Positions 1 to 64,000 of a stretch of 64,000 bases of DNA are shown piece by piece. Both the position numbers and the translations under genes were made by a program. Numbering within the stretch: position 1 is the first letter of the stretch; every line of letters begins with the position of its first letter. The notes below the pieces were generated by a model. The model had not been told where the DNA came from, searched no databases, and saw only the letters and a program-made list of their open reading frames with translations. The stretch comes from Candidatus Poribacteria bacterium (GTDB lineage Bacteria > Poribacteria > WGA-4E > WGA-3G), in contig OZ240248.1 of assembly GCA_965198235.1 (NCBI GenBank), forward strand, positions 3,072,001-3,136,000. The letters run 5' to 3'.

Positions 1-1191
1 TGAACGGAATACATACAACCCGAACTCCCGTGCTGTCCCGATCTCCACGGTCATGTCTATTTCAATCGCTTTGCCGGCTACGTTGTCAAGGACGCGTTCT
101 TCATTTGCCGACACCGCAATATCCGTGAGGCGAGTGTGCGTAGCGCGTAAATTTTTCACCTCTTCTACCGGTTCCATCGCCAGCGCGTTGTCCGCTTTCA
201 GCGTGAGATGCCACGGAAGCGTCATGCACAACCCCGACGCGGCTTCTTCACTCTGCCTTCCATCGGCGCAATTTAAAATGGCGATGAGGCGACCGCGGGA
301 ATCTATTGTCGCAGACGGACAGGAGACCATCCCACCACCAAAGGTGCCGTGGTTGATTCTACCGTGGTATTCAGGTGTAAACCTGTGTGTCCCATAGTCG
401 TATTCACCAATGTAGTAGCGCGCCGAACGCTTATGACTGAAGAGGAGCAGGATGTGTTTACGGTCTCCGATAGGCAGGAAATTTGGCACCGCACCATCTT
501 CACCCAAGTCGCAGAAGACATCGTCAATCAGCAATGGATGGAGATATTCCCAGTGGGTTAGGTTTTGTGAATAAAAGAGGTGTGAAGCAGATCTGCGCCG
601 TTCGCGAATCCAACCGTTAGCCGATGTCCCTGAGATCGAATAATACCCGTCCTCTTCTTTCCAGATGCACGGATCGAAGACGTTATAAGGCTGCTCGTAT
701 TGGTTAGTCTCGACATTCGGAATGACCGGATTATTCGGATGCTTTTTCCAGTTGAGTAGGAGTGGATCGCTGGCAGTGGCGATGCTATTCCCCGACATTT
801 TGCCGTGGTAGATAGCGATAACCCGCTCATCTTCCACGAGACACTGACCGCTAAAGCAGTGCAATTCGGTATCTGGATACAACGCCGGTGGGAGATCGTG
901 CCAATGCACCAAATCATCACTATAGCAGTGTCCCCAGTGCACCCGATTGGCATTCGGGGGACCGAATTGATAAAACAGATGATACCTGCCCTGCCATTCG
1001 CAAAGCCCATTTGCATCTCCCATGCCGTAGAGAGAGGACATGTGATAGATGGGACGGTAGGGATCTGATGCCCATCCTTCTCTCCGTTTCTTGTAGTCGT
1101 GCACCGTCTCGTCCGTTTTAAGGGCAGTGAGTTGTTCCGATTCTGTATCGGGATAGGTTTTCCCTCGGAGTTTTTCCCATGTATCTGCCAT
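1..1191 (-). CDS. GH32-family glycoside hydrolase, 3' end outside window
   Basis: Absent from the ORF track because no stop lies in the window. My translation from ATG 1191: MADTWEKLRG...DPYRPIYHMSSLYGMGDANGLCEWQGRYHLFYQ...HWGHCYSDDLVHW...VFDPCIW. Paralogue of 4823..6379. Confidence 0.85.
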   Translation of the reverse strand, partial: MADTWEKLRGKTYPDTESEQLTALKTDETVHDYKKRREGWASDPYRPIYHMSSLYGMGDANGLCEWQGRYHLFYQFGPPNANRVHWGHCYSDDLVHWHDLPPALYPDTELHCFSGQCLVEDERVIAIYHGKMSGNSIATASDPLLLNWKKHPNNPVIPNVETNQYEQPYNVFDPCIWKEEDGYYSISGTSANGWIRERRRSASHLFYSQNLTHWEYLHPLLIDDVFCDLGEDGAVPNFLPIGDRKHILLLFSHKRSARYYIGEYDYGTHRFTPEYHGRINHGTFGGGMVSCPSATIDSRGRLIAILNCADGRQSEEAASGLCMTLPWHLTLKADNALAMEPVEEVKNLRATHTRLTDIAVSANEERVLDNVAGKAIEIDMTVEIGTAREFGLYVFRS

Positions 1192-1203
1192 ATCGGATTA
1201 CTT

Positions 1204-1914
1204 TTATTCAGAATCTCGTTTGTAAGTCTTTGACTTCGCGTGACGGGAGCTACTTCTCAAACTCCATGTCTTGCCGGCAAAATTGCTTTCGATAAGCTGC
1301 TGAAAAATTCGATGGCGCGCCGATAGTTTGAGTTCAAATCGATCCATAGTCGGTGAGAACGGATAACTCTCTGTCTCACCCGCCAGAACAGCGAAGAATT
1401 TGCCGTGGCTATTTGGAAGAAAAACAGGTCCTTTCCATTCCTGATATTCAATTGTCGGGGACGTGTCCTGAACAGACATTTCTACGTTGAGAAGAACTTC
1501 TGTGCTGTCCCGCAATTTGATAGAAGCAGGGAGTTTGTTATCAAGTTGGATATTGCCTTGAAAATAAGGGGTCTGAAAAAACACTCTTTCCGAGAAAGCC
1601 AAGAGTTTGGACGAATTAAATGCGTGTGGTAAATAATAGCCGTCCAAGCGCGTTCCATTTTCGTTGAGACAAACCCCAACAGCGATAACAAGCTCCCTAA
1701 ACTTGAATCCCCTCCATTTAGTATCTATCGCGCTGAGCAGTAAGACTGCCTTACCCGCTTCATGATATGGAAAAAGATTTTCCGTACGTAACACTGCTTC
1801 CCAAAACGATAAATCTGCTGCGCCGTGGAGTGTAACCTCTCTAACATTATCAAGATCAGCGGCGTATTGAATGGAGGTGTTTGAAGAAGTGGAGTTACGC
1901 AATTTCATATTCAT
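1204..1914 (-). CDS. hypothetical protein (236 aa)
   Basis: Long ORF ending 12 nt before the GH32 start on the same strand. No motif confidently recognised. Confidence 0.7.
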   Translation of the reverse strand: MNMKLRNSTSSNTSIQYAADLDNVREVTLHGAADLSFWEAVLRTENLFPYHEAGKAVLLLSAIDTKWRGFKFRELVIAVGVCLNENGTRLDGYYLPHAFNSSKLLAFSERVFFQTPYFQGNIQLDNKLPASIKLRDSTEVLLNVEMSVQDTSPTIEYQEWKGPVFLPNSHGKFFAVLAGETESYPFSPTMDRFELKLSARHRIFQQLIESNFAGKTWSLRSSSRHAKSKTYKRDSE

Positions 1915-2044
1915 TTACGTGATGCCTAATGGGTAATTCGGAAATCAGAGGAATGCAGGTGACTCAAGGCTGATGCCCAGAATTCAGCATCAAGTCACCA
2001 GTATCAAATAGAAGTATAGTCGCAAAAAAGACGGAGGATTCTTG

Positions 2045-2383
2045 TCAATCGGAATACCCCTTCAGTCTTGCCCATACGGTCGTTAATTTGTTTGCAGCTT
2101 CAACGGACAACGCTGATCCGCCACCAAATTTGACATTGATCTCAAATTCATGAATTGTCTCGCTTACATCCCGTTCTCTGGGTGTCACATCTCTATCCCA
2201 ACGGTCTTTGTTCGGTTTTCCTTTGGGGACTCTCGTTGCTTCAGCACCCGGCATCGAACCCACAATCTTCGATACATCCCATGTAGGAATTTCGCCTACA
2301 GGAGAGAGTGTTGCGATATTCGCTGAACGTCCGATTTCAACCCCATTTAACCACTGTAAAGAGCTTAGGGGTATCAATGGCAT
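2045..2383 (-). CDS. small protein or pseudogene with Poribacteria-type C-terminal tail
   Basis: Ends LSVEAANKLTTVWARLKG. A signal-peptide-like stretch (FIFFCCTFASLTYA) lies upstream in another frame, so it may be frameshifted. Confidence 0.5.
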   Translation of the reverse strand: MPLIPLSSLQWLNGVEIGRSANIATLSPVGEIPTWDVSKIVGSMPGAEATRVPKGKPNKDRWDRDVTPRERDVSETIHEFEINVKFGGGSALSVEAANKLTTVWARLKGYSD

Positions 2384-2475
2384 AAGTCAGAGATGCGAAT
2401 GTACAGCAGAAGAATATGAACGGGGAAAGAACGTCCGAACGCCGATGAACACTGAAAACCAATAATTTTTGACGC

Positions 2476-3177
2476 TTAGTACCCGGCTTTGATTTCCCCC
2501 CATGAGGTAGCAAGCTTATCTGCCGGCTCAACAGCAAAGGGATTCCCAATCACCTTAACGTCAAGTTCGACGAACTCATAAGTCGGTGGGTCTGTTTTAC
2601 TGGCTTCGTGTGAATGCCCACTTCCCTGATCGGTCCACGAATCCCACTCCGGCTCGTCCGGAATATCGGTGTCTGATTCACGGGCAACTTCGACGCCGTT
2701 AATCCAAATCACACAACCATCGTCAAAGTCTGCTCCTAGCTCAACTTTGCTAGTTGACCTGATGGACTTGACCTTGAAGATAGCGCGGCTGTAGACCATT
2801 GCATGGTCTCCATTACCAATGACCAGATTGTCATCCGCGTCACCGTAACCGACACCGTATTCGCCCTTTTCCCAATCTTTATCGTCAAATTTTGGTTGTG
2901 TCCAGCCGGTGGGATCTTTATCCGAAGGGATATTCTCCAAAGGCTGAATGGCAGTGCACTTGTGGCCTTCATCGACCACGATTTTACCATCAATTTTCAA
3001 CTGAATAATTAAGGTTAAATCACTGCTGCCGGCTGAATCGTTGACAGCCGCTCCAGCAATGACATTGTCTCCTGTGGCAATCGGCGCCTTTTCACCACTT
3101 GTTTCAAGTAGCGCATTAGCGGGCATTATTAATGATGCAATCATCAAAATTAGGTAGAAGACGATTCGTTTAAACAT
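2476..3177 (-). CDS. secreted galactose-binding-like domain protein with Poribacteria-type C-terminal tail
   Basis: Signal peptide MFKRIVFYLILMIASLIMPANA; motifs W..PKFDDKDW, GVGYGD and DDGCVIWINGVEVAR; tail AVEPADKLATSWGEIK; AGGAG RBS. Confidence 0.85.
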   Translation of the reverse strand: MFKRIVFYLILMIASLIMPANALLETSGEKAPIATGDNVIAGAAVNDSAGSSDLTLIIQLKIDGKIVVDEGHKCTAIQPLENIPSDKDPTGWTQPKFDDKDWEKGEYGVGYGDADDNLVIGNGDHAMVYSRAIFKVKSIRSTSKVELGADFDDGCVIWINGVEVARESDTDIPDEPEWDSWTDQGSGHSHEASKTDPPTYEFVELDVKVIGNPFAVEPADKLATSWGEIKAGY

Positions 3178-3233
3178 TGAAATTTCTCCTTATTGATTTC
3201 AAAGAGTTCCGAGTAAGGAACAAAACGTGGATC

Positions 3234-3465
3234 GACATTCTCGCGACGCGATTCCATTTGACATTCTCGCGACGCGATTCCATTTGACATTCTCGCGACG
3301 CGATTCCATTTGACATTCTCGCGACGCGATTCCATTTGACATTCTCGCGACGATTCCATTTGACATTCTCGCGACGCGATTCCATTTGACATTCTCGCGA
3401 CGCGATTCCATTTGACATTCTCGCGACGCGATTCCATTTGACATTCTCGCGACGCGATTCCATTT
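3234..3465. repeat. 26-bp tandem repeat, 9 copies
   Basis: Unit GACATTCTCGCGACGCGATTCCATTT; copy 5 (3338-3361) lacks 2 nt; no spacers. Confidence 0.97.
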
Positions 3466-3721
3466 AAGGTAGACGAAGGAAGGCGAACACAAATCCTACA
3501 CGCCTCCCGAAAGATACAAAACGCGTAAAACGCTTTGAGGGCTTTTGGTGATATAATGATAGGAGAGAGGTTCCTCATAACACTCTTCTCCCCATTATCA
3601 ATAAATTCTAACATAAGTCGGAAAAAGTGTCAAGAAAAAATCAGTCTGATTTTTTTCTTGACGAACAAGGCAAAACGTGGCATCCTGGCGGAAATCAATG
3701 CCACGTCACAAGGAGTCCCTT

Positions 3722-4482
3722 ATGAGGTGCCCGAAATGTCAACACCCACACTTCGTCAAAAATGGATTCGTCAACGAAAAACAACGCTATAAATGCAAAA
3801 ACTGCAACTATCAATGGACGGAAAACCACAAACACCGCGGCAGACCCATCGCCGAACGCGCCCTGGCTGTCTTTCTTTATTGTCATGGACTTTCTATGAA
3901 TGCTATCGCAAAAATGTTAGGTGCCGCACCCAGCACCATCCTACAATGGATACGCAACTTCAGCAGTGAACACGCACAACCCCCCGAACCACAGGCAGAC
4001 GCTGTCGTCTTTGAACTTGATGAGATGTGGCACTATCTAAAAAAAACAAACTCTGGATATGGAAAGCTTTTTGTCGTGATACCGGAGAACTCATCGCATG
4101 CGAATGTGGTCGTCGAGATAAAGCCACCTTGAAAAAACTTCTCCAACGCTTGGAGAAGTGGAACGTGAAAGTCTATTATACCGATGACTGGAAACCTTAT
4201 AGGAGCCTCATCCCGGCAGAACAGTTGGTTCAGACGAAAGCTGAGACACACCGCATTGAGCGCAATAATTGCCAAATGCGGCATTGGTTTGGACGCTTCA
4301 AGCGAAAGTCTATTATTGTCTCTAAGAGCGTAGAGATGGTCAACGCGACGATCGCTTTATTTGCAAGGTTTCGGGTCAATGGAGATGTTTTTGAGATCTT
4401 AAAAATCGCGCAGATGGAACCTAAAATCATTATTTATAGTAGATTTCAGAATTACTTGCACACTCTGCACCGGCGAGGTTAG
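3722..4482 (+). mobile_element. IS1-family transposase (insA/insB, -1 frameshift)
   Basis: InsA Zn ribbon CPKC...QRYKCKNC plus HTH; ELDEMW, then A8C at 4039-4047 shifting to NKLWIWKA...YYTDDW...IERNN. Terminal IRs not resolved. Confidence 0.9.
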
Positions 4483-4537
4483 GAAACCTCGCCTACCGGG
4501 GGACGAAAGTGTGTATGTATTTTTAGAATTCACTATA
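4435..4537. mobile_element. MITE-like element with TATAGT...ACTATA ends and an internal REP-like hairpin
   Basis: Imperfect terminal IRs; hairpin GGCGAGGTTAGGAAACCTCGCC. Related halves near 53968-54027 and 19430-19490. Confidence 0.6.
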
Positions 4538-4822
4538 AAGCAAAACCCTCAACGCTTTTAACGAGATTTCCACCAGAGTTGATTGGGAGCGACCACAAGG
4601 TTTGGCCCCCACTTAACGATGCTGAGGACACGAAAAAGTCGATTAGGTACAGGAGTCCTCTTTATCGTAAAGTTAATTTCCTAACAGACACAGTGATTTT
4701 TTGAGAGTTTTGTCTAACTAACGGTATTGCAGAAGTGGGTGGAAAACCCACTTGGCCACGCGCGCCTGCAATCAACATGCTAAAAGTATACTACATCTAC
4801 AAGTACCGTGTCTGTTGCGATA

Positions 4823-6379
4823 TTAAGCATAGATGTTCTGCATCTGCCAAGCATCTAAGGACTTGAGTTCACAGGCTTGCCCTTGTGAGCGCAATGACAC
4901 ACCGACACTCTCTTCCTTGTCGGGATAAACGCGCATCGCCACGCACTGCTTCCCATTCGCGAAGACTTCCACAACGCTCTTGTCAACGAATACCCGTAAT
5001 TTCAGCGTCTCGTCTTGTGCAATGGAGATCGCTCCGGTTTCGGGCGCGCGTGAAAGGACATCCGACGCGATTGATGAATACGATGAATCAATCGTGAGTA
5101 GACTGTCGCGAACACGATCGGGAATATCCGGGTTGCGCATCCCGCGTTCTCTGAAGAAGGCGATACGGGTAAACTCCTCTTTCTGCGGTGACCGAAGGAC
5201 ATTTAGTTCAACCATCGGTGCCGATTTCGGATCGATTTCGAGTTCAAGTTCCATCGCGTTGCCATTTATGCCTTCCAGCACGACCTCCTCGTTTGCGGGG
5301 AGTGTCATCGCGTTGACACGCTGATGCGCATACCGCAATGATTCGATGTCGCCAGCTGGCTCAATTCCGACTTCATCTCTGGAGAGAAGAGTCAGGCGAC
5401 GCGGCAGCGTCATGATCTGGTTCCAACCTTTGGTAGGCTTGGCAGGGTTCATGTTATAGATGACGATCAATCCGCCGTTACCATCAGGCGTTGCAGAAGG
5501 TGCGTGGACACCCGCAGGAGATGCCGCTCCGAAATTGTTCTTCGCACCTGCTGTTACGACGAACTTGTCGCGTTCGGTGTCATAATCACCGAGCAGATAC
5601 TGTCCGCCGCTCATGTGGCTGAAGAAAAGGAGCATGTGTCGGTCGCCGATGGGCCAAAAGTAAGGACACGCGCCGTCATCGCCGACTAAAGTGTACATAT
5701 CATCTTCAATGAACGGATGTAGATAGACCCAGTTTGCGAGGTCTGCTGAGCGCAGCAGGAAATTCGCACGTACCCGTTTACCGGCCGGTCCGTGTGGGAG
5801 TGTGCCACCCGAAAGCGAGTAATACATACCGTCTTTTTTCCAGATGCACGGGTCGAAAACGCGATAGACCGGTGTGGTGCCGTCTGCGTGTTGCGATGGA
5901 ATTACCGCTTTACCGGCGACTTTTTCCCAATTGAGAAGCAACGGGTCACTTGACACTGCTACCATATTGCCGACAACCGTTCCGTGATACATCGCAATCA
6001 CGCGGTCTTCCTCTACGACCGTCGCACCGGAGAAGCAGCATCTTTCAGGGTTCGGATAAATCGCGTAGGGTAGATCGCGCCAGTGGATGAGGTCATCGCT
6101 GATCGCGTGTCCCCAGTGCTGCCGTGTATCTTCAGGTGGATATGCCTGATAGAAGAGATGCCATCGTCCCTGCCAGAAACAGAGACCGTTTGGATCGTTG
6201 AGCATCGCTTCAGGATTGATATAGTGATAAATCGGACGGTGCGGATCGCCTTCATACGTTTTCCGATAAGCGTTGAGCCGTTGCATCAGTGGATTCGTTT
6301 CCAATTCTGCTTCCTGCTCTTCCAGTGTGTCCGCGAACGTATAATGCGGTACACGCGAAGTGTAGTCTTCGTTAGCCAT
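4823..6379 (-). CDS. GH32-family glycoside hydrolase
   Basis: HRPIYHY...MLNDPNG...HLFYQ...HWGHAISDDLIHW; C-terminal beta-sandwich LRVFVDKSVVEVFANG. Confidence 0.92.
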   Translation of the reverse strand: MANEDYTSRVPHYTFADTLEEQEAELETNPLMQRLNAYRKTYEGDPHRPIYHYINPEAMLNDPNGLCFWQGRWHLFYQAYPPEDTRQHWGHAISDDLIHWRDLPYAIYPNPERCCFSGATVVEEDRVIAMYHGTVVGNMVAVSSDPLLLNWEKVAGKAVIPSQHADGTTPVYRVFDPCIWKKDGMYYSLSGGTLPHGPAGKRVRANFLLRSADLANWVYLHPFIEDDMYTLVGDDGACPYFWPIGDRHMLLFFSHMSGGQYLLGDYDTERDKFVVTAGAKNNFGAASPAGVHAPSATPDGNGGLIVIYNMNPAKPTKGWNQIMTLPRRLTLLSRDEVGIEPAGDIESLRYAHQRVNAMTLPANEEVVLEGINGNAMELELEIDPKSAPMVELNVLRSPQKEEFTRIAFFRERGMRNPDIPDRVRDSLLTIDSSYSSIASDVLSRAPETGAISIAQDETLKLRVFVDKSVVEVFANGKQCVAMRVYPDKEESVGVSLRSQGQACELKSLDAWQMQNIYA

Positions 6380-6584
6380 CGTTTCTCCTCTGTTGTGTAA
6401 TATCTACGAAATTCTGTGGTTTTTAGCATAGCATAGAAGTAGTTGAATGTCCACAAATTTTAACTGTGTTCTCAGAGCCATTCAATTCTCGCGAAGCACA
6501 TTTGTGGAGTGCTTTATCAGCCCTATTTATAAGGAGACACTCCTCCCCAGCGAGGTTTCCTAACCTCGCCTCTTGCTACTGGAT

Positions 6585-6900
6585 AACGTGAGTTCGATAT
6601 ATGAATATAGTTGATATATGAATATAGTTCTTGTAGGTTGGGTAGAACGGATAGCAAAGGTGAACTCTATTATGCCCAGGGTCCCCTATTTTTCCAGTAA
6701 CCGCGTCTCGAAAAGATGACGAGTGAAACCCAACGTATTCTCATAACCGTAGCGTCTAAGTCGTTGGGTTTCGCTATCTCTATCTACACAAAATAGATCA
6801 TCGAAAATTGGGCTTCCCCCTACAAACTGGCGCGTTCTGAGTCTTTATCGCTCTACCCAACCTACGGCCACCCGTGCATTTTTATTACCGAACTTACGTT
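6585..6900. mobile_element. MITE containing a composite REP-like element
   Basis: IRs AACGTGAGTTCG (6585-6596) and CGAACTTACGTT (6889-6900), GGAT on both flanks. Inside is GTAGGTTGGGT...ACCCAACCTAC (6633-6865). Confidence 0.75.
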
Positions 6901-6940
6901 GGATAGGTAATTGTAAAACCTACTATAAATCCCATCATTG

Positions 6941-6969
6941 TTGACTCAAAAAGGAGATTTTGCTATACT
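6941..6969 (+). promoter_or_regulatory. sigma70-type promoter of the aquaporin gene
   Basis: TTGACT-N17-TATACT. Confidence 0.65.
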
Positions 6970-7052
6970 TTTTTCGTAAGGGCTTACGAGTTATGCCCTT
7001 GAAGAACTAACATTCATTTGGTTTTTTGATTTCAAATGCAAGGGGGAGGCTC

Positions 7053-7721
7053 ATGAATACAAAGAACTTAGTTGCCGAATTTGTCGGCACTTTCGCACTA
7101 ATCTTTATCGGTGCTGGTGCCTTGGCGATAGGTGCAGGCGGTTTAGTAGGGATCGCACTCGCTCACGGTTTAGTCATTGTGACGTTCGCTTATGCATATG
7201 GACACATCTCTGGCACGCATATCAATCCAGCTGTGACGCTTGGCTTGCTGATAGCAGGCGAGATCGAATTCGTGGCAGCTATCGGCTATTGGATTGTGCA
7301 ATTTCTTGGCGGAATTTTGGGGGCAGTTGTGCTTAACGCCGTGCTACCGAATCCCGGCGATCTGGGTGTGACGATTCTAACCACGGCGGCTAATGGTGGG
7401 GCCTTCACGGTTACTGCAACGCAAGGGCTTATCGTCGAAATGATACTCACCTTCTTCCTCGTCAATACCATTTTTAATACCGCTGTGAGTGGGAAAGCAG
7501 GAAACTTCGCAGGACTCGCGATTGGTCTCACATTGATGTTTGGTATCCTCATGGGGGGTCCGTTGACGCGTGCTTCGCTCAATCCTGCGCGGACGTTGGG
7601 ACCTGCCATTGTCAGCGGTAACTATGCGGACATCTGGCTCTATTTTGTGGGACCGTTTGTAGGTGCAATCCTCGCCGCGCTTCTCTATATCGGTGTCTTG
7701 AAAGATAAAGGAGAGGCGTAG
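7053..7721 (+). CDS. MIP-family channel (aquaporin)
   Basis: AEFVGTF, HINPAV and SLNPAR (two NPA motifs); GGAGG RBS. Confidence 0.95.
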   Translation: MNTKNLVAEFVGTFALIFIGAGALAIGAGGLVGIALAHGLVIVTFAYAYGHISGTHINPAVTLGLLIAGEIEFVAAIGYWIVQFLGGILGAVVLNAVLPNPGDLGVTILTTAANGGAFTVTATQGLIVEMILTFFLVNTIFNTAVSGKAGNFAGLAIGLTLMFGILMGGPLTRASLNPARTLGPAIVSGNYADIWLYFVGPFVGAILAALLYIGVLKDKGEA

Positions 7722-7797
7722 CACACGTATCACAGACAAAAAGAGAAGGCTGACACATTCACGCGCCAACCTTCTCTTTTGTGCTATGGTAAACGTA

Positions 7798-8229
7798 TTA
7801 GGATACAGTTGTGATCGGGATCTCGGTCGGTTTTACGACTTCCGGCTTCGGAATGGAGAGCATCAACACACCGTCGTTAAATTCGGCTTTGATATTGTCT
7901 GTCTCCACTTCCTCTGGGAGCGCGAATCTCCGTTGGAAACTGCCGTACCGCCGTTCAACTCTGCGATAGTTTTGCGTATCGTCCACCTTTTCCTGCCGTT
8001 TCTCCCCGCTGAGCGTCAAGAGGTTATCTTTGACAGAGACATGGAGGTCGTCCTTGGCGACCCCGGGTAGCTCAGCGCGGACTTCAAAGCCATCGTCTGT
8101 TTCCGAAATATCAACCGAGGGTACCCAATTGTATCTATCCGCATCGCTCCTTGTGTGTTGAGGCGCGAAAAACGGACTGTAGAATCTGAATAGATTTCCT
8201 GTTGGTCTGTGTAAGGTCAAATAAGTCAT
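7798..8229 (-). CDS. Hsp20/alpha-crystallin small heat-shock protein
   Basis: PSVDISET...AELPGV...ERRYGSFQRRF...FNDGVLMLSIPK; AGGAG RBS before ATG 8229. Confidence 0.93.
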   Translation of the reverse strand: MTYLTLHRPTGNLFRFYSPFFAPQHTRSDADRYNWVPSVDISETDDGFEVRAELPGVAKDDLHVSVKDNLLTLSGEKRQEKVDDTQNYRRVERRYGSFQRRFALPEEVETDNIKAEFNDGVLMLSIPKPEVVKPTEIPITTVS

Positions 8230-8268
8230 TTTTTTCTCCTTTTGAATTTTGTTTCTGTAGATGTTAGA

Positions 8269-8372
8269 GGCAAGTTCTATGCCAAATAGGTTGCAAGTTT
8301 TGTGCCAATCTCTTCTGAGGCGATCCGAAGGTGTTTGCCTCTCTGTGTGTATATTGAGCAAATTCCGTGCCA
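8269..8372 (-). promoter_or_regulatory. three sigma54-type (-24/-12) motifs upstream of hsp20
   Basis: Minus strand: TGGCACGGAATTTGCT (8357-8372), TGGCACAAAACTTGCA (8292-8307), TGGCATAGAACTTGCC (8269-8284). Confidence 0.7.
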
Positions 8373-8408
8373 AAGTCGACATATCCAGTCTCGGTAGGCA
8401 TCAACTCC

Positions 8409-8520
8409 GTAGAGATAGGTCTCGTACCTACCGAGTAGGAACGCCGATATATCAGGGTTCATATCCATAGGGGTAGGTCTTGTGCCTACCCAGTAGGTCT
8501 CGTACCTACCCTGTGGGAAC
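8409..8520. repeat. cluster of GTAG-type REP-like hairpins
   Basis: TAGGTCTCGTACCTACC twice, GGGTAGGTCTTGTGCCTACCC; similar to 62361-62385. Confidence 0.65.
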
Positions 8521-8693
8521 GACATTGATATAAGACATATACAACACAACTCGTGGAGATTCAGGTGGGAAATACAAGAAATGGGTTCGCCAAATTGGCA
8601 CAACCCTTGCCATTGTGGCGTTGTCTGGAGGTCAAAATGGCTTTGATAGATGAGAGAATGATTGAGGTGCGTTTTCTACGCCTATGGTTGGTG

Positions 8694-9347
8694 TTAAGAC
8701 ATTGAGTCGCGCTCTTGGATCCGCGTTCGGATGCTCGCGACAAGCGTGTACAATGCAACTGGGTTTTCATCTTGGAATGGGATAATCAGATCAGCATACT
8801 GCTTGCAGGGTTCGGTATAGACAGGGAAGTTAGGGAGGACATCGCGCCGATACCAGTTAATAGCCCACTCCAGATCACCCCCGCGTTGTGCAACATCACG
8901 GAGCATCCGGCGCAGGACACGTTCATGTGCATCTACATCAAGGAATAGTTTAATGTCCATCAAGTTTCGTAAATCTTCACTCCAAAAGATGAGATGTCCT
9001 TCCACAATAACGACCTTGCTCGGTTGCACGCTCGCTTTTTCGCCGCCGCGTTGCGCGGCACGCGTGCCGGGGGTGGGTGTGTTGATCGCATCGCCATCGC
9101 GAAGTTTCTTGATGTCTGCGATGAGGGCATCCCATAGAACGGCATCCGGATGATTCGCAGTGATGACTCGTTCCCGTTCCGCTTCCGAGTATTCTGACCA
9201 GTCGCGAAAATAGGAATCCTGATTTAGCACGACAGGCGAGAATTCCGTGAGTTGTTCTGCCAAGGCACTCGCGAACGTCGTCTTTCCAGAAGCGGAACCC
9301 CCCATAATCCCAACGGTCATCGGTCTGAAATGTTCTGGTTTCGGCAT
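8694..9347 (-). CDS. udk: uridine kinase
   Basis: GIMGGSASGKTT, QDSYFRD, NHPDA, IIVEG, RRMLRDV..RG, EPCKQYADLIIP. Confidence 0.85.
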   Translation of the reverse strand: MPKPEHFRPMTVGIMGGSASGKTTFASALAEQLTEFSPVVLNQDSYFRDWSEYSEAERERVITANHPDAVLWDALIADIKKLRDGDAINTPTPGTRAAQRGGEKASVQPSKVVIVEGHLIFWSEDLRNLMDIKLFLDVDAHERVLRRMLRDVAQRGGDLEWAINWYRRDVLPNFPVYTEPCKQYADLIIPFQDENPVALYTLVASIRTRIQERDSMS

Positions 9348-9459
9348 AGTTTTCTCCGTAGTGTCCTCTTTTCGCATATTAGCACACCTTGATTTAGCAG
9401 TCAACACTATTTTATCGGTTGAAAATTGGCTTCACACCTATGGTTGCAAAAAAAGAAAT

Positions 9460-9488
9460 TTGACTTGTATAAAAAAATGTGTTATTAT
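9460..9488 (+). promoter_or_regulatory. sigma70-type promoter of leader-aroF-leuA
   Basis: TTGACT-N17-TATTAT with extended TG. Confidence 0.6.
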
Positions 9489-9655
9489 ATAATAGGATTA
9501 GTCATTTTACAGGAAATTACGGCGTACCCTTTTCAAAGTGCTATTCCTTGTGAAAAATACCGTCTTATATTACAATAAAGATATCCGCTTTGATAGCGGA
9601 GTTTGCTTTCAGAACATTAGGGTCGGGACTTTTTACCCTAATTTTTAGGACCTTG

Positions 9656-9850
9656 ATGATGCGAACGCTTCAACGTAATACTACCACAGCACAGATACCT
9701 CATGTCCGGGTTGCTCCAGCCTCTTTACGGAACGCTTCCCTCTATGCATGGTCTCTTTTTACGCCTCTTACAAGCAAAGGTTTGTTTGAAGGCTTTTTTG
9801 GATTGTATCTGTACCTGTACTTATATTTGTACAGCAACGACAGGTGGTGA
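9656..9850 (+). CDS. putative attenuator leader peptide (64 aa) ending FEGFFGLYLYLYLYLYSNDRW
   Basis: AGGA RBS; (Leu-Tyr)5 at 9803-9832 written with mixed synonymous codons; lies upstream of aroF-leuA. Confidence 0.75.
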   Translation: MMRTLQRNTTTAQIPHVRVAPASLRNASLYAWSLFTPLTSKGLFEGFFGLYLYLYLYLYSNDRW

Positions 9851-9902
9851 AGGTTCGTAGGCGGTGCCTATATTACAAAAACTAACCGATTCAATTATCA
9901 CC

Positions 9903-9941
9903 ACCCGGCGTTGAAAAAATTCAATGTTGGGTATTTTTTTT
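9903..9941 (+). terminator. attenuator terminator
   Basis: ACCCGGCGTTGAA-AAAA-TTCAATGTTGGGT followed by A and T8. Confidence 0.8.
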
Positions 9942-9976
9942 AACCGAATTTGATTTGCGACAGACAGGATTATTTT

Positions 9977-10093
9977 CGGTGCAGCTTGCAAACCGAAAAC
10001 TTGCTATTAAGAAGGCGGTGTCGCTTGCGAACCGGAAACTTGCTATTAAGAAGGCGGTGCAACTTGCGAACCGAAAACTTGCTATTAAGAAGG
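9977..10093. repeat. 39-bp tandem repeat, 3 copies
   Basis: CGGTGnnnCTTGCrAACCGrAAACTTGCTATTAAGAAGG x3, directly before the aroF RBS. Confidence 0.95.
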
Positions 10094-10111
10094 CGGAGGT
10101 AGTTGAAAAGC

Positions 10112-11128
10112 ATGGTAATCGTTACCAAGACCGATGCGACACAAGCAGATGTCAATGCTGTTGTAAAACGGATCGAAGATGTAGGATTGAAAGCACAAGT
10201 CTCAGTCGGCGAGAGACACACTGTGATCGGTGTCATAGGAGATAAAACATTGCTTGGTGATATTCCGATAGAGTCAATGTCCGGTGTCGACCGAACGATG
10301 CCCATTACGGCACCGTTCAAATTGGCAAGCCGTGAGTTTCGGGATGAACCGACGGTTGTTGCAGTCAACGGCACAAAGATTGGTGGGCGGCAGGTGCCCG
10401 TCATTGCCGGTCCGTGTGCAGTAGAAAGCACGGAACAGATCGTAACCATTGCTCGGCAAGTTCGGAGTGCCGGTGCCAGTTTCATCAGAGGCGGTGCCTT
10501 TAAACCCAGAACAGGACCTTATAGTTTCCAAGGTTACGGCGAAGAGGCTCTCAAAATGCTGGGGGCGGCGAAAACCGAAACCGGACTCGGCATTGTCACC
10601 GAGGTCATGACCCCGCACGAAGTCGAACTCGTTGGTGAATATACAGATATGTTCCAACTCGGCACGCGGAACATGACAAATTTCTATCTGTTGCGTGAAG
10701 TGGGACGTGCAAATAAGCCTGTAATCCTCAAGCGCGGGATGTCGGCGACAATTGAGGAATGGCTCCTTGCCGCCGAGTATATCCTCGCAGAAGGAAATCC
10801 CGGTGTCATTCTCTGTGAGCGCGGTATTCGGACTTTTGAAACGCACACCCGCAACACACTTGATTTGAACGCCGTGCCTGTTATTCACGAATTAAGCCAC
10901 TTGCCTATTATTGTTGATCCGAGCCACGGCACGGGTATTCGGAGTCTCGTATGTGATATGACAAAGGCATCTGTGGCTGCAGGGGCAGATGGATTGTTAC
11001 TTGAAGTACATCACGATCCAGATCATTCAATGACGGGAGATGGCGCGCAGTCGCTGTTCCCAGATCAATTCGAGACCCTGATGCGAGAACTGAAGCCGAT
11101 TGCCATCGCTGTCGGTCGTGACATCTAA
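10112..11128 (+). CDS. aroF: DAHP synthase (class I-beta, N-terminal ACT-like domain)
   Basis: IAGPCAVES, GGAFKPRT, KPVILKRG, CERGIRTFE, DPSHGTG. Confidence 0.95.
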   Translation: MVIVTKTDATQADVNAVVKRIEDVGLKAQVSVGERHTVIGVIGDKTLLGDIPIESMSGVDRTMPITAPFKLASREFRDEPTVVAVNGTKIGGRQVPVIAGPCAVESTEQIVTIARQVRSAGASFIRGGAFKPRTGPYSFQGYGEEALKMLGAAKTETGLGIVTEVMTPHEVELVGEYTDMFQLGTRNMTNFYLLREVGRANKPVILKRGMSATIEEWLLAAEYILAEGNPGVILCERGIRTFETHTRNTLDLNAVPVIHELSHLPIIVDPSHGTGIRSLVCDMTKASVAAGADGLLLEVHHDPDHSMTGDGAQSLFPDQFETLMRELKPIAIAVGRDI

Positions 11129-11202
11129 CTTTTTAATGATTGCGTTTTTGTTCATTTTTTGTCGATGGCAAAAAATGCCCAGCTGATACAATTTAAAAGG
11201 CG

Positions 11203-11268
11203 ATGAAGTTGGCGGTGTTGGTTATGTTATGTTGTCTGATGCTTTTAAATTTGACAATACCCTTTTGA
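11203..11268 (+). CDS. possible Leu-rich leader peptide of leuA (MKLAVLVMLCCLMLLNLTIPF)
   Basis: 7 Leu in 21 codons, AAGG upstream; GTCTGATGCT can pair with downstream AGCATCAGAC. Confidence 0.4.
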   Translation: MKLAVLVMLCCLMLLNLTIPF

Positions 11269-11337
11269 CAGCATCAGACTTCTCTCGCAACTTGCAAACT
11301 TTATCCGCCCCTGATTCAAATTTGGAGGAACAGAGCC

Positions 11338-12891
11338 TTGGACGATTTTCAAAACAACCCGCAGAAGGTTTATATTTTCGATACAACGCTCCGCGATGCT
11401 GAACAGACACCCGGCGCTGCGCTCGGTATTGAGGAGAAACTGGAGATTGCCAAGCACCTCGCCAAATTAAATGTTGATATCATTGAAGCAGGATTCCCAA
11501 TTTCGTCGCCGGGAGATTTCGACGCTGTCAAACGGATAGCCAACGAAGTTGAAGGACCGGAAATCTGTGCACTCTCTCGCGTTGTCGAGAAGGACATTAC
11601 TGCCGCATGGAAAGCTATTGAGGATGCACCACGCGCCCGTATCCACACTTTTGTCGGTACATCACCGATTCACATGGGACGCATCACACGGACGACCCCC
11701 GAAGATACACTTCGGATGGCAACCGATGCAGTCGCCTATGCAAAGAGTTTGTGTGAAGGACATCCGGATGCGAATGTCGAATTTTCACCAATGGACGCGG
11801 GACGGACGGAATTAGCGTTCCTTTATGAGGTCGTTGAAGCAACGATCGCAGCAGGGGCAACTGTTGTCAATATCCCGGAAACCGTCGGATGGACAGTACC
11901 AACGGAATTTGGTGACTTAATTAAAGGCATCATGGAAAATGTCCCGAATGTTAACGATGCCATTATTAGTGTACACTGTCATAACGACCTTGGTTTAGCG
12001 GTGGCGAACAGTCTTATAGCAGTTGAGCAGGGCGCACGGCAGGTGGAGTGCACCATCAACGGACTCGGAGAACGTGCTGGCAATACCTCACTGGAAGAGG
12101 TCGTCATGGCGATCCGAACCCGACGTGACTACTTCAAAGCGTATTACACCGATATTAACGCAAAAGAGATCGTTCCAATCAGCCGGCGTGTGAGTCGAAC
12201 AATGGGCATTGCCGTTCAACCGAACAAGGCGATTGTGGGTGCGAACGCATTCGCACACAGCTCGGGTATCCATCAGGACGGTATCATCAAATCGCGCGTA
12301 ACCTTTGAAATCATTGATCCGAAAGAGATCGGATGGAAAGAGAGTCAGCTGATTCTCAGCCCGCGTTCCGGCCGCAACGCGCTCAGACACCGACTCAACG
12401 AACTCGGCTACGAAGTGGACGCGGATCAGTTGGACAAAGTCTATGAAAGATTCCTGCGGGTCGCTGATAAGAAGAAAGCCGTGCAGGATGCTGACCTTGA
12501 AGCGATCATGAGCGATGAAATTCGCTCCATTCCTGCTGTCTTTGAGCTGGATTACATCCAAGTCGTCAGTGGAACGAGAATCGCATCGACAACGACGGTC
12601 GGTATTCGGACGGAAGATGGTGTGGTTGAGAGAGCCTCAACTGGGGACGGACCGGTGGATGCGGCATTTAAGGCGATTAACCAAGTTGTCGACATGCAGC
12701 TAAACCTCATGGATTACCAGATCCGTTCCGTAACCGAAGGGGAAGACGCTATTGGTGAAGTCTCGCTGAAGGTACAAGACAACGGAAACATCATCACCGG
12801 ACACGGTGCCAGCACAGACATCATCGAAGCAAGTGCGCGGGCTTACATCCACGCTGTTAATAAGTTAATTCAGATCCGTTCGGAAGGATAA
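11338..12891 (+). CDS. leuA: 2-isopropylmalate synthase
   Basis: FDTTLRD, HCHNDLG, GERAGN, HSSGIHQDG, C-terminal regulatory domain GDGPVDA; TTG start with GGAGG. Confidence 0.95.
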   Translation: MDDFQNNPQKVYIFDTTLRDAEQTPGAALGIEEKLEIAKHLAKLNVDIIEAGFPISSPGDFDAVKRIANEVEGPEICALSRVVEKDITAAWKAIEDAPRARIHTFVGTSPIHMGRITRTTPEDTLRMATDAVAYAKSLCEGHPDANVEFSPMDAGRTELAFLYEVVEATIAAGATVVNIPETVGWTVPTEFGDLIKGIMENVPNVNDAIISVHCHNDLGLAVANSLIAVEQGARQVECTINGLGERAGNTSLEEVVMAIRTRRDYFKAYYTDINAKEIVPISRRVSRTMGIAVQPNKAIVGANAFAHSSGIHQDGIIKSRVTFEIIDPKEIGWKESQLILSPRSGRNALRHRLNELGYEVDADQLDKVYERFLRVADKKKAVQDADLEAIMSDEIRSIPAVFELDYIQVVSGTRIASTTTVGIRTEDGVVERASTGDGPVDAAFKAINQVVDMQLNLMDYQIRSVTEGEDAIGEVSLKVQDNGNIITGHGASTDIIEASARAYIHAVNKLIQIRSEG

Positions 12892-12908
12892 TATTTTTAA
12901 ATACAATT

Positions 12909-12946
12909 CGGCGAAAGGGGTGTTGAAGCCTCTTTCGCCGTTTTTT
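12909..12946 (+). terminator. intrinsic terminator after leuA
   Basis: CGGCGAAAGGGG...CCTCTTTCGCCG-TTTTTT. Confidence 0.8.
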
Positions 12947-13035
12947 CATCGTGTTTCCGAGTCTACATTCCGAACCTAAAGGACCGGGATTTTAACTCGG
13001 AAACGTGATAGAACTTTCTACTTTTTCGCTGAAAA

Positions 13036-14523
13036 CTACCAATCCTCAACCAGTTGGACCAACAGCCGCACACCGTAGCCGGATGCCCCTTCAGGGATAT
13101 AGGTAGAACCCTTCATACCCCAAGCAGTGCCAGCGATATCAAGATGCACCCACGGATAGCCTTCTGCGAATTTCTTCAAGAACGCACCGCCTGCAATCGT
13201 TCCAGCAGTGCCGTCACCGATATTCTGTACGTCCGCGACCTTGCTTTTAACCCCTTCATCGTAATCGTCCCAAAGCGGCAATTCCCAAACCCGTTCATGT
13301 GTCTTTACGGCTGCCGATTTCACTTTCGACATGAGTTCCTGATCCGTACTCATTGCCCCAGCCGCGATATGTCCTAAACAGGTTATAACGGCACCAGTGA
13401 GCGTCGCTAAATCAACAACACCCTTCGGATTATACTGTGCTACCCATCCGAGAGCATCTGCTAACACCAACCGTCCCTCAGCATCGGTGTTGAGGATCTC
13501 AATCGTTTTGCCGCCGTAGGCGGTGACGACATCACCCGGCTTAACAGCCGTCCCACTCGGCATATTTTCAGTCGCCGCAATCACACCGATGACGCGCACG
13601 TTTGGCTTCAGCTGTCCAATCACCTGCATCGCGCCTATCACAGCAGCAGCACCCGACATGTCATGCTTCATCTCGTGCATACCACCTCCGGATTTCAGAG
13701 AGATACCACCTGTGTCGAAGGTAATCCCTTTTCCAACAAGCACGACGGTGTCTTGTCCTTCGCCGTCTGGTGTATATTCCAGAATAATAAACCGAGGTTC
13801 TTCAACACTGCCCTGCGCAACAGCGAGGAGTGTACGGAAGCCTTTTTCTTCGAGGGTCGCTTTGTCAAATATTTCGCAATTGAGTCCCGCCGTTTCTGCC
13901 ACCGTTTGTGCCTTTTCAGCGAGTTGTGTCGGTGTGAGATAGTTTGCGGGTTGGTTACTGAGGTCGCGAGCAAGGAGTGTGCCGTTGGCCATCGTTTCAC
14001 CGCGCGCCACGGTGTCTTCTATCGTTGCCTTGATTTGCTCGTTTTCAACTAAAAACGTAATAGATTCAAGCTTCTTTTTTTTATCCTCATCGTCGGTATC
14101 CGTTTTGTGTTCGTTGAACTGATAGAGTGCAAGAAGGCTTGCCTCCGCGGCGGCTTGAATCATTTCAGGGGTGGCTTCAATAGGAATCGGAATTGCGGCG
14201 GTACTTAAACCCATGTCGCGGATCGCCCGCGCGGCGTTACCCGCTGCCTCACGCACCTTCTCAACAGTGAGATCGTGATATTCACCCAAACCCACCAAAA
14301 GCACACGCGGTGCCGTGATGGCTCCGTTTGTATAGAGCCAGCGGGTCGTCTTGTGTTTGCCTGTGAAATCACCGAGGTTCATCACTTCACGAATGCGTCC
14401 GCCGAGAGCTTGTTCTATGTTTTGGAGAGGTGCGCTATAGAAATCCGGGTTTTCCAACACACCAATAGCGATGACATCGGTCTGCTCTTGGGCAAACCCG
14501 CCGGTTTTGACAGTAATATTCAT
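13036..14523 (-). CDS. pepA: leucyl aminopeptidase (M17)
   Basis: GKGITFDTGG, MKHDMSGAA, NTDAEGRLVLAD, WVHLDIAG. Confidence 0.96.
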   Translation of the reverse strand: MNITVKTGGFAQEQTDVIAIGVLENPDFYSAPLQNIEQALGGRIREVMNLGDFTGKHKTTRWLYTNGAITAPRVLLVGLGEYHDLTVEKVREAAGNAARAIRDMGLSTAAIPIPIEATPEMIQAAAEASLLALYQFNEHKTDTDDEDKKKKLESITFLVENEQIKATIEDTVARGETMANGTLLARDLSNQPANYLTPTQLAEKAQTVAETAGLNCEIFDKATLEEKGFRTLLAVAQGSVEEPRFIILEYTPDGEGQDTVVLVGKGITFDTGGISLKSGGGMHEMKHDMSGAAAVIGAMQVIGQLKPNVRVIGVIAATENMPSGTAVKPGDVVTAYGGKTIEILNTDAEGRLVLADALGWVAQYNPKGVVDLATLTGAVITCLGHIAAGAMSTDQELMSKVKSAAVKTHERVWELPLWDDYDEGVKSKVADVQNIGDGTAGTIAGGAFLKKFAEGYPWVHLDIAGTAWGMKGSTYIPEGASGYGVRLLVQLVEDW

Positions 14524-14601
14524 AAATGCTCCTTTTTCTGAGTTTTCAGTTTTCAGTTAAGAGGTTTTCGTTTAACAGCACCTTCTTGTAACTGTTAACT
14601 G

Positions 14602-14925
14602 TTAACTGTTAACTAAATTGTTAGAAGACCGCATTCCCGTCAAGACCACCAATGGCTCCTCGCCTGTGACAGTGATTGAATGATAGGTGTTCGCGGGAAC
14701 ATCCATCCGATCGCCGGGTTCGACAGTCCCCTGTTCATCGGCGACCTTCACACCAGCTGTGCCAGACAGCACACAGACGACTTCATCTAAGGTGTGGATA
14801 TAATCAAGGTAGGCACCACCGGGACGACCTGTCCACTCATAGGCATCAAAGCCTTCAGATTTTAACTGTTGCTTTAAGGCATCAGCGTCTGGGTGCTGTT
14901 CTGACCAGCGTGATTTCCAGTTCAT
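14602..14925 (-). CDS. cupin-domain protein
   Basis: H...EVVCVLSG...PGDRMDVPANTYH. Confidence 0.85.
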   Translation of the reverse strand: MNWKSRWSEQHPDADALKQQLKSEGFDAYEWTGRPGGAYLDYIHTLDEVVCVLSGTAGVKVADEQGTVEPGDRMDVPANTYHSITVTGEEPLVVLTGMRSSNNLVNS

Positions 14926-14937
14926 AAAAAATCTCCT

Positions 14938-15114
14938 TTAATCCCCAAGCATTTTAAGAATATGCTTTGCTAACACATCTTTGATTTCCCTATGGCGCGG
15001 AACTGGCTGAGAAACGCGGGTACCCGGATTCTGGTACCAATCATGCTTCGCACCATGACGAATGAGCACACACCCTATCTTTTTTAACTCACGAATCAAG
15101 TCTCGTCTTTTCAT
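14938..15114 (-). CDS. hicA: HicA-family toxin (58 aa)
   Basis: Below the ORF-track cutoff. MKRRDLIRELKKIGCVLIRHGAKHDWYQNPGTRVSQPVPRHREIKDVLAKHILKMLGD; ATGA overlap with hicB. Confidence 0.9.
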   Translation of the reverse strand: MKRRDLIRELKKIGCVLIRHGAKHDWYQNPGTRVSQPVPRHREIKDVLAKHILKMLGD

Positions 15115-15302
15115 GCAATCCGTAATTCAGCAACCTTTCGAATACACGGAATAGTCCCGCTCGTGAGTTCCTTGTAAATATCAAGAAGGTTTTCCTCTAA
15201 GGCTTCTATGGTTTCGCCCTGCGTCCAATAATCGGGATATGCTTCCAGATATCCGATAAATACTGTTTCATCTTGCCAGTAAATGTACTTTTGCGTTTTC
15301 AT
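15111..15302 (-). CDS. hicB: HicB-family antitoxin (short form)
   Basis: YPDYWTQGETIEALEENL. Confidence 0.88.
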   Translation of the reverse strand: MKTQKYIYWQDETVFIGYLEAYPDYWTQGETIEALEENLLDIYKELTSGTIPCIRKVAELRIA

Positions 15303-15417
15303 AGACAGTATCCTATACGTTTTGTTTGTTGTCGTTTTCTGATGGTGGTACCTGACCTTCCACGTAACACTTCAACCGATCTCGAAAGTTAGAAAGGCAT
15401 ACCACACTAAAAAATTC

Positions 15418-18114
15418 TTAGAGCGGTTCTAACCGGACTGGGCACACCTTCAATTCAGCGGTGTGGGTAACTGGGTCGTAGCCAGAACCGGTCAATAGGT
15501 TGACTGGAACATCTGCAAAGCTGAAACTCGCGAAGACTGTGCCGCGCGGAGAACGGTTCGTCGCTTTCACTTTGATAGTGATACTCCCACGTGCACTACT
15601 CATTGTACACCATTCCCCGTCCGTTAAATCCCATTTCTCGATGTCAGTAGGATTCACTTCCAGCGATTCTTCCGACAATAGATAATCAATTCCCTGTGCC
15701 CTGCCAGTCTGTGTGCGAGTATGATAGGATTGCAAGCGTCTCCCCGTTGTGAGCCATACCGGGAAATCATCGCTAATCGTCTCAGCGGGATCTCGGTAAT
15801 GCACATTGGAAAAGATACCGCGTCCGTTGGCGAACGTTTCTTCGTGTAATCTCGGTGTCCCCGGATGTTCTTTGTGTGGCACGGGCCACTGATATTCGCT
15901 TTTGTCGATGCGTTCCCAATCCAATCCCGCATAGATCGGTGAAAGTTGGCAGAGTTCGTTGAAAATCGGTTTCGGCGCGTCATAATCGAAGCCTTTAAAA
16001 CCGAGGCGTTGTGCGATTTGACAAATAATCCACCAATCCGGTTTAGCTTCGCCGGGTGGCGGGACTGCAGCGCGCAGTCGCTGAACACGACGTTCCGTGT
16101 TCGTGCAGACTCCATCCGTTTCACCCCAAGCCGTTGCTGGTAGCACGACATCGGCGAGTTCTGCGGTTTCGGTAAGAAAGATGTCGATGACAACGAAATG
16201 ATCCAATGAACGGAGCGCGTGCTCACAGTGTTCCCGGTCCGGATCCGATAGCAATGTATTTTCGCCATCGATCAGCATCGCGTGGATACTGTCGCCACAG
16301 AGTTCTAAGGCGGTGACTTTGGTGATGCCTTTCTCCAAGTCAACCTCTTTGCCGTATGCCGCTTTAAACTTCGCCTGATGTTCTGGATCCGTGACGGCTT
16401 GGAAACCGGAGTAGTTGTTTGGCAACGCCCCGCTATCTCCCGCGCCTTGAATGTTGTTCTGCCCACGCATCGGGTTGATACCTGTCCCCTCGCGCCCGAT
16501 ATTACCAGTCATCAGGGCAAGATTGCAGAGACTCTGCACGTTCTCAACGCCACAGATATGTTCCGTGATCCCTAACGTGTAGTAGATAGCCCCTCTGTTC
16601 GTCGCACCATACCACATCGCTGCTTTTTCAATATCCTTCGCTGGCACACCTGTGATCGCTTCTGCCCATTCCGGTGTCCACTGGCTGATATGCTCAAAAA
16701 AGTCATCAAATCCGGTGGTGCGGTTTTTGATGAACGTTTCGTCAATCAAGCCTTCACGGGCAATCACGTGTGCCATTCCGAGAAGCAACGCCGTGTCCGA
16801 ACCGACGCGGAGCGGTAAATAGAGAGCCGACATCTCCACTAATCCGATGCGCCTCGGATCCGCGACGATGAGTTTGGCACCGCGGGCAACCGCCTTCTTA
16901 AGCCCCGTCGCCGCAACAGGGTGGCATTCCGTCATATTCGTACCGATACAGAAAATTACATCCGGTTTCTCCATATCAACGAGCGGGTTCGACATCGCTC
17001 CACGTCCGATTGTCGCTGCCAGACCGGCAACGGTCGGCGCGTGTCAGGCACGGCTACAGTTGTCGATGTAATTCGTCCCGAACCCAGCACGGATAAACTT
17101 CTGCATGAGATACGCCGCTTCGCTCGGCGCGCGCCCAGAGGCGATGCCGTAGATGCTATGTCTACCGTGTTCAGCATGCACTTTCCGGTATCCCTCAGCC
17201 GCTCTGTCAAGTGCCTCTTCCCATGTGGCTTCGTGGAGTTCCCCATCGTCACCGCGGATGAGTGGGGTTTTCAGGCGGTCGGAATGCTGGACAAAGTCGT
17301 AAGCAAACTGACCTTTAACGCAGAGTGCCCCTTGATTGGCGGGTCCGTCCATTGCAGGGTGGATGCCGACAATCTTTTCATTGTTCGTGAGTATATCAAC
17401 GGAACACCCGACCCCACAATACGGGCAGATGGTGCGCGTTTTGTCAGGAATAGCATCCTCTACCTCATCAACCGCACGGAGTGCTTTCTTATCGGCAAGC
17501 GCACCGGTTGGGCAGGTCTGGATACATTGCCCACAGAAGGTGCAGGCGGAGTCCTTGAGAAGTCCATCAAATTCAGTCGTAATCTGTGTATGGAAACCGC
17601 GATTCATAACATTGATGGCATGATCGCCTTCTTGTTCAGCACAGACGCGGACACACCGATAACAGGAGATGCAGAGTTCGTAATCTCTGAGAATGAACGG
17701 ATTTTCATCGGTTTTGCTCGTGCCAGATGTTGCCCCTGTTATACGTGTGCCGTTAATCTCGTACCTGTCCCGGAGGTCTGTGAGTTCGCCAGATGCATAA
17801 CCGCGCAGTGGGGACACATCGACTTCACGATTTTCACTGACAACCATTTCGAGCAGCGTCTTCCGGTACGCCTCTATTGTATCGGTCGCTGTACGGACGA
17901 CCATTCCCGGTGTAGCTTTCGTCGTGCAAGATGCCACCGGATTCCGCGCACCTTCTAATTCGACGATACAAAGGCGACACCCACCGAAAGGCTCAAGCCT
18001 TGGATCGTAGCAGAGCGTTGGAATCTCTTTCTGATGGTGTCGCGCCACTTCAAGGATCGTTTCACCCTCGGAGAAGGCAACTTCAACACCATCTATTTCC
18101 ATTTTATGTGTCAC
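15418..18114 (-). CDS. fdhF: formate dehydrogenase alpha subunit, selenoprotein (about 898 aa)
   Basis: Two track ORFs join in frame through TGA 17044-17046 (NCSRA-U-HAPTVAGL). N-terminal 2Fe-2S/4Fe-4S domains, CPYCGVGC, PMRGQNNIQG; GTG start with GGAGG. Confidence 0.9.
17014..17046 (-). promoter_or_regulatory. SECIS element of fdhF
   Basis: UGA CAC GCG CCG AC then hairpin CGUUGCC-GGUCU-GGCAGCG, resembling the E. coli fdhF SECIS. Confidence 0.8.
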
Positions 18115-18210
18115 TGTGCTAAACCTCCCATTCTTCACGCCTTCCAGCCAAATCCTTCGATTCTTTTGATCATGCCCCTATAAATCCGCGATTCAGAGTA
18201 ATAAAACAGC

Positions 18211-19272
18211 CTACTCGGTTTCACTGAAATCAATTTGTGGCACCTTCAACTCGCCAGCGAGGATTTTGGCTTTGGCATCTTCGACGGCTTTTTGCGTCGC
18301 CTCTGGTACTTTATCCTTCAATGCGGGGTTATAGGTGAGGGTGATCGCCTCGTCCGTGAGCATGTTGAAGGTATAGAGCTGCGGCTTAAACTTTCCTTCC
18401 TTAACTATCTTGGCAATCTTCACAAACGCGTTCGGTGTAATCACGGCGTTGGCAATTACGGTCGTTGGCGAAATATCGCTCTTGTCACGATTCGCGCCGA
18501 AGGTGTATACAATTTTTCCCTCTTTTTGGGCAGTTTCAGATTTATTAAAAACCTCAGCCGCCTCAAAGGCACCGAGCCCTGCTGCGTCTGCATTCGGAAA
18601 AATAAAATCAACCCCTTCATTAATCTGTGCAAGTGCAAGTTCCTTCCCTTTGCCGATATCTTCCCAGTTCCCGACATATACCCAAGATACTTTCACTTCA
18701 GGATTCACACTTTTCGCGCCGCCTTCAAACGCCATAAAAGTGCTATTAACAGATGGGATGTTCTGCCCACCCATGACACCGAGTTTATTTGTTTGCGTCA
18801 TCGTCCCTGCGATCATCCCTAACAGATAGGCGGCTTGTTCAACACGAAAGTTGACGGGTGAGATGTTGTCGGTGATGGTGCCACCGGATGACGTAATGAA
18901 AATCGTCTCTGGAAAATCAGGTGCGACTGCTTTCGCAGGGTCTTGAAACTCGTATCCGTGTCCAAACACCATGTGGTATCCGTCGAGTGCGTATGCCCGA
19001 AATTGTTCTTCCTGATCTGTTGGGGTTCGGGTCTCAGCGTGGCTGATTTCCGCACCGAGTTGTTTTTCAATCGCTTTGAGTCCTTCATAGGCTAAAGCGT
19101 TCCAACCCGCATCACTGATTGAACCGGGCAGCAGCATGGCAACCTTAAATTTTTCATGTCCTTTTGCCTCAAGGTTCGCGCTCCCAATCAGCATGAGTCC
19201 AAGGATGAAAAAGCACGGAAGTAATGCGTAGATTGCAACGTTATTTCGTAACTTATAATATATCTGTATCAC
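18211..19272 (-). CDS. BMP-family ABC substrate-binding protein
   Basis: PGSISDAGWNALAYEGL, FGHGYEF, YLLGMIAG. Confidence 0.9.
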   Translation of the reverse strand: MIQIYYKLRNNVAIYALLPCFFILGLMLIGSANLEAKGHEKFKVAMLLPGSISDAGWNALAYEGLKAIEKQLGAEISHAETRTPTDQEEQFRAYALDGYHMVFGHGYEFQDPAKAVAPDFPETIFITSSGGTITDNISPVNFRVEQAAYLLGMIAGTMTQTNKLGVMGGQNIPSVNSTFMAFEGGAKSVNPEVKVSWVYVGNWEDIGKGKELALAQINEGVDFIFPNADAAGLGAFEAAEVFNKSETAQKEGKIVYTFGANRDKSDISPTTVIANAVITPNAFVKIAKIVKEGKFKPQLYTFNMLTDEAITLTYNPALKDKVPEATQKAVEDAKAKILAGELKVPQIDFSETE

Positions 19273-19517
19273 TTCAGAATTCCTCCTTCTTTACAGAAAT
19301 GCTTGAGACAGTATAGCACGTTTATGCGAAAAATGTAAAGCGTTAATAACATTGCCTCAGGTCATTCATTTCTCCTGTAGGAGGGATCTCCGAACCCTGC
19401 CCTTTTGATGATATACTGTCATCTTCGCGCTGGCGAGGTTTGGAATCTTGCCTTTGCACAGTGTATTGTTAATTCTAAAATCTGCTATGAATAATCCTAA
19501 TATTCACAGATTTTCTA

Positions 19518-19546
19518 TTGACACCTCTGCGCAAATAACATATACT
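19518..19546 (+). promoter_or_regulatory. sigma70-type promoter
   Basis: TTGACA-N17-TATACT. Confidence 0.7.
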
Positions 19547-19618
19547 TTTTAGCATTATTTCGTAGAAGGCATCGTAGTGATACGATACGTGCTATTCTGT
19601 AAGGGGAACGCCTGCGTG

Positions 19619-19784
19619 ATGCATCCATCAAAGTTATCTGCTCAACACGGGTATGTCTACAAGGAAGCGGGGCAATTCGCAGGGTGGCCCGCCAACGACG
19701 GATGGAAAGTTGGTGACGCTCTACTACTACACAACCGTTGAAAACCCAGAGCAGCACATCGCTGTCACAATCTGGACGGTATAA
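19619..19784 (+). pseudogene. internally deleted sialidase/BNR-like gene remnant
   Basis: N-terminus MHPSKLSAQHGYVYKEAGQFAGWPAND joined out of frame to C-terminus DGKLVTLYYYTTVENPEQHIAVTIWTV*. Confidence 0.65.
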
Positions 19785-19798
19785 ATAAATGGAAAAAT

Positions 19799-20653
19799 AT
19801 GAAAAACATTTTTGAAGTCAAAGTAAATGCCAAAACCCACTTAGTCGTCCAAAGCGATACAGGACGCTGTTTGGGCGGTGTCGGTGCGAATTTTTATCGT
19901 CCCTTCGTTTTTCCCTTTTATACGCCGGCAGGGCATACCGTTGTTCAGGAGTTTGCCTTCGATCATCCGTTCCACAACGGTATTTTTGTCGGACAGGGAC
20001 CGGTGCAAGTCGGTGAAAGGGAGGCAGGCTTCTGGGCATCGCCACCTCGTCGTTCTTTCACGGACAAAGTCTTTGAGAAATTAGGACGCATGGACACACA
20101 GAAAGAGATTGACATCACACCACATGCCGATGGCGTTCAGTTCGTTCAGAATGTTATCTGGCGAGACGAAAATGAAGAACCGTTAATTGACGAAATCCGC
20201 ACCGTCAATCTTTACGCGCTTGCAGATGCCACAGTCTGCGATATGACGAGCGAAAAAATTGCGTCTTACGGTGCTGCGACTTATCCACAGACGAAGTTCG
20301 GAAGCATCGGTATCCGTGTGGAACCGAGACTGCTGCCTGTCATGGGCGGTATTGTGCTGGGTGACAACGGACGCAAAGGGGGTGTCGAGGTCGTTCACGA
20401 GGGCGAGTCAGACTTTGTTGCCTACCAAAATATGTTAGCAGGGCATGGACACTTTGGGGTCTGTATGACGATTCTCAATAAAGATGTCCGCGGTCCATGG
20501 TTTATTCGGGATTATGGGATGGCACTCTATAATCCAACATGGACAGGGTCGGTATCAACACCCGCAGGTGAGAGTTGGAAAGTTTCACTTCGGGTAATCG
20601 CTTACGATGGTGAATTGGCACCAGCGAGAACAGAAAAATGGTGTATAGTATAA
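19799..20653 (+). CDS. DUF6807/PmoA-like beta-sandwich protein
   Basis: RPFVFPFYTPAG...DHPFHNGIF...PWFIRDYGM. Confidence 0.75.
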   Translation: MKNIFEVKVNAKTHLVVQSDTGRCLGGVGANFYRPFVFPFYTPAGHTVVQEFAFDHPFHNGIFVGQGPVQVGEREAGFWASPPRRSFTDKVFEKLGRMDTQKEIDITPHADGVQFVQNVIWRDENEEPLIDEIRTVNLYALADATVCDMTSEKIASYGAATYPQTKFGSIGIRVEPRLLPVMGGIVLGDNGRKGGVEVVHEGESDFVAYQNMLAGHGHFGVCMTILNKDVRGPWFIRDYGMALYNPTWTGSVSTPAGESWKVSLRVIAYDGELAPARTEKWCIV

Positions 20654-20721
20654 CTATACATTTTTTCATTTGACAATCCGTGTGGTGCATGTTATTATGT
20701 TCTTACTTAAGGGAGGACATT

Positions 20722-21171
20722 TTGAAAAGGTTGAGCGAGTCGTGGCAAGCCGTGAGGGATTTTTGGAGAACAGGGAAAGCCGGTCTCGCACTTTTTCTTA
20801 TTTCTCTCTTTGTTATCATCTACGGTTACATCGCTCTGAATTATGAAATAAATAAAGGCTGGAACGGACACGCGTCTGTTCAAAATATCCTGAAGGATAT
20901 TTCGATATTTATCCCCGTTGGCGGGGCTTTAGTCGGGATGATAGTAGGAGGCATTGATATCATCATGTTACTATCAGATTGGTATCTAGCTAGGCAAGAA
21001 AAGCGGATCCAGGCTGCCAAAGTTGAAGGCATTGCTGAAGGCATTGCCAAGGGCGAAACCAAGGTTTATCAGGAAGTTTCAGAATGGGACCGCCGCAGAA
21101 GAGAAGCAGCACAGCGCGGCGAAGAATTCACAGAACCAGCCCCCGGAGTGTCACAAGACGATTCTGAATAG
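20722..21171 (+). CDS. hypothetical membrane protein
   Basis: Two hydrophobic segments and an EGIAEG coiled tail. Own promoter (TTGACA-N17-TATTAT, 20670-20698), GGAGG plus TTG start, terminator at about 21186-21224. Confidence 0.75.
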   Translation: MKRLSESWQAVRDFWRTGKAGLALFLISLFVIIYGYIALNYEINKGWNGHASVQNILKDISIFIPVGGALVGMIVGGIDIIMLLSDWYLARQEKRIQAAKVEGIAEGIAKGETKVYQEVSEWDRRRREAAQRGEEFTEPAPGVSQDDSE

Positions 21172-21249
21172 TATTATATAACTTCAGAGAGGTGCCGACT
21201 TTCACAGTTGGTGCCTTTCTTTTTCTTTTACAGCGGGCAACTTCGGTGA

Positions 21250-22836
21250 GTGATGAGTAAAGAAAACATCCTTGAACTTCGGAACGTTACGAAAACCTTC
21301 GGCGATCTCGTCGCTGTTGACAGTGTTGATTTTGAGCTGAGAGCCGGTGAAATCCACGCGATTTTAGGTGAAAATGGCGCGGGGAAGTCCACGCTGATGA
21401 ACCTTATCTATGGTCTTTACCAGCCATCAGCAGGGCGGATCTATGTTACCGATCGCGAAAACTGGCAGCATAGGTTGCGGGCAAAGTCGCCACGGGATGC
21501 GATTGCGAATGGGATCGGCATGGTGCATCAGCATTTTATGCTGATTGAAAATCTCACGGTCGCTGAGAATATTGCCTTGGCTCTTGGACAATTGCGTTTG
21601 AATTCGGCAGGAGGCACATCTTCAAACGGTGATTGCAAAAAGTGGTTAGGGAAATTCCGGTTTAAGAAGGGGGAGGCTATCCGTATTACTGAGGAACTCT
21701 CCGAGCGATTTGGGCTTACTGTCGATCCGACTGCGCTGGTACGGACGCTCTCAGTAGGCTTAAAACAACGCGTGGAGATTCTCAAGGCACTCGCTGTTGA
21801 TGCCCGGATTCTGATTCTTGACGAACCCACCGCTGTTCTGAGTCCGCAGGAGGTGGAAGGCTTCTTCACAATTCTACGCAAACTCCAAACCGATGGTCGC
21901 GCAATCATCTTCATTAGCCATAAAATGAAAGAGGTCTTGAGCATCAGCGATAGGATTACCGTCTTAAGGCGTGGCAAGAAAGTTTACCTCGGTCCGACGG
22001 GCGAATTGACTGCACGGGAGCTCGCGAGGGAGATGATTGGAGAAGAAATCAACGACGTTAAATGCTCGGTTTCCAACCCACACCTCGAAAACGATCCTCC
22101 AGACAATGTACTACAACTCTCAAATTTAACAGTCCTCGGCAGTCGAAACGAGGTCGCAGTGTCAGATGTCTCTATGGAGACCTGTCGCGGTGAAATCGTC
22201 GGTATCGCAGGCGTAGATGGAAATGGGCAGCGTGAACTCGCAGAGGCGATCATGGGTTTACGACACAGTGCCTCTGGGACAATAGGTATCTTAGGTGCCA
22301 ATCCCCAGGGGATCAAGGCAGTGCGACAGCGCGGGGTCGGCTATATCCCTGAAGATAGGCAAACGACAGGAGTCATCGCAGCGTTTTCGGTTACGGAAAA
22401 CCTCTTGTTGAACGTGACCCATTTAAAAAACATAGCACAGTGGAATGTACTTAACCAAAAGCGGAAGCGGGAAACAGCAGAGCAGCTCATCGCTGATTAC
22501 GACATTCGTCCGCCTATCGCTGATATTCCTGCTTCTTCACTCTCCGGTGGCAATCAACAAAAAATCGTCCTCGCCCGAGAAATCTCACTTCAACCTGATC
22601 TCCTTATCGCTGTCAATCCTACACGCGGTTTAGATGTCAACGCTGCCCACTATGTACACGAGAATTTGTTGGCACAGCGCGACCAGAGAAAGTCTGTTCT
22701 GTTAATTTCAACAGAGTTAGACGAAGTTTTGCTATTGAGTGATCGACTCTACGTTATGTCGAGAGGCAAGTTGATTGAGGCGACGGCGCAACGCAACGAC
22801 ATTGAGGCACTCGGATTGTTAATGACCGGTTTTTAA
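21250..22836 (+). CDS. nucleoside/sugar ABC transporter ATPase (two domains)
   Basis: GENGAGKST, LILDEPTAVL, LSGGNQQK, NPTRGLD. Confidence 0.95.
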   Translation: MMSKENILELRNVTKTFGDLVAVDSVDFELRAGEIHAILGENGAGKSTLMNLIYGLYQPSAGRIYVTDRENWQHRLRAKSPRDAIANGIGMVHQHFMLIENLTVAENIALALGQLRLNSAGGTSSNGDCKKWLGKFRFKKGEAIRITEELSERFGLTVDPTALVRTLSVGLKQRVEILKALAVDARILILDEPTAVLSPQEVEGFFTILRKLQTDGRAIIFISHKMKEVLSISDRITVLRRGKKVYLGPTGELTARELAREMIGEEINDVKCSVSNPHLENDPPDNVLQLSNLTVLGSRNEVAVSDVSMETCRGEIVGIAGVDGNGQRELAEAIMGLRHSASGTIGILGANPQGIKAVRQRGVGYIPEDRQTTGVIAAFSVTENLLLNVTHLKNIAQWNVLNQKRKRETAEQLIADYDIRPPIADIPASSLSGGNQQKIVLAREISLQPDLLIAVNPTRGLDVNAAHYVHENLLAQRDQRKSVLLISTELDEVLLLSDRLYVMSRGKLIEATAQRNDIEALGLLMTGF

Positions 22837-22954
22837 TTTTGCCCTAACGGGGCTGTGAGGATGCCTCGGCAGGGGTGCTGCTTCGGTAAAGATCCGCAGT
22901 TGCGCCTGCTTCGCAGTGAGAATGCACTACTGCTATCTTTGGCTTAGGATTCTT

Positions 22955-23249
22955 GTAGGTTGGGTTGAACGAAAATTTACTAAAAACGGCAGAAAGCAGA
23001 TGACTCTCCAGCATCGGGAAACCTGAAATTAACAAGTCTCGAGTGAAACCCAACGCATTCTTGCCTCCATAACGTTTGGTTTGTTGGGTTTCGCTATAGG
23101 TATCTCCAAGAATCGGTACTTGAAAATCGGAATTCTCGGTATAAACTATAGGACTTTTGGTGTTTTACTGCTCAACCTGGGGGAAAAAGAAACGCCCTAT
23201 CAATACGCAGAAATACCCAAGCAAAAACACCCCAAGCAAAAACACCTAC
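22955..23249. repeat. composite REP-like element with insertion in its right end
   Basis: Same layout as 6633-6865. The terminal CTCAACC..CTAC is interrupted by sequence ending in CCCAAGCAAAAACAC x2. Confidence 0.75.
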
Positions 23250-23280
23250 GTTCATACTGACAATTGACAACTATTAAAAC

Positions 23281-24336
23281 ATGATAAAAAGAATCAATAT
23301 CCAGTGGCTCGCAACGCCTGTTCTAATTCTCGTGAGCGCGTTTGTCACAAACGCCATCATCATGTTACTCTGTCACTATAACCCACTGGAAGCTTACCAA
23401 GCAGCGGTGAGTGGAGCATTCGGTACTGGGAGGAAGTTCGGAGAAACGCTGGTGAAGAGTACACCGTTTCTGATGGCGGGGCTTTCCGTTGCGATGGCGT
23501 TTCGGTGCGGGATTTGGAATATCGGTGCCGAGGGACAGTTTTTGATGGGCGCATTAGCGGCGACATGGTTTGGGACGAAACTCGCCGCATTTTTCCCCCA
23601 AAGCCCGTGGGTTGCAGTGCCGTTGTGCCTCGGACTTGCTACACTCGTAGGCGGAATATGGGGACTCATTCCCGCGATCCTCAAAGTGGCGCGCGGGGTC
23701 AACGAAGTTATCAGTACCATTATGTTGAATTACGTCGCGCTTCATTTGGTGAGTCTGATGATAGATGGGGGTCCCTTGCAGGAGGCAGCGCAACGTGGTC
23801 CCCAGAGTGATCGGATAGTTCAGTGGGTATTTCTGCCACGTCTTTTTCCACCGCATCGGGTCCACCTCGGCATTGTTATCGGATTTCTATTGGCGATTAT
23901 CCTCACATTTATTCTTTTTCGGACGGCGTTCGGGTATCAACTCCGCGCGGTAGGAGAGGGTGCGGCTGCAGCAGAAGCGGCAGGCATCTCGATTGTGCAG
24001 AACACGCTCCGCGTCTTTTTCATCAGTGGGGCACTCGCAGGGCTTGGCGGCGCAATTGAGTTGACAGCACTGACCCGTCGACTTTTTCTTAACTTTTCTC
24101 CCGGATACGGCTACACGGCGATTGCTGTCGCTTTGTTGGCAAAACTGAATCCGTTGGTGACGGTTGCTGCTGCGCTCCTGTTTGGCGCGCTAACGACGGG
24201 TTCCTATAGCATGCAGCGCGAGGTCGGCATCTCCGATAAAGTGACGTTGGTAATGCAAGCGACAATCCTACTTTTCGTCATCGGCTATAGTTCTATCCAA
24301 CTTTTCCGTAAACGCGCGTCTTCACATTCCGAATAA
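23281..24336 (+). CDS. nucleoside ABC transporter permease 1
   Basis: WNIGAEGQ, NEVISTIMLNY, GYGYTAIAVALL. Confidence 0.93.
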   Translation: MIKRINIQWLATPVLILVSAFVTNAIIMLLCHYNPLEAYQAAVSGAFGTGRKFGETLVKSTPFLMAGLSVAMAFRCGIWNIGAEGQFLMGALAATWFGTKLAAFFPQSPWVAVPLCLGLATLVGGIWGLIPAILKVARGVNEVISTIMLNYVALHLVSLMIDGGPLQEAAQRGPQSDRIVQWVFLPRLFPPHRVHLGIVIGFLLAIILTFILFRTAFGYQLRAVGEGAAAAEAAGISIVQNTLRVFFISGALAGLGGAIELTALTRRLFLNFSPGYGYTAIAVALLAKLNPLVTVAAALLFGALTTGSYSMQREVGISDKVTLVMQATILLFVIGYSSIQLFRKRASSHSE

Positions 24337-24642
24337 GAGTGGTTTGAAACCGAACTACTGAGGTCCGGAGGCATTTCTATATAGATGTGAAATAGACAAG
24401 AGGTTGAGTTCGTAGTAGGGCGATTTATCGCCCGTCGCATTGCAGAAACGCGCAATGAATTGCGCTACTACTAACAAAAAATTATATGCCGCCCCGAGTA
24501 AATATTGAGGCGTGGGTTAAGGCGAAAATTGTGCTTTATCTGAAAACAAAAAGCGTACTTGTTTAAATTGCCGCAGCAATCTAAGCAAAAACCGTTTTTC
24601 GACAACGGAGAAAAACGAGCAAAAAACCCAATAGTTAAAAGT

Positions 24643-25575
24643 ATGTTTGAAGATATTCTTTCAGCAACGATTCGAGGGGCAACCCCACTCCTGCTCGCCG
24701 CATTAGGCGAGGTCATCTCCCAGCGCGCCGGTGTACTTAACATCGGTATCGAGGGAATGATGCTCACAGGGGCGTTTTTCGGGATGGTCGGCTCCTTCTA
24801 CACGGCAGAATTTGCCATGATCGCACCGTGGTTCGGACTTTTAATGGCAGGTCTCAGTGGACTTATCGCCGCGGCGTTGTTTGCCCTCTGTGCGATAAGA
24901 CTGCGGGGTGACCAAGTTATTATCGGCACGGCGATGACGCTCTTAGCATTGGGCTTGACAGAGGTCGTCTATCAACGGCTCTTCGGCGTAACGGGGATCG
25001 CACAGGGAGTGCCAGCGTTCCAGCAAATTGACATTCCACTGCTCTCCCAAATCCCTTTCTTGGGACGTGCGCTGTTTTCGCACAACATCCTCGTTTTCAT
25101 CACATTCCTACTGGTACCGTGTGTCTATTTTTTTCTCTACCATACGCAACAGGGGCTTCGTGTCCGTGCCTGTGGTGAGCATCCGAGGGCGATTGCCGCT
25201 GCGGGTGCGAACGTCCTCCGTTTGAGAACAATTTGTCTGCTATTCGCCGGAGCGATGGCAGGAATGGCTGGCGGTTATCTCTCCCTTGCCGATGTGCCCT
25301 ATTTTACACCCGGTATGACGGTAGGACGCGGGTTCATTGCTTTGGCGATCGTCATCTTTGGGAAATGGCATCCTGTGAAAGCATGCGGTGCTGCCCTACT
25401 TTTTGGACTCGGTTCAGCACTCGATGCACGATTCCAAGCGTTGGGTTGGGGGGTTCCTTATCAGGTGTTTTTAATGTTGCCCTATGTGCTCTGTTTGGCA
25501 GTGCTGGCAGGGTTTGTCGGGCGCGCCGAAGCACCCTTCGCGTTGGGGAAACCCTACGGACAATCAGAGGGTTAG
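24643..25575 (+). CDS. nucleoside ABC transporter permease 2
   Basis: ATPLLLAALGE...AGVLNIGIEG, GRGFIALA..IFGKW. Confidence 0.93.
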   Translation: MFEDILSATIRGATPLLLAALGEVISQRAGVLNIGIEGMMLTGAFFGMVGSFYTAEFAMIAPWFGLLMAGLSGLIAAALFALCAIRLRGDQVIIGTAMTLLALGLTEVVYQRLFGVTGIAQGVPAFQQIDIPLLSQIPFLGRALFSHNILVFITFLLVPCVYFFLYHTQQGLRVRACGEHPRAIAAAGANVLRLRTICLLFAGAMAGMAGGYLSLADVPYFTPGMTVGRGFIALAIVIFGKWHPVKACGAALLFGLGSALDARFQALGWGVPYQVFLMLPYVLCLAVLAGFVGRAEAPFALGKPYGQSEG

Positions 25576-25703
25576 CGGTCAGCCGTCAGAACCGAGACTT
25601 TCATGCTTCTTCAATCTTTACTGTGATTATGGGACCTCTAATCATGGTACATCTGATAATCCTATCAATCACAGTTCAGACTTCTTCCGATTGCCGACAA
25701 CCC

Positions 25704-28700
25704 TTAAAAAGTACTGCCGAGACGAATGTGAAAGGCTCTGTCCGGATCTAAGGCACCCGGTATGGACACGAGTGGGATAGCATAATCTATTCCAGCTGTG
25801 AGGGCACCGAGGTCTAAGTAGAGTCCGGCACCGACAGAAGAGGGGAGTTGTGCCGTCGTATCGATATCCTCCAATGAATTCCAGACGTTGCCGGTATCAA
25901 AAAAGAACGCCCCGCGAACCATCCAATAGATCGGGAAACGGAGTTCCGTGTTAAAGATGAATTGCACATCGCCGCGATGTGTCCCTGTGCTATCTTCAGG
26001 ACCGAGAGAGCGCTCTGCATACCCTCGGACCGTTGTCCCGCCACCTACCCAAAACCGTTCAAAGGAAATCAATTCTGCGCGACGGTTTGAGCGCAGCCCG
26101 GTCGTGATACCAAATCGAACAGCCGTTGCTAAAACAAGTCCATCGATGAGTTCTTGATAATATCGAGTATCCGTGGTCGTCTTGATAAAGCTGGTTTCGC
26201 CTTGCAAGAAGCCACCCGCATATTCAAGCGTAAGCGCGTTCAGTATACCACCCGTAGGATTCAAATAACGTACACGGCTGTCATACGTCCAGGAGAATCT
26301 AACGCTGCTCACGGTTGTGCTGAAAGGATTCTGCCCGTAGGGGTTGGGTAACCCAACCCCTACAGCAGCGGTCTCTTGGATCGGTGGAACCGGTTGGTTC
26401 AGGTCACGGTAGCTATATCTTAGATTGAGGTGATGCGATTCGGACAAGTCTCTGCTGAGGATGAAACTCCCTTGCAGCGCGCGGACGTTATCGTCGACCT
26501 CTAATTTCTTGGCTAATACTTGTAAACTCCCCCGCGTCCGTCCGATCAACCACGGCTCGGTGAGCGTTGCATCAAAGAGATAACCTAACTCGTCTCGCCA
26601 TCCAAGTCTGGCGCGCGCGCGTCCTCGAATATTCCGATTAAAGAGAAAATTGCTGTCCGTTAACCCCAGCGTGCCGCGGAAACCCTCTGCGAAACTATAA
26701 CCGCTGCTCAAACCGAATGTCCTCGGCTTCTGTTTTTCGACAGTGATTAAAATATCGTTGATTTTCCTGGGACGGAGGTTAGGGGAATCTATAACCTCGG
26801 ACGATGGAGGTGTCCCTGTGCTGCGGGCAGACAGTGAGAGACGTTCATCTTGGACACTGTGAAAAAGCCCTAAGCTGTAGAGATTTTGCAAGACGCTACT
26901 TAACTTCTCTGAGGTCCAAAGGGTTCCTTCAAGGTGAGCGATTTCCCGTTCAAGCACGTGTTTTTTCACGACATCCGTGTCTCCCACAAAATAGAATATG
27001 CCGAACACTACCTGTTCACCTTCCGTATCCACAGTGAGACGAAGGACCCCGTGTTCATAAATCTCAAGATGTGTCGCTTCCTGTTTAAGTGTATACCGTG
27101 GATTCCCTTCAATGTCTTGGAGGCTCCAGCGGTTGCCGATATAGGTGGCTATGTAAACGCCTGTAAGTGTAAGATTATGTCTCTCGAATTCCGCTCGGAT
27201 TTCCGGAGGGAGTTTACCTTTCTCAAGGGGTGCCGAGAAATTACCCGTTACTCGAAAAACCGGATCTTCCGTTTCTGATATATACGAGTTACTAACCACC
27301 GCATCAATGTATCCGAGTTCGTAATAGGCTTTTAAGATTGCGTCGCCGTAGGCTTTCCGGGCAAGCGAGGCATTCGGCTGCGGGAGCGGGAGTTCACTCT
27401 GCAAACGTGCGAGGAGAGTCGCGGTATCTAACGCGTTGTTCCCGCTGATGTCGCATCGGTGAATCATCTCTTTATGTTCTTCAATTATTGTGACATGTAT
27501 TACAACTTCGCCTATATTTCGGTTGTTTGGATTCTGTTTATCGAGCGTTGTCTTGATGACTGCCTTCGGATAACCGGCTTTTCCGTATAAAATTTCGAGC
27601 CGATGTATATCTGTATCGAGTTCTGGTTCATAAAAAAGGGGAAACGCCCCAGCAAAAACACTCTGATCTCGCTGAAATAACAGTCTTGCGATGTTCGCTT
27701 GCAAGTTTCGCAGAAATCCGCCTATGGGTTTCATTGTCATCTCTCGCTTCAGTTTTGCATCCGAAAACGCCCGGTTCCCGGAGAACGTGACATCCTTAAC
27801 GACATAACGCGTCCCTGGGTTAATCGTAAGTCGAACACTGGATGCATCCAGTGTCTCCTCATCTACGGTGGTATCGTGATAGCCTTCGGCTTTGAAATAG
27901 GATTTTATCCGGCGTTCCCATATAGAAGGGGAGGCTGTGTTTATGAGAGAAATTATATCTTCTCTGAACGCATCTTGGAGCGATAAGGGGAGTTCTCCGG
28001 CATCCACAACGAAATTAAACTGAACCTCCTTGCCTTCATTGATGCGAAATTGTAACACACCCGTTTCAGGAACAAAGATTGGGGCGATGGTGGCGGTGGG
28101 ATAGTTGTTTTTATGGTAAAGTTCTAACATGGACGCTACGTCGGTATCCACGGCAGATTTGTTGTAAATCGGAGAGAGTCGGCTGAAGTTACAGACGGCT
28201 TTAAGGCGATTCGTTGAGATAGCAGTATTGCCCTGAATTTGCAATATTTTGATGATTGAGGCATCTCCTACAGTTATTTGGTAGGTTAACGTGCCAGCTT
28301 CGGTGAGGGCATTGGAGACTGTGACTTTAGCGTCAAAATATCCATACGCTTGACAAACTCTTTTGATACGCTGCGCATCGGTGTTGACGATTGTAGGTAC
28401 AAACTTCCCACCTTGCTTTGACCGCATCGCATTTTCGATAGCGTTCTTAAATTCGTTCTCGGGAATGCCGGAGAGCACAATTTGCTCGATGCGCGCGAAA
28501 GATGTTAGTTGGTAGGTTAAAACAATGCCGTCGGGCGTGTCCTGCGAGTATACCTGAATTTGGGAATACTGATGTGTCGCGTAGAGTGCTTTAATGCTTT
28601 GTCGAATGGCATGCCGAGACAGTAGTAGGTCGCCAGCGTATACGACTGTCTGGTTTCTGAGTATATTGAGCTGCTCTGTGGTTTCTTCCACGGGGGTTGT

Positions 28701-28868
28701 GTCAATATAGTACTCTATCTTTGCAATCCGTTTCTGATTGGATGCCCCACGTTGCGGGATAGCTGTTTCCTCTGGTCTCTTTGTATTGCGTGAGAGTTCC
28801 ACTGATTCCTGCGCTTCTACAGATTGCAGAAAAAAGCAGCAGGGAAACCATAAGATAGCAATCAGCAA
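25704..28868 (-). CDS. BamA/TamA-family (Omp85) outer membrane protein with POTRA domains
   Basis: POTRA-like repeats (FSGNRAFSD), GGGTTVRGY, ELRFPI, FFDTGNVW, terminal Phe. Start uncertain; nearest in-frame TTG is 28868. Confidence 0.85.
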   Translation of the reverse strand: MLIAILWFPCCFFLQSVEAQESVELSRNTKRPEETAIPQRGASNQKRIAKIEYYIDTTPVEETTEQLNILRNQTVVYAGDLLLSRHAIRQSIKALYATHQYSQIQVYSQDTPDGIVLTYQLTSFARIEQIVLSGIPENEFKNAIENAMRSKQGGKFVPTIVNTDAQRIKRVCQAYGYFDAKVTVSNALTEAGTLTYQITVGDASIIKILQIQGNTAISTNRLKAVCNFSRLSPIYNKSAVDTDVASMLELYHKNNYPTATIAPIFVPETGVLQFRINEGKEVQFNFVVDAGELPLSLQDAFREDIISLINTASPSIWERRIKSYFKAEGYHDTTVDEETLDASSVRLTINPGTRYVVKDVTFSGNRAFSDAKLKREMTMKPIGGFLRNLQANIARLLFQRDQSVFAGAFPLFYEPELDTDIHRLEILYGKAGYPKAVIKTTLDKQNPNNRNIGEVVIHVTIIEEHKEMIHRCDISGNNALDTATLLARLQSELPLPQPNASLARKAYGDAILKAYYELGYIDAVVSNSYISETEDPVFRVTGNFSAPLEKGKLPPEIRAEFERHNLTLTGVYIATYIGNRWSLQDIEGNPRYTLKQEATHLEIYEHGVLRLTVDTEGEQVVFGIFYFVGDTDVVKKHVLEREIAHLEGTLWTSEKLSSVLQNLYSLGLFHSVQDERLSLSARSTGTPPSSEVIDSPNLRPRKINDILITVEKQKPRTFGLSSGYSFAEGFRGTLGLTDSNFLFNRNIRGRARARLGWRDELGYLFDATLTEPWLIGRTRGSLQVLAKKLEVDDNVRALQGSFILSRDLSESHHLNLRYSYRDLNQPVPPIQETAAVGVGLPNPYGQNPFSTTVSSVRFSWTYDSRVRYLNPTGGILNALTLEYAGGFLQGETSFIKTTTDTRYYQELIDGLVLATAVRFGITTGLRSNRRAELISFERFWVGGGTTVRGYAERSLGPEDSTGTHRGDVQFIFNTELRFPIYWMVRGAFFFDTGNVWNSLEDIDTTAQLPSSVGAGLYLDLGALTAGIDYAIPLVSIPGALDPDRAFHIRLGSTF

Positions 28869-29037
28869 TCGGCAATCAGCAATCAGTTTCCGTCGTCCAA
28901 CGGTTCTTTCTTTTTCAAAAAGTCTTCGTATTGTCGAAAGTGTGAGTCCTTCAAAGAGATCGTCAAGGTGCCCACTGATGACTGAAAGCGAAGTGTGCTG
29001 ATGGCTGAAAGCGAAGCGTGCTGATGGCTGACGGCTA

Positions 29038-32000
29038 TTAAAAGCGTCCCTTGAATTCAATGTCAATCCCGTGTTCCCTTTTTTCGTTCGTTTCAATCTT
29101 AATGGATACATTTTTTCCAAGTGGGTACTCCGCACTGATATATCGGGCATCTTCATCAAGCGGGCGATGAAAACTAAACGTGAACCCACCGAGTGCGCCT
29201 GAGAGCGCGGCATTGTGTACGAGGAAAGTTATAATATCGGCATGTGTGAGGACTTCTGTGGTCGTTTCAGGCGGCGCGCTCAGGATGAAGTTGGGATTGC
29301 TTAGGGTGCCAGTAAAGGAGGCATAAACCTGAAGATCCACTGTGCTTCCATCTCTCGGTAGCACGCCTCGAATGCGGTTCGGTGTGCGGAGAAAAATATT
29401 GAGTTCCGGATCAAAATCGACGGTGCTCTGGTTACTGATTCGAGAGCCTTCGAGGAATTCAAAGGTCTGCGCAACGAACCCAATTTTTCCGCTGAGTACC
29501 GAAACGTTCCCACTGAAAACCGGCTCATTAATTGGACCGAAGAGTTTGCCTAAACAGGCGATTTCAATATCTGTAGGTCCTGTGATAGATGAAAGCACAC
29601 GAAAATTATCGGAAATGTTAATATCTACCCCATCCACATGTAAATCACGTAGAATTGGGTAGTCCAATACAAGTTCCGTTTCCTTGACCGAAACCCCTGT
29701 AAGCCAATCCCGAACTGTTTCCCAATTTTGTTGATAGTAGCCGCCCCTAATGTGTACGCTCCCTGTTAGATACGGGCGAAGAAGTTCACCGTGCAGACGA
29801 AATGCGGTGGAAGCAAGCTCAACCCGATACTGTCCCGGTTGTTCAAAAACTGTTGATGTGAGACCGGTGGACAAGTTCAACGTCGGGGGTTTCTCCCATA
29901 TATGTCTATCGGGTGGGGCTGTAACGCTGCCTGCAACCGAAAATTGCCCGTCATTCAAGGTGCCATCAAGTCTCTTAATATTCGCGCCTTTTTCTGATAA
30001 CCTAATGTCGCCTTCAGCCTCTTTAACTTCAATGCCAGCTTCCGGAAGTTCAAACCCAATATTATTAAAAACCACACCACCGTCGGCTTGTGGGGCTTCT
30101 ATCGTCCCTGTCAGTTTGATATGAATTTCACTTGTGCCTATTGCGGTGCTGAGTCCCGGAACCACAAACGGTAGCATGGTAAGGTCGTTTACTTTTATAT
30201 CCAAAGTCCCACGCATCGGGATCTGTTGGAGTTCCCTCCAAACTTTTTCTGGGGACTGTTGCAGTGCCGTAAGAAACGGAATTAACTCAAATTTGTGAGG
30301 CATCGTCCATGAGAAAGTCATTTGATTTTCACCAAAATTAACTTCAACGTACCGTTTCTCTGTAATTTCCCATTTTCCGTTCTGATATCGGATTCTCCAT
30401 CGCAGATCAATCGGGATGTCGTGTAGATAGAGTTCGGCGGGTTCGTTTTCGTGTCGCCGCAGGGTTATCTTCGGATCCGCACTGGTGCCGCTCATCTGTA
30501 GACTTCCCGACAAGGCACCGGTAACCCGATACGGCGCGGGCCACGCCCCCGTTATCGCTGAGACATCAAAATTCTTGAACCGAAGCGCGCCGTCAAATTC
30601 CCCGTTCACCGCCCATTTGCTTTCAGCATCAATACTGAGCGTTGTTTTGGCTGAAAGTGTTTGTTCATCACCACGTAAACCTTCAGGTTTTGTATCCTCA
30701 TCGGTAAAGGTCTGCTTGACTGAAAATTCATCTCGGTTTTCAAGAGTGAACATTTTAGTTAAAAACAAAGTTCCATCACTGAGAATTATCGGAGTCGGTC
30801 GCGGATCTTGGAAGTCATAACGCCGATCCATTGCCTTGAAAGCGAGGCGGACGTCATCAATTGATAAAATCGCATTTGAAACAGCCACGAGTTTTTTAAC
30901 GATTGACCCCTGGGCATCGTTCCACTTCGTTTCACGATGGTGTTCGGTGAAGTCAGAATCTTTGAGCACCTGGGGTGGGTTGGAATTCGATGAAAACCAC
31001 CGCGAAACGTAGTGGAGCGGTGACCGGAGTCCCATAGTTAAGAAGTTGTCGAACGGTACTGTTAAGGTTCTCAGTGTCGTTGTTAGATGCCCCTCTACCT
31101 CTTCTAACATGTCTGGCGATAAGGCATGACGGACAGTTGAACCGAGTGGGAATCGTTCTAATCTCAATCCTCGTAATATCAAATATTCTGGTGTTAAGCC
31201 GTCTAATGCTACCTGCCCTTGTTCAAGTTTACAGTCACCATCCCCTATGTCAAATCGGAACTCTGTGAAATCAATCAGGTCCTCTTGCACGCTGAGTTGC
31301 ATCTGCATATTCTGAAGAGGCTCGTGAAAGTCCTTGAGACGCAGTTGCGGTGCTTCAAGAAACACCTTTCCGACTGGATACGGAGAGTGACTTGTGCCTT
31401 GTATTCCCAAGTCTATGTCAACAGTACCATCTGCTTCTGAAAAGACGGTATCAATCCCTGGGAAGAAGTTGAGAGGCAGTTCGCTACCTCGAAGACGTAC
31501 ATCGATTGGTGCCGCAATAAATCGCTCAGATATATCCATCGCTTCAAATGTCAGATTAAACGGAATAACACCTGTGAGGGTTAACGTCCCTTCACGGTTT
31601 TTGAGTTCAATTCCGGTGACGTTTATGCGTTCATCTCGGTACTCGATTTTGCCTGTCCATTCCTTTTCATTGATCCTGCCGTGCCACTCTACTGCGATTT
31701 CAGGTGAGGTGAAGGTGCCTGCAATGTTGACCTCCGTCGTTGCTGTCATAGCAGGTGATGTGAGTTGTAACGGAATGTGCACAGCAAGGGGCTCTGCCTC
31801 TTCAGTGGTTCCCCCCGGATCAGATCTAAATCGGAGCGGTGCGCTGTTAGTGAGACGAAAATCGTAGCCATCAAGTTCCAGTTCGTTTATTTCACCAATT
31901 ACCGTAATCTGCTGTGGGTCTAAGCCTGTACCGCTAAGCTTAACATATCCTGAAGCGAAACCATAGTCCCCAATTTCTATTTGTGACGCTGATACATCAA

Positions 32001-35000
32001 TTTCAAAATGGCTTTCAGCCTTCGGCTGTCGGCTTTCAGTGAAGATGTTTTCTTGCCGATTGCTGATTGCTGACGGCTGTCGGCTATTTTGGCGTGAGAA
32101 CACGGCTTTTCCTTGAACACGGTAGGGACCATCTCCCATCAGTCCGTGCGCCTCCGCCCTTTGAATACGTACGAATTCTGAATCGAAGTGAATATCTACA
32201 CGAAGTCTCTCCAACGTAAGAGAGGGAATATAAGAGACCAAGCGGATCGGACGCTGTAAGGCTGTTTCAGCGTATAGTAGAGCAAGAGGCTCAGCGAGCG
32301 TACCACCGATCTCTACTGAAGCTTCTAAAATTCCAGTTATCTCGTCACCAGAGACAAGGGTATCGATAGCTTCCATCGGTAAGGTAGCGAGATCTAAGGC
32401 AATCGTATCGACGCGGAGGTGTAACTCCGAGTTATTGATCTCTTCGGGCTGAACGTCAATATACCCTTCCAAGTTCACGTCGTTACCGAAGAGTTTGAAA
32501 GCGCACCCCTCAAAACGCAGCGTCTTCTCCTGATATGTTATTGCACCACCCGCATCGGCGATGTCAATATCACCCGCTTCTGTTTCTAATGTTAGCGTCG
32601 GGATTGCCCATTCTAACTGAACACTGGGTTGGGTGGGTGTTCCTGTCGCTTTCAAGTCGTAACGGGCGACACCGGTTTGCAGCATGCCAATCGGAAGTCC
32701 CAATGCGTCTGCAAACGGCGGCAGCGCGAACCCGTCAGATACAACGTGCAGGTTCATCGTCTCACTTTTTGCATCCAGGGTTCCTGTCAATTCAAGAAAT
32801 GGGTTTTTTAATGATTCGCTAGGCGTTAAATCAAGCGATTGGTTTAGCGACGGTTTTTTCTTAACCTCCGCCTGCGCCGTTGTTGCAGGCTGCCGTTTTT
32901 TTGTTGATTCAGATGTCCTTAAGGAAAGGACATCGATTGTCCATTTGTCGTCTTTGAGATGCAGGCGAATCGGTTCAGCATTTGTGAACGTAATTCCCTG
33001 CGCTGTAGTGGTCTCGTAGTGGAGTTGGGAGGTCCTGACAAGAATATCCACATCGTAGGGATAGATCTGCTGTTTCTGGGATTCAGAGGCTATGTTCTCG
33101 GCTGATGGCGCAAGGTCTGCCACTGTTCCACTTATTGACGCGCTCCCGCCAGCGGTCCCTGTAACCGCTTCAAGTGCTGGGTGTAGTATGGGCAGGATCG
33201 GTGTAATATTAAATGTCTCACTCTCCGCTGTGAATTGGTACGGATTCCCTGTAGCCATGCTGACGTAACCCTGAATCCGGCTTGTTCTCTCAAACCCGTG
33301 TCCATGGAAGTCGAAGAAACTGGCGAAAATATCAGGTTCACCGCCGGTTTCAGAGTTATCAGTGTATTGGCTATCAGCCATCGGTTTCCGTCGGTTGTCG
33401 GTTAAGAGGTTTTTTGGTGAAGTGACACCCTCTTGCTCAGACTCTCCCACGCGCTTCAAAAGCTTTGTATCAGTAGGTGTGGGCGAGTCTGTGCTGACGG
33501 CTGACGGCTGAAGACTATTTTCTACGAGTGTGCCGAGCAGATAGACATCACCGAGCGGATATTTCGTCCCGCGTTCGTTATGTAGGAAGGTTACATCTGA
33601 GAAATCGAGTTCAACCTGAAAATCGGCACTTACCGGTTTTTTGAGCGTTCCAACGACCCGAACATCGAATCGTCCTTCAAAGGGGAAATCGGAGAGGTTT
33701 GCCGCCTTTGCAATTTCTTCTAAGTGGACAGACGCGTCGCTTTCGAGGCGGAGGTCATAGTCACCGTTCGAGGCTACTGCAACATTAAGTGTAACCTGCT
33801 GCCCGCGGGTAGTCATCTTGAAGTCTGGCACTGTGAGGTTGTAATCCTCAATTTCCAAAGGGAGCGTCAGCGGATCCAAATGAATACCCCATGCTACGCC
33901 TTCGGTAACACTGAAGTTAGCAGTGCCATCCAGATTGATGAGCGTTCCATCCAATTTGAGTTCGCCTCTGATTTCACCGTCTACAGGATATTCGGCACCT
34001 AACAATAGTTTCGAGTAATGTTGAACGTAAACCGGATCGGCGACGATGCTGAAATTCGCTGGGAATTCGTCTTTGACCTCCACAGTCCCCGTAATTGTGG
34101 TCCGACTCTCGTATTCAGTTTTTCTAATTATTGCTCCTGGGCTGCCCTCCACTGTGGGAGGGGTTTGTAACCCCGATTTCTTTCGGTCAGGTTTTTGGTT
34201 GATTCCACCTGAGTTAGGGAAATCAGGTGTGGCTTCTATGGTGTTTTTCGTCATCAAACCGTTTTCGATAAATACCCGTCCGTCTTGATAGCGAAAATTA
34301 CCCGCCAAAATGCCGATCGGAATGTCATTGAAGGTCGCATTCAGGATTTCCATAAACCCGGTCAGTGTGCCCTCCGATAACTGCGCAGACAATTCCGCTG
34401 TCCCGCTGATATCCGTACTGTTGGCGATTTTCATTAGGTCATCGAAATTGATGCCCAAGGCGTGAATCTCCAACACATCTTGTTGGTCCAAGGGGAAGGG
34501 ACCTGTGATATTAATCTCGGTTTCATCTAAGTTCCCGTCGATTTTCAATTCACCCGCTGCTATTGTGCAATTGAACATTGAATCGTCAAGTTTCACTTCG
34601 TCGAGGGTTGTTTCTGTTAGCACTATCTTACTGTCGAGTTCGAGACTTTGTAGGGGCGAGGTAACCTCGCCCCTACGTCCGCCGAATTCTCCGCTGCCGG
34701 AGAGAAGTCCTGTGCTATCTACAAGGTTTTCTGGCAGTTGGACGAACATCGACAGCAGGGGAATCAGCTGTATTTTTGTAGCATCCCATTTTCCACGGTA
34801 GCGAATCGGATGGAGCGTTAATTGTTGAAGCTGCGTTAGCAGATCGCCTTCCAACGCGTTTTCTGATGTGATGCTTCCATCGCCGACCACGGTGCCGTCG
34901 GCGACTTGGAAACTAAGTTTTTTTAATGTGAATATTGGGGAGGGTTCAGAATTGAAATCCGCGTCAACATGTCCTGCTGTCAACGCTATATTGGGGAGAC

Positions 35001-35922
35001 CGTTCTCTGCTGTGACAACGGAGAACGTCGGTATTTTCACAGAGAGTGTGCCTACTAAGGCAGAATCTGTACCGTTCACTGTCAGCGTTGCATCAACATC
35101 ACCTTCAAGTTCGATGTCTTCGCCAAAAAACGGCTCTACATCTACTACGTTCAGGTTCAAGTCAAGTCTGCTGTTCCAAGAGGTGGCGGTTTTTCCGTGG
35201 ATAAATCCACCTCTAACCTCCAAATTGGAGTCGCCAAATTCCAGTTGGAGTCTATCTAATGTGGTACCGCTGGCTAAAATCTGAAAATCGGCATCAAAGT
35301 TGTTGATCGCAGTTTCGGCACCGTTGACCCTGAAACTACCACTTTTAATTTTAAACGTTCCTTCATGCTTCCATGTGTTGAGCGGTCCCTTTACCTCAAT
35401 AGAAACGCCTTCAATACTTAGATCAAGGTTCCGTTGCGTGTCGGTGTAGTCGATGGTGCCGTCAGTAAAGTGGAGCAATTCAATGGCAAAACCGAATTCT
35501 GGCGTGTCCTTACGGGTCGGATTTTCACGGAAAATATTGAACAGATTGAGTTCATCAGGGTCGGGCTTCGCATGGATTTGTGGGGTCTTCACACTTAGTT
35601 CCTTCACCTCAAATTTGCGAGTTAACAACCCTAACAGATTATATTTAAGTACAACTTTTCCTGTGGAGATTACCGGCAGGTTTGTCTCGTCTTTTTTGGA
35701 AATTGCGATACTCTCGACAGTAACACTTCCTAAAATATTCCCCTCTATGTTGCCGATGCGTGCCTTGTAGTTGGTGTCTATCCGATTTTTGAGTTCGGTC
35801 TCAAGCCGTCCCTCTACCCAACCCAGAAAGGTCCTTGAGCGGATAAAGAAAAGAGTTCCACATAGCCCGACAATGAGAAATATCCCGACGAAAATAGATA
35901 TTTTTTGGAGTCTTTTTCGCAT
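29038..35922 (-). CDS. TamB/AsmA-like protein (2294 aa)
   Basis: N-terminal TM anchor, repeated beta-taco motifs (GTLAEP, GTSADP, GTLSNP); adjacent to the Omp85 gene. Confidence 0.85.
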   Translation of the reverse strand: MRKRLQKISIFVGIFLIVGLCGTLFFIRSRTFLGWVEGRLETELKNRIDTNYKARIGNIEGNILGSVTVESIAISKKDETNLPVISTGKVVLKYNLLGLLTRKFEVKELSVKTPQIHAKPDPDELNLFNIFRENPTRKDTPEFGFAIELLHFTDGTIDYTDTQRNLDLSIEGVSIEVKGPLNTWKHEGTFKIKSGSFRVNGAETAINNFDADFQILASGTTLDRLQLEFGDSNLEVRGGFIHGKTATSWNSRLDLNLNVVDVEPFFGEDIELEGDVDATLTVNGTDSALVGTLSVKIPTFSVVTAENGLPNIALTAGHVDADFNSEPSPIFTLKKLSFQVADGTVVGDGSITSENALEGDLLTQLQQLTLHPIRYRGKWDATKIQLIPLLSMFVQLPENLVDSTGLLSGSGEFGGRRGEVTSPLQSLELDSKIVLTETTLDEVKLDDSMFNCTIAAGELKIDGNLDETEINITGPFPLDQQDVLEIHALGINFDDLMKIANSTDISGTAELSAQLSEGTLTGFMEILNATFNDIPIGILAGNFRYQDGRVFIENGLMTKNTIEATPDFPNSGGINQKPDRKKSGLQTPPTVEGSPGAIIRKTEYESRTTITGTVEVKDEFPANFSIVADPVYVQHYSKLLLGAEYPVDGEIRGELKLDGTLINLDGTANFSVTEGVAWGIHLDPLTLPLEIEDYNLTVPDFKMTTRGQQVTLNVAVASNGDYDLRLESDASVHLEEIAKAANLSDFPFEGRFDVRVVGTLKKPVSADFQVELDFSDVTFLHNERGTKYPLGDVYLLGTLVENSLQPSAVSTDSPTPTDTKLLKRVGESEQEGVTSPKNLLTDNRRKPMADSQYTDNSETGGEPDIFASFFDFHGHGFERTSRIQGYVSMATGNPYQFTAESETFNITPILPILHPALEAVTGTAGGSASISGTVADLAPSAENIASESQKQQIYPYDVDILVRTSQLHYETTTAQGITFTNAEPIRLHLKDDKWTIDVLSLRTSESTKKRQPATTAQAEVKKKPSLNQSLDLTPSESLKNPFLELTGTLDAKSETMNLHVVSDGFALPPFADALGLPIGMLQTGVARYDLKATGTPTQPSVQLEWAIPTLTLETEAGDIDIADAGGAITYQEKTLRFEGCAFKLFGNDVNLEGYIDVQPEEINNSELHLRVDTIALDLATLPMEAIDTLVSGDEITGILEASVEIGGTLAEPLALLYAETALQRPIRLVSYIPSLTLERLRVDIHFDSEFVRIQRAEAHGLMGDGPYRVQGKAVFSRQNSRQPSAISNRQENIFTESRQPKAESHFEIDVSASQIEIGDYGFASGYVKLSGTGLDPQQITVIGEINELELDGYDFRLTNSAPLRFRSDPGGTTEEAEPLAVHIPLQLTSPAMTATTEVNIAGTFTSPEIAVEWHGRINEKEWTGKIEYRDERINVTGIELKNREGTLTLTGVIPFNLTFEAMDISERFIAAPIDVRLRGSELPLNFFPGIDTVFSEADGTVDIDLGIQGTSHSPYPVGKVFLEAPQLRLKDFHEPLQNMQMQLSVQEDLIDFTEFRFDIGDGDCKLEQGQVALDGLTPEYLILRGLRLERFPLGSTVRHALSPDMLEEVEGHLTTTLRTLTVPFDNFLTMGLRSPLHYVSRWFSSNSNPPQVLKDSDFTEHHRETKWNDAQGSIVKKLVAVSNAILSIDDVRLAFKAMDRRYDFQDPRPTPIILSDGTLFLTKMFTLENRDEFSVKQTFTDEDTKPEGLRGDEQTLSAKTTLSIDAESKWAVNGEFDGALRFKNFDVSAITGAWPAPYRVTGALSGSLQMSGTSADPKITLRRHENEPAELYLHDIPIDLRWRIRYQNGKWEITEKRYVEVNFGENQMTFSWTMPHKFELIPFLTALQQSPEKVWRELQQIPMRGTLDIKVNDLTMLPFVVPGLSTAIGTSEIHIKLTGTIEAPQADGGVVFNNIGFELPEAGIEVKEAEGDIRLSEKGANIKRLDGTLNDGQFSVAGSVTAPPDRHIWEKPPTLNLSTGLTSTVFEQPGQYRVELASTAFRLHGELLRPYLTGSVHIRGGYYQQNWETVRDWLTGVSVKETELVLDYPILRDLHVDGVDINISDNFRVLSSITGPTDIEIACLGKLFGPINEPVFSGNVSVLSGKIGFVAQTFEFLEGSRISNQSTVDFDPELNIFLRTPNRIRGVLPRDGSTVDLQVYASFTGTLSNPNFILSAPPETTTEVLTHADIITFLVHNAALSGALGGFTFSFHRPLDEDARYISAEYPLGKNVSIKIETNEKREHGIDIEFKGRF
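30893..31044. mobile_element. MITE-like element of about 150 bp in frame inside tamB
   Basis: TTAAC ends and two subterminal GGA-loop hairpins; core matches intergenic 39376-39416 in the opposite orientation. Confidence 0.7.
34650..34676. repeat. 27-bp perfect REP-like palindrome in frame inside tamB
   Basis: GTAGGGGCGAGGT-A-ACCTCGCCCCTAC. Confidence 0.85.
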
Positions 35923-36059
35923 ATTTTAATTTATGGTCCTCTGAGCGATGCCTCCGTTGTTGGCATCGAATGTAAAATTGTTAAGAAACCTTTGATAATC
36001 TAAAGTCGGGTTTTTAACGATTGGAAGACTGCGCGGAACGTTTTTCTAACTATAGAAAT

Positions 36060-36133
36060 CTGGGCGTTGCTCCAAATGTAAAGCAAAGACAAATTATGCC
36101 ATTTAAGGAAACCTAATTTCATTCCGCAACGGT
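36060..36133 (-). repeat. 74-bp dispersed repeat, copy 1
   Basis: Exact reverse complement of 39421-39494. Confidence 0.92.
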
Positions 36134-36218
36134 GGAAGTTGTGTCAACTGCTCCAGGTGCTGAAAGGAATTCCTTTGAAGTTCTCCAGCGGAGAGCCATG
36201 TCTATAGAGAAGTGCAGC

Positions 36219-37085
36219 TCAGGAGTACATAGTTAAAAAAGCCGCCTCTACAATCTCTGCAGTCGTTTGCTGGGCTTGCTGGGAATTCGTCCGTTCATCT
36301 GCTGGAGTATCCATGTGAACCGTAAGCCAAAGCAAGTACTCAATATTTCCGATGTCCTTGTGGATCGGTGAATAGGTCAGTCCTCTCACTGTGGCTCCGA
36401 GTTTTTCCGTGACGAAAGCACTGAGGTTATCTATCGTCTGGATATGTACCTGTTTGTCAGACACGATTCCACCTTTTTTCACATGTTCCTTTCCTGCTTC
36501 AAATTGCGGTTTGAGCAGTGCGATGATGTCGTAATCCGTTTCTACGCGCCCTTCCTGTTGTGTTATAAGTTTGATGACACTCGGCAGTACCGTCCTCAAA
36601 GAGATAAAAGAGACATCGATCACAGCGATGGAGGCACAGTCTTCCGTGTCATTCAACACCGATGTTTTTAGAAGTGCTGGCGTTAGGTGTCGGATGTTCG
36701 TTTTCTCAATCGGTTGCACTTGTGGATGCGTCCGAAGTTTCCACGCCAGTTGTCCATAACCGACATCGATGGCATAGACGAATTTCGCACCGTGCTGGAG
36801 GAGGCAGTCTGTGAACCCGCCTGTTGACGCACCAACATCAAGCGCAACCCGATTTTGGACGTTTATATCAAAGGTGTGGAACACCTTTTCTAACTTGAGC
36901 CCGCCTCGGCTGACATATTTTTGTTGCTGCTGCACGACCACCTTGGCATCGGAGGGGATACGCTGCCCTGGCTTAATTCTGGAGTTCCCGTTAACAGTTA
37001 CCGCACCCGCAAGAATGAGCCGTTTCGCCTGTTCCCGACTCTCTACCAAGTCGTGCTCTACCAGAAAGGTGTCTATCCGTTGCAT
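36219..37085 (-). CDS. tlyA: TlyA-family rRNA methyltransferase
   Basis: S4 domain, YVSRGGLKL, DVGASTGGFTD, DVSFISL, KPQFE. Confidence 0.95.
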   Translation of the reverse strand: MQRIDTFLVEHDLVESREQAKRLILAGAVTVNGNSRIKPGQRIPSDAKVVVQQQQKYVSRGGLKLEKVFHTFDINVQNRVALDVGASTGGFTDCLLQHGAKFVYAIDVGYGQLAWKLRTHPQVQPIEKTNIRHLTPALLKTSVLNDTEDCASIAVIDVSFISLRTVLPSVIKLITQQEGRVETDYDIIALLKPQFEAGKEHVKKGGIVSDKQVHIQTIDNLSAFVTEKLGATVRGLTYSPIHKDIGNIEYLLWLTVHMDTPADERTNSQQAQQTTAEIVEAAFLTMYS

Positions 37086-37369
37086 TTTTTTAACGATTGG
37101 CCTCTGCGCATCGTTCCACTACGTTCCACGATGGTTTCCGGCGAAGGTCCATGGGGTTGGTAACATGAAATCGATTTTCAGATTTTTTAACGATTGGCCA
37201 TTGCACATCGTTTCTCTATAGAGATTGTTTCGCAGTGAGAACCCTAAGAGTCGAGGGAAACACCCCAGCAAAAACACCCCTCCCACAGTTCAGTTCTCGT
37301 TGAAATTGACCAAAAACCTGCCTGAAACGTAGTGGAAGGCAGATCGAGGGCCAATTATTTAAAAACCAA

Positions 37370-39220
37370 TTATTTAAAAGCCTGAGCTGTGCGAACAACC
37401 GCATCGGCATCGCACTGACATAAGGCATAGAGATGCGGGACATCACCGTGTTCAATAAATTCATCTGGAATGCCGAGATTTCTGATCTGCACATCTTTGA
37501 TACCTGCCGCGGCGATCGCTTCCAAAACTGCACTACCGAAACCGCCCATTATCACGCCATCTTCAATCGTAATTACCTTACCGATCCGTTCCGCAAGCGG
37601 TAGAATCGTTTCAGTGTCCAGCGGCTTGACAAATCGTGCGTTAATAACCGCCGCTGAGATTCCAGAATCGGCTAACGTTTGTGCAGCTTCAAGCGCAGGA
37701 TAGACGCGATTGCCGATGGCAATCACGAGCACATCCTCACCCTCTCTAACGATTTCACTTTTTCCAATCGGTAGTGCCTGCGGTTCCGCTGCTATTTTCA
37801 CACCGACACCGGTGCCGCGCGGGTAACGGAACGCAATGGGACCCTCTTGATACGCCACGGCTGTCTTCACCATAGATTGTAGTTCGTTCTCGTCTTTGGG
37901 TGCCATGACGACCATGTTTGGAATAGAGCGGAGAAATGCCAAATCGAAAACGCCGTGATGCGTTGGACCATCCGCCCCGACAAGCCCGCTTCTGTCCAAT
38001 GCGAAAATAACCGGAAGGTTTTGGATACACACGTCGTGTAACACTTGGTCGTAACTTCGCTGGAGGAAGGTGGAATAGATAGCGGCAACGGGACGCATTC
38101 CTTGGGTAGCAAGTCCACCCGCAAACGTAACGGCGCACTGCTCTGCCAAGCCGATATCGAAGCATCGACTCGGAAATGCGCTGGCAAATTTATCGAGCCC
38201 TGTACCACCGGGCATCGCTGCCGTCACACCGACGATTCGTGCATCACGTTTCGCTAATTCAATCAACGTTCGGCTGAATACTTCCGTATAGGCGGGTGCT
38301 TCAGGTTTCGGTTTGGTTGTCTTTCCTGTTTTCAGATTGAACGGACCACTGACACTATAGAACCCGACGGGATCTTCTTCTGCTGGCGTATAGCCGCGAC
38401 CCTTTTCGGTTACGACATGCAGTAAAATAGGACCCGTGAGACTGCGGATGCCCGTCAAAACCGGGATCAATGCCTCTAAATCGTTACCATCGAGCGGACC
38501 GAAATAGCGGAATCCGAATTCCTCAAACAGAGTACCCGGTTTCAAGGATGCTTCAATCTTCCTTGCTATCTGCTTGGCATCTTCTGAAATCAAGTTCATC
38601 AACCCTTTCGCACCAGAGCGGAGGAAGTTGTACTGTGGTGAACTCGTGAGCTTGTGAAAATGTTTAGAGAACGCGCCGACAGTCGCTGAAATGGACATGT
38701 TGTTGTCGTTGAGAATGATGGTCATATCGTTTCTAAAGTCACCGGCGGCGTTCAACGCTTCAAATGCCATTCCACCTGTTAACCCGCCGTCTCCGATGAC
38801 AGCGACGACTTTGTAATGTTCATTGATGAGATCTCTGGCAGTGGCGACCCCTAATGCCGCGGCAATAGAAGTACTGGAGTGTCCCGCACCAAAGACATCA
38901 TATTCACTCTCGGCTCTGCTGAGGAACCCGCTGATACCACCACTTTGTCGGAGGGTTGGGAACGATTCCCGTCTTCCGGTGAGCAGTTTATGCGGATACG
39001 CCTGATGCCCGATGTCCCAGATGACTTTGTCGCGCGGTGTATCATATACTTTGTGCAACGCGATTGCGAGTTCGACCGTCCCGAAGTTCGGCGCGAAATG
39101 CCCTGGATGCTCAGAGAGCACTGCCAATAGATAGGCGCGCATCTCATCAGCGAGTACTTTGAGTTCATCGAGCTCAAGTTTTTTCAAATCTGCCGGGTTG
39201 TTAATTGTTTCTAAGAACAT
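37370..39220 (-). CDS. dxs: 1-deoxy-D-xylulose-5-phosphate synthase
   Basis: WDIGHQAYPHK, GDGGLTGGMAFEALN, YSTFLQR, DGPTHHG. Confidence 0.97.
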   Translation of the reverse strand: MFLETINNPADLKKLELDELKVLADEMRAYLLAVLSEHPGHFAPNFGTVELAIALHKVYDTPRDKVIWDIGHQAYPHKLLTGRRESFPTLRQSGGISGFLSRAESEYDVFGAGHSSTSIAAALGVATARDLINEHYKVVAVIGDGGLTGGMAFEALNAAGDFRNDMTIILNDNNMSISATVGAFSKHFHKLTSSPQYNFLRSGAKGLMNLISEDAKQIARKIEASLKPGTLFEEFGFRYFGPLDGNDLEALIPVLTGIRSLTGPILLHVVTEKGRGYTPAEEDPVGFYSVSGPFNLKTGKTTKPKPEAPAYTEVFSRTLIELAKRDARIVGVTAAMPGGTGLDKFASAFPSRCFDIGLAEQCAVTFAGGLATQGMRPVAAIYSTFLQRSYDQVLHDVCIQNLPVIFALDRSGLVGADGPTHHGVFDLAFLRSIPNMVVMAPKDENELQSMVKTAVAYQEGPIAFRYPRGTGVGVKIAAEPQALPIGKSEIVREGEDVLVIAIGNRVYPALEAAQTLADSGISAAVINARFVKPLDTETILPLAERIGKVITIEDGVIMGGFGSAVLEAIAAAGIKDVQIRNLGIPDEFIEHGDVPHLYALCQCDADAVVRTAQAFK

Positions 39221-39420
39221 ATTTTTAACTATGTGCTTCCGGTCGGCGTTTCCGTTGTCAACGCCGGTATAAAATTGGTTAAAAAAACAGGTTTTAGGTT
39301 TGAAAAATTTTTACGATTTTCTAACGACAGCATCCTCGGCATCGTTCCACTTCGTTTCACGATGTATCTGGTAAACTCCAACCCACTCTAGGAGTTCAAA
39401 AGGTTCTGACTTCACCAGAG

Positions 39421-39494
39421 ACCGTTGCGGAATGAAATTAGGTTTCCTTAAATGGCATAATTTGTCTTTGCTTTACATTTGGAGCAACGCCCAG
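39421..39494 (+). repeat. 74-bp dispersed repeat, copy 2
   Basis: ACCGTTGCGGAATGAAATTAGG...GGAGCAACGCCCAG; an interrupted third copy lies at about 43008-43113. Confidence 0.92.
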
Positions 39495-39504
39495 GAGTAA
39501 TAAA

Positions 39505-39690
39505 TTAAAAATCTGTTTCGAGAACGGTTTCTACCCGCTGTTCAGCGTTTTCGAGCATCTGCCTGCATGATGAAATTAAACCGATGCCTTCTTCAAAGAG
39601 TTTGAGAGAATCCTCAAGCGGTAGTTCGTTACCTTCTTCGAGTTGTTCAACAATTTGTGTCAGTTTTCTGAGTTTTTCTTCAAATGTCAT
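39505..39690 (-). CDS. xseB: exodeoxyribonuclease VII small subunit
   Basis: TFEEKL...LPLEDSLKLFEEG...LENAEQRV. Confidence 0.93.
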   Translation of the reverse strand: MTFEEKLRKLTQIVEQLEEGNELPLEDSLKLFEEGIGLISSCRQMLENAEQRVETVLETDF

Positions 39691-39931
39691 TTTTTTACCT
39701 ATTCGCTCCTGGGCTGCCTTCCCCTATAAACATATCGCCCCGTTGGGGCTAAAATCCAATTGGCTATCGGCGTATTGTCAATCGGAAACCATCATTTTTT
39801 AATTTATGTGCCTCTGAGCATCACTCCACTCCGCTCTGTGTCCCTCCCCAGTAACGGGCGGGGACCCCGGTGTCTGGTCATTTTCAACGGGGCTGAACCC
39901 CGTAGGGGTGAAATGTCTGTAGAGGATACGG

Positions 39932-41161
39932 CTATTCCTCTGACAGGAGTTCCTCAACGCGACATGCCAGATGCCCATCTGCGAGTTGAATCTCAACACT
40001 ATCGCCTATCGACACCTGTTCAGTCGAGGTGAGTACCGCTCCATCTGTTTTCCGACTGATGCTATATCCTCGCTGCAATGTTGCTAACGGACTCAGTGCG
40101 TTTAGGCGTTGCGCAAGTGTGTGAAGATCGCGTTCGCTATCGTTAAGTCGGCGTTCTACAGCCGTCCGGCACGCAGCGTCCAGAGTATCAATTGTTTGGT
40201 AAAGTTGGTAGATAGCGTCCTTACGCCGTGTCGGTGAGAGCCGCGTTTCAAGGTCTTCGAGGCGTGTTTTGTGCGCATCAAATTGTTCATTTATTATTCT
40301 CTGCAGCCCCGCGTCATAGCCATCTAATTGTGCAAGAAGTTCATCCTGATCTGGGACGATATGTTCAATTGCCGCCGAAGGTGTCGGAGCACGGTGATCT
40401 GCCACCATATCGGCGATAGTGAAATCTGTTTCGTGTCCGACAGCAGAGACAACTGGAATCGTGGAAGCGAAAATTGCACGCGCGACGAGTTCTTCGTTAA
40501 ATGCCCAGAGGTCTTCGATTGAACCACCACCCCGACCGACGATTAACACATCTATGTCGTCTCGCTGGTTCATCACTTGTAGTGCATGAGCGATCCCTTC
40601 TGCCGCTCCATCGCCTTGGACAAGTGTTGGATGCAGCAACACTTTGGCTAAGGGATACCGCTTGCGGAGTTGTTGACAGATGTCCTGAAACGCTGCACCT
40701 GTTGCAGACGTAACCACACCGATTTTTTTCGGGAATTCCGGCAACGGTTTTTTGTGATGAACCTCAAATAAGCCCTCTGCGGCGAGTTGCTGTTTCAACT
40801 CTTCAAAGGCTCTCTGCAACGCCCCAATTCCAAGCGGTTCTACCTTATTGGCGTTAATCTGATATTGTCCCCTGGCGGGATAAAGGTTCAGTCGCCCTTG
40901 TACGAGCACTTCCTCGCCGTCCTTCGGCACAAACCGGAGACCGGCGGCACTGCTCCGAAAGATGACAACTTGGATTTGGCTTCTGTCGTCCTTGAGCGTG
41001 AAATAGATATGCCCAGCACTGGATCGACTATAATTCGATACCTGTCCTTGGACCCACACATTTTGTAGGTGTGGCTGCTGTTCTATCAGACTTTTCAGCA
41101 GATCTGTTATTTCACTGACACTACGGACAGTTCTTGTTGGCATGGATATTTCTAATTGCAT
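39932..41161 (-). CDS. xseA: exodeoxyribonuclease VII large subunit
   Basis: GHIYFTLKD, RGGGSIEDLWAFN, GHETDFT, APTPSAA. Confidence 0.96.
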   Translation of the reverse strand: MQLEISMPTRTVRSVSEITDLLKSLIEQQPHLQNVWVQGQVSNYSRSSAGHIYFTLKDDRSQIQVVIFRSSAAGLRFVPKDGEEVLVQGRLNLYPARGQYQINANKVEPLGIGALQRAFEELKQQLAAEGLFEVHHKKPLPEFPKKIGVVTSATGAAFQDICQQLRKRYPLAKVLLHPTLVQGDGAAEGIAHALQVMNQRDDIDVLIVGRGGGSIEDLWAFNEELVARAIFASTIPVVSAVGHETDFTIADMVADHRAPTPSAAIEHIVPDQDELLAQLDGYDAGLQRIINEQFDAHKTRLEDLETRLSPTRRKDAIYQLYQTIDTLDAACRTAVERRLNDSERDLHTLAQRLNALSPLATLQRGYSISRKTDGAVLTSTEQVSIGDSVEIQLADGHLACRVEELLSEE

Positions 41162-41356
41162 ATCTGTTTAAATAGCCATCGGCTCTCGGGTCGCTTCGCT
41201 TTCGGCAGTCGGCTATCACTAAGAGAACCTTTTCACTGACCGCTGACAGAGAACCGATTACTGATGACTCTTCTGTAAGAGCGAGTGTTTTTGCTTGGGT
41301 GTTTCCCTCAGGCTCGCGATCTTGCTGATAACTGATAACTGACAACTGACTGCTGA

Positions 41357-42133
41357 TTAATACTGGTGCTGGATGGGCACAATACTCACTGCCAGCCCTG
41401 TTTGTTCGTCAAGTTCTATCTCGGCACCGCAGAGTTTGACATTCCCTTTGGCGACAGTAAAACGGGTGGGCATCATCGTCAAAAACCGTTTAAGTGAAAA
41501 ATCTATCTGCGTACCGATGACTGAATCATAAGGTCCCGTCATACCGACATCTGTAATGTAGGCGGTCCCTTGTGGAAGGACGCGCGCATCCGCTGTCTGA
41601 ACGTGCGTATGTGTGCCGAGCACCGCTCCTATCCTGCCGTCTGCGTGCCAGCCCATCGCGATTTTTTCAGAGGTCGCCTCTGCATGAAAATCGAGGAGGA
41701 TATAGGGTGTCACCGCTTTCACTTCAGGTAAAATCGAATTGAGTGCGTGAAACGGATTGGTGTAAGGACTCATGAAAATCTGTCCGGCGAGATTGATGAC
41801 ACCGAGTTGAGTTTGCCCGTCATCGGATGCAACAATGGTTACACCGCGCCCAGCGACATCGGTGGGATAATTCGCAGGTCGTATCAGTTGCGGTGTTGTA
41901 TCTATAAAGCTGAAAATCTCTCTATTATCCCAGACATGGTTTCCGGTTGTAATCGCGGAAATCCCGGAAGCCAGAAGTTGGTCAACGGTCTCAAACGTTA
42001 ACCCTTTCCCACCGGCTGTATTCTCTCCGTTTGCAACGATGAAGTCGTATTTGTGCCGGTGTTCTTCCAAAAACTTGATTGTTGCTGCTCTGCCTGGCTT
42101 TCCAACTATATCTCCGATAAACAGTATTCTCAT
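41357..42133 (-). CDS. YmdB/TIGR00282 metallophosphoesterase
   Basis: GDIVGKPG, NGEN, TGNH, DFHAEATSEK, GTHTH. Confidence 0.95.
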   Translation of the reverse strand: MRILFIGDIVGKPGRAATIKFLEEHRHKYDFIVANGENTAGGKGLTFETVDQLLASGISAITTGNHVWDNREIFSFIDTTPQLIRPANYPTDVAGRGVTIVASDDGQTQLGVINLAGQIFMSPYTNPFHALNSILPEVKAVTPYILLDFHAEATSEKIAMGWHADGRIGAVLGTHTHVQTADARVLPQGTAYITDVGMTGPYDSVIGTQIDFSLKRFLTMMPTRFTVAKGNVKLCGAEIELDEQTGLAVSIVPIQHQY

Positions 42134-42194
42134 TTTCCTCCTATCACTTTCTGCGTAATATTGCTATTTCGTCCCTCAACGGTCCTCTTCTTCT

Positions 42195-42300
42195 GTAGGA
42201 GCGAGTGTTTTTGCTTGGGTGTTTCCCTCAGGCTCGCGATCTTGCTGACAACTGACCCGCTGACCCCCCTTCTTCTGTAGGAGCGAGCTGTGCTCGCGAT
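42195..42300 (+). repeat. adjacent filled and empty REP-like hairpins
   Basis: GTAGGAGCGAG[TGTTTTTGCTTGGGTGTTTCC]CTCAGGCTCGCGAT and GTAGGAGCGAGCTGTGCTCGCGAT. Confidence 0.85.
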
Positions 42301-42822
42301 CTATTCTTTTTCTAACGCCGCAAGTGTAAAAACGGATGCGAACGAACAACCGATCGCATTAATTTTCGCCGCGCCGCCTGCCTGTCGATCGATGGCTGCT
42401 ACAACGTGTTCCACCGTATATCCCTCCGCGCGGATCTGCTCAATGGACGTACAAACTTGTCCCGCAGTCGTAATTACATCCTCTATAACAACGAGCGTGC
42501 TTCCTTCTTTAACACCGCCTTCTATGAGGTTGCACGTTCCGTACGTTTTCGCTTCCTTCCGTACGTAGAAACAGGGGAGTCCGGTTTGCAACGAGAGGGC
42601 AGTCGCGAGCGGAATACCCCCTAATTCTAAGCCTGCCAAACCGTCGCATTCGGATGGCAGCAATTTCGCCATCTCTTCGGCAATAGCAGTGAGCAGCGCA
42701 GGGTTGCTCTCGAACCGGTATTTGTCCCAATAGAAGTTGCTGATGTTCCCAGAACGGAGTACGAATTCTCCTGTAAGATATGAGACAGCGCGTATCTGTT
42801 TCGCGAGTTCTGTTTTTGTCAT
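42301..42822 (-). CDS. pyrE: orotate phosphoribosyltransferase
   Basis: GEFVLRSG, VRKEAKTYG, VIEDVITTAG. Confidence 0.92.
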   Translation of the reverse strand: MTKTELAKQIRAVSYLTGEFVLRSGNISNFYWDKYRFESNPALLTAIAEEMAKLLPSECDGLAGLELGGIPLATALSLQTGLPCFYVRKEAKTYGTCNLIEGGVKEGSTLVVIEDVITTAGQVCTSIEQIRAEGYTVEHVVAAIDRQAGGAAKINAIGCSFASVFTLAALEKE

Positions 42823-43124
42823 TCTTTAATTTATTGCTTTTAGTCTGCCCTCCATTTCATTACGGGCAGGTTTTCGGTGCAGTCAATATCCAAACTTAAA
42901 TAGATGCAGGTTTTTAGAGGAGTAGTTGTAGGTATTGGGTGCTCCTATCCCCTTAAAAAACCGTAGATATCCTCAATCGCGTCGGAATTCACCAGATACC
43001 ACCGTGAAATGAAATTAGGTTTCCTTAAATGGCATAATTTTGCTTCGCAGTGTCCCGCAGGTTTCCTATAGAGGAAACTTGCGCAGAATGCTTTACATTT
43101 GGAACGGTGACCAGAGTTAATAGT

Positions 43125-44168
43125 TTAAAATACCTCAATGTGTGCGGTATCTTCTCCCATTACTTCTCCGATAACAGCCGCCTCTGGACAATCAGCCGCA
43201 TGGAGTTCCGCTATCGCCGCGTCGGCGTTCTCTGCGGAAAGTGAAAACAGCAGACCGCCAGACGTTTCCGCCTCCATCAAAATATGATGCATCGCGTCGC
43301 TATCGGTGTGGAAGGTAACCTTATCTGCGAGGAACGTCATATTCGCAAGGTAGGCTTGCGTGTAGGTGTCCTGTGCAACGAGTGCGGGAGCATCGGCAAA
43401 GTAAGGCACAGCACTGCTATCGATCTTTAGGCGAACATCGTTGCCCGCTGCCATTTCCGACGCATGTCCCAACAAGCCGTATCCTGTGACATCTGTACAC
43501 GCACTGGCACCGTACTTCAGCATTACTGCTGATGCAGAGGCATTGAGTCGGGTCATCGATTCGACGAGTTGCGGTAAGATGGCATCGCTGATTTTATCAA
43601 ATTTCAGTCCTGTGGTGAGGATACCGATACCGAGGTTTTTGGTAAGAATCAGCACTTCACCGGGACGCGCACCGTAGTTCTTGACGAATTTCTCTGGATG
43701 CACGATACCCGTTACAGAGAGTCCGTACATCAGTTCTGGGGAATCGACCGTATGTCCACCGACGAGTGCCGCACCCGCCTCAATAGCCTTTTCGGTGCCA
43801 CCTTCGACAATATCGCCGAGGATGGATAGATCCAAGTCAGCCTTGGGCCAGCAGGTGATATTCAATGCCGTTTTCGGAACGCCGCCCATACTGTAGACAT
43901 CACTCAGTGAATTCGTCGCGGCGATCGCACCGAAGGTATATGGATCATCCACGATAGGCGTGAAGTAGTCCACTGTGTTAACGAGAGCGAGTTCGTCAGA
44001 AATGCGGTAGATTCCAGCGTCATCGGAGGTTTCAGTGCCGACAAGTAGGTTCGGATCCGTGGATTTCGGGATTTTACCTAAAATGTGCGCAAGCTCACCC
44101 GGAGCGAGTTTTGATGCTCACCCGGCACATTTGACGGTCGCTGTGAGTCGGATTTTCTCTTGTGTCAT
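43125..44168 (-). CDS. selD: selenophosphate synthetase, selenoprotein (347 aa)
   Basis: ATG 44168 with GAGGTG RBS: MTQEKIRLTATVKCAG-U(TGA 44118-44120)-ASKLAPGEL...SDDAGIY...TVDYFTPIVDDP, in frame with the track ORF; DVTGYGLLGH, ETSGGLL. Confidence 0.93.
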
Positions 44169-44328
44169 AATAGACACCTCGCATTGTCCCGCAAGCCTCT
44201 ATAGGCTTGCGCAGAGCAGTTTTCAGTTTGCCTTGCAGTAAGAGTTTTGGAGTCATTAGCCTGCTTCGTAGTGAGAACAAAGCAGTTTTTTTGCTGATGG
44301 CTGACCGCTGACTGCTGATTGCTAACTG

Positions 44329-45225
44329 TTATTGCAGATCGGACAAAACAGATTTCACGTACGCCACACTCCGACCATCTTGGTGGAACTGGTCGCCGTC
44401 GCGTATACCTTCGATTGCCAGATACCCATCGTAGTTGACATCTAATAACGCCGCAATCGCGAAACGGTAGTCGATTTCACCGTCAGGCAACGTGGCTTGG
44501 ACGTAGATAGCCGTTTCCAGATCCGGGATATGCACGCGATAGAGGCTCTTGCAATGCCAATAGTTGACGTGCTGCGCGAGCGCAGCGATCGCATCTTCGC
44601 ACGATTCCTCTGGAGTATCGTAAGTCCAATAGATGTTGCCTAAGTCGGGATTCACACCGACGTTCGGGGCATCGATTAATTCTAACAGATGCAGTGCCGA
44701 CCAGCTGTTATCCGCAATCGAGTTTTGATGGATTTCTATGGAGATCTCTACCCCTTGATCTGCGGCGATACCGGCGACTTTGCTCACGGCTTTTGCGGTG
44801 CGTTCATAATCCACTGCGCTCGCGAGGCGACTTGACCCTTGCGAGACGGATTCGCCGCGATACGTGCCTTTACCGTTCGGATCGCGGGGTGGCGTGGTAA
44901 CCGTGGAATTGACAACGCCCGCGCCAATCTTCGCAGCGAAATGAACAGCGTTTATCATACTTTGCTTGTTAGCAGCAGCGACACGCGGATGTGCGGCACC
45001 GCCACCGCCGCGAATCGCAACGCATGGAATACCAGCGTCTTCAAGCTCCGAACGGAGCGTCGCAGCTTCAGCGTCAGGAAGGTTGATCGCGGGAAGTTCA
45101 ATTCCATCGAATCCAATCGCTTTGGCATGATCCAAAAACCGTCGTCGGTCTGCCGCATCGGTGGGTAACCCGTCACCGTTGTAAGGGTACGATGCACATC
45201 GTCTAAAAGCGTACGCAATCTTCAT
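44329..45225 (-). CDS. sugar phosphate isomerase/epimerase (TIM barrel)
   Basis: GFDGIEL, IEIH, PDLGN, HCK, GEIDYR...YDGYLAIE. Confidence 0.88.
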   Translation of the reverse strand: MKIAYAFRRCASYPYNGDGLPTDAADRRRFLDHAKAIGFDGIELPAINLPDAEAATLRSELEDAGIPCVAIRGGGGAAHPRVAAANKQSMINAVHFAAKIGAGVVNSTVTTPPRDPNGKGTYRGESVSQGSSRLASAVDYERTAKAVSKVAGIAADQGVEISIEIHQNSIADNSWSALHLLELIDAPNVGVNPDLGNIYWTYDTPEESCEDAIAALAQHVNYWHCKSLYRVHIPDLETAIYVQATLPDGEIDYRFAIAALLDVNYDGYLAIEGIRDGDQFHQDGRSVAYVKSVLSDLQ

Positions 45226-45938
45226 TAAGTTTCTCCTTCAAAGAGGTATGCTACAGCCTGCTGAAACTGTCGAAAGAGTTGAGGGTTTACAGCATCTATT
45301 GCTGCGGGAGTCTTCCGAGCGTCGTTGCTATCGGAGGGTTCTTGTTGAGGTGCGATGTCATTTCCGTCGGATTGGGCATTCGCACCGCTGTCATGTTTAG
45401 ATAGTTTACCACGTACCGCGCTTTTTTGTAAAGCCGCGTCTCGATCGGCGATCGCACCGAGAATACTGCGGTAATACCACGCCTGATCCTCGACACCGCC
45501 GTGAAACCGATCCCATACGGCATCACCGATGACATCGTACTCTGAAATAATCGTGCGTAGGTTATGAAGTTTGTCGGCGCATGTTACGGTGCAGACCTCA
45601 GGACTCGCGGTTCGTAACGCTTCAATCCGTTCGGTCTTGCGGGCGCGCCACCGCAACGCTTTGTTTTCTGAGCAGCCTTCGACAATGTTTGCGATAGCGT
45701 CGCCAAAGCGTTCTCGAATGGATTCCAGTGTCAGATCGGTGTCCTCGACGGTATCGTGCAGGATACCAGCAATAATCATGGCTTCGGTGCATCCTGCTGC
45801 CATTAAAATGATGCCGACGGCGTAAGGGTGTGTGATATAGGGCGTGCAAGTGCCTTTCCGATATTGCCCTTGATGGGCTTCAGCGGCGACTTCTATCGCT
45901 TCTTCGATCTGGTTTTTCCGGGTACCGTTCTGCGTCAT
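45225..45938 (-). CDS. HD-domain small alarmone hydrolase-like protein (Mesh1/SpoT HD)
   Basis: AHQGQYRK...PYITHP...LHDTVEDT...ADKLHN. Confidence 0.85.
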   Translation of the reverse strand: MTQNGTRKNQIEEAIEVAAEAHQGQYRKGTCTPYITHPYAVGIILMAAGCTEAMIIAGILHDTVEDTDLTLESIRERFGDAIANIVEGCSENKALRWRARKTERIEALRTASPEVCTVTCADKLHNLRTIISEYDVIGDAVWDRFHGGVEDQAWYYRSILGAIADRDAALQKSAVRGKLSKHDSGANAQSDGNDIAPQQEPSDSNDARKTPAAIDAVNPQLFRQFQQAVAYLFEGET

Positions 45939-46136
45939 GCGTCGTGTCGTGACTCCGATTCGTGCCTATACTGCCTGAATTTGCTGTTAAAAAATAAAAG
46001 ACTTAAACGTTGTTAAATGATACACTATTTCCCTGAACCCGTCAAGGTGTTTTTTCGTTTTCAGTTATCGGTTATGGGTTATCAGTTAAGAGATTATCGC
46101 CGAACAGAAGTATCTTTCAACTGAAAACTGACAAGT

Positions 46137-46237
46137 CAGGACTTACGCAAATTGAGCACACGGTGGTAGATTTTGCCTTTTAAACCCCCTAAATCCCTCT
46201 TATCAGAGGGACTTCTGAACGCGCTGCGTAAATCCTA
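46137..46237. mobile_element. MITE with target-site duplication
   Basis: IRs AGGACTTACGCA / TGCGTAAATCCT; CAAGT on both flanks (46132-46136, 46238-46242). Confidence 0.75.
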
Positions 46238-46360
46238 CAAGTAACAACCCCGTAGAATGAATCTCTGAATCCCGACATCTGACTGCTGATAACTGACTGC
46301 TATTCTGCTGACAACTGACAACTGATAACTGATAACCGACAACTAACACAAGGAAATATT

Positions 46361-47821
46361 ATGACAACACTTGCTATCGCTGGCATCATGCACGAATCTA
46401 ACACATTTAGCGACACCCCGACCGATGCCGCTGCGTTCTCCCAAACCTATGCCAGTAATATGATAAAGCGCTGGGAAGAAGCACATCACGAAATAAGTGG
46501 ATTTATTCAAGGCGCGACAGAGTTCGATTATACGATTTATCCGATCTTCATGGCTTCTGCCATGCCAGCAGGACGCGTGACGGACGATGTGTTTGACCGG
46601 CTCACTGAGATGTTAATCCAGCACCTCAAAGCCGCACCGAAACATGAAGGACTCCTCCTCGCACTGCACGGCGCGATGGTCGTCGAGAGTTATCCCGACG
46701 GCGATGGCGAGGTGTTACGCCGGCTTCGGGATGCCTTCGGTCGAGACTTCCCGATTGTTGTCACGCTTGATCAGCACGTGAACGTCTCTGAGCAGATGGT
46801 CGCCGAATCGACGGCACTCGTGATTTACAAGACAACGCCGCACATCGATCAACGCCAACGCGGACTACAGGCAGCAGAATTGATGATGCGAATACTCCGG
46901 GAAGGGGTTACACCAACGCAAGCACTCGCCAAACCACCGATGCTCCTCAATATCCTGTATCATGTCACCAGCGTGCCACCGATGGCACCTATTCTCAACG
47001 CCGCGAAGCAGTTAGAAGAAGATCCGAGTATCCTCGTCGGAAACGTCGCCGTGGGCTATCCGTATGCCGATGTCCATGAGGCGGGACCGTCCTTCGTTGT
47101 TGTCACTGACGACGACCCGCAACTCGCGCAAAGTGAAGCCGATCGCCTATCCGACATGCTATGGAATGTCCGCGGACAACTCACGCTCGATCTTCCCGAT
47201 GCCGCGCAGGCAGTCGAGCAAGCCATCCAATCTGAAAGCCCTCCCGTTATTCTTGTCGAAATGGGTGATAATATAGGCGGTGGCTCACCGGGGGATAGCA
47301 CCTTCATTTTAGCGGAGCTGGTCCGGCAGGGAGCATCCGGATTTGCCGTTGTCGTCTTTGACCCAGAGGCTGTCCAAAGTTGTATTCAGGCGGGTGTCGG
47401 TGGGAATGTTTCCCTTGAAGTCGGCGGAAAAGCGGACAACCAACACGGGGACCCCGTCCCGATTCGCGGCAATGTTCGCCTCATCCATGACGGTCAGTTC
47501 ATAGAGACACAGCCTCGGCACGGTGGACAGAGATACCACGATCAAGGCTTGACGACTGTCGTTGCGGTAGGGGATTCTTTGGTTGTGCTGACGAGTCAGC
47601 GACAGACACCGTTTAGTCTCCAGCAGTTGTTGAGCCTCGGCATCGATCCGACGGAGATGCGGATGATCGTCGTCAAAGCCGCGGTCGCCTACCGCGCCGC
47701 CTATGAACCCATCGCCGGGCAGATTATCGAGGTAGACACACCCGGGCTGACCGCAGTGAACCCACTACACTTTGAATATCATGACATCCGGCGACCGCTG
47801 TTTCCATTAGATGACGTGTAG
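46361..47821 (+). CDS. M81/MlrC-family metallopeptidase
   Basis: HESNTF, LHGAM, DGDGE, PHID, DNIGGG, VVKAAVAYRA. Confidence 0.92.
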   Translation: MTTLAIAGIMHESNTFSDTPTDAAAFSQTYASNMIKRWEEAHHEISGFIQGATEFDYTIYPIFMASAMPAGRVTDDVFDRLTEMLIQHLKAAPKHEGLLLALHGAMVVESYPDGDGEVLRRLRDAFGRDFPIVVTLDQHVNVSEQMVAESTALVIYKTTPHIDQRQRGLQAAELMMRILREGVTPTQALAKPPMLLNILYHVTSVPPMAPILNAAKQLEEDPSILVGNVAVGYPYADVHEAGPSFVVVTDDDPQLAQSEADRLSDMLWNVRGQLTLDLPDAAQAVEQAIQSESPPVILVEMGDNIGGGSPGDSTFILAELVRQGASGFAVVVFDPEAVQSCIQAGVGGNVSLEVGGKADNQHGDPVPIRGNVRLIHDGQFIETQPRHGGQRYHDQGLTTVVAVGDSLVVLTSQRQTPFSLQQLLSLGIDPTEMRMIVVKAAVAYRAAYEPIAGQIIEVDTPGLTAVNPLHFEYHDIRRPLFPLDDV

Positions 47822-48098
47822 GAATATTTTTGTCTGAATCGCAGATTCTCACGGATGACGCGGATTGAAAGAGGTTTTGGTATGTAGATCGTCGTAGCCC
47901 GTAGGGGCGGTATCTATGTAGAACCGCGTCCACCCACACATCTTAGCCCCAGCGGGGCGACAGGTGTATGACTGCCCGATTTCCTGTGTAACGAAACATT
48001 GGCATCAATGGCTAATATGCTGTACAATAATTTATGGATATCCCGTTGATTATAGGCGCGGCTTGCAACCGCACCGGGTTGAACAAGGAGGTAAAACC

Positions 48099-48716
48099 GT
48101 GGCATTTAGCGATTTCAAAACACTCTCTGAAGTGCAAGAGAAATTCAGAATTACATACGCCGAAGATGACTTCGTCATGGCTGAAACGTCACCCCCTTCG
48201 GCAGAATTCCTACGAGACTTTGAATTTACCCGAGAGCATATCCATGTTTTAGCGTCTGAAGCAGCGCGGTGTGAGACAATTATTTTCCCTGTTCTGAAGG
48301 AGAGTTACAAAGCCTATGCCGATCGATACGCCCTCTGGATAAAGCAATCCATTGCTTACGATGAGGTCTTAAATGGAACGCCAGACTATTTTATCTCTAC
48401 TCGATCTGAATTGGGCAAAACCGTTATAGGAAGTCCGCTGATACTCCTTGTTGAGGCAAAAAAAAACGACTTTGAGCAGGGATGGGGGCAATGTCTGGCA
48501 GAGTTAGTCGCTGCCCAAAAAATAAATGCAAAAAAAATGGATGACGGTACTACTTTCCCCGTATACGGCATTGTCACCGATGGAACGCTGTGGCAATTTG
48601 GACGACTTATCGGAGATACCTTTACCCAAAACAGAACGGACTTTGCGCTGGCTAGCTTACCGACACTTTTTGGAGCGGTTGATTCTGTGTTCAAAGCCGT
48701 AACAGGTATGAATTGA
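48099..48716 (+). CDS. PD-(D/E)xK / HsdR-N-like hypothetical protein
   Basis: GTPDYF...LVEAKK...GWGQCLAELVAAQ...YGIVTDG..WQF; GTG start with AGGAGG. Confidence 0.8.
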   Translation: MAFSDFKTLSEVQEKFRITYAEDDFVMAETSPPSAEFLRDFEFTREHIHVLASEAARCETIIFPVLKESYKAYADRYALWIKQSIAYDEVLNGTPDYFISTRSELGKTVIGSPLILLVEAKKNDFEQGWGQCLAELVAAQKINAKKMDDGTTFPVYGIVTDGTLWQFGRLIGDTFTQNRTDFALASLPTLFGAVDSVFKAVTGMN

Positions 48717-48741
48717 AAAGGTGCATTAGGAACAGCATATT

Positions 48742-49551
48742 TTAGGTGCGTGCTTGCAGGCGGGCGAGTTGCTCTCGAAGTTGTGCGGCTTCTGCTTCCG
48801 CTTGCTGTCGTGCGTTAGCTTCTTGTTGGGCGCGTGCTTCTGCAGTCTCGGCGCGTGCTTCTGCAGTCTCGGCACGGGCTTCTGCAGTCTCGGCACGGGC
48901 GGTTTCCTCCTGTCGTGCGTTAGCTTCTTGTTGGGCGCGTGCCTCTGCAGCCTCGGCAGCGGTTTGGATCCACTCCCCCGCAGCCGGAGAATAAATTCCT
49001 AAATGCTCACCACGCAAGTGGAAATCTAAATCCAACACACTTGAGCGGATCCCATCCTCAGCACCCGCCGGAATATTTACATACGCACCATTAATCAACT
49101 CAAACCCCATCAACTGGGATGGTAAATAAAGTCCCTCCGCATCATATAGGAAATAGTCACCAATACCCAATCTCGCGTATATTTCCATCTTACTTGTTAA
49201 ATCATTCTCAAAGGTGCTTTCGCTTGTGAACTCCATCACAAAGTCCGGGGACTTCCCTTCCTCCCATATCTTATAGGTGCGTCGCTTCTTGTTGCCTATC
49301 CCGAAAGCAACGAGGACATCTGGTGAAACTGCTGTGCGATGTGGGCCCTCTACGTCATACATCATAATATCGCCGGAGATATAGACCCCCGGCACTCGCG
49401 AAAAATGTGCCTCAAGTGCCTGTAGTGTCCAGATGAGCAAGGCTCTGTGAAGGTCAGTAGCCGCCATAGGTTTTCCATCCGTTTCAGGGTAAAGTTCCGC
49501 CGCGTCTGTGGGTACGTAAGGAATCTGGTCCCTGTTTGGGTAAGTCGCCAT
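48742..49551 (-). CDS. Uma2-family endonuclease with coiled-coil repeat tail
   Basis: YPETDGKPMA, SPDVLV, PDFVMEFTS, YFLYD; AETAEAR x3. Confidence 0.9.
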   Translation of the reverse strand: MATYPNRDQIPYVPTDAAELYPETDGKPMAATDLHRALLIWTLQALEAHFSRVPGVYISGDIMMYDVEGPHRTAVSPDVLVAFGIGNKKRRTYKIWEEGKSPDFVMEFTSESTFENDLTSKMEIYARLGIGDYFLYDAEGLYLPSQLMGFELINGAYVNIPAGAEDGIRSSVLDLDFHLRGEHLGIYSPAAGEWIQTAAEAAEARAQQEANARQEETARAETAEARAETAEARAETAEARAQQEANARQQAEAEAAQLREQLARLQART

Positions 49552-50513
49552 TATGTGTTTCTCCTGTTCCGTAAGATGCCTGAAAACAGGTGTTAAGGTT
49601 TTAACTCTGGGGTTGCATCGTGTGTTAAGTATATCCTAAAATCGCGGTTTTGTCAAGGATTTTTCAATGTTGCATAGGGGCATTCAGTTCTTCTGTAGGA
49701 GGGGGAAACACCCAAGCAAAAACACTCCGAATCCAGACTTCTATCCCTCCGATAGGCACGATTCACGGAGGCTTCACGGAGGGTTTTCTAAGGTCAGGTG
49801 GGACGTGGGTTCGTGAAACGCAACATGTCCTTTCTCCGTGAAAATACGAAATGATAAATTAGAATTAACGAAATATCTCATACAAATAGTGCCGTAGGGA
49901 CGATGTGTTTATAGAATATTTTGTCTGAATCGCGGATTGTCGCGGATGACACGGATGACGCGGATTTTTTATTGTGGGGGGTCGTTGTCTGAATCAGGAT
50001 TTTCAGGATTAAAGGATTTGCAGGAGAGTCGCCAATAGCCCTCTTTGCTCCAGCAGAGCAATATTGTTTCGCAGTGAGAATAGCAAAGGATACCCCGTAA
50101 TACCCGCAAGCCGAAGAAAGTGCTATGTGGCTCGTTTACCCTATGTGTAATGGTTGTTGATGGTTGTTTTCGTCTGAATCGCGGATTGTCGCGGATGACA
50201 CGGATGACGCGGATTGGAAGAGGTTTTAGTATGTAGATTGTCGTAGCCCCGTAGGGGCGGTATCTGTGTAGAAACTCGCCACCCACACATCTTAGCCCCA
50301 GCGGGGGTTTTTGCTTGGGTGTTTCTTCAAAATATGTGCATAGAACCGCTTTCCAATGGCTGGTGATCCAACGCGGCAAGACAAACATTGAGCATATTTT
50401 CCACCTCTTCCCGCGTATCATCACGCAACGGACCCGAAAGTGCCGCACAATAAAGACTTGGTTTCATGAAGGGTCTGCAACGTTCAAAGCTCTCTAATCC
50501 TGCAAATCCTGAT

Positions 50514-53500
50514 TCACACATCCTCCCACAAAACCCCATCAATCGCCTCCATAACCCGAAGCGTCTCCGCTACAGCCACCAAAATCGCACGATACTGCTG
50601 CAACTCCATGCGCTGCAACTCCTCTCCCCGTCGATCCTTCAACCACTTCTCGCACACCTGATACGCACCGATCTCATATTCCCAGACCTCCACAGGCACA
50701 TCCGTGAAATACTGGGTCGGATTGATCCAAACCTGTCCGTCCACGTAGCGCACTTGTGCAACGACACCGTCGCCTTCACCCTCAAACCGATGCACCGCCG
50801 GAACCCGTGTCTCTGTAGGAGCGACCTCCCCCTCCCCAGTAACGGGCGGGGACCCCGGTCGCGATATATCGTTTAGAAGATGACAATCGATCAAACGCTG
50901 CCCCAACGCCGCGAGTGTGCGGAAGTGTTCGATGTTTTGCGGCAACGGGATGCGCGGAAAATCGTATTTCAGGAACTCATAATACCGTTTGCGATATTTC
51001 GGACTATACAGGATTGCATAGATATAGGCGAGAATCCCCTCCGGTGAGACACCTTCAGGCAGATGAAGCGGCGCAACCTGTGGAAGTCCCAACGCCTCCA
51101 AAAGCGCGGTGAGAAACGCCGGTTTGAAATTGAGTGACCGCTCTGTTGAGATCCCTAATTCCTCTGGGTCTGGATACAAGTAGAGCGAAAAAACATAAGT
51201 GGATTCGCTGGTCCTGTTTGAGATGTAGGATTTGTCAGTGATTTGATCGGTTATCAAGACGTGTTGCCATATTGGGCTTTTGACGACGCGACAAACGCAG
51301 AGCGCAAGGTTTCCCGCAAGTAGATGAGACATAACAGCACCGCGAGGAGTACAGTGAAATCCACGCGATCGCCCAGTGTAGTAGGTCCAACGTGTATCAA
51401 ACGGACGATAGAGAATAGGTTTTATGTGCTGCTCGGAATCAGGGTGATTGCGGATATCCGCTTGGGCAAAATGAACCCGCCAATCTCGAGTATCCCTTGG
51501 TAATCTGTACCTCTCCCGCGCTTCATCTACAGAGAGTGAAACAAAATCAGTTACCGTTTCACGGACCTCTTCAACAGTTCGATGAATTGTAAATCTATCC
51601 CGACCTGTAGCAATCCCAACCGAACCTATATGAAAGATGTCGGTAAGTTCCCATCCACTTTCGTATTCAGCACTATAATCTGTTGCTTGCGGCACAAAGA
51701 GATAGCGGGGTGATGTCGGTTGTAGTTCACACCACTTCGTGGATTGGATATCGATCTCCGAAAGGATATTGTATTTCTCCTCTCGGAGACCCCACAGATC
51801 CGCGTAGCAGACCTTTGCTGGTGTAGAATTATCACTTTCTTTGACACACAACAGGATGCAAACCCCTTGTGAAATGTCGAATACGTTTTCATCCCTCTGT
51901 GCTGATGGAACGGCTTCCGTCCTCCTGTTACTCCCGTGTAGGTTGAGTAGGTAAATGGCGTTGAAACTGTCTAATAGGCTTTTACGCATGCCGCGGAACA
52001 TTGGACCATCAAGGAAACTATTATTGACAATGTAGCCGATAATACCTTCACCGTTTTTATCAATTCGCCACTGTGCCCACCGAGTAAATTTCACATAATC
52101 CGCTTGAAGTGTTTTTGAGTTTCTTTCACCGAGCGGTTCTCCGTTTACCTGTCTATAGTCCTCAATGAGTTCTCCGATAAAAGTTAACTCTCTACCTACA
52201 CGGCTTGGGTTGGCAGAATCGCGCGGATAGGGCGGATTACCGAGGATGACGAGGAGCGGTTCGTCCCGTTTCACCGAGAGTGCGGCGTTCGCTTCATCGG
52301 AGATAAACCCGCAAAGGGCAGGGATGGTTGCATTTCTGCTGGTTGTTCCAAAGTATTGGTGAGATAGATACGGAGGCGTTCATCGGCGCGCCACCCTTGT
52401 GCTTGCAGAAATAGACTCAACTTCAGATGCGCGATTGTATACGGCGCAACGAGCAGTTCAAACCCGAAAATCCGTTTCACCAATTGCGCGTTGATATACT
52501 GAATCCACTCCCCTGTGCCGTAGGTCTCGGTGACCGACTCACGGATGTGATCCAACACTGTCAACAGAAAACCGCCAGTCCCCGTGGCAGGGTCAAGGAT
52601 GAGCGTGTTGTCATCGGCGAGACCGTCGGGTCTGTTCAATTCCGTTTTGAGCAGACTATCCACGGATCTGACGATGTAGGAGATAACCTGTGGCGGTGTG
52701 TAGTAGACCCCACGATCAACGCGCCGCTGCGGATCGTATTCGGCGAGGAAGGTCTCGTAGAAATGGATAACCGGATCTTCGAGGTGATTTCTGGCGGCAA
52801 ACGCTGTGCGGAGCATCTCTGTCGGGACGTTTCGGAGTAGCGACGCGATGTCGTCCAGAATGTAAGTAACGTTTGTCTCCAGTGTCGGGGAGGCGACGTG
52901 ATAAAAGAGTTGGACGAGGAACGGATTTGACTTCGGAAGTGCCTCGGCGGCGGTGTGTCGTGAGAAGTTCGTCGCATTCGGCAATGTACAGCGTGCGGCA
53001 AACAACCCGTAGGCGAGAGTTTGCGCGTACATATCCGCAAAGTCGTCTGCGGTCAGCGTAGAGATGAGCGTCTCTTTGAACGCCGAGAACATCGCGTGGA
53101 TATTGCTGTTTTCATCGGTGAGCGTCGTTGAAATCTGTGTTTGGAGTTCCCGCGTCCGTCTCGCGAGATGTTTCGCAAGCACCTCCGGTGACCTGATTTG
53201 GACGTGTCCAGCGTTCAGAAATCGTTCCAGTAGCGTCTCTAAATTCTCAGGCGCGTCCGTGATGTTTGCGGTTGCACGTAGTTGTCCGTCCCTATACAAC
53301 CGAAATTCGACGAAATTGGTGAGGATGAAGTTATCAAGGTTTTCAATAAAGCGTGCGTTCTGTTCGCTGGCGTGCCCCGTGAGCGCATCGAGATTTCTGC
53401 CATAAGCTTCTGCCTCAATATAACCGATGGGCAACAACCCCTCCATCGCGATGAAGTCCGGTCTACCGATCTGATCCAACCTTCTCGGTTCTTGTGTGAA

Positions 53501-53653
53501 CCGGACGGTGTCTCTGTCGAAATGGTCAACAGCAATCCCCTCAAGAAATGCTTGGAGATGTGGGAATAACGAAAGTTCTGGGGTTGCCTCGGAAGTGGTT
53601 TGTGTTTGTTGGACGTTTTGTAGATAACGGTTGCAACGTGTATGAAAATTCAT
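50514..53653 (-). pseudogene. single-chain restriction-modification enzyme (N6 MTase plus type ISP-like specificity domain), frameshifted
   Basis: ORF1 has PDF...GYIEAE, GVYYTP and LDPATGTG; ORF2 has GNPPY and DFPRIP. One base is missing near 52305-52310; restoring it gives PFAGFISDEANAALSVKRDEP. Confidence 0.82.
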
Positions 53654-54873
53654 ATTTTATTTCACGGTCAGCCTTGTTAAGTTGATAATGTGGGTTCGGA
53701 AAAATCGTGTTTTCCATTATATGCTCTCTGCGTCTCAAGTGCAAGACTTTTTGTAGTAGAGAAACACGACGCATACAGTAGGTACGGTTTCCCAACTGGG
53801 ATTCTACCTGTTCTTAGAAGGCGCACTGAAGTCTTTCCGAACACGTGCTGCTGCCTAATGGTTGATTACCGACTGCTGATTGCTGACGGCTGACCGCTAA
53901 TTCGCGATAGGTGCGGTTTCCCAACCGCACCGGGTAACAACGAACCCATTGCATTTCCATCATTTCGCTGGCGAGGTTTCTAACCTCGCCTCTTGAGAGT
54001 GCCCAAGTAATTCTTAAATCTACTATAAATTAAGTCTAACAAACCTATGGGAATCCTATATCAGATGCCAAACCCCTAAAATCCGCGTCATCTGTGTAAT
54101 CCGTGTAATCTGCGATTCAGACAAGAAGGTTCTCTCATCCTGTAAAGATCGAAGAAGCCCGTGAATCCCAGTTCAGACAATTAACACCGCACATTACCCA
54201 ATTATACTAAGCTTTGGACAATTTTCAGCATTTGTATTACAGATGCGTTGTATCCTTTCAGGACACATGGCACTCCGCTGGAGTGCGAGAGGGTGGATAT
54301 ACCGTTTTCTATAGACATAGCAAGCCGAAGAAAGTGCGGTATTTTTCTCAGAGTTCCGTGAGTGTCTGGAACACGCGAAAAAATATACACGCCTTTGAAA
54401 ACTCAATTCATATGCAACACGAATTGTCCAAACTTTAGCAATTATAGTAAAACCCACAATTATTTTCACATTGCAGAGAGGCGGGGTTTGCAACCCCGCT
54501 CCACAATCTGTAGATTTTGCAATAAATAAAAAATAAATTTGCATCCTTATATTATATTATAGTATTATATATAATGTAATTCTAAATTAAGTATATAGGT
54601 CGGATTGAACACCATGAAATCCAACTGACGAACTATCCTGCTAACGGAAACCTATTACTGATGACTGATTGCTGACAGCCGATGGCTAATATTCTGATTG
54701 CTGACTGCTGATGGCTATCTCAATAAAATGTTACACTTTCCGCCAAATTATTTTTTTCCGTAGCAGAGGATCGCAGAAAAATGCCTCTGAGCCCTTACAG
54801 TTACTGGCTTCTCTGCCGATAACCGTTGTACACCAAATATTACACTGGTGTAACATTTTTAAGGAGAATTTTC

Positions 54874-55605
54874 ATGAAACTCGAAGAAAAACACAAAGAA
54901 TTCGTCGTCAAATGCTTCGCACGTTTTATGACATTAACCGATATCGTCAACGCATTCCTTGAGGAATTTGAAGACGATCTGCCCCCACCCGATATGTCAG
55001 AGGTCGTCACCCTCGAGGCATTAATGGCGGAGCCCTTCAGCGATGAAGATATCGAAGAAAAATCTGAATTCGTCGACGAATACATCGAGGAATTTATAGA
55101 GGAGCTTAAAGAAGAATATGGGAACGAAGCCGAGGAAAAGCTCAATCAAGAAGCACGCGAAGCGTTTGATTCTTTACGCGAAACACAATACCGTAAGGCG
55201 GCTAAGGAGTCCCTAGAAGACGCACTCGCAGGGCACGAAGATTGGCTCCAAAAAAATCTATTCAATCGCTTCCGACGCTTCGATATCGACCACCGTCAGT
55301 TCCCCGATAAATACAAGGCACTCTTTAACGAAACCCGCAATGAGTTCTGCGCCAATTACCGTATCCCCGACCTCAACGTTCCCGAAAACGTCGTCCGAGA
55401 ATTAGAGACCCTTTACGGACACGAGAAACAACTCATCTTTCAACACACGGGTTCAAGAGATGTTATGAAACATGTAACTTTGGCGCATCAAATCCTCAAG
55501 ACCATTATCACTTGCAATGCCATCAATTCACAACAAGAAGTCGTGGATGTTACACCCCAAGACGTAAAAGTCTTGAAGGAGACCCAAAAGGCTTTAACCG
55601 AATAG
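54874..55605 (+). CDS. DUF2280-like protein with an acidic insertion
   Basis: N-terminus LEEKHKEFVVKCFARF...EEF and later KYKALFNETRNEF...IP resemble DUF2280 as I recall it; AAGGAG RBS. Confidence 0.6.
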   Translation: MKLEEKHKEFVVKCFARFMTLTDIVNAFLEEFEDDLPPPDMSEVVTLEALMAEPFSDEDIEEKSEFVDEYIEEFIEELKEEYGNEAEEKLNQEAREAFDSLRETQYRKAAKESLEDALAGHEDWLQKNLFNRFRRFDIDHRQFPDKYKALFNETRNEFCANYRIPDLNVPENVVRELETLYGHEKQLIFQHTGSRDVMKHVTLAHQILKTIITCNAINSQQEVVDVTPQDVKVLKETQKALTE

Positions 55606-55666
55606 TGCCCCGCAGGAGAGACCTCCGATCAATAATCGAATGCCGCTGACGGTGCGGACAAACCGC

Positions 55667-55695
55667 TTGACAATGAAATATCTACATGGTATCCT
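55667..55695 (+). promoter_or_regulatory. sigma70-type promoter
   Basis: TTGACA-N17-TATCCT with extended TG. Confidence 0.6.
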
Positions 55696-55748
55696 TATTT
55701 AAACCGTTATGTATAAGAATATTGGTGCTACGGCTTGAGGAAAGAGAA

Positions 55749-57359
55749 ATGAGACGCTTTGGAACGCAGGGTCCCGTTCATCCACAGAGAAACTATGTCG
55801 TCAGTCGCGCTGCCGAACTCGCAGATTTCATCACGCGCGTCAAAGAGGGGCGTTACATTGTTATCTTCGCGCCGCGGCAGACCGGCAAAACGACCTTCTT
55901 TCAACGTGCCTTAGACGTATTTGCATACGAAGAGTCGGCTTACTTCCCGATTCCGTTGAATTTTGAGGTATATGAGGACTGCACGCCGTCGGTTTTTTAT
56001 AGCAGTCTTCACGAAGATATTTGCGAGGAGATAGAAAATGTTTTTGAGCGACGCGGAGAAGTCTTTTCTGAAGCATTGGCGGAATTTTTGGAGAACGCAG
56101 AAATAACCGATCATCTCTCGATGGGAAGATTCTTTAGACGTTTTTCCAGTTTTCTTGGTGACCAACGCGTTATCCTCATCATAGACGAGTTTGATGGCAT
56201 CCCGAAGGAGGCGGTGAGAGGCTTTCTGCATTCACTTCGCCGTATCTACGTCTCAAATGCTGTTTCTCGATGTCCGCATAGTGTCGGTATCGTTGGTGTC
56301 AAAAGTATTACGCAGCTGAACTACGACAGATCCATCTCTCCGTTCAATATCCAAGATGAATTCAACCTGCCGAACTTCACGCTTGAACAGGTGCAGGAAC
56401 TCCTTGGGCAATATACGGAAGAAGTTGATCAGGCGTTTGCCCCAGAGGTTATTGAATCTATTCATAAGCAGACTGCTGGACAACCTGTTCTCGTCAACCG
56501 ATTCGCGCAGATTCTCACCGAGGAGTTGGATATTCCCAAAACTGAACCGATGGCGATGCCACATTTTACAACGGCACATGCACAACTCCTTGAGGAAAAC
56601 AATGTCAACATCACACATTTGATAACCAACATCCGCAAAAACCCACGTTTTGAAAGTATGCTGATGCGCATCATGGAACGTGACGAAGGCGTGGACTTCA
56701 ATCCGGATAATCACATTATCAGTGAACTCGCCACTTATGGGGTCATCGCAAGAGGTAATGACGGTGCCTGTGAGATTCTCAATCCAATTTATCTCTATCG
56801 TATTATGAGGGCATTCAAGCCACTCGTAAACGGGTTAGAGCAAGAATACTTCCCGGAAGATACCAGCGACGCACTTCGTGATTATCTCACATCTACGGGG
56901 CAGATTGAAATGGAGGCGTTACTTGATAACTTCCAAGATTTCATAGCACGTGCAGGTTTCAGGATTTTGCAGGTCCCAGATACGCCGCAAGAATCGGTAG
57001 GACGGCACCTCTTGCTTGCCTATCTTGACGAGTTTGTTAGGCGTATCGGTGGTGTTATGCACATAGAGGTGAAAACCGGACGTGGTAGGATGGACATCCT
57101 TATTACTCACAATCAGCAAAAATACATTGTTGAGACAAAGATTTGGAGAGGCAATAGTCGCTATCAAGCAGGAAAGAAGCAATTAGCGGCATACCTCAAG
57201 TTGGAAGGCGCAACGCAAGGGTGCTATATAGTCTTTGATCATCGCCAAGATCCTGGGCAGCGTGTGGAGACCGAGACGATTGACGATGTAACAGTTCGGA
57301 GTTATGTGATTCCTGTTGTGCAGGAGCGACCTTCAGATGAACGCCTCCGTGATGCTTGA
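55749..57359 (+). CDS. AAA-like ATPase fused to a C-terminal PD-(D/E)xK nuclease-like domain
   Basis: APRQTGKTT, ILIIDEFD, SPFNI, TAGQP; GRMDILI...IVETK. Confidence 0.88.
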   Translation: MRRFGTQGPVHPQRNYVVSRAAELADFITRVKEGRYIVIFAPRQTGKTTFFQRALDVFAYEESAYFPIPLNFEVYEDCTPSVFYSSLHEDICEEIENVFERRGEVFSEALAEFLENAEITDHLSMGRFFRRFSSFLGDQRVILIIDEFDGIPKEAVRGFLHSLRRIYVSNAVSRCPHSVGIVGVKSITQLNYDRSISPFNIQDEFNLPNFTLEQVQELLGQYTEEVDQAFAPEVIESIHKQTAGQPVLVNRFAQILTEELDIPKTEPMAMPHFTTAHAQLLEENNVNITHLITNIRKNPRFESMLMRIMERDEGVDFNPDNHIISELATYGVIARGNDGACEILNPIYLYRIMRAFKPLVNGLEQEYFPEDTSDALRDYLTSTGQIEMEALLDNFQDFIARAGFRILQVPDTPQESVGRHLLLAYLDEFVRRIGGVMHIEVKTGRGRMDILITHNQQKYIVETKIWRGNSRYQAGKKQLAAYLKLEGATQGCYIVFDHRQDPGQRVETETIDDVTVRSYVIPVVQERPSDERLRDA

Positions 57360-57376
57360 CATTCGAGGAGGATGAA

Positions 57377-58138
57377 ATGCCTTATTGTACCGTGTGCAAG
57401 ATAGAGACTGATTATGAATACGATATAGCACTTTCCAACGGAGACTACCTTCATTATTCGTGTATAATCACGTTGCAAATGCGAAAACATGAGATTGAAA
57501 CTGTACTGCAGAGACAGATGCCACAACTCATTTTGTCGCTCTTTGTGCCAACTGAGGTTGTAGAACAAGACGTGGCCTCAGAGGCTGAGATTGAAGATTT
57601 ACGTGCTAAACTCGCGAAGTTAAAATCCGTTTTAACCGCAATCTATGACCATCTGCCGTGTTGGCCCCCGGATTGGGATGAACGGAAACGGCGGGTTATC
57701 AGGGAAAACGGTTCGGTCTGTTCACGTTGTGGTGAGGAGCAGGATGTCTATTTAGTGCACGATATCCCAGTATTTGAAGGTGGGACCAACGAGTTGGAGA
57801 ATCTCGTGCTGAGCTGCGCCGCATGTCATACGAGTATGTACAAGGAAGGCGATATTTTTGCCACCTTTACGCTAAATCCGTCACAGTCAGAATTCTCGGA
57901 ACAAGTCTCGGAAATCCAATCCGCGATTGACAATGATCAGAAGATTCAGTTTAACTATAAAAAGCCGAGTGCCAAAAGATGGATGACACGCGTCGTCGTG
58001 CCGGAGCGGTTTCTGAATATTCCAAACAACCGAGAGTCCGGTGAGACATTGTGTGTGGAAGGATTTTGCGAGTTACGACAGGATACCCGCGTCTTTGCAC
58101 TTGAGCGGATGCAAGCGTTAGAAGTCATTGGGGATTAG
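57377..58138 (+). CDS. Zn-finger + HNH-like + WYL-domain protein
   Basis: CTVC...HYSC; PPDW...CSRCG...HDIP..EGGTNELENLVLSCAACH; IQFNY...RVVVP...GFCELRQDTRVFALERM. Confidence 0.85.
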   Translation: MPYCTVCKIETDYEYDIALSNGDYLHYSCIITLQMRKHEIETVLQRQMPQLILSLFVPTEVVEQDVASEAEIEDLRAKLAKLKSVLTAIYDHLPCWPPDWDERKRRVIRENGSVCSRCGEEQDVYLVHDIPVFEGGTNELENLVLSCAACHTSMYKEGDIFATFTLNPSQSEFSEQVSEIQSAIDNDQKIQFNYKKPSAKRWMTRVVVPERFLNIPNNRESGETLCVEGFCELRQDTRVFALERMQALEVIGD

Positions 58139-58216
58139 CGAGAATAGGCAATGAGGTTGAGGCACCTATTCTAATTGAATCTTGTCCGAGCGAACATTCA
58201 CTAAGAAGAAGCAGCC

Positions 58217-59410
58217 ATGCGAGATATAGATATAAGAGCACTCTACTACATTACACATATAGACAACTTACCTTCTATCTTTGAGCGGGGCATCCTTTCC
58301 CGCGAAAGAATTGAAACAGAGGGCAGACAATTTGTTTCAATGTTTAAGGGGAGAACAGATGGTAAAAATAACATCAATAAAAGGAGCAAGATTAAACCCC
58401 GAGATGGTGGAAAAAGCCTCTTGAGTTACGCGAATTTATTGTTTCAACCACGTAACCCGATGATGTATCGTGCTATCTTTGAAACAGGTAAGGACAAACT
58501 TACCGTTCTTGAAGTAGCAGATACAGTCCTCAGTGAACAAGGAATTATCATCACAGACGGTAACGCGACCGATGAATTAACACAATTCTATCCGGGAATT
58601 CAAGGTCTGAAAAAACTTCAACAACAAGGGAAAATAATTCAGAGTGAGTGGTGGAAGAAGTGCGATGGATCAAAGCGCAAAATCATGGCGGAATGTTTAG
58701 TCCCTGACCATGTCAAGCCTGAATACATTCGTTCGGTTGTTATCGCTGACGATACACAGAGAAATTGGGTGCAGGGAACATTTAGTAATCCTAAATTTCC
58801 TATTATTTGTCAACCCGATATGTTTTTCCAACCTAAGCGTCGGATTGCAATCGGTAAAAATATTTCTCTTATTGACGGCGGTGATATGTTTTTCTCTGAG
58901 TTACAGACATTAACAGTTACAGTTAACCTTCAAGGAGTCATGGGCAAAGGATTGGCACTACGCACAAGAGAGCAATTTCCTGATGTCTATGTAGAATATG
59001 AGAAAGCATGTCGCTCAAAGAAAATCACAACTGAACGTCCTTATATCTATAAACGCGAGGAATCAGTTGCAGATGAGTTGTCAGATTTTAAACCACACCG
59101 TGTAAACATAAAAAATCCGATGAAGTGGTTTTTGCTTTTTGCGACAAAACGGCACTGGCGACAAAACTCACGTATAGAGGACATTGAAAGCGGTTTGAAA
59201 TGGTTACAGAACAACTATAAAGAAGAAGGTATCCAATCGCTAGCGATGTCTGCACTAGGCTGCGCATTGGGGGGTTTAAACTGGACAGATGTCGCTCCAT
59301 TGATGTGTAAGTACCTTGATGAAATAGGTATCCCTGTTGAAATCTATCTCCCCCGTGAATACTCAATTGAACCTCAACATTTAGTAGAATCACATCTCCT
59401 AACACGCTGA
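58217..59410 (+). CDS. DarT (DUF4433) DNA ADP-ribosyltransferase fused to a DarG-like macrodomain
   Basis: YYITHIDNL..I...GILS, PRNPMMY, TDGNA, MAECLVP; then GDMF...TVN..GVMGKGLA...FP...FATKRHWR...LGC..GGLNW. Confidence 0.9.
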   Translation: MRDIDIRALYYITHIDNLPSIFERGILSRERIETEGRQFVSMFKGRTDGKNNINKRSKIKPRDGGKSLLSYANLLFQPRNPMMYRAIFETGKDKLTVLEVADTVLSEQGIIITDGNATDELTQFYPGIQGLKKLQQQGKIIQSEWWKKCDGSKRKIMAECLVPDHVKPEYIRSVVIADDTQRNWVQGTFSNPKFPIICQPDMFFQPKRRIAIGKNISLIDGGDMFFSELQTLTVTVNLQGVMGKGLALRTREQFPDVYVEYEKACRSKKITTERPYIYKREESVADELSDFKPHRVNIKNPMKWFLLFATKRHWRQNSRIEDIESGLKWLQNNYKEEGIQSLAMSALGCALGGLNWTDVAPLMCKYLDEIGIPVEIYLPREYSIEPQHLVESHLLTR

Positions 59411-59413
59411 CAA

Positions 59414-61540
59414 TTATTTACATCGCACATAACTTTCACGAGGCGCGTCCAGATCGACAAGGACGTTCTGACCCACCTGTAGAAACCGACCGTTCAGCAT
59501 CACGAATTGAACGGCTGAACCGGAGGTATCCCTCCGCAAAAAGAGATATTCACCAACAAACCTAATGTCTGCAGCAGACATCTCCGCCAAGCCATCGTCA
59601 GAGATGAGGAATGTGTCTGTCGTGCTATGTAACTGAAGCGTGAAACCTGTCCCCAAGACATCAGGATCCGTACGCACCTCAATATCGGAAAGCGTCGGAT
59701 GGATTTTAACTTCAGGTTTCATAGGAAATAACAACGTGTTCATTACCACTGGCGATTCCCGATGCCTCTGATAAGTAACGCTGTCCGTATCCAACGTTAC
59801 CGAGAGGTCAGTCGTCCCCACCGCACCGATGAACAGATTGCTACGACGTGGGTCCTGTGTCCGTAGGTCCCCCGCGTCGGAATTGATGTGAGGGGCTACC
59901 TTTTGATTGAGACGAAAAATCTGTTCCAATGTCTGTGCGCCGTCGCCGAGGACGAGGTCATGCAAGATGAAGTATTCGCCTTTGAGGTAGAAGATGGCGC
60001 GTTTGTGGTGAACGGTTGTCGTGTGATGCCACTTTTCGACCCAATCAAATGTGGGTGTCGTTATCCATTGCGTGTCAATCCTATCGGATGCGGATAGCGG
60101 CGTATCAAGCACGCGAACGGCACCTGTTGTCAGTTGTCGTCCGTGTGCATGTAACACAAGGGTTGAGGTGTCCGCGTGGTTCGGTTTTCCCGATGGGTGC
60201 GCATCGAAAAATAGGTATTGTGCGTCCGGTTCCCAACTATCCCGCATGACATAGCAGCCGGTCTCAGGAAGCGCGTGCGAGGTGGTATCAGGAGACGGAA
60301 AATCCTCACGCCGAACGCTACTATCGACAATCGTGCAGAGTTCATCGGCATCAAAGTTGGGAGTAGGGAGAGGACCAAGAGGCGGAAACGAGCCGTCGGG
60401 TTGACGCAGATGGATACAGGTTTCCACCTGTTTTTCCAGTGATGTTTGTATTTCTTCGACGGAGTCGGCACGCTCCGTGGGGTCTCCGTAAACGGATAGG
60501 AATCTGACAAAATCAGCAATTGCCGCAACGTGAGAGCGCAGTGTCCGATCCTTGTGAAAGCCATCTGAATGAAAGAAGGCATCGACTATCCATTTATAGC
60601 GACGGCGCGCGAGCATACGAAGTTGCGCACTCCCACGGAATTCGGGGAGGCGGTGCGCCGCGATACCCATCTCTGTCGTTGCTGTGATAGCCGGGGTCGG
60701 ATGAATAGACAAGCGAAGTAGGCATTCAAGATAGGTTTTCGCAGTGGTATAGGTATCGGATATTTCTGTTAGCGGGATTGATTCATGTTCAACCTGTAAA
60801 TTTAAGAATTCTCTCCGAAAGTCCGTATATGCGGATTTTGCGGCGGGCATATCTCCTGCTAAAACGGCAGTTTTCACGACTTCCATTCCCGGATAATCCA
60901 GATGGAGTGCATCAAAAAAGTCGTTATCGCTGAAGGGCAAATTGTATTGATTCTGGGGCGTTAGGTTGCGTTTGAGAACGGTGTTATAGGCAGTAACCGC
61001 AGATACCAAAATCGGGAGGTTTCGTTCATTCGCAAGTGAGAAAGCGACATCGATCGGCAGGGTGAGATGAGAATCTGTCGGTGCGGGAGCAACCTCTGCC
61101 AGCACCGCCGAGATCCTTCCGAATCCAGCGAGCCGCCAGAGCTCTGATTGTGGAAGTGATGCACAGACACTGCCTGCCAATGCCAGTGCACTTCCTGCTT
61201 CGAGTCTTGGGCGAGGTTCACCATCTGGATAGGCGTAGAGATACTCAGCGTACTCTAACAGGATACGGGCAAGTTCGCGGTACCCCAACTCAGTAAGCGG
61301 TTCATGTGCCGCGATCGCGACCGCCTCAATGACGCGCGCTGCAACCGATTCCAATCGCCATGGGGGATATTGTGGTGTGAATTCGATCGGTGTCCGTTGT
61401 GCTTCGGCGAACGTGAGGAGTTCCTCAAAATCCGCTATCGGCTCAAGTTGCCCGATTGCAAGGAGTTCCCGCTTCGCAAGGGTTTCTGCGAGGCGTTGGA
61501 TATGCTCAGTTTGGAGAGTTGTCCATTTTTCCAACGACAT
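59414..61540 (-). CDS. heparinase II/III-like protein (divergent)
   Basis: DGFH, QPDGSFP, PETGCYVMRDSW, NHADT, HKRAIFYLKGEYFILHD. Confidence 0.7.
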   Translation of the reverse strand: MSLEKWTTLQTEHIQRLAETLAKRELLAIGQLEPIADFEELLTFAEAQRTPIEFTPQYPPWRLESVAARVIEAVAIAAHEPLTELGYRELARILLEYAEYLYAYPDGEPRPRLEAGSALALAGSVCASLPQSELWRLAGFGRISAVLAEVAPAPTDSHLTLPIDVAFSLANERNLPILVSAVTAYNTVLKRNLTPQNQYNLPFSDNDFFDALHLDYPGMEVVKTAVLAGDMPAAKSAYTDFRREFLNLQVEHESIPLTEISDTYTTAKTYLECLLRLSIHPTPAITATTEMGIAAHRLPEFRGSAQLRMLARRRYKWIVDAFFHSDGFHKDRTLRSHVAAIADFVRFLSVYGDPTERADSVEEIQTSLEKQVETCIHLRQPDGSFPPLGPLPTPNFDADELCTIVDSSVRREDFPSPDTTSHALPETGCYVMRDSWEPDAQYLFFDAHPSGKPNHADTSTLVLHAHGRQLTTGAVRVLDTPLSASDRIDTQWITTPTFDWVEKWHHTTTVHHKRAIFYLKGEYFILHDLVLGDGAQTLEQIFRLNQKVAPHINSDAGDLRTQDPRRSNLFIGAVGTTDLSVTLDTDSVTYQRHRESPVVMNTLLFPMKPEVKIHPTLSDIEVRTDPDVLGTGFTLQLHSTTDTFLISDDGLAEMSAADIRFVGEYLFLRRDTSGSAVQFVMLNGRFLQVGQNVLVDLDAPRESYVRCK

Positions 61541-61682
61541 GTTGTGATCCTTTCCAAGTGAACGGTTCAGGATATGATAACAACATAACGGGATTTGTCA
61601 AGGCTTTGCTATTCCTCTGTAGGAGGGATCTCCGAATCCCGACGCTTACTGACCGATGACCGCCGAATAAAAAGATGGCAAC

Positions 61683-61712
61683 AAAAAAGGGACCGGTAAA
61701 ACCAGTCCCTTT
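61683..61712 (-). terminator. intrinsic terminator, duplicated at about 62410-62437
   Basis: On + strand AAAAAAGGGACCGGTAAAACCAGTCCCTTTT. Confidence 0.75.
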
Positions 61713-61735
61713 TGACATGCATTAAACGCTGCGTT

Positions 61736-62077
61736 CTATGCGGATAGTCCTGAAACCGCCGCATCCTCGTCGTTGTAATGCTCAAACATACTCACGAGAC
61801 GACTCAGAACGACCAGGTTTTTGATATGTTTGCCAACATGGATGACACCAATGCGCCCATTCTTTCGGGTTGTGAGCGCACGTGCCTCCATGAGAGCACC
61901 GAGTCCTGAACTGTCGATCATATTGACGTTCTCAAAGTTGATGAGGATACGTGGTGAATCAGATGTCTCTATCTGCGGCGCGATTGCCTCTCGTAATTCT
62001 AATGCTGAGGGTCCCACAATTCTTCCACTGGGTTCCAAAATCGCTACGCCGTCTTGCTGACGAATTTGAGTTGACAC
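61736..62077 (-). CDS. STAS-domain anti-sigma factor antagonist
   Basis: INFENVNMIDSSGLGAL; GTG start with AAGGAG. Confidence 0.92.
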   Translation of the reverse strand: MSTQIRQQDGVAILEPSGRIVGPSALELREAIAPQIETSDSPRILINFENVNMIDSSGLGALMEARALTTRKNGRIGVIHVGKHIKNLVVLSRLVSMFEHYNDEDAAVSGLSA

Positions 62078-62464
62078 TGTTTTTCTCCTTTTTCATTTAC
62101 GAAACCATTGAAAATGTATATTACTTTTTTTACTGTTTACGCAATTTGAATGTTCAATTGAAGCATTCGTTATTTTAGACGCATTTCCTCGAAAAAAGTT
62201 GGATTTTTTTCATTTTTTTTATGAATAACCCATTTTATAAATAATTCTTCAACTTTTTGAGGGATTTCCGAATCACGACGACCGATTGCTGACTGCTGAC
62301 CATCCTTCTTCTGTAGGAGCGAGTGTTTTTGCGGATTTCCCTGTGCTCGTGATTCTTACTGTAGGGGCAGGTCTTGTGCCTGCCCAAACATTACTGCTCT
62401 TACACGCACAAAAAAAGGACCGGTAAAACCGGTCCTCATTTGACATAGCACTGAACTTTAGATA

Positions 62465-62767
62465 TTATGCGGATAATGCCGAAACTGCCGCATCTTCACT
62501 GTCGAACAGTTCAAACAGACGGACGAGTCGGTTGATAACAATCACATTTCTGATATGTTTGCCGAGATGAATGATTCCAATGCGGCCCTTCTTTTGAGTC
62601 GCAGTGACGTATGCTTCTATAAGGACACCGAGGCCGATACTGCCAATCCTATGGACCTTCTCGAAATTGATGCTGACGCGTCCAAAACACAGACAGACAT
62701 TGGGTTTATCAAAAAGCATAGTAACATTCACATTTTTCCAAAAAAACATGTCACTGAGAGATGGCAT
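62465..62767 (-). pseudogene. second STAS paralogue with aberrant N-terminus
   Basis: C-terminal ~70 aa parallel the neighbour (INFEKV..IGSIGLG...GRIGIIHLGKHI...EDAAVSALSA); N-terminus unrelated. Confidence 0.55.
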
Positions 62768-62931
62768 CTGTCGTTTCCTATGCGAATACGCAAAAATTGT
62801 TGGGTATCCCACAAAAATTACGTTGACGAAGTTTGATAAAGTCGTCCGTTGGGTTGAACGCGTATGAAACCGAGCATCTCCACTACCGGCAGCTGATGGC
62901 TGATCGCTGATAGCTAATCCGAAAAAATAAT

Positions 62932-62960
62932 TTGACACAATCAACGGGTTGTGTGATAAT
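62932..62960 (+). promoter_or_regulatory. sigma70-type promoter
   Basis: TTGACA-N17-GATAAT. Confidence 0.6.
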
Positions 62961-63031
62961 TACATATCCTATACCACATTTCAACTCGCGCGTGACAGGC
63001 GCGCTTCTTCTAAGGAAAGGAAATTCTAATT

Positions 63032-63403
63032 ATGGCAGTTACATTTCACCACGTCCATCTTCGGTGCGAGGACCTGGACGGCGCAATTCGTTATTATGAA
63101 GAGATGTTTGACGGGAAAGTCACGGAAAAGGTTGAGGTCCGCGGGTTACCAATCACACGAATGGAGATTGGTGGCGAACGGATCTTCCTCTCCCCTAAAT
63201 TGGGAGACCTGGAGGTGGAGGACACCAGTGGGAATCCACGTTGGGGTGTCTATCAACTCGCCTTTACTGTAGAAGACCTCGACGCTGAGGTCGCGAAGCT
63301 CCAAGCGAAGGGCGCGGAACTCGAAAATTTGAAACCCAATGGACTCATGATGGCGTTTTTCAAGGGACCCGACAACGTTCAAATTGAACTCATTGAGGCT
63401 TAA
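63032..63403 (+). CDS. VOC/glyoxalase-family protein
   Basis: FHHVHLRCEDL...LAFTVEDLD...FFKGPDNVQIEL. Confidence 0.9.
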   Translation: MAVTFHHVHLRCEDLDGAIRYYEEMFDGKVTEKVEVRGLPITRMEIGGERIFLSPKLGDLEVEDTSGNPRWGVYQLAFTVEDLDAEVAKLQAKGAELENLKPNGLMMAFFKGPDNVQIELIEA

Positions 63404-63540
63404 TCGTTTGCGGAAATCACTACCTCGCACCGTTCGTAAATAGTACTTGCGTCTAATTCCTCAAAATCGAAGACCGACCTAACAAGATGCTGGCATCTAA
63501 CGCATCGTCGTGACTGAACGCTTAGCGAGGGGACAAAAGT

Positions 63541-64000
63541 ATGAAATTTAGCGAACTCTTCCATACGATTCAGGGAGAAGGGCAACTTATCGGTGTCCCC
63601 TCTGTTTTCTTCCGAACGAGTTATTGCAATCTGAGATGTGTTTGGTGTGATACACCTTACACATCTTGGAAGCCTGAAAACCGGGACATCTCTGTCGCTG
63701 AAAGCGTTGCCGCGATCTCGCAATACGGCTGTAAGCATGTCGTTATTACCGGTGGAGAGCCGTTTATTCAAGCGAGGGAGTTGATGATGCTCTGTGAGGA
63801 ATTGGATACGCGGGGACACCACATCACGATTGAAACGAATGCCACGCTCTTCGCAGCGGTCGCCGCGCATCTCATTTCCATGAGTCCCAAGTTGCGTAAC
63901 TCTAATCCGCCAACAGACAACCGATTTTTCAAACGCCACGAACGTGGACGCATCCGTCCCGACGTTATCCGCAAGTTTTTAGATAAATATCCGTGCCAAG
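63541..64000 (+). CDS. queE: 7-carboxy-7-deazaguanine synthase (radical SAM), 3' end outside window
   Basis: MKFSELFHTIQGEG...FFRTSYCNLRCVWCDTPY...ITGGEP...IETN...SMSPK. Confidence 0.92.
   Translation, partial: MKFSELFHTIQGEGQLIGVPSVFFRTSYCNLRCVWCDTPYTSWKPENRDISVAESVAAISQYGCKHVVITGGEPFIQARELMMLCEELDTRGHHITIETNATLFAAVAAHLISMSPKLRNSNPPTDNRFFKRHERGRIRPDVIRKFLDKYPCQ

Follow-up and report, generated by a model that had tools for sequence, protein, structure and literature searches.

In the stretch of Candidatus Poribacteria DNA analyzed here (64,000 nucleotides, referred to as the window), a short reading frame with five Leu-Tyr pairs near its end precedes aroF and leuA, the products of which catalyze first committed steps of two separate pathways, those to the aromatic amino acids and to leucine. 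The locus thus raises the question of what the reading frame senses, and on behalf of which gene. Our results indicate that it is very probably part of a ribosome-mediated leader-peptide transcription attenuator that controls both aroF and leuA, with tyrosine as its primary signal and with a 14-pair antiterminator. A preliminary description, made from the sequence, had proposed an attenuator of an aroF-leuA operon; its assignment to the trpL/pheL type is borne out, as is the conservation of the element, but the proposal that the Leu codons serve leuA did not emerge with the same strength.

All of the features of the locus lie on the forward (+) strand. A sigma-70-like promoter at 9460-9488 (TTGACT, a 17-base spacer, and TATTAT with an extended TG) matches the consensus at 10 of 12 positions. 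A Shine-Dalgarno-like AGGA (9647-9650, read from the sequence) is located 5 and 8 bases 5' of two ATGs, at 9656 and 9659, the second of which is the conserved start, reading MRTL.... Counted from the first ATG, the leader peptide ORF (9656-9850) comprises 64 codons and is translated as MMRTLQRNTTT...FEGFFGLYLYLYLYLYSNDRW before its stop codon, the C-terminal end being ...GLYLYLYLYLYSNDRW. This end had been described as FEGFFG-LYLYLYLYLY-SNDRW-stop, and both it and the ten codons of the repeat (TTG TAT CTG TAC CTG TAC TTA TAT TTG TAC, at 9803-9832) are present where they had been placed. These (Leu-Tyr)5 control codons, likewise read from the sequence, are the proposed ribosome stall window. 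Tandem Repeats Finder reports no period-6 array at the LY run, the codons of which differ synonymously, so in this respect the earlier argument that it is no simple DNA microsatellite is correct. Among relatives, however, there are between 3 and 6 X-Tyr units, as expected from slippage of a 6-base unit.

Downstream, aroF (10112-11128) encodes a type I-beta DAHP synthase that carries a ferredoxin-like regulatory domain at its N terminus (Pfam PF00793 and PF18152; NCBIfam NF006421 score 474.4, cut-off 335), and is present as a single copy in the genome, as judged by tblastn. After a spacer of 209 bases (11129-11337) follows leuA (11338-12891), encoding a 2-isopropylmalate synthase with HMGL-like and LeuA_dimer Pfam domains, which scores above the cut-offs of two NCBIfam equivalogs (NF002086, 751.8 against 532; TIGR00973, 698.9 against 598.7) and has only one, distant paralog in the genome (27.5% identity). 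The region upstream of these genes contains four of the elements expected of an attenuator, namely an ORF with a start codon and a ribosome-binding site, a cluster of Tyr codons, a terminator, and a helix that excludes the terminator.

The intrinsic terminator is located at 9903-9941 and is the 13-bp hairpin with a U8 tail reported in the preliminary description. Its 13-pair hairpin (9903-9932; 5 G-C pairs, a loop of 4, then ATTTTTTTT) has a folding energy of -16.5 kcal/mol and is followed by U8 at 9934-9941; in an alignment of 83 sequences 98% of the cells are paired and 2 pairs are changed on both sides. The antiterminator originally proposed was the helix between GGTGGTGA (9843-9850) and TCACCACC (9898-9905), which are indeed exact complements. 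A competing helix does exist, but this 8-bp version of it is too small, as its overlap with the terminator is only 3 bases. On its own it was rejected, being 98% paired yet essentially invariant, with 0 double changes, while the same helix slid by -3 is still 92% paired. The real competitor, found by nascent-transcript folding, consists of 14 pairs between 9835-9850 and 9898-9913, i.e. CAACG (9835-9839) with CGUUG (9909-9913), C9841 with G9907, and the 8-bp helix. Its 3' strand shares 9903-9913 with the 5' arm of the terminator, 11 of the 13 bases of which are thereby covered, and its 5' strand coincides with the codons Ser-Asn-Asp-Arg-Trp-stop, such that the stop codon lies within the strand.

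Among the same 83 sequences, 96% of the cells of the 14-pair antiterminator are paired, and double changes occur at 3 pairs (A-U 43 / G-C 26, U-A 48 / C-G 13, and one more, the counts being sequences). The double-changed cells number 40, compared with a mean of 15.8 for shuffled alignments, and 0 of 500 shuffles reach 40; covariation is far lower in slid controls of the helix. Both the terminator and the 14-pair antiterminator therefore covary among relatives, a test that the preliminary description had itself put forward. Conservation of the peptide tail, (S/G)NDRW-stop, is explained by constraint on the RNA strand rather than on the protein at this position.

Owing to its GGU-GGU periodicity, the GGUGGUG strand can also pair in an alternative register, 3 bases upstream, which is compatible with the full terminator. 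This slipped register is the RNAalifold consensus as well as the thermodynamic minimum, and the switch must therefore be kinetic. Alternative structures were also folded, another of the checks initially suggested. With a ribosome mask, for which the footprint sizes are assumed values, the full antiterminator forms when the A site is at 9812 or 9821, only its 8-bp part is free when the mask is at the last Tyr codon, and it cannot form when the mask is at the stop codon. When the sequence is folded by itself, ACAGG is paired with the LY run, a pairing that RNAalifold does not recover; by these two methods no conserved, clean 1:2 'anti-antiterminator' is established. An Rfam scan of 9300-11500, with E up to 10, gave no relevant match, the sole hits, to the hilD 3'UTR and mir-3613, being at chance level.

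Taken with the putative ribosome positions modeled in these folds, the arrangement suggests the following course of events. Transcription would start just 3' of the promoter at 9460-9488, and a ribosome would translate the leader of 63-64 codons. When charged Tyr-tRNA is plentiful, the ribosome would reach the UGA at 9848-9850 and sit on the strand 9835-9850; with that strand occupied, the hairpin 9903-9932 and the U8 would form, and transcription would stop at about 9941. When charged Tyr-tRNA is scarce, the ribosome would stall within 9803-9832, leaving 9835-9850 free to pair with 9898-9913, and the antiterminator would take 11 of the 13 bases of the terminator 5' arm, such that the polymerase would continue into aroF-leuA. 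The mechanism is that of textbook attenuation, and attenuation of aroF by a leader has already been published in kind.

The leader is widely conserved, in accord with the prediction that an LY-repeat ORF would be found upstream of aroF in relatives. A homologous ORF of 57-72 codons, with the pattern MRTL(Q/E)RNT ... (X-Tyr)n ... (S/G)NDRW-stop, is present at 25/25 same-genus loci (L001-L025), where its stop codon lies 137 to 300 bases from aroF. Homologous ORFs are also present at all 79 of those further loci that have upstream sequence (n=80, L031-L110), and in the sister genus the leader ends ...LWALFTLGLYPFLYCGGRW-stop; the two sets of loci share genomes, with 89 of 109 sequences being distinct. 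The leaders are between 38 and 84 codons long, and the frame is open at all loci despite indels, an openness that follows from the way the ORFs were selected. Of 79 distinct sequences, just 15 are open across the leader span in one of the two remaining frames and just 5 in the other. Both the ATG and the AGGA are conserved among loci, and the terminator and a competing helix, like the ORF, are retained at every related locus examined. Within the leader, entropy is about equal at the first, second and third codon positions (0.87/0.78/0.88) and proved uninformative as a test of translation; the peptide as such is without protein-like selection, as expected for a leader.

Analogous, aromatic-rich leaders precede aroF in other families of the order (g5, g7, g4, g8 and g2), reading LFFLYFFYYSDCGRKW in g7, MPFLYFRYYSDGQQR in g8, IFCLYYTFNIYSEVDGRQ in g4 and FYAWVLYTFLLYLRSDGGL in g5. 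In these families the 3' end of the ORF contains a G-rich strand that repeats the sequence of the 3' arm of the leader's own terminator, and, whereas the sequences differ, the arrangement of leader, antiterminator and terminator is the same. The spacing of UAY triplets is lost in these families, but the aromatic-rich ORF is retained.

The gene pair downstream is also conserved, with leuA adjacent to aroF at 109/110 loci and the one exception stopping at a contig edge. In relatives, between 55 and 385 bases separate the aroF stop codon from the N-terminal motif of LeuA, the minimum of 55 bases implying that the spacer can shrink to about 13 bases. Second AroF paralogs (51-55% identity) have neither leader nor leuA. 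In two families of deeper lineages (f6 and f9) aroF-leuA is present and the leader absent, and the pair is thus older than, or independent of, the leader. Conversely, at the g14 locus L193 aroF is preceded by a Leu- and Tyr-rich leader and a terminator, but 1.3 kb of sequence contains no leuA.

Contigs from four metatranscriptome runs (X1-X4) of a single study overlap the locus; contigs of this type, assembled from RNA libraries, cannot show transcript ends, strand or level, and may contain DNA. They show that this strain is present in the runs, which are from sponges. Contigs in 3 of the runs begin at 9504-9512, about 16-24 bases 3' of the -10 box, which is a weak hint in favor of the promoter at 9460-9488. 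One contig (9504-10001) runs through the terminator with no differences from the window, and another (10753-11348) covers the whole aroF-leuA spacer; these give a weak hint of expression and of readthrough, and aroF and leuA are presumably co-transcribed. The contig breaks at 9957-10001 fall in a tandem repeat, and bins of runs X2-X4 that have no cover prove nothing.

With respect to the signal, the case for tyrosine is the clearest. Among 79 distinct leader ORFs, Tyr accounts for 26.6% of the last 16 codons compared with 2.2% of the rest of the leader, the genome-wide share being 3.4%; this enrichment in the leader tail is far beyond chance. The two Tyr codons are used about evenly in the 25 same-genus loci (TAT 65, TAC 63), and a single tRNA-Tyr gene is present in the genome. 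The whole genome was scanned for small ORFs located before terminators, which gave 117 rows, mostly chance-looking, of which the Tyr, Ile and Trp/His cases were followed up. Among them is a paralogous leader, ...YALFTLGLYYYLYCNGRW-stop, located 11 bases upstream of a second gene for tyrosyl-tRNA synthetase (tyrS2), with an antiterminator and a terminator near-identical to those of the aroF element. By blastn of the attenuator against the genome, tyrS2 has the sole other copy and there is no third; a 21-base match at C1:1384120, inside an ABC ATPase ORF, was set aside as chance. The leader in two relatives that have tyrS2 reads GLYLYLYCNGRW-stop, and GLYLYLY is found in 2 of 3 same-genus tyrS leaders. 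In family f2 tyrS and aroF-leuA lie side by side, each behind a leader (leader-tyrS-leader-aroF-leuA), and the tyrS leader reads YLY.

The presence of Tyr in both the aroF and the tyrS leaders argues that tyrosine is the signal common to the whole family. Tyrosine is probably the conserved sensed residue, and hence the primary signal, of an element that appears to belong to a small tyrosine regulon of paralogous attenuators serving aroF-leuA and the second tyrS. Duplicated tyrosine attenuators would, on this evidence, govern both the synthesis (aroF) and the charging (second tyrS) of the amino acid.

Whether leucine is sensed too is more finely balanced. We give not quite an even chance to the possibility that the attenuator senses Tyr only, with the Leu codons being passengers or structural, and the YTR-TAY unit having been spread by 6-base slippage. 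The range of 3 to 6 X-Tyr units is consistent with this type of origin, as is the base composition of the Leu codons. In the 25 same-genus loci these are CTG 45, TTG 29, TTA 20, CTT 6, CTA 4 and CTC 0, such that the third base is G or A in 98/104, and CTC, the commonest Leu codon genome-wide (28.5%), is used in 0/104. The avoidance of CTC in the leaders suggests a constraint at the nucleotide level, and fits CUGU/ACAG pairing, GUAC self-pairing or slippage of the 6-base unit. As part of the same proposal, a structural role for the Leu codons would involve self-complementary, CUGUAC-like 'region 1' RNA that, in the absence of a stalled ribosome, pairs with ACAGG (9840-9844). The minimum-energy fold does pair bases of the LY run in such a manner, i.e. 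AUCUGU (9807-9812) with ACAGGU (9840-9845) and CUGUAC (9815-9820) with GUACAG (9829-9834); however, variants in which Leu slots are occupied by F, V or M lose LY-run pairs, but persist. Alternation of L and Y before tyrS, as well as retention of the leader without leuA in L193, are also in favor of sensing of Tyr only. Against it, however the five Leu codons arose, their place in the stall window would make the leader responsive to Leu starvation, and a His/Trp leader in the same genome (described below) suggests that in this phylum mixed leaders match mixed operons.

The other reading of the Leu codons, that the attenuator is bivalent, responding to shortage of Leu or Tyr, and has been selected as such to serve the first committed steps catalyzed by AroF and LeuA, is plausible but tentative, and we consider it rather less than evenly probable. 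As in multivalent leaders of the thrL / ilvL type, the control region has codons for two or more amino acids, here five Leu and five Tyr codons alternating. The conserved adjacency of aroF and leuA (109/110 loci), with a spacer as short as about 13 bases, and the RNA-library contig that spans that spacer are in its favor, and in this genus the stall window holds 4-6 Leu codons. The share of Leu is 23.3% in the last 16 codons, compared with 14.4% in the rest of the leader and 9.7% genome-wide, and the Leu codons vary synonymously (CTG, TTG, TTA, CTT and CTA). Inspection by eye of 450 bases upstream of leuC and of leuS revealed no Leu-specific leader, and the T-box model (RF00230) matches two sites only in the genome, at ilvB (Val) and pheS (Phe), with none at the aroF leader.

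The most telling point in favor of selected bivalence is an independent parallel in the same genome, where a leader containing ..NHWHWW.. precedes hisI-trpE-trpG, hisI being single-copy. The HWHWW leader is found at 27/30 trpE loci of relatives, including those in a second family (f3). An Ile-rich leader also precedes ileS in this genome, which, along with the Trp/His leader at hisI-trpEG, indicates that leader control is in general use here. It may be, although we would put the probability below even, that Poribacteria wire mixed-pathway operons to mixed-codon leaders, with (Leu-Tyr)n/aroF-leuA and HWHWW/hisI-trpE-trpG both being true two-input OR gates.

Several observations weigh against selected bivalence. 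The Tyr residues are kept, but the Leu slots are occupied by Leu in 229/289 cases and otherwise by F (32), V (8), S (7), Y (6) and others, the non-Leu replacements (60/289 slots) including F, V, M, W, S and P; similarly, a co-occurring strain in the RNA runs has TTA>TTT at 9823. The tyrS leaders, which have no link to leucine, also alternate L and Y (GLYLYLY or YLY). In other families only 1-4 Leu codons lie near the Tyr/Phe codons, L193 retains a Leu-rich leader without leuA, and families f6 and f9 have aroF-leuA without the leader. The absence of CTC among 104 Leu codons fits an origin in RNA pairing or slippage at least as well.

The two-pathway Leu/Tyr OR gate of the preliminary description is thus favored by the Leu codons in the stall window and the adjacency of leuA, but is undercut by the variation of the Leu slots and the L-Y pattern of the tyrS leaders. 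With 4-6 Leu codons sharing the stall window, leucine starvation should physically have the same effect as tyrosine starvation, and such a response in this genus is somewhat more likely than bivalence that has been selected for. If the OR gates are true, a single attenuator would signal that one or the other of two unrelated amino acids is short; if the signal is tyrosine alone, the element is one more instance of a textbook mechanism, and the question becomes why leuA is tied to tyrosine supply. The (Leu-Tyr)n and HWHWW leaders are two natural test cases for the integration of signals across unrelated pathways, and the family of tyrosine attenuators provides a conserved picture of amino-acid sensing in an uncultivated sponge-symbiont phylum.

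It is very improbable that the region acts untranslated, be it as a TRAP-like protein binding array of UAY triplets every 6 bases, a riboswitch or a T-box, since the regular triplet spacing and the equal entropy at the three codon positions are outweighed by the conserved ATG and AGGA, by a frame that stays open despite indels where each of the other frames is interrupted in most sequences (open in 15 and 5 of 79), by the position of the stop codon exactly inside the antiterminator strand, by the lack of an Rfam match in the region at E = 10 while the T-box model matches two sites elsewhere, and by other families losing the triplet spacing but retaining the aromatic-rich ORF.

The tyrosine-responsive leader-peptide attenuator that we favor can be compared with several known systems. 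In the E. coli trpL, pheL-pheA and hisL attenuators, an ORF carries the sensor codons, the antiterminator and terminator are mutually exclusive, and the position of the ribosome decides between them. The Poribacteria element shares with these the sensor ORF and the mutually exclusive helices, but it differs in matching no Rfam leader family, in having its stop codon within the antiterminator strand, in showing no clear 1:2 helix, and in having a 3-base slip that coexists with the terminator. The E. coli thr operon leader, in which Thr and Ile codons are interleaved, is reported to be a bivalent attenuator (Lynn et al. 1987, cited in PMC7041290). The interleaving of codons for two amino acids in one control region is common to both leaders; Thr and Ile, however, belong to one pathway branch, whereas Leu and Tyr do not, and for the Poribacteria leader bivalence is a tentative reading.

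Attenuation of aroF itself has precedents. The aroR leader of Corynebacterium glutamicum (Phe-Tyr-Phe) attenuates aroF (Neshat et al. 2014, as outlined in PMC11802643, which also describes the E. coli pheL and trpL attenuators), and, by the same outline, responded to Phe limitation and not to Tyr. Comparing by description, both systems have a leader with aromatic codons attenuating an operon that is led by a DAHP synthase gene; the Poribacteria leader, by contrast, is long (63-64 codons), has 5 Tyr codons alternating with Leu, has leuA as its operon partner, and has a paralog that controls tyrS. For E. coli aroF, an 'attenuator sensing tyr-tRNA' is entered in Table 3 of PMC2659441, with Camakaris et al. 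1980 as its source. What that entry has in common with the present locus is that aroF is controlled through Tyr-tRNA, independently of repression; the entry is a single line without a leader ORF or structure. Leader-peptide attenuators of synthetase genes are listed in PMC1262725 for pheST in gamma-proteobacteria and for trpS and leuS in Streptomyces, and the tyrS2 paralogous element is of the same type; for tyrosine, however, the RNA control that PMC1262725 gives as known is the T-box and not the leader peptide.

Our search of the literature found no tyrS leader peptide, no described attenuator from Poribacteria, no aroF-leuA or His/Trp leader, and no cross-pathway leader for Leu plus an aromatic amino acid; the phrase 'multivalent attenuation' led to one paper, which is unrelated. 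The view in the preliminary description that there is no described example therefore holds, within this search, for a Leu plus aromatic cross-pathway leader, but not more broadly, given the precedents of aroR-aroF, E. coli aroF and the thr leader.

Finally, a 39-base tandem repeat in 3.1 copies (9977-10096) lies in the 5' UTR, downstream of the terminator and upstream of the ribosome-binding site of aroF. An upstream ORF at 9950-10102 (..ENLLLRRR x3), ending right at the aroF start, was considered as a candidate and rejected, as it is unconserved among relatives; it is a by-product of the 39-base repeat, the copy number of which is variable. The 39-base repeat unit also occurs, in frame, within an ABC ATPase gene elsewhere in the genome.

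The genome that holds the window (G000) carries, on contig C1, a second tyrosyl-tRNA synthetase gene, tyrS2 (1120339-1121810, minus strand; locus L111/L112), which has 79% identity with the main copy (C1:1720391-1721659) and is preceded by a paralogue of the aroF-leuA attenuator of the window. Besides G000, 24 genomes of the genus were searched, and at the cut-off used just three of them (G007, G016 and G017) showed a copy more similar to tyrS2, with 82-86% identity; the one in G016 (locus L114) lacks a leader.

A candidate bivalent attenuator for His and Trp lies upstream of hisI (PRA-CH), trpE and trpG (C1 ~4582070-4584410, plus strand; L158), where a 33-codon leader, MTLLRSHSSLHSISNHWHWWRSNGLWGSVRSNG followed by a stop codon, is accompanied by a terminator. 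Its HWHWW core is present at 27 of the relatives' 30 trpE loci, including those of a second family, whose version reads HHWHWWWH; hisI is present in the genome as a single copy. A leader ORF ending in RAISIIIIAIRRAVVG and a stop, also with a terminator, is located upstream of an isoleucyl-tRNA synthetase gene (C1 ~1238950-1242490, plus strand; L159).

Two T-box leaders were found in G000, one before ilvB (C1:4749386-4749665, plus strand; 102.8 bits; specifier GUC, Val) and the other before pheS (C1:757232-757436, minus strand; specifier UUC, Phe), the latter scoring 83.6 bits, i.e. below the gathering score of 93. Their occurrence alongside leader-peptide attenuators therefore implies that the phylum mixes both types of control.

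The aroF 5' UTR contains a 39-base tandem repeat (window 9977-10096), each unit of which corresponds to 13 codons, with one frame reading QLANRKLAIKKAV; a second site (C1:1383079-1383226) is in a double ABC-ATPase gene, the linker of which carries the repeat in frame. Relatives have a related unit within their leader ORFs, and loci L011 and L068 contain it in duplicate. The spacing from the leader stop to aroF differs from species to species, and contigs from the sponge metatranscriptome libraries show joints that skip repeat units. Elsewhere in the window (14938-15302, minus strand), two small adjoining ORFs resemble, by eye, a HicA/HicB toxin-antitoxin pair.

What the first reader, a model, noticed from the sequence alone, without database searches (positions are those of the whole stretch)
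23210..62353. Fixed 21-nt micro-insert (GGAAACACCCAAGCAAAAACA) found inside several different hairpin repeats
Seen: 8 sites, at 23210-23245 (with a 15-nt tandem reiteration), 27640-27660, 37256-37276, 41286-41306, 42206-42226, 49704-49724, 50307-50325 and a 17-nt variant at 62324-62340. Empty alleles define the junctions. GTAGGAGCGAG|CTGTGCTCGCGAT (42277) compares with filled 42195, 41275 and 62313. GTAGGAGGG-AT-CTCCGAATCC (61619) compares with filled 49695, in the opposite orientation and with 2 nt lost. GCCCCAGCGGGGC (near 47946) is cut off by the insert at 50307. There are no IRs or target duplication. Inference: it is too short for a MITE and looks like a constant oligonucleotide patched into breaks at hairpins, for example at RAYT/HUH nicks, perhaps from an RT-made donor; the tandem copy suggests reiterative templated addition. 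Mechanism is speculative and no responsible enzyme lies in this window.
Basis: partly seen in the sequence, partly recalled or inferred. Interest (0 to 1): 0.87.

Follow-up and report, generated by a model that had tools for sequence, protein, structure and literature searches.

The report
Tiny mobile loop-replacing repeat in Poribacteria
A CA-rich DNA module of about 21 bases, often reiterated into arrays, has been copied into about 250 places in this sponge-symbiont genome, mostly replacing loops of other small hairpin repeats and once landing in frame inside a gene, which makes it a rare example of a very small mobile repeat with no known machinery.

Summary
All 8 sites exist (7 hits at up to 3 mismatches, 0 expected). 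The genome belongs to Candidatus Poribacteria, and the motif's core is its commonest 12- to 14-mer. About 250 arrays of 19-193 nt occur genome-wide. The 14-mer core was found in 24 of 24 same-genus genomes and 0 of 16 from other genera.

It is a genuine insertion. At least 15 host repeat families (GTAG-type REPs, MITE-like elements, an IS) hold both empty and filled copies. Orthologous sites differ between species. One copy sits in frame in an Omp85/POTRA gene and is missing from 25 of 25 orthologues.

One to eight target bases are lost. There is no target duplication and no inverted repeat. The 3' junction is sharp, and the bases that follow read (A)CCC, like the unit's own continuation. The 5' junction is fuzzy (T-G-R-R-G).

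No reverse transcriptase gene was found. Y1/RAYT genes exist but also occur in genera without the motif.

The closest analogue is the cyanobacterial small dispersed repeats. The mechanism is unresolved. I favour microhomology-assisted copying from existing copies, plus slippage and hitch-hiking on host repeats.

The parts
23178..23244 (+). 67-nt compound array: TGGGGGAAAAA-GAAACGCCCTATCAATACGCAG-AAATACCCAAGCAAAAACA-CCCCAAGCAAAAACA. It sits in a host repeat ...CTCAACC|array|CCTACG. Empty members of that repeat family read GTTCAACC-CAA-CCTAC.
   Evidence: sequence; unit grammar; GTAGGTTGGGTTGA host 14-mer, 113 copies
27638..27660 (+). Single unit GGGGAAACGCCCCAGCAAAAACA inserted in frame, in antisense orientation, inside the Omp85/POTRA gene. 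It replaces 5 nt for a net gain of 18 nt. The local peptide reads ...QRDQSVFAGAFPLFYE...
   Evidence: 25 of 25 orthologues that cover the site lack it; Pfam Omp85 and POTRA; translation
25704..29213 (-). Host gene of the coding insertion: a 1169-aa Omp85-family protein with POTRA repeats.
37255..37276 (+). Single unit GGGAAACACCCCAGCAAAAACA (CAGC variant) placed just 5' of CCCCTCCCACA, which is the reverse strand of a GTGGGAGGGG-type REP. The intergenic region 37086-37369 holds different repeats in each related species.
   Evidence: (CAGC variant present in 13 copies across several host families)
41286..41310 (-). Unit TGAGGGAAACACCCAAGCAAAAACA in the loop of a GTAAGAGCGAG...CTCGCGATC REP.
42206..42230 (-). 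Unit TGAGGGAAACACCCAAGCAAAAACA in the loop of a GTAGGAGCGAG...CTCGCGATC REP whose GTAG tag starts at 42195.
42277..42300 (+). Empty copy of the same REP, GTAGGAGCGAG-CTGTG-CTCGCGAT. It folds as a stable hairpin.
   Evidence: (dG -7.0 kcal/mol, z -2.9, against z of about 0 for filled copies)
49704..49724 (+). Unit GGAAACACCCAAGCAAAAACA replacing the AT loop bases of a GTAGGAGGG..CTCCGAATCC REP.
61619..61640 (+). Empty copy GTAGGAGGG-AT-CTCCGAATCCC. A second empty copy lies at 19377.
50307..50329 (-). AA..C-subtype unit TGAAGAAACACCCAAGCAAAAAC placed at the 5' foot of the REP hairpin CCCCGCTGGGGC, where it replaces CG.
   Evidence: (this REP type flanks the RAYT-like genes)
47946..47972 (-). Empty copy of that REP. 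On the minus strand it reads ...CACCTGT-CG-CCCCGCTGGGGC.
62324..62340 (-). Short 17-nt form GGAAATCCGCAAAAACA (head of the first unit joined to the tail) in a GTAGGAGCGAG...CTCGTGAT REP.
   Evidence: (similar short forms elsewhere in the genome)

Best explanation
This is a very small, non-coding, non-palindromic mobile repeat module that I compare to the small dispersed repeats of cyanobacteria.

The basic unit is (T)G-R-R-G-AAAC-ACCC-AAGC-AAAAAC(A). That is about 1.5 turns of a 13-15-nt CA-rich tandem repeat, optionally preceded by 10-nt AAATCCGCAG units.

Shown:
- It enters new sites as an insertion that replaces 1-8 target bases.
- It makes no target duplication and goes in either orientation.
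- Most sites are loops or feet of GTAG-type REP hairpins and MITE-like repeats; some are unique or coding sequence.
- Copies then persist, diverge, and expand or collapse.

Inferred:
- New copies are templated from existing copies, not from one master template. This happens during replication or repair at structure-prone DNA.
- The 3' junction is set by 2-4 nt of microhomology between the target (...AA|CC.. or ..G|CCC) and the unit's own ..AAAAAC|(A)CCC continuation.
- The 5' return junction is imprecise.
- Arrays grow and shrink by slippage between the internal direct repeats.
- Much of the copy number comes from hitch-hiking on the host REP/MITE families once a member is filled.
For: Insertion and its polarity:
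- In the Omp85 gene, 25 of 25 orthologues lack the insert.
- At own C1:988557, 24 of 29 species, including the most distant, are empty and 5 are filled, one of them with an expanded array.
- In one orthologous intergenic repeat, G068 is empty while G018 and G014 are filled.
- At 7 further loci this genome is empty where a relative is filled.

Many independent contexts:
- 76 non-redundant flank contexts.
- At least 15 host families hold both empty and filled copies.
- About 8 nested insertions lie inside reverse copies of the module itself.

Microhomology and polarity, from the 76 non-redundant contexts:
- Position +1 is A in 61% and C in 32%; +2 is C in 89%; +3 is C in 65% and T in 26%. This matches the unit's own continuation AAAC|ACCC.
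- The 3' end is always ..CAAAAAC.
- The 5' junction varies: -3 is G in 65%, and -2 and -1 are purines.
- In my own tally of 20 empty sites read have AA directly before the C-rich right flank.

Copy-from-copy:
- The 5' dinucleotide and the base after the 3' end covary. Among single units, AA..C versus GG..A gives 39:8 against 6:66, Fisher p = 3.6e-17. Among non-redundant contexts it is 6:1 against 4:17, p = 0.003.
- The CAGC and TATC variants recur in different host families.

No dedicated template machinery found in this genome:
- No reverse transcriptase, IS110-type transposase or Prim-Pol.
- No strand or replichore bias: 120 plus against 139 minus.
- No orientation bias against flanking genes: 60 sense against 73 antisense.

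Slippage:
- 205 of 244 arrays parse with a small unit grammar.
- Orthologous arrays differ in unit number.
- Partial remnants exist, such as ..AAGAAACACCC|TTCCAC.
Against: - Template switching normally copies nearby sequence. Why this one dispersed sequence should be the donor in more than 70 independent contexts is unexplained.
- The T-G-R-R-G head is rather constant for a junction set only by microhomology. The covariation of the two ends fits a discrete element with defined ends equally well.
- Microhomology at the 5' side is weak or absent at several clean sites, for example CATT|CAA|CCC giving CATT|TGGGG....
- The C-rich right flank could be the target preference of an enzyme rather than an annealing site.
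- No experiment or population data were obtained. The read-laying attempt was uninformative.
- The gene map used for the intergenic and orientation counts is a crude longest-ORF map.
Confidence: 0.4

Rival explanations
1. It is a non-autonomous micro-element moved in trans by a dedicated enzyme. The obvious candidates are the HUH Y1 transposases (RAYT or IS200/IS605 TnpA), which act on single-stranded hairpins. An unrecognised integrase or nuclease-ligase that cuts at hairpin loops or feet and joins in a discrete about-23-nt single-stranded segment is also possible.
For: - The hosts are GTAG-tagged REP hairpins. Three RAYT-like genes are flanked by the very REP type (..GACATnnnCCCCTACGGGG) that carries inserts at its 5' foot.
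- There is no target duplication and no inverted repeat, as in IS200/IS605 elements.
- The two ends of the unit covary as if it were a discrete entity.
- The head T-G-R-R-G is fairly constant across 76 contexts.
- Y1 genes are present in 24 of 24 genomes of the genus.
Against: - Y1 genes are also present in 5 of the 7 other genera sampled, none of which carries the motif.
- The module has no hairpin of its own, whereas IS200/IS605 ends need subterminal hairpins.
- There is no strand or replichore bias, although the origin could not be placed well from GC skew.
- Empty sites do not contain a conserved pre-existing 4-5-nt target next to the left end.
- Target bases are lost in variable number, 1 to 8.
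- Some sites are in non-hairpin coding DNA.
Confidence: 0.25
2. It is a templated patch written from one master template, an RNA copied by a reverse transcriptase or a telomerase-like reiterative copier, into breaks at hairpins.
For: - The arrays are polar and built from reiterated units. The 10-nt units lie 5' of the first 3'-type (e) unit in 80 of 85 arrays that have both.
- The 3' end is constant and the 5' end variable, as in target-primed reverse transcription.
Against: - No PF00078 match in six frames of a 96%-complete, two-contig genome, and no Prim-Pol.
- Linked variant subfamilies spread across host families, which needs several masters.
- No array was seen beside a candidate gene or inside a structured RNA. 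Rfam found nothing in the window.
- Simple units are not plain 5' truncations of the long arrays: they read AAACACCC where the long arrays mostly read AAATACCC.
Confidence: 0.05
3. It is not independently mobile. The module is an old loop variant of a few repeat families, and it spreads only by the host repeats' own transposition and by gene conversion between paralogous repeats, or is kept by selection as a protein- or RNA-binding site.
For: - At least 111 of 262 arrays sit in 9 multi-copy host families, so hitch-hiking and within-family conversion are surely part of the story.
- Some copies are old and conserved, shared by three species at own C1:204659. Diverged copies are shared by many species at C1:4768748.
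- The head often contains a GGA motif.
Against: - Unique-sequence and coding insertions have empty orthologues.
- There are 76 non-redundant contexts.
- Host families have unrelated stems, so there is no flanking homology for ordinary gene conversion.
- Copies are nested within reverse copies of the module.
- Both orientations occur in one hairpin family.
- There is no orientation bias relative to transcription.
- Insertion weakens the hairpin rather than conserving a structure.
Confidence: 0.1
4. It is a footprint left by excision of a larger element that targets hairpins. The footprint is made of the element's two termini, and repeated visits build the arrays.
For: - A constant sequence without target duplication, with loss of target bases, fits a footprint.
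- The arrays could record repeated insertion-excision cycles.
- An IS200/IS605-like IS of this genome has ACCCAAGC in its left-end hairpin.
Against: - None of the 38 long-repeat (600 nt or more) intervals whose ends were inspected ends in the module's halves.
- Orphan half-sites are chance matches or nested or collapsed copies, not boundaries of long inserts.
- The exact 21-mer gave 0 matches in viral contigs.
Confidence: 0.05

Closest known systems
Small dispersed repeats (SDR1-8) of Nostocaceae (Elhai et al. 2008, Genome Res 18:1484). The paper is not held here. I rely on passages in PMC4390886 and PMC5861425 that cite it, and on my recollection of its abstract.
   Same: - Units of about 21-27 nt that are dispersed in high copy number.
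- No coding capacity and no known transposase.
- They lie inside other repeats or palindromes: SDR5 sits precisely between the 3rd and 4th base of HIP1, according to a passage in PMC4390886.
- Mobility was inferred from presence and absence at orthologous sites (recalled).
- They can be tandemly reiterated (passage in PMC2884548).
   Different: - The phylum differs (Poribacteria). PMC5861425 states that no SDR-like repeat was found outside Nostocaceae among HIP1-rich cyanobacteria.
- The junctions here are not precise: 1-8 target bases are replaced.
- The targets are REP or MITE loops and feet with a C-rich right flank, not HIP1.
- In-frame coding insertions are documented here.
- Sequence relatedness to SDR1-8 could not be tested.
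GTAG-tagged REP / BIME elements and their RAYT transposases (Di Nocera et al. 2013, PMC3733652, passages read; Bertels and Rainey 2011, PMC3116915, passage read)
   Same: - The hosts of the module are such REPs: a GTAG or GTGG tag plus a 5-8 bp stem.
- Short loops often read CAA, matching the CMA loop consensus in PMC3733652.
- RAYT genes flanked by REPs are present.
- REPs can lie in frame inside genes.
- BIMEs are mosaics of palindromic units and constant extra motifs.
   Different: - The module itself is not palindromic, has no GTAG tag and destroys the hairpin's stability.
- One and the same module occurs in many REP families with unrelated stems, and also outside REPs.
Rickettsia palindromic elements (RPE), named in PMC3733652
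   Same: Small repeats that insert in frame into protein-coding genes and persist as extra peptide segments.
   Different: RPEs are 100-150 bp palindromic elements (size recalled). This module is 19-23 nt and not palindromic.
MITEs and IS200/IS605 mini-elements
   Same: Non-autonomous, intergenic and high in copy number. IS200/IS605 elements also lack inverted repeats and target duplication and act at hairpins.
   Different: The module has no terminal inverted repeats, no target duplication, no subterminal hairpins and no strand bias. It is several-fold shorter than any described MITE (size range recalled).
Templated or filler insertions by template switching (MMBIR, FoSTeS, polymerase-theta end joining, quasipalindrome template switching). 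These are recalled concepts; no paper was read.
   Same: Loss of a few target bases, microhomology at a junction, copying of pre-existing sequence, and association with structure-prone DNA.
   Different: Those processes copy local or varied sequence. A single dispersed donor family that colonises hundreds of sites has not been described, to my knowledge.

Membership tests
Small dispersed repeats (SDR, Elhai 2008) | Unit of about 21-27 nt, dispersed in many copies, non-coding | tested here: met
   The core is 19 nt, or 21-23 nt with its junction bases. There are 244-262 arrays, and the exact 21-mer occurs 40 times.
Small dispersed repeats (SDR, Elhai 2008) | Found embedded in other repeats or palindromes | tested here: met
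   At least 15 host repeat families hold empty and filled copies. Nested self-insertions also occur.
Small dispersed repeats (SDR, Elhai 2008) | Presence and absence at orthologous sites of related genomes | tested here: met
Small dispersed repeats (SDR, Elhai 2008) | Precise insertion at a fixed target position (SDR5 in HIP1) | tested here: not met
   Between 1 and 8 target bases are replaced and the 5' junction is fuzzy.
Small dispersed repeats (SDR, Elhai 2008) | Sequence or structural relatedness to SDR1-8; occurrence in Nostocaceae | not testable with these tools
   The paper is not held. The organism is a Poribacteria MAG, so common descent is unlikely.
MITE | Terminal inverted repeats and target-site duplication; length of roughly 50-500 bp | tested here: not met
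   The unit has no inverted termini. Empty and filled pairs show replacement, not duplication. The length is 19-23 nt.
REP (GTAG superfamily) | Imperfect palindrome forming a stem-loop, with a GTAG tag at one end | tested here: not met
   The module is CA-rich and unstructured, and filled hairpins fold no better than shuffled sequence (z -0.7 to +0.7). The hosts, not the module, meet this feature.
IS200/IS605-type mini-element (Y1 HUH mobilised) | Subterminal hairpins at both ends, a conserved pre-existing 4-5-nt target 5' of the left end, and insertion biased to one replication strand | tested here: not met
   There are no hairpins within the unit. Empty sites lack the T-G-R-R-G head. The strand split is 120 plus to 139 minus with no replichore difference, although the origin is poorly defined.
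RT-dependent elements (retron, DGR, group II intron, telomerase-like) | A reverse transcriptase gene in the genome | tested here: not met
   PF00078 gave 0 matches in the own genome.
CRISPR repeat or off-target spacer integration | Sequence equals the CRISPR repeat, or variable spacers lie between constant repeats | tested here: not met
   The genome's CRISPR repeat (56 copies, 37 nt) is unrelated in sequence.

The most novel reading that the evidence does not exclude
Poribacteria possess an undescribed, dedicated way of writing a short fixed DNA segment into single-stranded hairpin loops or feet. A structure-specific nuclease-ligase or Y1-type enzyme would use excised single-stranded copies of the module as substrate. 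That would make this the smallest mobile DNA with an identifiable mechanism, a parasite of REP elements, and the solution to the SDR puzzle that has been open since 2008.
Probability: 0.15. Interest if true: 0.9.

Novelty: new variant of a known kind. Interest (0 to 1): 0.62.

Why it matters
Mobile DNA is thought to need either its own enzyme or at least recognisable ends for someone else's enzyme. Modules of about 20 nt that nevertheless colonise hundreds of sites have, as far as I could find, been described only once, as the cyanobacterial SDRs, and their mechanism is still unknown.

This second, unrelated case has practical advantages:
- It lies in a genus with dozens of closed genomes.
- Empty and filled alleles are abundant.
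- At least one coding insertion has clear polarity.
- Variant subfamilies are linked across the unit.

Together these make the question testable by comparative genomics and simple biochemistry.

The finding also shows three further things:
- REP loops can be overwritten and the hairpins thereby disabled.
- Such modules can add peptide segments to conserved proteins, here an Omp85/POTRA protein.
- They are a major source of intergenic turnover in sponge symbionts.

In practice the module is a ready strain-typing marker and a likely cause of assembly breaks in Poribacteria metagenomes.

Tried and rejected
**Adapter or assembly artefact: rejected.** The motif is present in 24 of 24 other genomes of the genus and in at least 112 stretches of independent assemblies, and one copy is in frame in a gene.

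**Cyanobacterial origin: rejected.** This was my first guess from the GTAG and heptamer repeats. The record titles name Poribacteria.

**End of a longer IS, or an excision footprint.** A self-BLAST found 48 merged long-repeat intervals (600 nt or more) on C1. I inspected the ends of 38 of them, and none ends in the module. One IS copy merely carries an insert. The orphan half-site scan gave only chance, nested or collapsed copies.

**CRISPR link: rejected.** Cas1 and a 56-repeat array exist, but the repeat is unrelated.

**Enzyme candidates.** RT, IS110-type transposase and Prim-Pol were not found in the own genome. Y1/RAYT as a discriminating marker failed, because Y1 genes are also in genera that lack the motif.

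**Strand and replichore bias.** None was seen, but cumulative GC skew gives no clean origin or terminus, so this test is weak.

**The claim that all sites are hairpin loops.** This holds only in part: 59 of 262 arrays against 111 of 1048 random sites have a perfect stem of 5 bp or more within 10 nt.

**Rfam.** No family matched in the window.

**Viral contigs.** The exact 21-mer gave 0 matches.

**Public reads.** All four runs are kept as short Logan contigs from mixed related strains, and the contigs break at the repeats. No allele, transcript end or expression statement can be drawn, including for the RNA library.

**Literature searches for a prior description:**
- 'small dispersed repeat' + cyanobacteri
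- SDR5 + Nostoc
- Poribacteria + repetitive + palindromic
- Poribacteria + intergenic + repeats + mobile
- 'Very small mobile repeated' + 'cyanobacterial genomes'

None of the listed titles or abstracts concerns such a module in Poribacteria or outside cyanobacteria; only listings and the cited passages were read. Supplements were not consulted. Elhai et al. 2008 could not be read, so what I say of it is from citing passages and recall.

Full report
**1. What is there**

The 21-mer GGAAACACCCAAGCAAAAACA occurs 7 times in the window at up to 3 mismatches, and none of 100 dinucleotide shuffles gave a match. A wider motif scan found no further copies in the window. Site 1 is in fact a 67-nt compound array at 23178-23244.

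- The REP GTAGGAGCGAG-CTGTG-CTCGCGAT is empty at 42277 and filled at 42195, 41275 and 62313.
- GTAGGAGGG-AT-CTCCGAATCC is empty at 61619 and 19377 and filled at 49695.
- ..TGT-CG-CCCCGCTGGGGC is empty at 47947 and filled at 50296.

**2. Whole-genome and taxonomic scale**

The window is G000:C1:3072001-3136000 of a 5.17-Mb, two-contig genome.

Genome-wide counts:
- The 21-mer has 40 exact copies, 75 at up to 1 mismatch, 167 at up to 2 and 228 at up to 3.
- Its core CCCAAGCAAAAA(C) is the most abundant 12-mer (260 copies), and CCCAAGCAAAAACA (148 copies) tops the 14-mer list.
- Merging seed motifs gives 262 arrays of 15-193 nt.
- After joining split arrays and refining the ends, 244 remain, and 121 of them are the simple single unit.

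Taxonomic spread:
- The exact 21-mer was found in at least 112 stretches of the species-representative genome collection. All 80 listed records are titled as Poribacteria MAGs, except three titled 'uncultured bacterium'.
- The 14-mer core is in 24 of 24 sampled genomes of the same genus (2-101 copies each; 148 in this genome) and in 0 of 16 genomes from seven other genera of the order. The reversed control pattern gave 0-1 hits per strand in every genome.
- It was not found in viral contigs.
- It is in at least 120 stretches of metagenome contigs.

It is therefore a lineage-specific genomic repeat and not an artefact.

**3. Anatomy of the module**

Arrays follow a small grammar:
- Optional 10-nt units, AAATCCGCAG or AAATACGCAG, sit at the 5' side.
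- Then come one or more repeats of AAA[C/T][A/G]CCC + [AAGC|TATC|CAGC] + AA.
- These are joined either directly, giving ..AAAAAC(A)CCC.. with a 13-15 nt period, or through a TACGCAG detour.
- Arrays end in ..CAAAAAC.

A six-token grammar parses 205 of 244 arrays completely. The 10-nt units lie 5' of the first 3'-type (e) unit in 80 of 85 arrays that have both. The single unit is thus about 1.5 turns of a CA-rich tandem repeat.

Neither strand of the 21-mer has a stop codon in any frame (read directly from the sequence).

**4. It is an insertion that replaces target bases**

For each array I joined the two flanks and searched the genome with the joined sequence. Empty paralogues turned up for at least 15 host families. 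Examples, written left flank | replaced bases | right flank:
- CGTAGATC|CG|CCCTCC becomes |TGAAGAAAC..AAAAAC|.
- GAATCC|CG|ACTCCC becomes |TGGGGAAAC..AAAAAC|.
- GGCGAGGTTTCCT|A|ACCTCGCC becomes |TGGGGAAAT..AAAAAC|.
- CCATC|A|ACTCGTG becomes |GAAGAAAC..AAAAAC|. Here the insert lies inside the 5' arm of a 16-bp stem, not in a loop.
- GGGGTT|TGT|AACCCC is filled in both orientations.
- The hairpin loop GTTGAGGT inside an IS copy is replaced whole.

The module also inserts into reverse copies of itself at GCTT|GG|GTGTTTC, in about 8 instances across different hosts.

There is never a target duplication or terminal inverted repeat.

**5. Polarity and orthologous evidence**

(a) Omp85 gene. The copy at window 27638-27660 lies in frame in a 1169-aa Omp85/POTRA gene. 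I aligned 29 orthologous loci:
- 25 cover the site, 2 align only downstream, and 2 were not placed.
- All 25 that cover the site read CAGAG|ACGCT|TTTTTT.
- This genome reads CAGAG|TGTTTTTGCTGGGGCGTTTCCCC|TTTTTT, a net gain of 18 nt.
- The local peptide becomes ..QRDQSVFAGAFPLFYE...

(b) Conserved coding site C1:988557. Of 29 species, 24 are empty, including the most distant ones. Their sequence is of the type ..CCCTGG|AGCCAA|CCGCTG.. Five are filled, one of them with a 61-nt array, and the length differences are multiples of three.

(c) Orthologous intergenic repeat. G068 is empty (..TATATC-CG-CCCTCC..) while G018 and G014 carry TGAAGAAACGCCCAAGCAAAAAC at that position.

(d) Reverse test. I took 117 exact sites in the 112 loci of other Poribacteria genomes.
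- 66 had collinear anchors in this genome.
- Among them I read 7 loci where this genome is empty but has the host sequence (C1:988509, 1669570, 128049, 4564593, 510885, 354663, 4609470).
- I read 3 loci that are filled in both (204659, 2897838, 4768686).
- In many others the whole host repeat is absent.

(e) Coding site C1:4768748. The module is old there. Diverged versions and arrays of different length are shared by many species, and some species lack it.

Insertions therefore range from recent and species-specific to ancient.

**6. Where it goes**

By a crude longest-ORF gene map (85% of the genome called coding):
- 193 of 262 arrays are intergenic.
- 10 overlap an ORF end.
- 59 are inside called ORFs, mostly near ORF ends.

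Orientation shows no bias:
- Against co-directional flanking genes, 60 are sense and 73 antisense.
- By strand, 120 are plus and 139 minus on C1, with no difference between the tentative replichores. GC skew gives no clean origin.

The hosts are largely GTAG- or GTGG-tagged stem-loops, that is, REPs as defined in PMC3733652 (passages read), and longer MITE-like repeats. Three RAYT-like Y1 genes are flanked by REPs of the type that carries inserts at its 5' foot.

Not every site is a loop. Only 59 of 262 arrays have a perfect flanking stem of 5 bp or more within 10 nt, against 111 of 1048 random and 121 of 1048 random intergenic positions.

Insertion destroys hairpin stability. The empty REP at 42262-42305 folds with dG -7.0 kcal/mol and z -2.9. 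The filled copies and the array fold no better than shuffled sequence, with z from -0.7 to +0.7.

**7. Junction rules**

Across 76 non-redundant flank contexts:
- The core always ends ..CAAAAAC.
- The next bases are A (61%) or C (32%), then C (89%), then C (65%) or T (26%), then C (50%) or T (34%). This is the same (A)CCC that follows AAAC inside the unit.
- Upstream of GAAAC the consensus is Y-T-G-R-R: G is 65% at -3, and -2 and -1 are purines. These bases are not present in the empty sites.

I tallied 20 empty sites by hand. Eleven have AA, often CAA (the common REP loop), directly before the C-rich right flank. Five have G directly before it (CG in four of these).

The two ends covary:
- Among single units, heads ending ..AA-G go with a following C in 39 cases and A in 8. 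Heads ending GG, AG or GA go with C in 6 and A in 66 (Fisher p = 3.6e-17).
- Among non-redundant contexts the counts are 6:1 against 4:17 (p = 0.003).

Internal variants are linked to these types and recur in different host families. For example, CCCCAGC occurs in 13 copies across at least 5 hosts. The population therefore consists of subfamilies that breed true, which means copies descend from copies.

**8. Machinery**

Six-frame family searches of the own genome (96% complete) gave:
- No reverse transcriptase (PF00078).
- No IS110-type transposase.
- No Prim-Pol.
- One Cas1 beside a 56-repeat CRISPR array whose repeat is unrelated.
- Six Y1_Tnp hits.

Y1 genes occur in 24 of 24 genomes of the genus, but also in 5 of the 7 other genera sampled, none of which carries the motif. 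They are therefore not diagnostic.

Self-BLAST merged the long repeats (600 nt or more) into 48 intervals on C1. None of the 38 whose ends I inspected ends in the module's halves, and orphan half-sites do not bound long inserts. Rfam gave no hit in the window.

**9. Interpretation**

Shown:
- It is a very small repeat module that inserts, replacing a few bases, into many unrelated contexts, in either orientation, throughout a genus.
- It is copied from existing copies.
- It then expands, collapses or decays.

Inferred:
- I favour microhomology-assisted template switching or short-patch copying from existing arrays at structure-prone DNA. Part of the copy number then comes from hitch-hiking on REP and MITE families: at least 111 of 262 arrays lie in 9 multi-copy host families. 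Slippage does the rest.

What fits this model:
- The sharp 3' junction whose flank looks like the unit's own continuation.
- The fuzzy 5' junction.
- The variable loss of target bases.
- The lack of strand bias.
- The absence of a template polymerase.
- The breeding-true variants.

What does not fit well:
- The near-constant T-G-R-R-G head.
- The question of why only this sequence spreads.

A dedicated enzyme, a RAYT or something unrecognised, therefore remains a serious rival.

**10. Comparison and novelty**

The closest known phenomenon is the small dispersed repeats of Nostocaceae. It has the same scale, the same nesting inside other repeats or palindromes, the same inferred mobility and the same unknown mechanism. 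According to PMC5861425 it has not been reported outside that family.

The present module differs in four ways:
- The phylum is different.
- It replaces target bases rather than inserting precisely.
- It has its own target rule.
- In-frame coding insertions are documented.

My five literature searches listed no description of such a module in Poribacteria. I file it as a new variant of a known, poorly understood kind.

**Limits**
- The gene map is crude.
- Host-family clustering is approximate. The largest cluster, with 40 arrays, is an artefact of arrays that flank other arrays.
- The tally of empty-site junctions is my own reading of printed alignments.
- No population or expression evidence could be obtained.
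- Elhai 2008 and all supplements were unavailable.

Noticed in passing
G000 contig C2 (43.9 kb) against C1:775767-815774: The small second contig is nearly identical over about 40 kb to a stretch of the chromosome. It could be an integrated and free copy of a plasmid or prophage, or an assembly duplicate. It carries two copies of the module.
   Followed up: no
G000:C1:2722000-2741999 (locus L308): A CRISPR-Cas locus lies here. A Cas1 match sits in a 546-aa open frame, and an array holds 56 copies of a 37-nt repeat ending ATTGAAAC with spacers of about 38 nt. The repeat is unrelated to the module.
   Followed up: partly
G000:C1, e.g. 230856-232330, 365742-367191, 3150074-3151548, 4380178-4382025: IS200/IS605-like insertion sequences occur as about-1.45-1.54-kb copies and as 1848-nt copies carrying a Y1 gene. 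Their left-end hairpin ACCCAAGCCTAAAGACTTGGG shares the 8-mer ACCCAAGC with the module. This may be chance. Two diverged IS-related sequences carry the module in place of an internal hairpin loop: the copy at 2576406, and a related sequence at 1208224 that was not among the inspected long repeats.
   Followed up: partly
G000:C1:606918-607760, 1898575-1899420, 3853557-3854300: Three RAYT-like Y1 genes of 161-171 aa are flanked by REPs of the type ..CTATAGACAT(nnnn)CCCCTACGGGG / CACTCCGCTGGAGTG. One of them is followed by several tandem REP-containing repeats of about 100 nt, forming classic REPtrons.
   Followed up: partly
window 37086-37369 and its orthologues in 8 related genomes: The intergenic spacer between two conserved genes (one is DXP synthase) is 44-349 nt long and holds entirely different REP or MITE-like repeats in different species. 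Repeat turnover between species of about 90% coding identity is very fast.
   Followed up: partly
window 41320-41350 and 42240-42260, and many other REP flanks: Short tandem heptamer-like repeats (CAGTTAT, CAGTTGT, GGTCAGC and the like) adjoin the REPs.
   Followed up: no
window 25704-35922 (minus strand): A large envelope-biogenesis gene pair lies here: a 2294-aa TamB/DUF748-like protein, followed by the 1169-aa Omp85/POTRA protein that carries the in-frame insert.
   Followed up: partly
G000:C1:204534 (conserved in loci L008 and L037): A single unit lies about 40 nt upstream of a ribosome-binding site and ATG. It is kept, letter-perfect, in three species while its flanks have diverged. It might sit in a 5' leader and have a regulatory effect.
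   Followed up: no

Follow-up and report, generated by a model that had tools for sequence, protein, structure and literature searches.

How would a DNA-modifying toxin be controlled if it is joined one to one to its own antidote? This problem is raised by a gene in the window (the whole 64,000-nucleotide stretch of DNA analysed here), which encodes a DarT-type ADP-ribosyltransferase and a macrodomain within one polypeptide. According to excerpts of PMC11543638, DarT2 ADP-ribosylates the thymidine of ssDNA, the macrodomain of DarG reverses this modification via K80, and DarTG systems act against phage. In the fused protein, the stoichiometry of both halves is fixed, so that the antitoxin cannot be titrated away, unlike in two-gene DarTG2.

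A single chain with a DarT domain and a macrodomain

The gene is one uninterrupted reading frame (Table 1), exactly as given in a preliminary description made from the sequence, and the five motifs quoted there were all found in the protein: ITH (residues 12–14), PRNPMMY (78–84), AECLV (158–162), GVMGKG (240–245), and FATK (308–311). HMM searches with Pfam and PADLOC agreed on a DarT domain followed, in the same chain, by a macrodomain of the DarG type. The Pfam DarT profile PF14487 was covered from position 1 to 201 of its 201 positions, at 120.5 bits (cut-off 22.5); PADLOC DarT matched at 8.6e-32, Pfam Macro (PF01661) at 1.5e-7, and the PADLOC DarG profile at its positions 6–149 of 329. The absence of the C-terminal DarT-binding domain of DarG, also proposed before, was confirmed by the NCBIfam DarG model NF048014, which was matched only at positions 5–152 of 338, and the chain stops 14 residues past the macrodomain. 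The only other match of the genome to the C-terminal part of the DarG model, at a distance of about 383 kb, is weak (1.8e-4, 21.8 bits). As the fusion is a single ORF and neither another DarT gene nor another macrodomain gene was found within the locus, it does not have a two-gene toxin–antitoxin (TA) layout.

Table 1. Coordinates in the window of the fusion gene, its domains and key codons, and two upstream context genes.
Feature	Position	Strand	Evidence
Single-chain DarTG fusion ORF, 397 aa, ATG start, no interruption	58217..59410	+	ORF list, profile searches, AF2 model
DarT ADP-ribosyltransferase domain, residues 10–204	58244..58828	+	Pfam PF14487 1e-34, Foldseek
Inter-domain linker, residues 205–220 (about 15 residues)	58829..58876	+	Pfam DarT end 204 to PADLOC DarG start 221
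DarG/TARG1-type macrodomain, residues 221–383, without DarG C-terminal domain	58877..59365	+	PADLOC DarG 3.5e-45
E159 codon, ART catalytic glutamate within AECLV	58691..58693	+	alignment with 7omu, 7omv
N116 codon, site of target-base-contacting residue	58562..58564	+	profile alignments to 7omv, 8baq
K311 codon (FATK), counterpart of DarG catalytic Lys	59147..59149	+	alignment with 5m31, 5m3i
HNH + WYL protein, 79 nt upstream of fusion, context gene	57356..58138	+	Pfam WYL 1.3e-9, HNH 1.5e-6
AAA_35 ATPase, weak PD-(D/E)XK-like C-terminus, context gene	55686..57359	+	Pfam AAA_35 6.8e-16; PDDEXK_9 0.0019, below cut-off

That an assembly error or recent frameshift had joined two genes has a negligible probability. 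Contigs from four independent public runs showed no indel within the ORF, the sole indel being located at 59423, beyond the stop codon. One independent contig (X1, 2359 nt, from another run) aligned without gaps over 57300–59002, with zero differences within the ORF, and bridges the domain junction. The cover of X1 is missing at about 59002–59203 and that of X14 is also partial, so nothing was concluded from the uncovered parts. In addition, both domains share one stop-free frame in 96 of 96 related loci, and a fused homologue has a crystal structure (7omu). By these three lines, an assembly artefact or pseudogene was ruled out.

The structure prediction proposed in the preliminary description yielded a confident AF2 model (pLDDT 92.1, pTM 0.88), with the linker at 91–96 per 10-residue block. 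Compared by Foldseek, this model matched 7omu end to end (TM 0.89/0.94, rmsd 2.4, 395 columns, 45% identity), and the DarT domain and the macrodomain pack as one rigid two-domain body. By sequence, 7omu was retrieved at E 2e-108 over residues 6–390 and, with the family profile A1, at 8.4e-166. The entry PDB 7OMU, titled “Thermosipho africanus DarTG in complex with ADP-ribose”, was released on 2021-06-23, and we take it to be the structure described by Schuller et al. (Nature 2021). Both proteins have an identical single-chain layout and domain order (406 aa in T. africanus versus 397 aa), both are without the DarG C-terminal domain, and they have in common the motifs YYITHIDN, FQPRNPM, DGNA, MA[E]CLVP, GVMGKG, and TKRHW. 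The 7omu chain itself reads MAACLVP, and the mutated Ala aligns with E159, as is also the case for 7omv. The differences concern the lineage, the relatives of the window protein being from sponge-associated Candidatus Poribacteria, and position 75, where the window protein has Leu but Tyr is present in 7omu and in the majority of family members.

The window protein is a chromosomal member of a natural single-chain DarTG family, of which 7OMU is the solved representative. The architecture is consequently not new: a homologue was crystallised in 2021, hundreds of relatives are present in public data, and the locus is a further member of a widespread family that is frequent among environmental bacteria. 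No description of a fused DarT–macrodomain was found in the full texts searched, and supplementary homologue tables may list such fusions.

Catalytic residues, DarT type and target base

Alignments confirmed that the protein retains its catalytic ART glutamate as well as the lysine of its macrodomain, which pairs with the K within FPTKKHWR of 5m31 and 5m3i. Among PDB entries, the A1 profile retrieved the Thermus aquaticus DarG macrodomain (5m31) at 5e-40, Mycobacterium tuberculosis DarG (5m3i) at 3e-38, and human TARG1 (OARD1/C6orf130) at about 1e-12. TARG1 belongs to the same macrodomain subclass (TMt 0.79–0.86), although it is a stand-alone eukaryotic eraser uncoupled from any writer; excerpts of PMC8501950 describe it as a guard against DarT-type DNA ADP-ribosylation.

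The resemblance to the two-gene DarTG2 systems of Thermus, M. tuberculosis, and EPEC includes the DarT fold, the DarG-type macrodomain with its catalytic Lys, and the order of writer and then eraser. In contrast, these systems have two genes where the window has one, and the window protein is without the DarG C-terminal DarT-binding domain. Moreover, profile alignments to 7omv and 8baq paired N116 with DarT2 H119 and with DarT1 N104, while a Tyr occupies the first His of HxTH, which is present in both DarT1 and DarT2, and Leu75 occupies the position of DarT2 Y71. The motif PRNPMMY is present as quoted in the preliminary description, but its Arg does not align with the catalytic R51 of DarT2; the residue that does so is R56, in a loop where the alignment is less certain. 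Excerpts of PMC11543638 assign a thymine contact to DarT2 H119, a guanine contact to DarT1 N104, NAD stacking within an H-Y-E motif to DarT2 Y71, and a catalytic role to R51, and state that the guanine adduct is not removed by DarG.

The placement of the fused clade with respect to DarT1 and DarT2 was made by profile and Foldseek scores. The window protein scored 85.5 bits with the DarT2 equivalog NF048013 (cut-off 150) and 145.3 bits with the DarG equivalog NF048014 (cut-off 250). With these two cut-offs missed and an Asn at the H119 position, the DarTG2/thymidine label of the preliminary description was an extrapolation, and such an assignment of the fusion is not established. By structure, the DarT of Thermus sp. 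2.9 was matched at TMt 0.76–0.81 with a Foldseek probability of 1.00, and the fold of E. coli C7 DarT1 is more remote (TMt 0.57, rmsd 5.3). The guanine-specific DarTG1 system (DarT1 plus NADAR), of which a canonical pair is encoded elsewhere in the same genome, has in common with the window protein the DarT superfamily fold and the base-contacting Asn, located in both cases in an NAA motif. However, the DarTG1 eraser is a NADAR protein and not a macrodomain, and the window family does not have the conserved Asp found in DarT1 two residues past the candidate catalytic Arg. The position of N116 is itself variable in the family: among 247 sequences, Asn occurs 196 times, Asp 28 times, and Ser 13 times.

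Because an Asn as in guanine-specific DarT1 coexists with a DarG-type eraser, the fused clade might represent a DarT of a third kind, acting on a base or substrate of its own. Given its rigid 1:1 coupling of writer and eraser, it might also run an ssDNA-stimulated NAD+-consuming cycle or write a transient DNA mark instead of acting as a classical toxin held in check. We consider this unlikely. As part of the same reading, the free DarT paralogue found in sponge-symbiont relatives (below) could have been recruited into a three-part writer/writer–eraser system.

Conservation of the family and its chromosomal slot

A metagenome scan provided at least 451 confirmed relatives. At least 22 full-length representatives were counted at 50% clustering, and both Pfam domains were present in 114 of the 120 best clusters. 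Among ungapped fused sequences, 237 of 241 have Glu at the position of E159, and Lys occupies that of K311 in 246 of 247 fused sequences; within GVMGKG, G243 and G245 are kept in 245 and 246 of 247 sequences, respectively. By these counts, both catalytic centres are kept under selection, and the fusion is the stable state of the family. One exception is the fused copy of locus L003, with Gly at the catalytic Glu (E159G). Other positions of the DarT half are less constant, with Tyr in 144, Phe in 66, and Leu in 26 sequences at position 75, and Arg in 175 of 238 ungapped sequences at R56. The mean pairwise identity is 0.46 for the DarT half versus 0.62 for the macrodomain half.

Within the phylum, matches were found in 89 of 176 genomes and in 12 of 31 genera, with a patchy presence even inside the same genus (38 of its 64 other genomes). 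The 80 best loci on viral contigs included no fused form, as 28 of them carried a two-gene DarT plus long DarG and 52 a macrodomain only. Regarding plasmids, 116 records matched, 8 of them with ≥80% coverage; none of these 8 was fused, as their rows list two annotated genes under the match, which was checked for H1 and H2. The lack of the fused form in these 80 viral loci and 8 plasmid records counts against reading the fusion as a TA-like module.

In the window, the fusion gene has a GC content of about 0.42 versus 0.51–0.52 in the downstream gene. Upstream, the last 4 nt of the AAA_35 gene are shared with the beginning of the HNH-WYL gene. The latter was found in synteny in L001, L003, L004, L013, and the macrodomain-only loci L099–L103, and is absent in the other contexts of the fusion; synteny of the AAA_35 gene was likewise observed among related loci. 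Both neighbours are regarded as context only. A scan for promoters and terminators gave 13 sites, which does not exceed the 9.8 ± 2.7 of shuffled sequences, with none of them in the 79-nt spacer. Contig X1 spans the three genes and comes from an RNA library, in which DNA could be present, so that neither transcription nor a single transcript is proved by it.

The same chromosomal slot is occupied in different ways among close relatives, alternating between the fusion alone, a free DarT plus the fusion, and a macrodomain alone. Of the 16 loci from related genomes, 8 have a stand-alone DarT of about 190–230 aa directly upstream of the fusion gene, and 2 could not be assessed; this DarT is also present in L019 and, by the phylum scan, in about 17 genomes. 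Its distance to the fusion is 72–124 nt in most of these loci and 4 nt in L013, and the copy of L001 keeps ITHID, FQPRNPM, and MAECLVP intact (Pfam 6e-38). In six related genomes whose loci were retrieved (L099–L104), the slot is filled by a macrodomain-only gene. The flanking genes of the slot show similar identity within the clade and, given this synteny, vertical inheritance fits as well as a defence island does.

Outside this clade, no conserved neighbour was found in loci L020–L098, the largest neighbour cluster comprising 5 loci. Type III restriction–modification (R-M) methylase or Res genes adjoin the fusion in 7 of 80 metagenome loci; in L087 and L097, there are overlaps of 4 nt. In addition, in 4–5 metagenome loci the fusion is located inside a leuC-leuD-leuB operon, where it adjoins a small protein that has the DNA-binding domain of an O6-methylguanine-DNA-methyltransferase. 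A second DarT near the fusion was detected in 0 of 79 distant metagenome loci, for 50 of which the sequence extends over 700 nt upstream.

A probable self-neutralising module and its alternatives

Taken together, the sequence and model evidence suggests that the gene probably encodes a self-neutralising, TA-like DNA ADP-ribosylation module of the single-chain DarTG family within a small variable gene cluster. The DarT half would use NAD+ to place ADP-ribose on a base of ssDNA, and the macrodomain half, with Lys311, would remove the same adduct; with the antidote carried in cis, a second gene and the C-terminal clamp of DarG would be unnecessary. Such a self-contained module, in a low-GC variable cluster, would most probably be directed against phages or mobile elements. 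A role of DarTG in phage defence was reportedly described by LeRoux in 2022. The unconserved neighbours, the R-M genes beside some copies, the patchy spread, the low GC content, and the presence of DarT1–NADAR in the genome suggest that the gene behaves like a mobile or defence element. The macrodomain-only slots of six genomes and the E159G change of L003 form a toxin-like pattern of decay, which also speaks for the module. On the other hand, the departures of the DarT half from characterised DarTs (the Tyr at the first His, Leu75, the variable R56, and its lower conservation) count against it, as does the good fit of the syntenic slot with vertical inheritance.

The preliminary description had excluded control by depletion of the antitoxin on the grounds of the 1:1 fusion, and we accept this on logic. 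With writer and eraser in a fixed ratio, any switch to net DNA modification would have to be post-translational. It could come about through a sudden excess of ssDNA substrate, through inhibition or saturation of the macrodomain, or through DarT being released allosterically or sterically. CapRel(SJ46) is a fused toxin–antitoxin phage sensor in which the antitoxin domain, a pseudo-enzyme lid, senses a capsid protein. As in the window protein, toxin and neutralising domain are there in one polypeptide, which implies post-translational activation; however, the folds and chemistry are unrelated, and the neutralising domain of the window protein is a predicted active hydrolase and not a pseudo-enzyme.

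The two halves could also be weighted differently, with the fusion acting mainly as an antidote or immunity protein, in which an attenuated DarT half would guide the macrodomain to a partner DarT or to the same sites on DNA. In that case, the actual toxin would be the stand-alone DarT encoded upstream in relatives, and the window gene would be an orphan antitoxin left after its loss. Such a role would agree with the intact motifs of this free DarT, the macrodomain-only gene in the same slot, the better conserved macrodomain half, the Leu75 at the Y71 position, and the coincidence in L003 of a stand-alone DarT with E159G in the fused copy. Nevertheless, E159 is present in the window protein and nearly throughout the family, Leu or Phe at position 75 occurs both with and without a stand-alone DarT, and no DarT remnant is present in the 79-nt spacer that separates the fusion from the HNH-WYL gene. 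Furthermore, as no second DarT accompanies the distant loci, the fused DarT must act alone in most of the family. For these reasons, we consider a mainly protective role unlikely.

Two further possibilities concern the purpose of the write–erase cycle. A transient ADP-ribose mark on ssDNA could be written and erased for replication, repair, or growth of the symbiont, without any function in defence or addiction, and the matches in about half of the phylum genomes with a syntenic site in one family, the leu operon setting, and the RNA-library contig over the fusion gene would be in line with this. We regard it as improbable, as the gene is patchy even within a genus, its slot switches between three cassette states, its neighbours are unconserved and in some loci include R-M genes, its GC content is low, and the RNA-library contig may stem from DNA. 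Alternatively, DNA could be a mere co-factor of an ssDNA-dependent NAD+ sink, each cycle turning one NAD+ into ADP-ribose and nicotinamide, so that abundant phage ssDNA would starve the infected cell without lasting DNA damage. The support for this is logical, namely that both centres are intact and rigidly coupled and that the C-terminal clamp that would silence DarT is missing. However, characterised DarTs are not known to turn over fast enough for this, and the same architecture fits plain self-neutralisation, which makes a sink very improbable.

In conclusion, the self-neutralising module remains the favoured reading, and the locus adds a well-supported natural fusion from an uncultured sponge symbiont to a family whose fused clade appears to be set apart from DarT1 and DarT2 at the base-contacting residue. 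The natural series found in a single slot, made up of fusion, free DarT plus fusion, and macrodomain, could help to show which half is toxic and which is protective.

The fused gene and its known structural counterpart

The DarT–macrodomain fusion is encoded by a single ORF, in which every motif quoted in the preliminary description was located (ITH at residues 12–14, PRNPMMY at 78–84, AECLV at 158–162, GVMGKG at 240–245, and FATK at 308–311). The profile searches suggested there assigned residues 10–204 to a complete DarT domain (Pfam 1e-34; 120.5 bits, cut-off 22.5; profile positions 1–201 of 201; PADLOC DarT score 8.6e-32) and the C-terminal half to a macrodomain (Pfam Macro, 1.5e-7). The PADLOC DarG model matched residues 221–383 with 3.5e-45 through its positions 6–149 of 329 only, and the NCBIfam DarG model was also matched in part (positions 5–152 of 338); therefore, as had been proposed, the C-terminal DarT-binding domain of DarG is absent from the fusion. 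Contigs of four public sequencing runs aligned to 57300–59500 showed no indels inside the ORF, the sole one being at 59423, 3′ of the stop. A 2359-nt contig of run X1 started upstream of 57300, reached 59002, and did not differ from the window within the ORF, so that the domain junction is bridged by one contig and no stop between the domains was seen, which rules out an assembly artefact.

The best PDB match was 7omu, a 406-residue chain aligned to residues 6–390 (E 2e-108), entitled "Thermosipho africanus DarTG in complex with ADP-ribose" and released on 2021-06-23. As it reads MAACLVP where the window protein reads MAECLVP, it corresponds to a catalytic Glu-to-Ala mutant. It was deposited in one series with the Thermus sp. 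2.9 DarT structures 7omv–7on0, a series attributed to Schuller et al. (Nature 2021). The AlphaFold2 model, based on an input alignment of 23 sequences, was a confident two-domain structure (pLDDT 92.1, pTM 0.88) that superposed on 7omu with TM 0.89/0.94 and rmsd 2.4 over 395 columns, the similarity to the T. africanus protein being end to end. Our results show a single-chain member of the DarTG family that retains the catalytic residues of both centres and forms one rigid body of two domains. The fused architecture is already known from 7omu, and not new; it would be no surprise to a specialist familiar with that entry. No description of a fused DarT–macrodomain was found in the literature searched, and one passage of a 2020 review still places DarG strictly in a two-component operon (PMC7050489).

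Target base of the DarT half

The assignment to DarTG2 with thymidine as the target could not be established. Both equivalog cut-offs were missed, that of DarT2 by the DarT half (85.5 bits against 150) and that of DarG by the macrodomain half (145.3 bits against 250). With the family profile, Thermus DarT2 was matched at 3e-21 and E. coli C7 DarT1 at 3e-15, and the fold of the DarT half was closer to DarT2 (TMt 0.76–0.81) than to DarT1 (TMt 0.57). According to passages of PMC11543638, the residues with a role in DarT2 are E160, R51, which abstracts a proton, Y71, which belongs to H-Y-E and stacks with nicotinamide, and H119, which contacts thymine; DarT1 has N104 in place of H119, contacting guanine, and the guanine adduct is not removed by DarG. 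Profile alignments, with states counted among 247 distinct fused sequences, paired E159 of the window protein with the catalytic Glu (Glu in 237/241 ungapped), R56 with R51 (R 175, K 31, Q 24), L75 with Y71 (Y 144, F 66, L 26), and N116 with both H119 of DarT2 and N104 of DarT1, within a shared NAA motif (N 196, D 28, S 13). The Arg of PRNPMMY was not paired with R51 in these alignments. In most fused proteins, the first His of the HxTH motif of DarT1 and DarT2 is replaced by Tyr. Thus, the window protein differs from DarT2 at the positions of H119 and Y71 despite a similar fold, whereas it shares the Asn at the base contact with DarT1, more distant in fold. The writer combines a DarT1-like base-contact residue with a DarT2-like fold and is tied to a DarG-type eraser, so its target base needs to be measured, not assumed.

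Distribution of the family and states of the slot

A word-indexed search with the fusion yielded 2791 matches, with both Pfam domains in 114 of the 120 best clusters (58–97% identity, 301–421 aa). When 1.84 billion representatives were searched exhaustively, 6875 matches had E ≤ 1e-3 and 89 of them ≤ 1e-30; the latter included at least 22 full-length fused representatives (31–54% identity), and a metagenome scan confirmed at least 451 relatives out of 598 candidate stretches. Each of the 96 retrieved loci (16 from genomes, 80 from metagenomes) had both domains in one stop-free frame; the fusion is the stable state of a large family. Within the Poribacteria, matches were found in 89/176 genomes and 12/31 genera, and the runs containing the window stretch are sponge metagenomes. 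Retention of the macrodomain Lys, as of the catalytic Glu, holds across the fused sequences (K311, 246/247), and the GVMGKG glycines are near-invariant, the macrodomain half being better conserved than the DarT half (mean pairwise identity 0.62 vs. 0.46). The fused form was absent among the 80 best viral-contig loci (28 with two-gene DarT and long DarG, 52 with macrodomain only) and was not found among plasmid matches.

Features of the window and of the related loci
Feature	Position	Strand	Remarks
DUF2280-like gene	54826-55605	+	upstream of fusion
AAA_35 ATPase gene	55686-57359	+	upstream; weak PD-(D/E)XK-like C-terminus
HNH+WYL gene	57356-58138	+	upstream; 4-nt overlap with ATPase gene; ends 79 nt before fusion
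DarT–macrodomain fusion	58217..59410	+	ATG start, 397 aa
Heparinase II/III-like gene			downstream, convergent
Stand-alone DarT paralogue	L001:7230-7886		also L002, L003, L005, L007, L009, L011, L013, L019
Macrodomain-only gene (example)	L101:4998-5567	-	related genome
Canonical DarTG1 pair	G000:C1:4296177-4297583 (L018:1438-2844)		same genome, outside window

The single new result is that one chromosomal slot occurs in three states: fusion alone, free DarT plus fusion, and macrodomain alone. In 8/16 related genome loci (2 not assessable) and in the metagenome locus L019, the gene immediately upstream of the fusion encodes a stand-alone DarT paralogue of about 190–230 aa, which shares 40–49% identity with the DarT half of the window protein; the paralogue of L001 has intact catalytic motifs (Pfam 6e-38). 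In the phylum scan, about 17 genomes had the pair. In contrast, a second DarT was found in 0/79 distant metagenome loci, 50 of them with an upstream flank of >700 nt. Six further genomes of the genus (L099–L104) carry in this slot, between the HNH-WYL and heparinase-like genes, a macrodomain-only gene of about 195 aa with 60–65% identity to the C-terminal half of the window protein, apparently a state of the cassette in which the eraser is an orphan. Finally, in the fused copy of L003 (L003:8007-9191), which has a free DarT upstream, Gly replaces the catalytic Glu (KIMAGCLVP), and the writer half is probably inactivated.

Close relatives (L001, L003, L004, L013; partly L002 and L008) show synteny with the neighbourhood in the window; their flanking genes have identities like that of the fusion, so synteny by itself is no proof of functional linkage. 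Within the Poribacteria, the fusion also appears in a minimum of four other contexts lacking these neighbours, and no neighbour family recurred in >5 of the 79 distant metagenome loci. GC content was ~0.42 in the fusion gene and 0.39–0.47 over 54000–59400, vs. 0.51–0.52 in the downstream gene. The lowest value of the region (0.39) was at 54000–55000, where the first long ORF is the DUF2280-like gene; this may be the edge of a variable gene cluster. The ATPase and HNH-WYL pair, kept in synteny before the fusion, DarT plus fusion, or the macrodomain-only gene, gave only weak PADLOC matches to candidate systems and may represent a two-gene defence candidate of its own or a regulator. At 58241–58283, the 5′ end of the fused gene, contigs of runs X2 and X4 diverge into other sequence, suggesting that strains with another upstream cassette co-occur. 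A metatranscriptome-library contig (approximately 56644–59002) ran without gaps from within the ATPase gene through the HNH-WYL gene and over most of the fusion, compatible with their co-transcription but no proof of it, as DNA carry-over is possible.

Type III R-M methylase or Res genes adjoin the fusion in 7/80 metagenome loci. In L087:481-7894 and L097:1979-9256, it lies between N6/N4 DNA methylase and type III Res helicase genes with 4-nt overlaps on both sides, and in L051 and L053, Res is immediately 3′. In 4–5 metagenome loci, the fusion is found within a leuC-leuD-leuB operon, adjoining a small protein whose DNA-binding domain is of the MGMT type. In L070:3-7394 (also L064, L068, L073, L091, and L095), it has a leuC-like gene on one side and leuD/leuB/leuA-like genes on the other, and in four loci, a 134–164-aa protein with an O6-methylguanine-DNA-methyltransferase DNA-binding domain (1.8e-6) precedes it.

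Proposed function

By analogy with the characterised families, the DarT half would attach ADP-ribose to an ssDNA base, and the macrodomain half would reverse this modification in cis. With moderate confidence, we favour the gene as a self-neutralising toxin–antitoxin-like module, probably defensive. Cassette turnover in which the writer half is lost and the eraser half kept is what would be expected if the former were costly or toxic and the latter protective. Rather unlikely is that, in this clade, the fusion acted foremost as an eraser, an antidote to the free DarT paralogue, and was orphaned in the window, where that paralogue is not present. A housekeeping role, with a transient DNA mark, seems quite improbable, and a ssDNA-stimulated NAD+ sink arising from the fused write–erase cycle is hardly to be expected. 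As for an artefact, the in-frame fusion at 96/96 loci, the four runs, and the fused crystal structure 7omu refute it, its probability being practically nil.

For the favoured self-neutralising module, we agree with the earlier argument that a 1:1 fusion, carrying both halves in one chain, excludes antitoxin depletion; therefore, any switch must be post-translational. The preliminary description stood in its observations (ORF, domains, and fusion) and, in part, in its interpretation.

Elsewhere in the same genome, the canonical DarTG1 pair consists of a 222-aa DarT (Pfam 4.5e-17) followed by a DarT1-associated NADAR antitoxin (PF22397, 1.4e-84), so the organism has two different DNA ADP-ribosylation modules.
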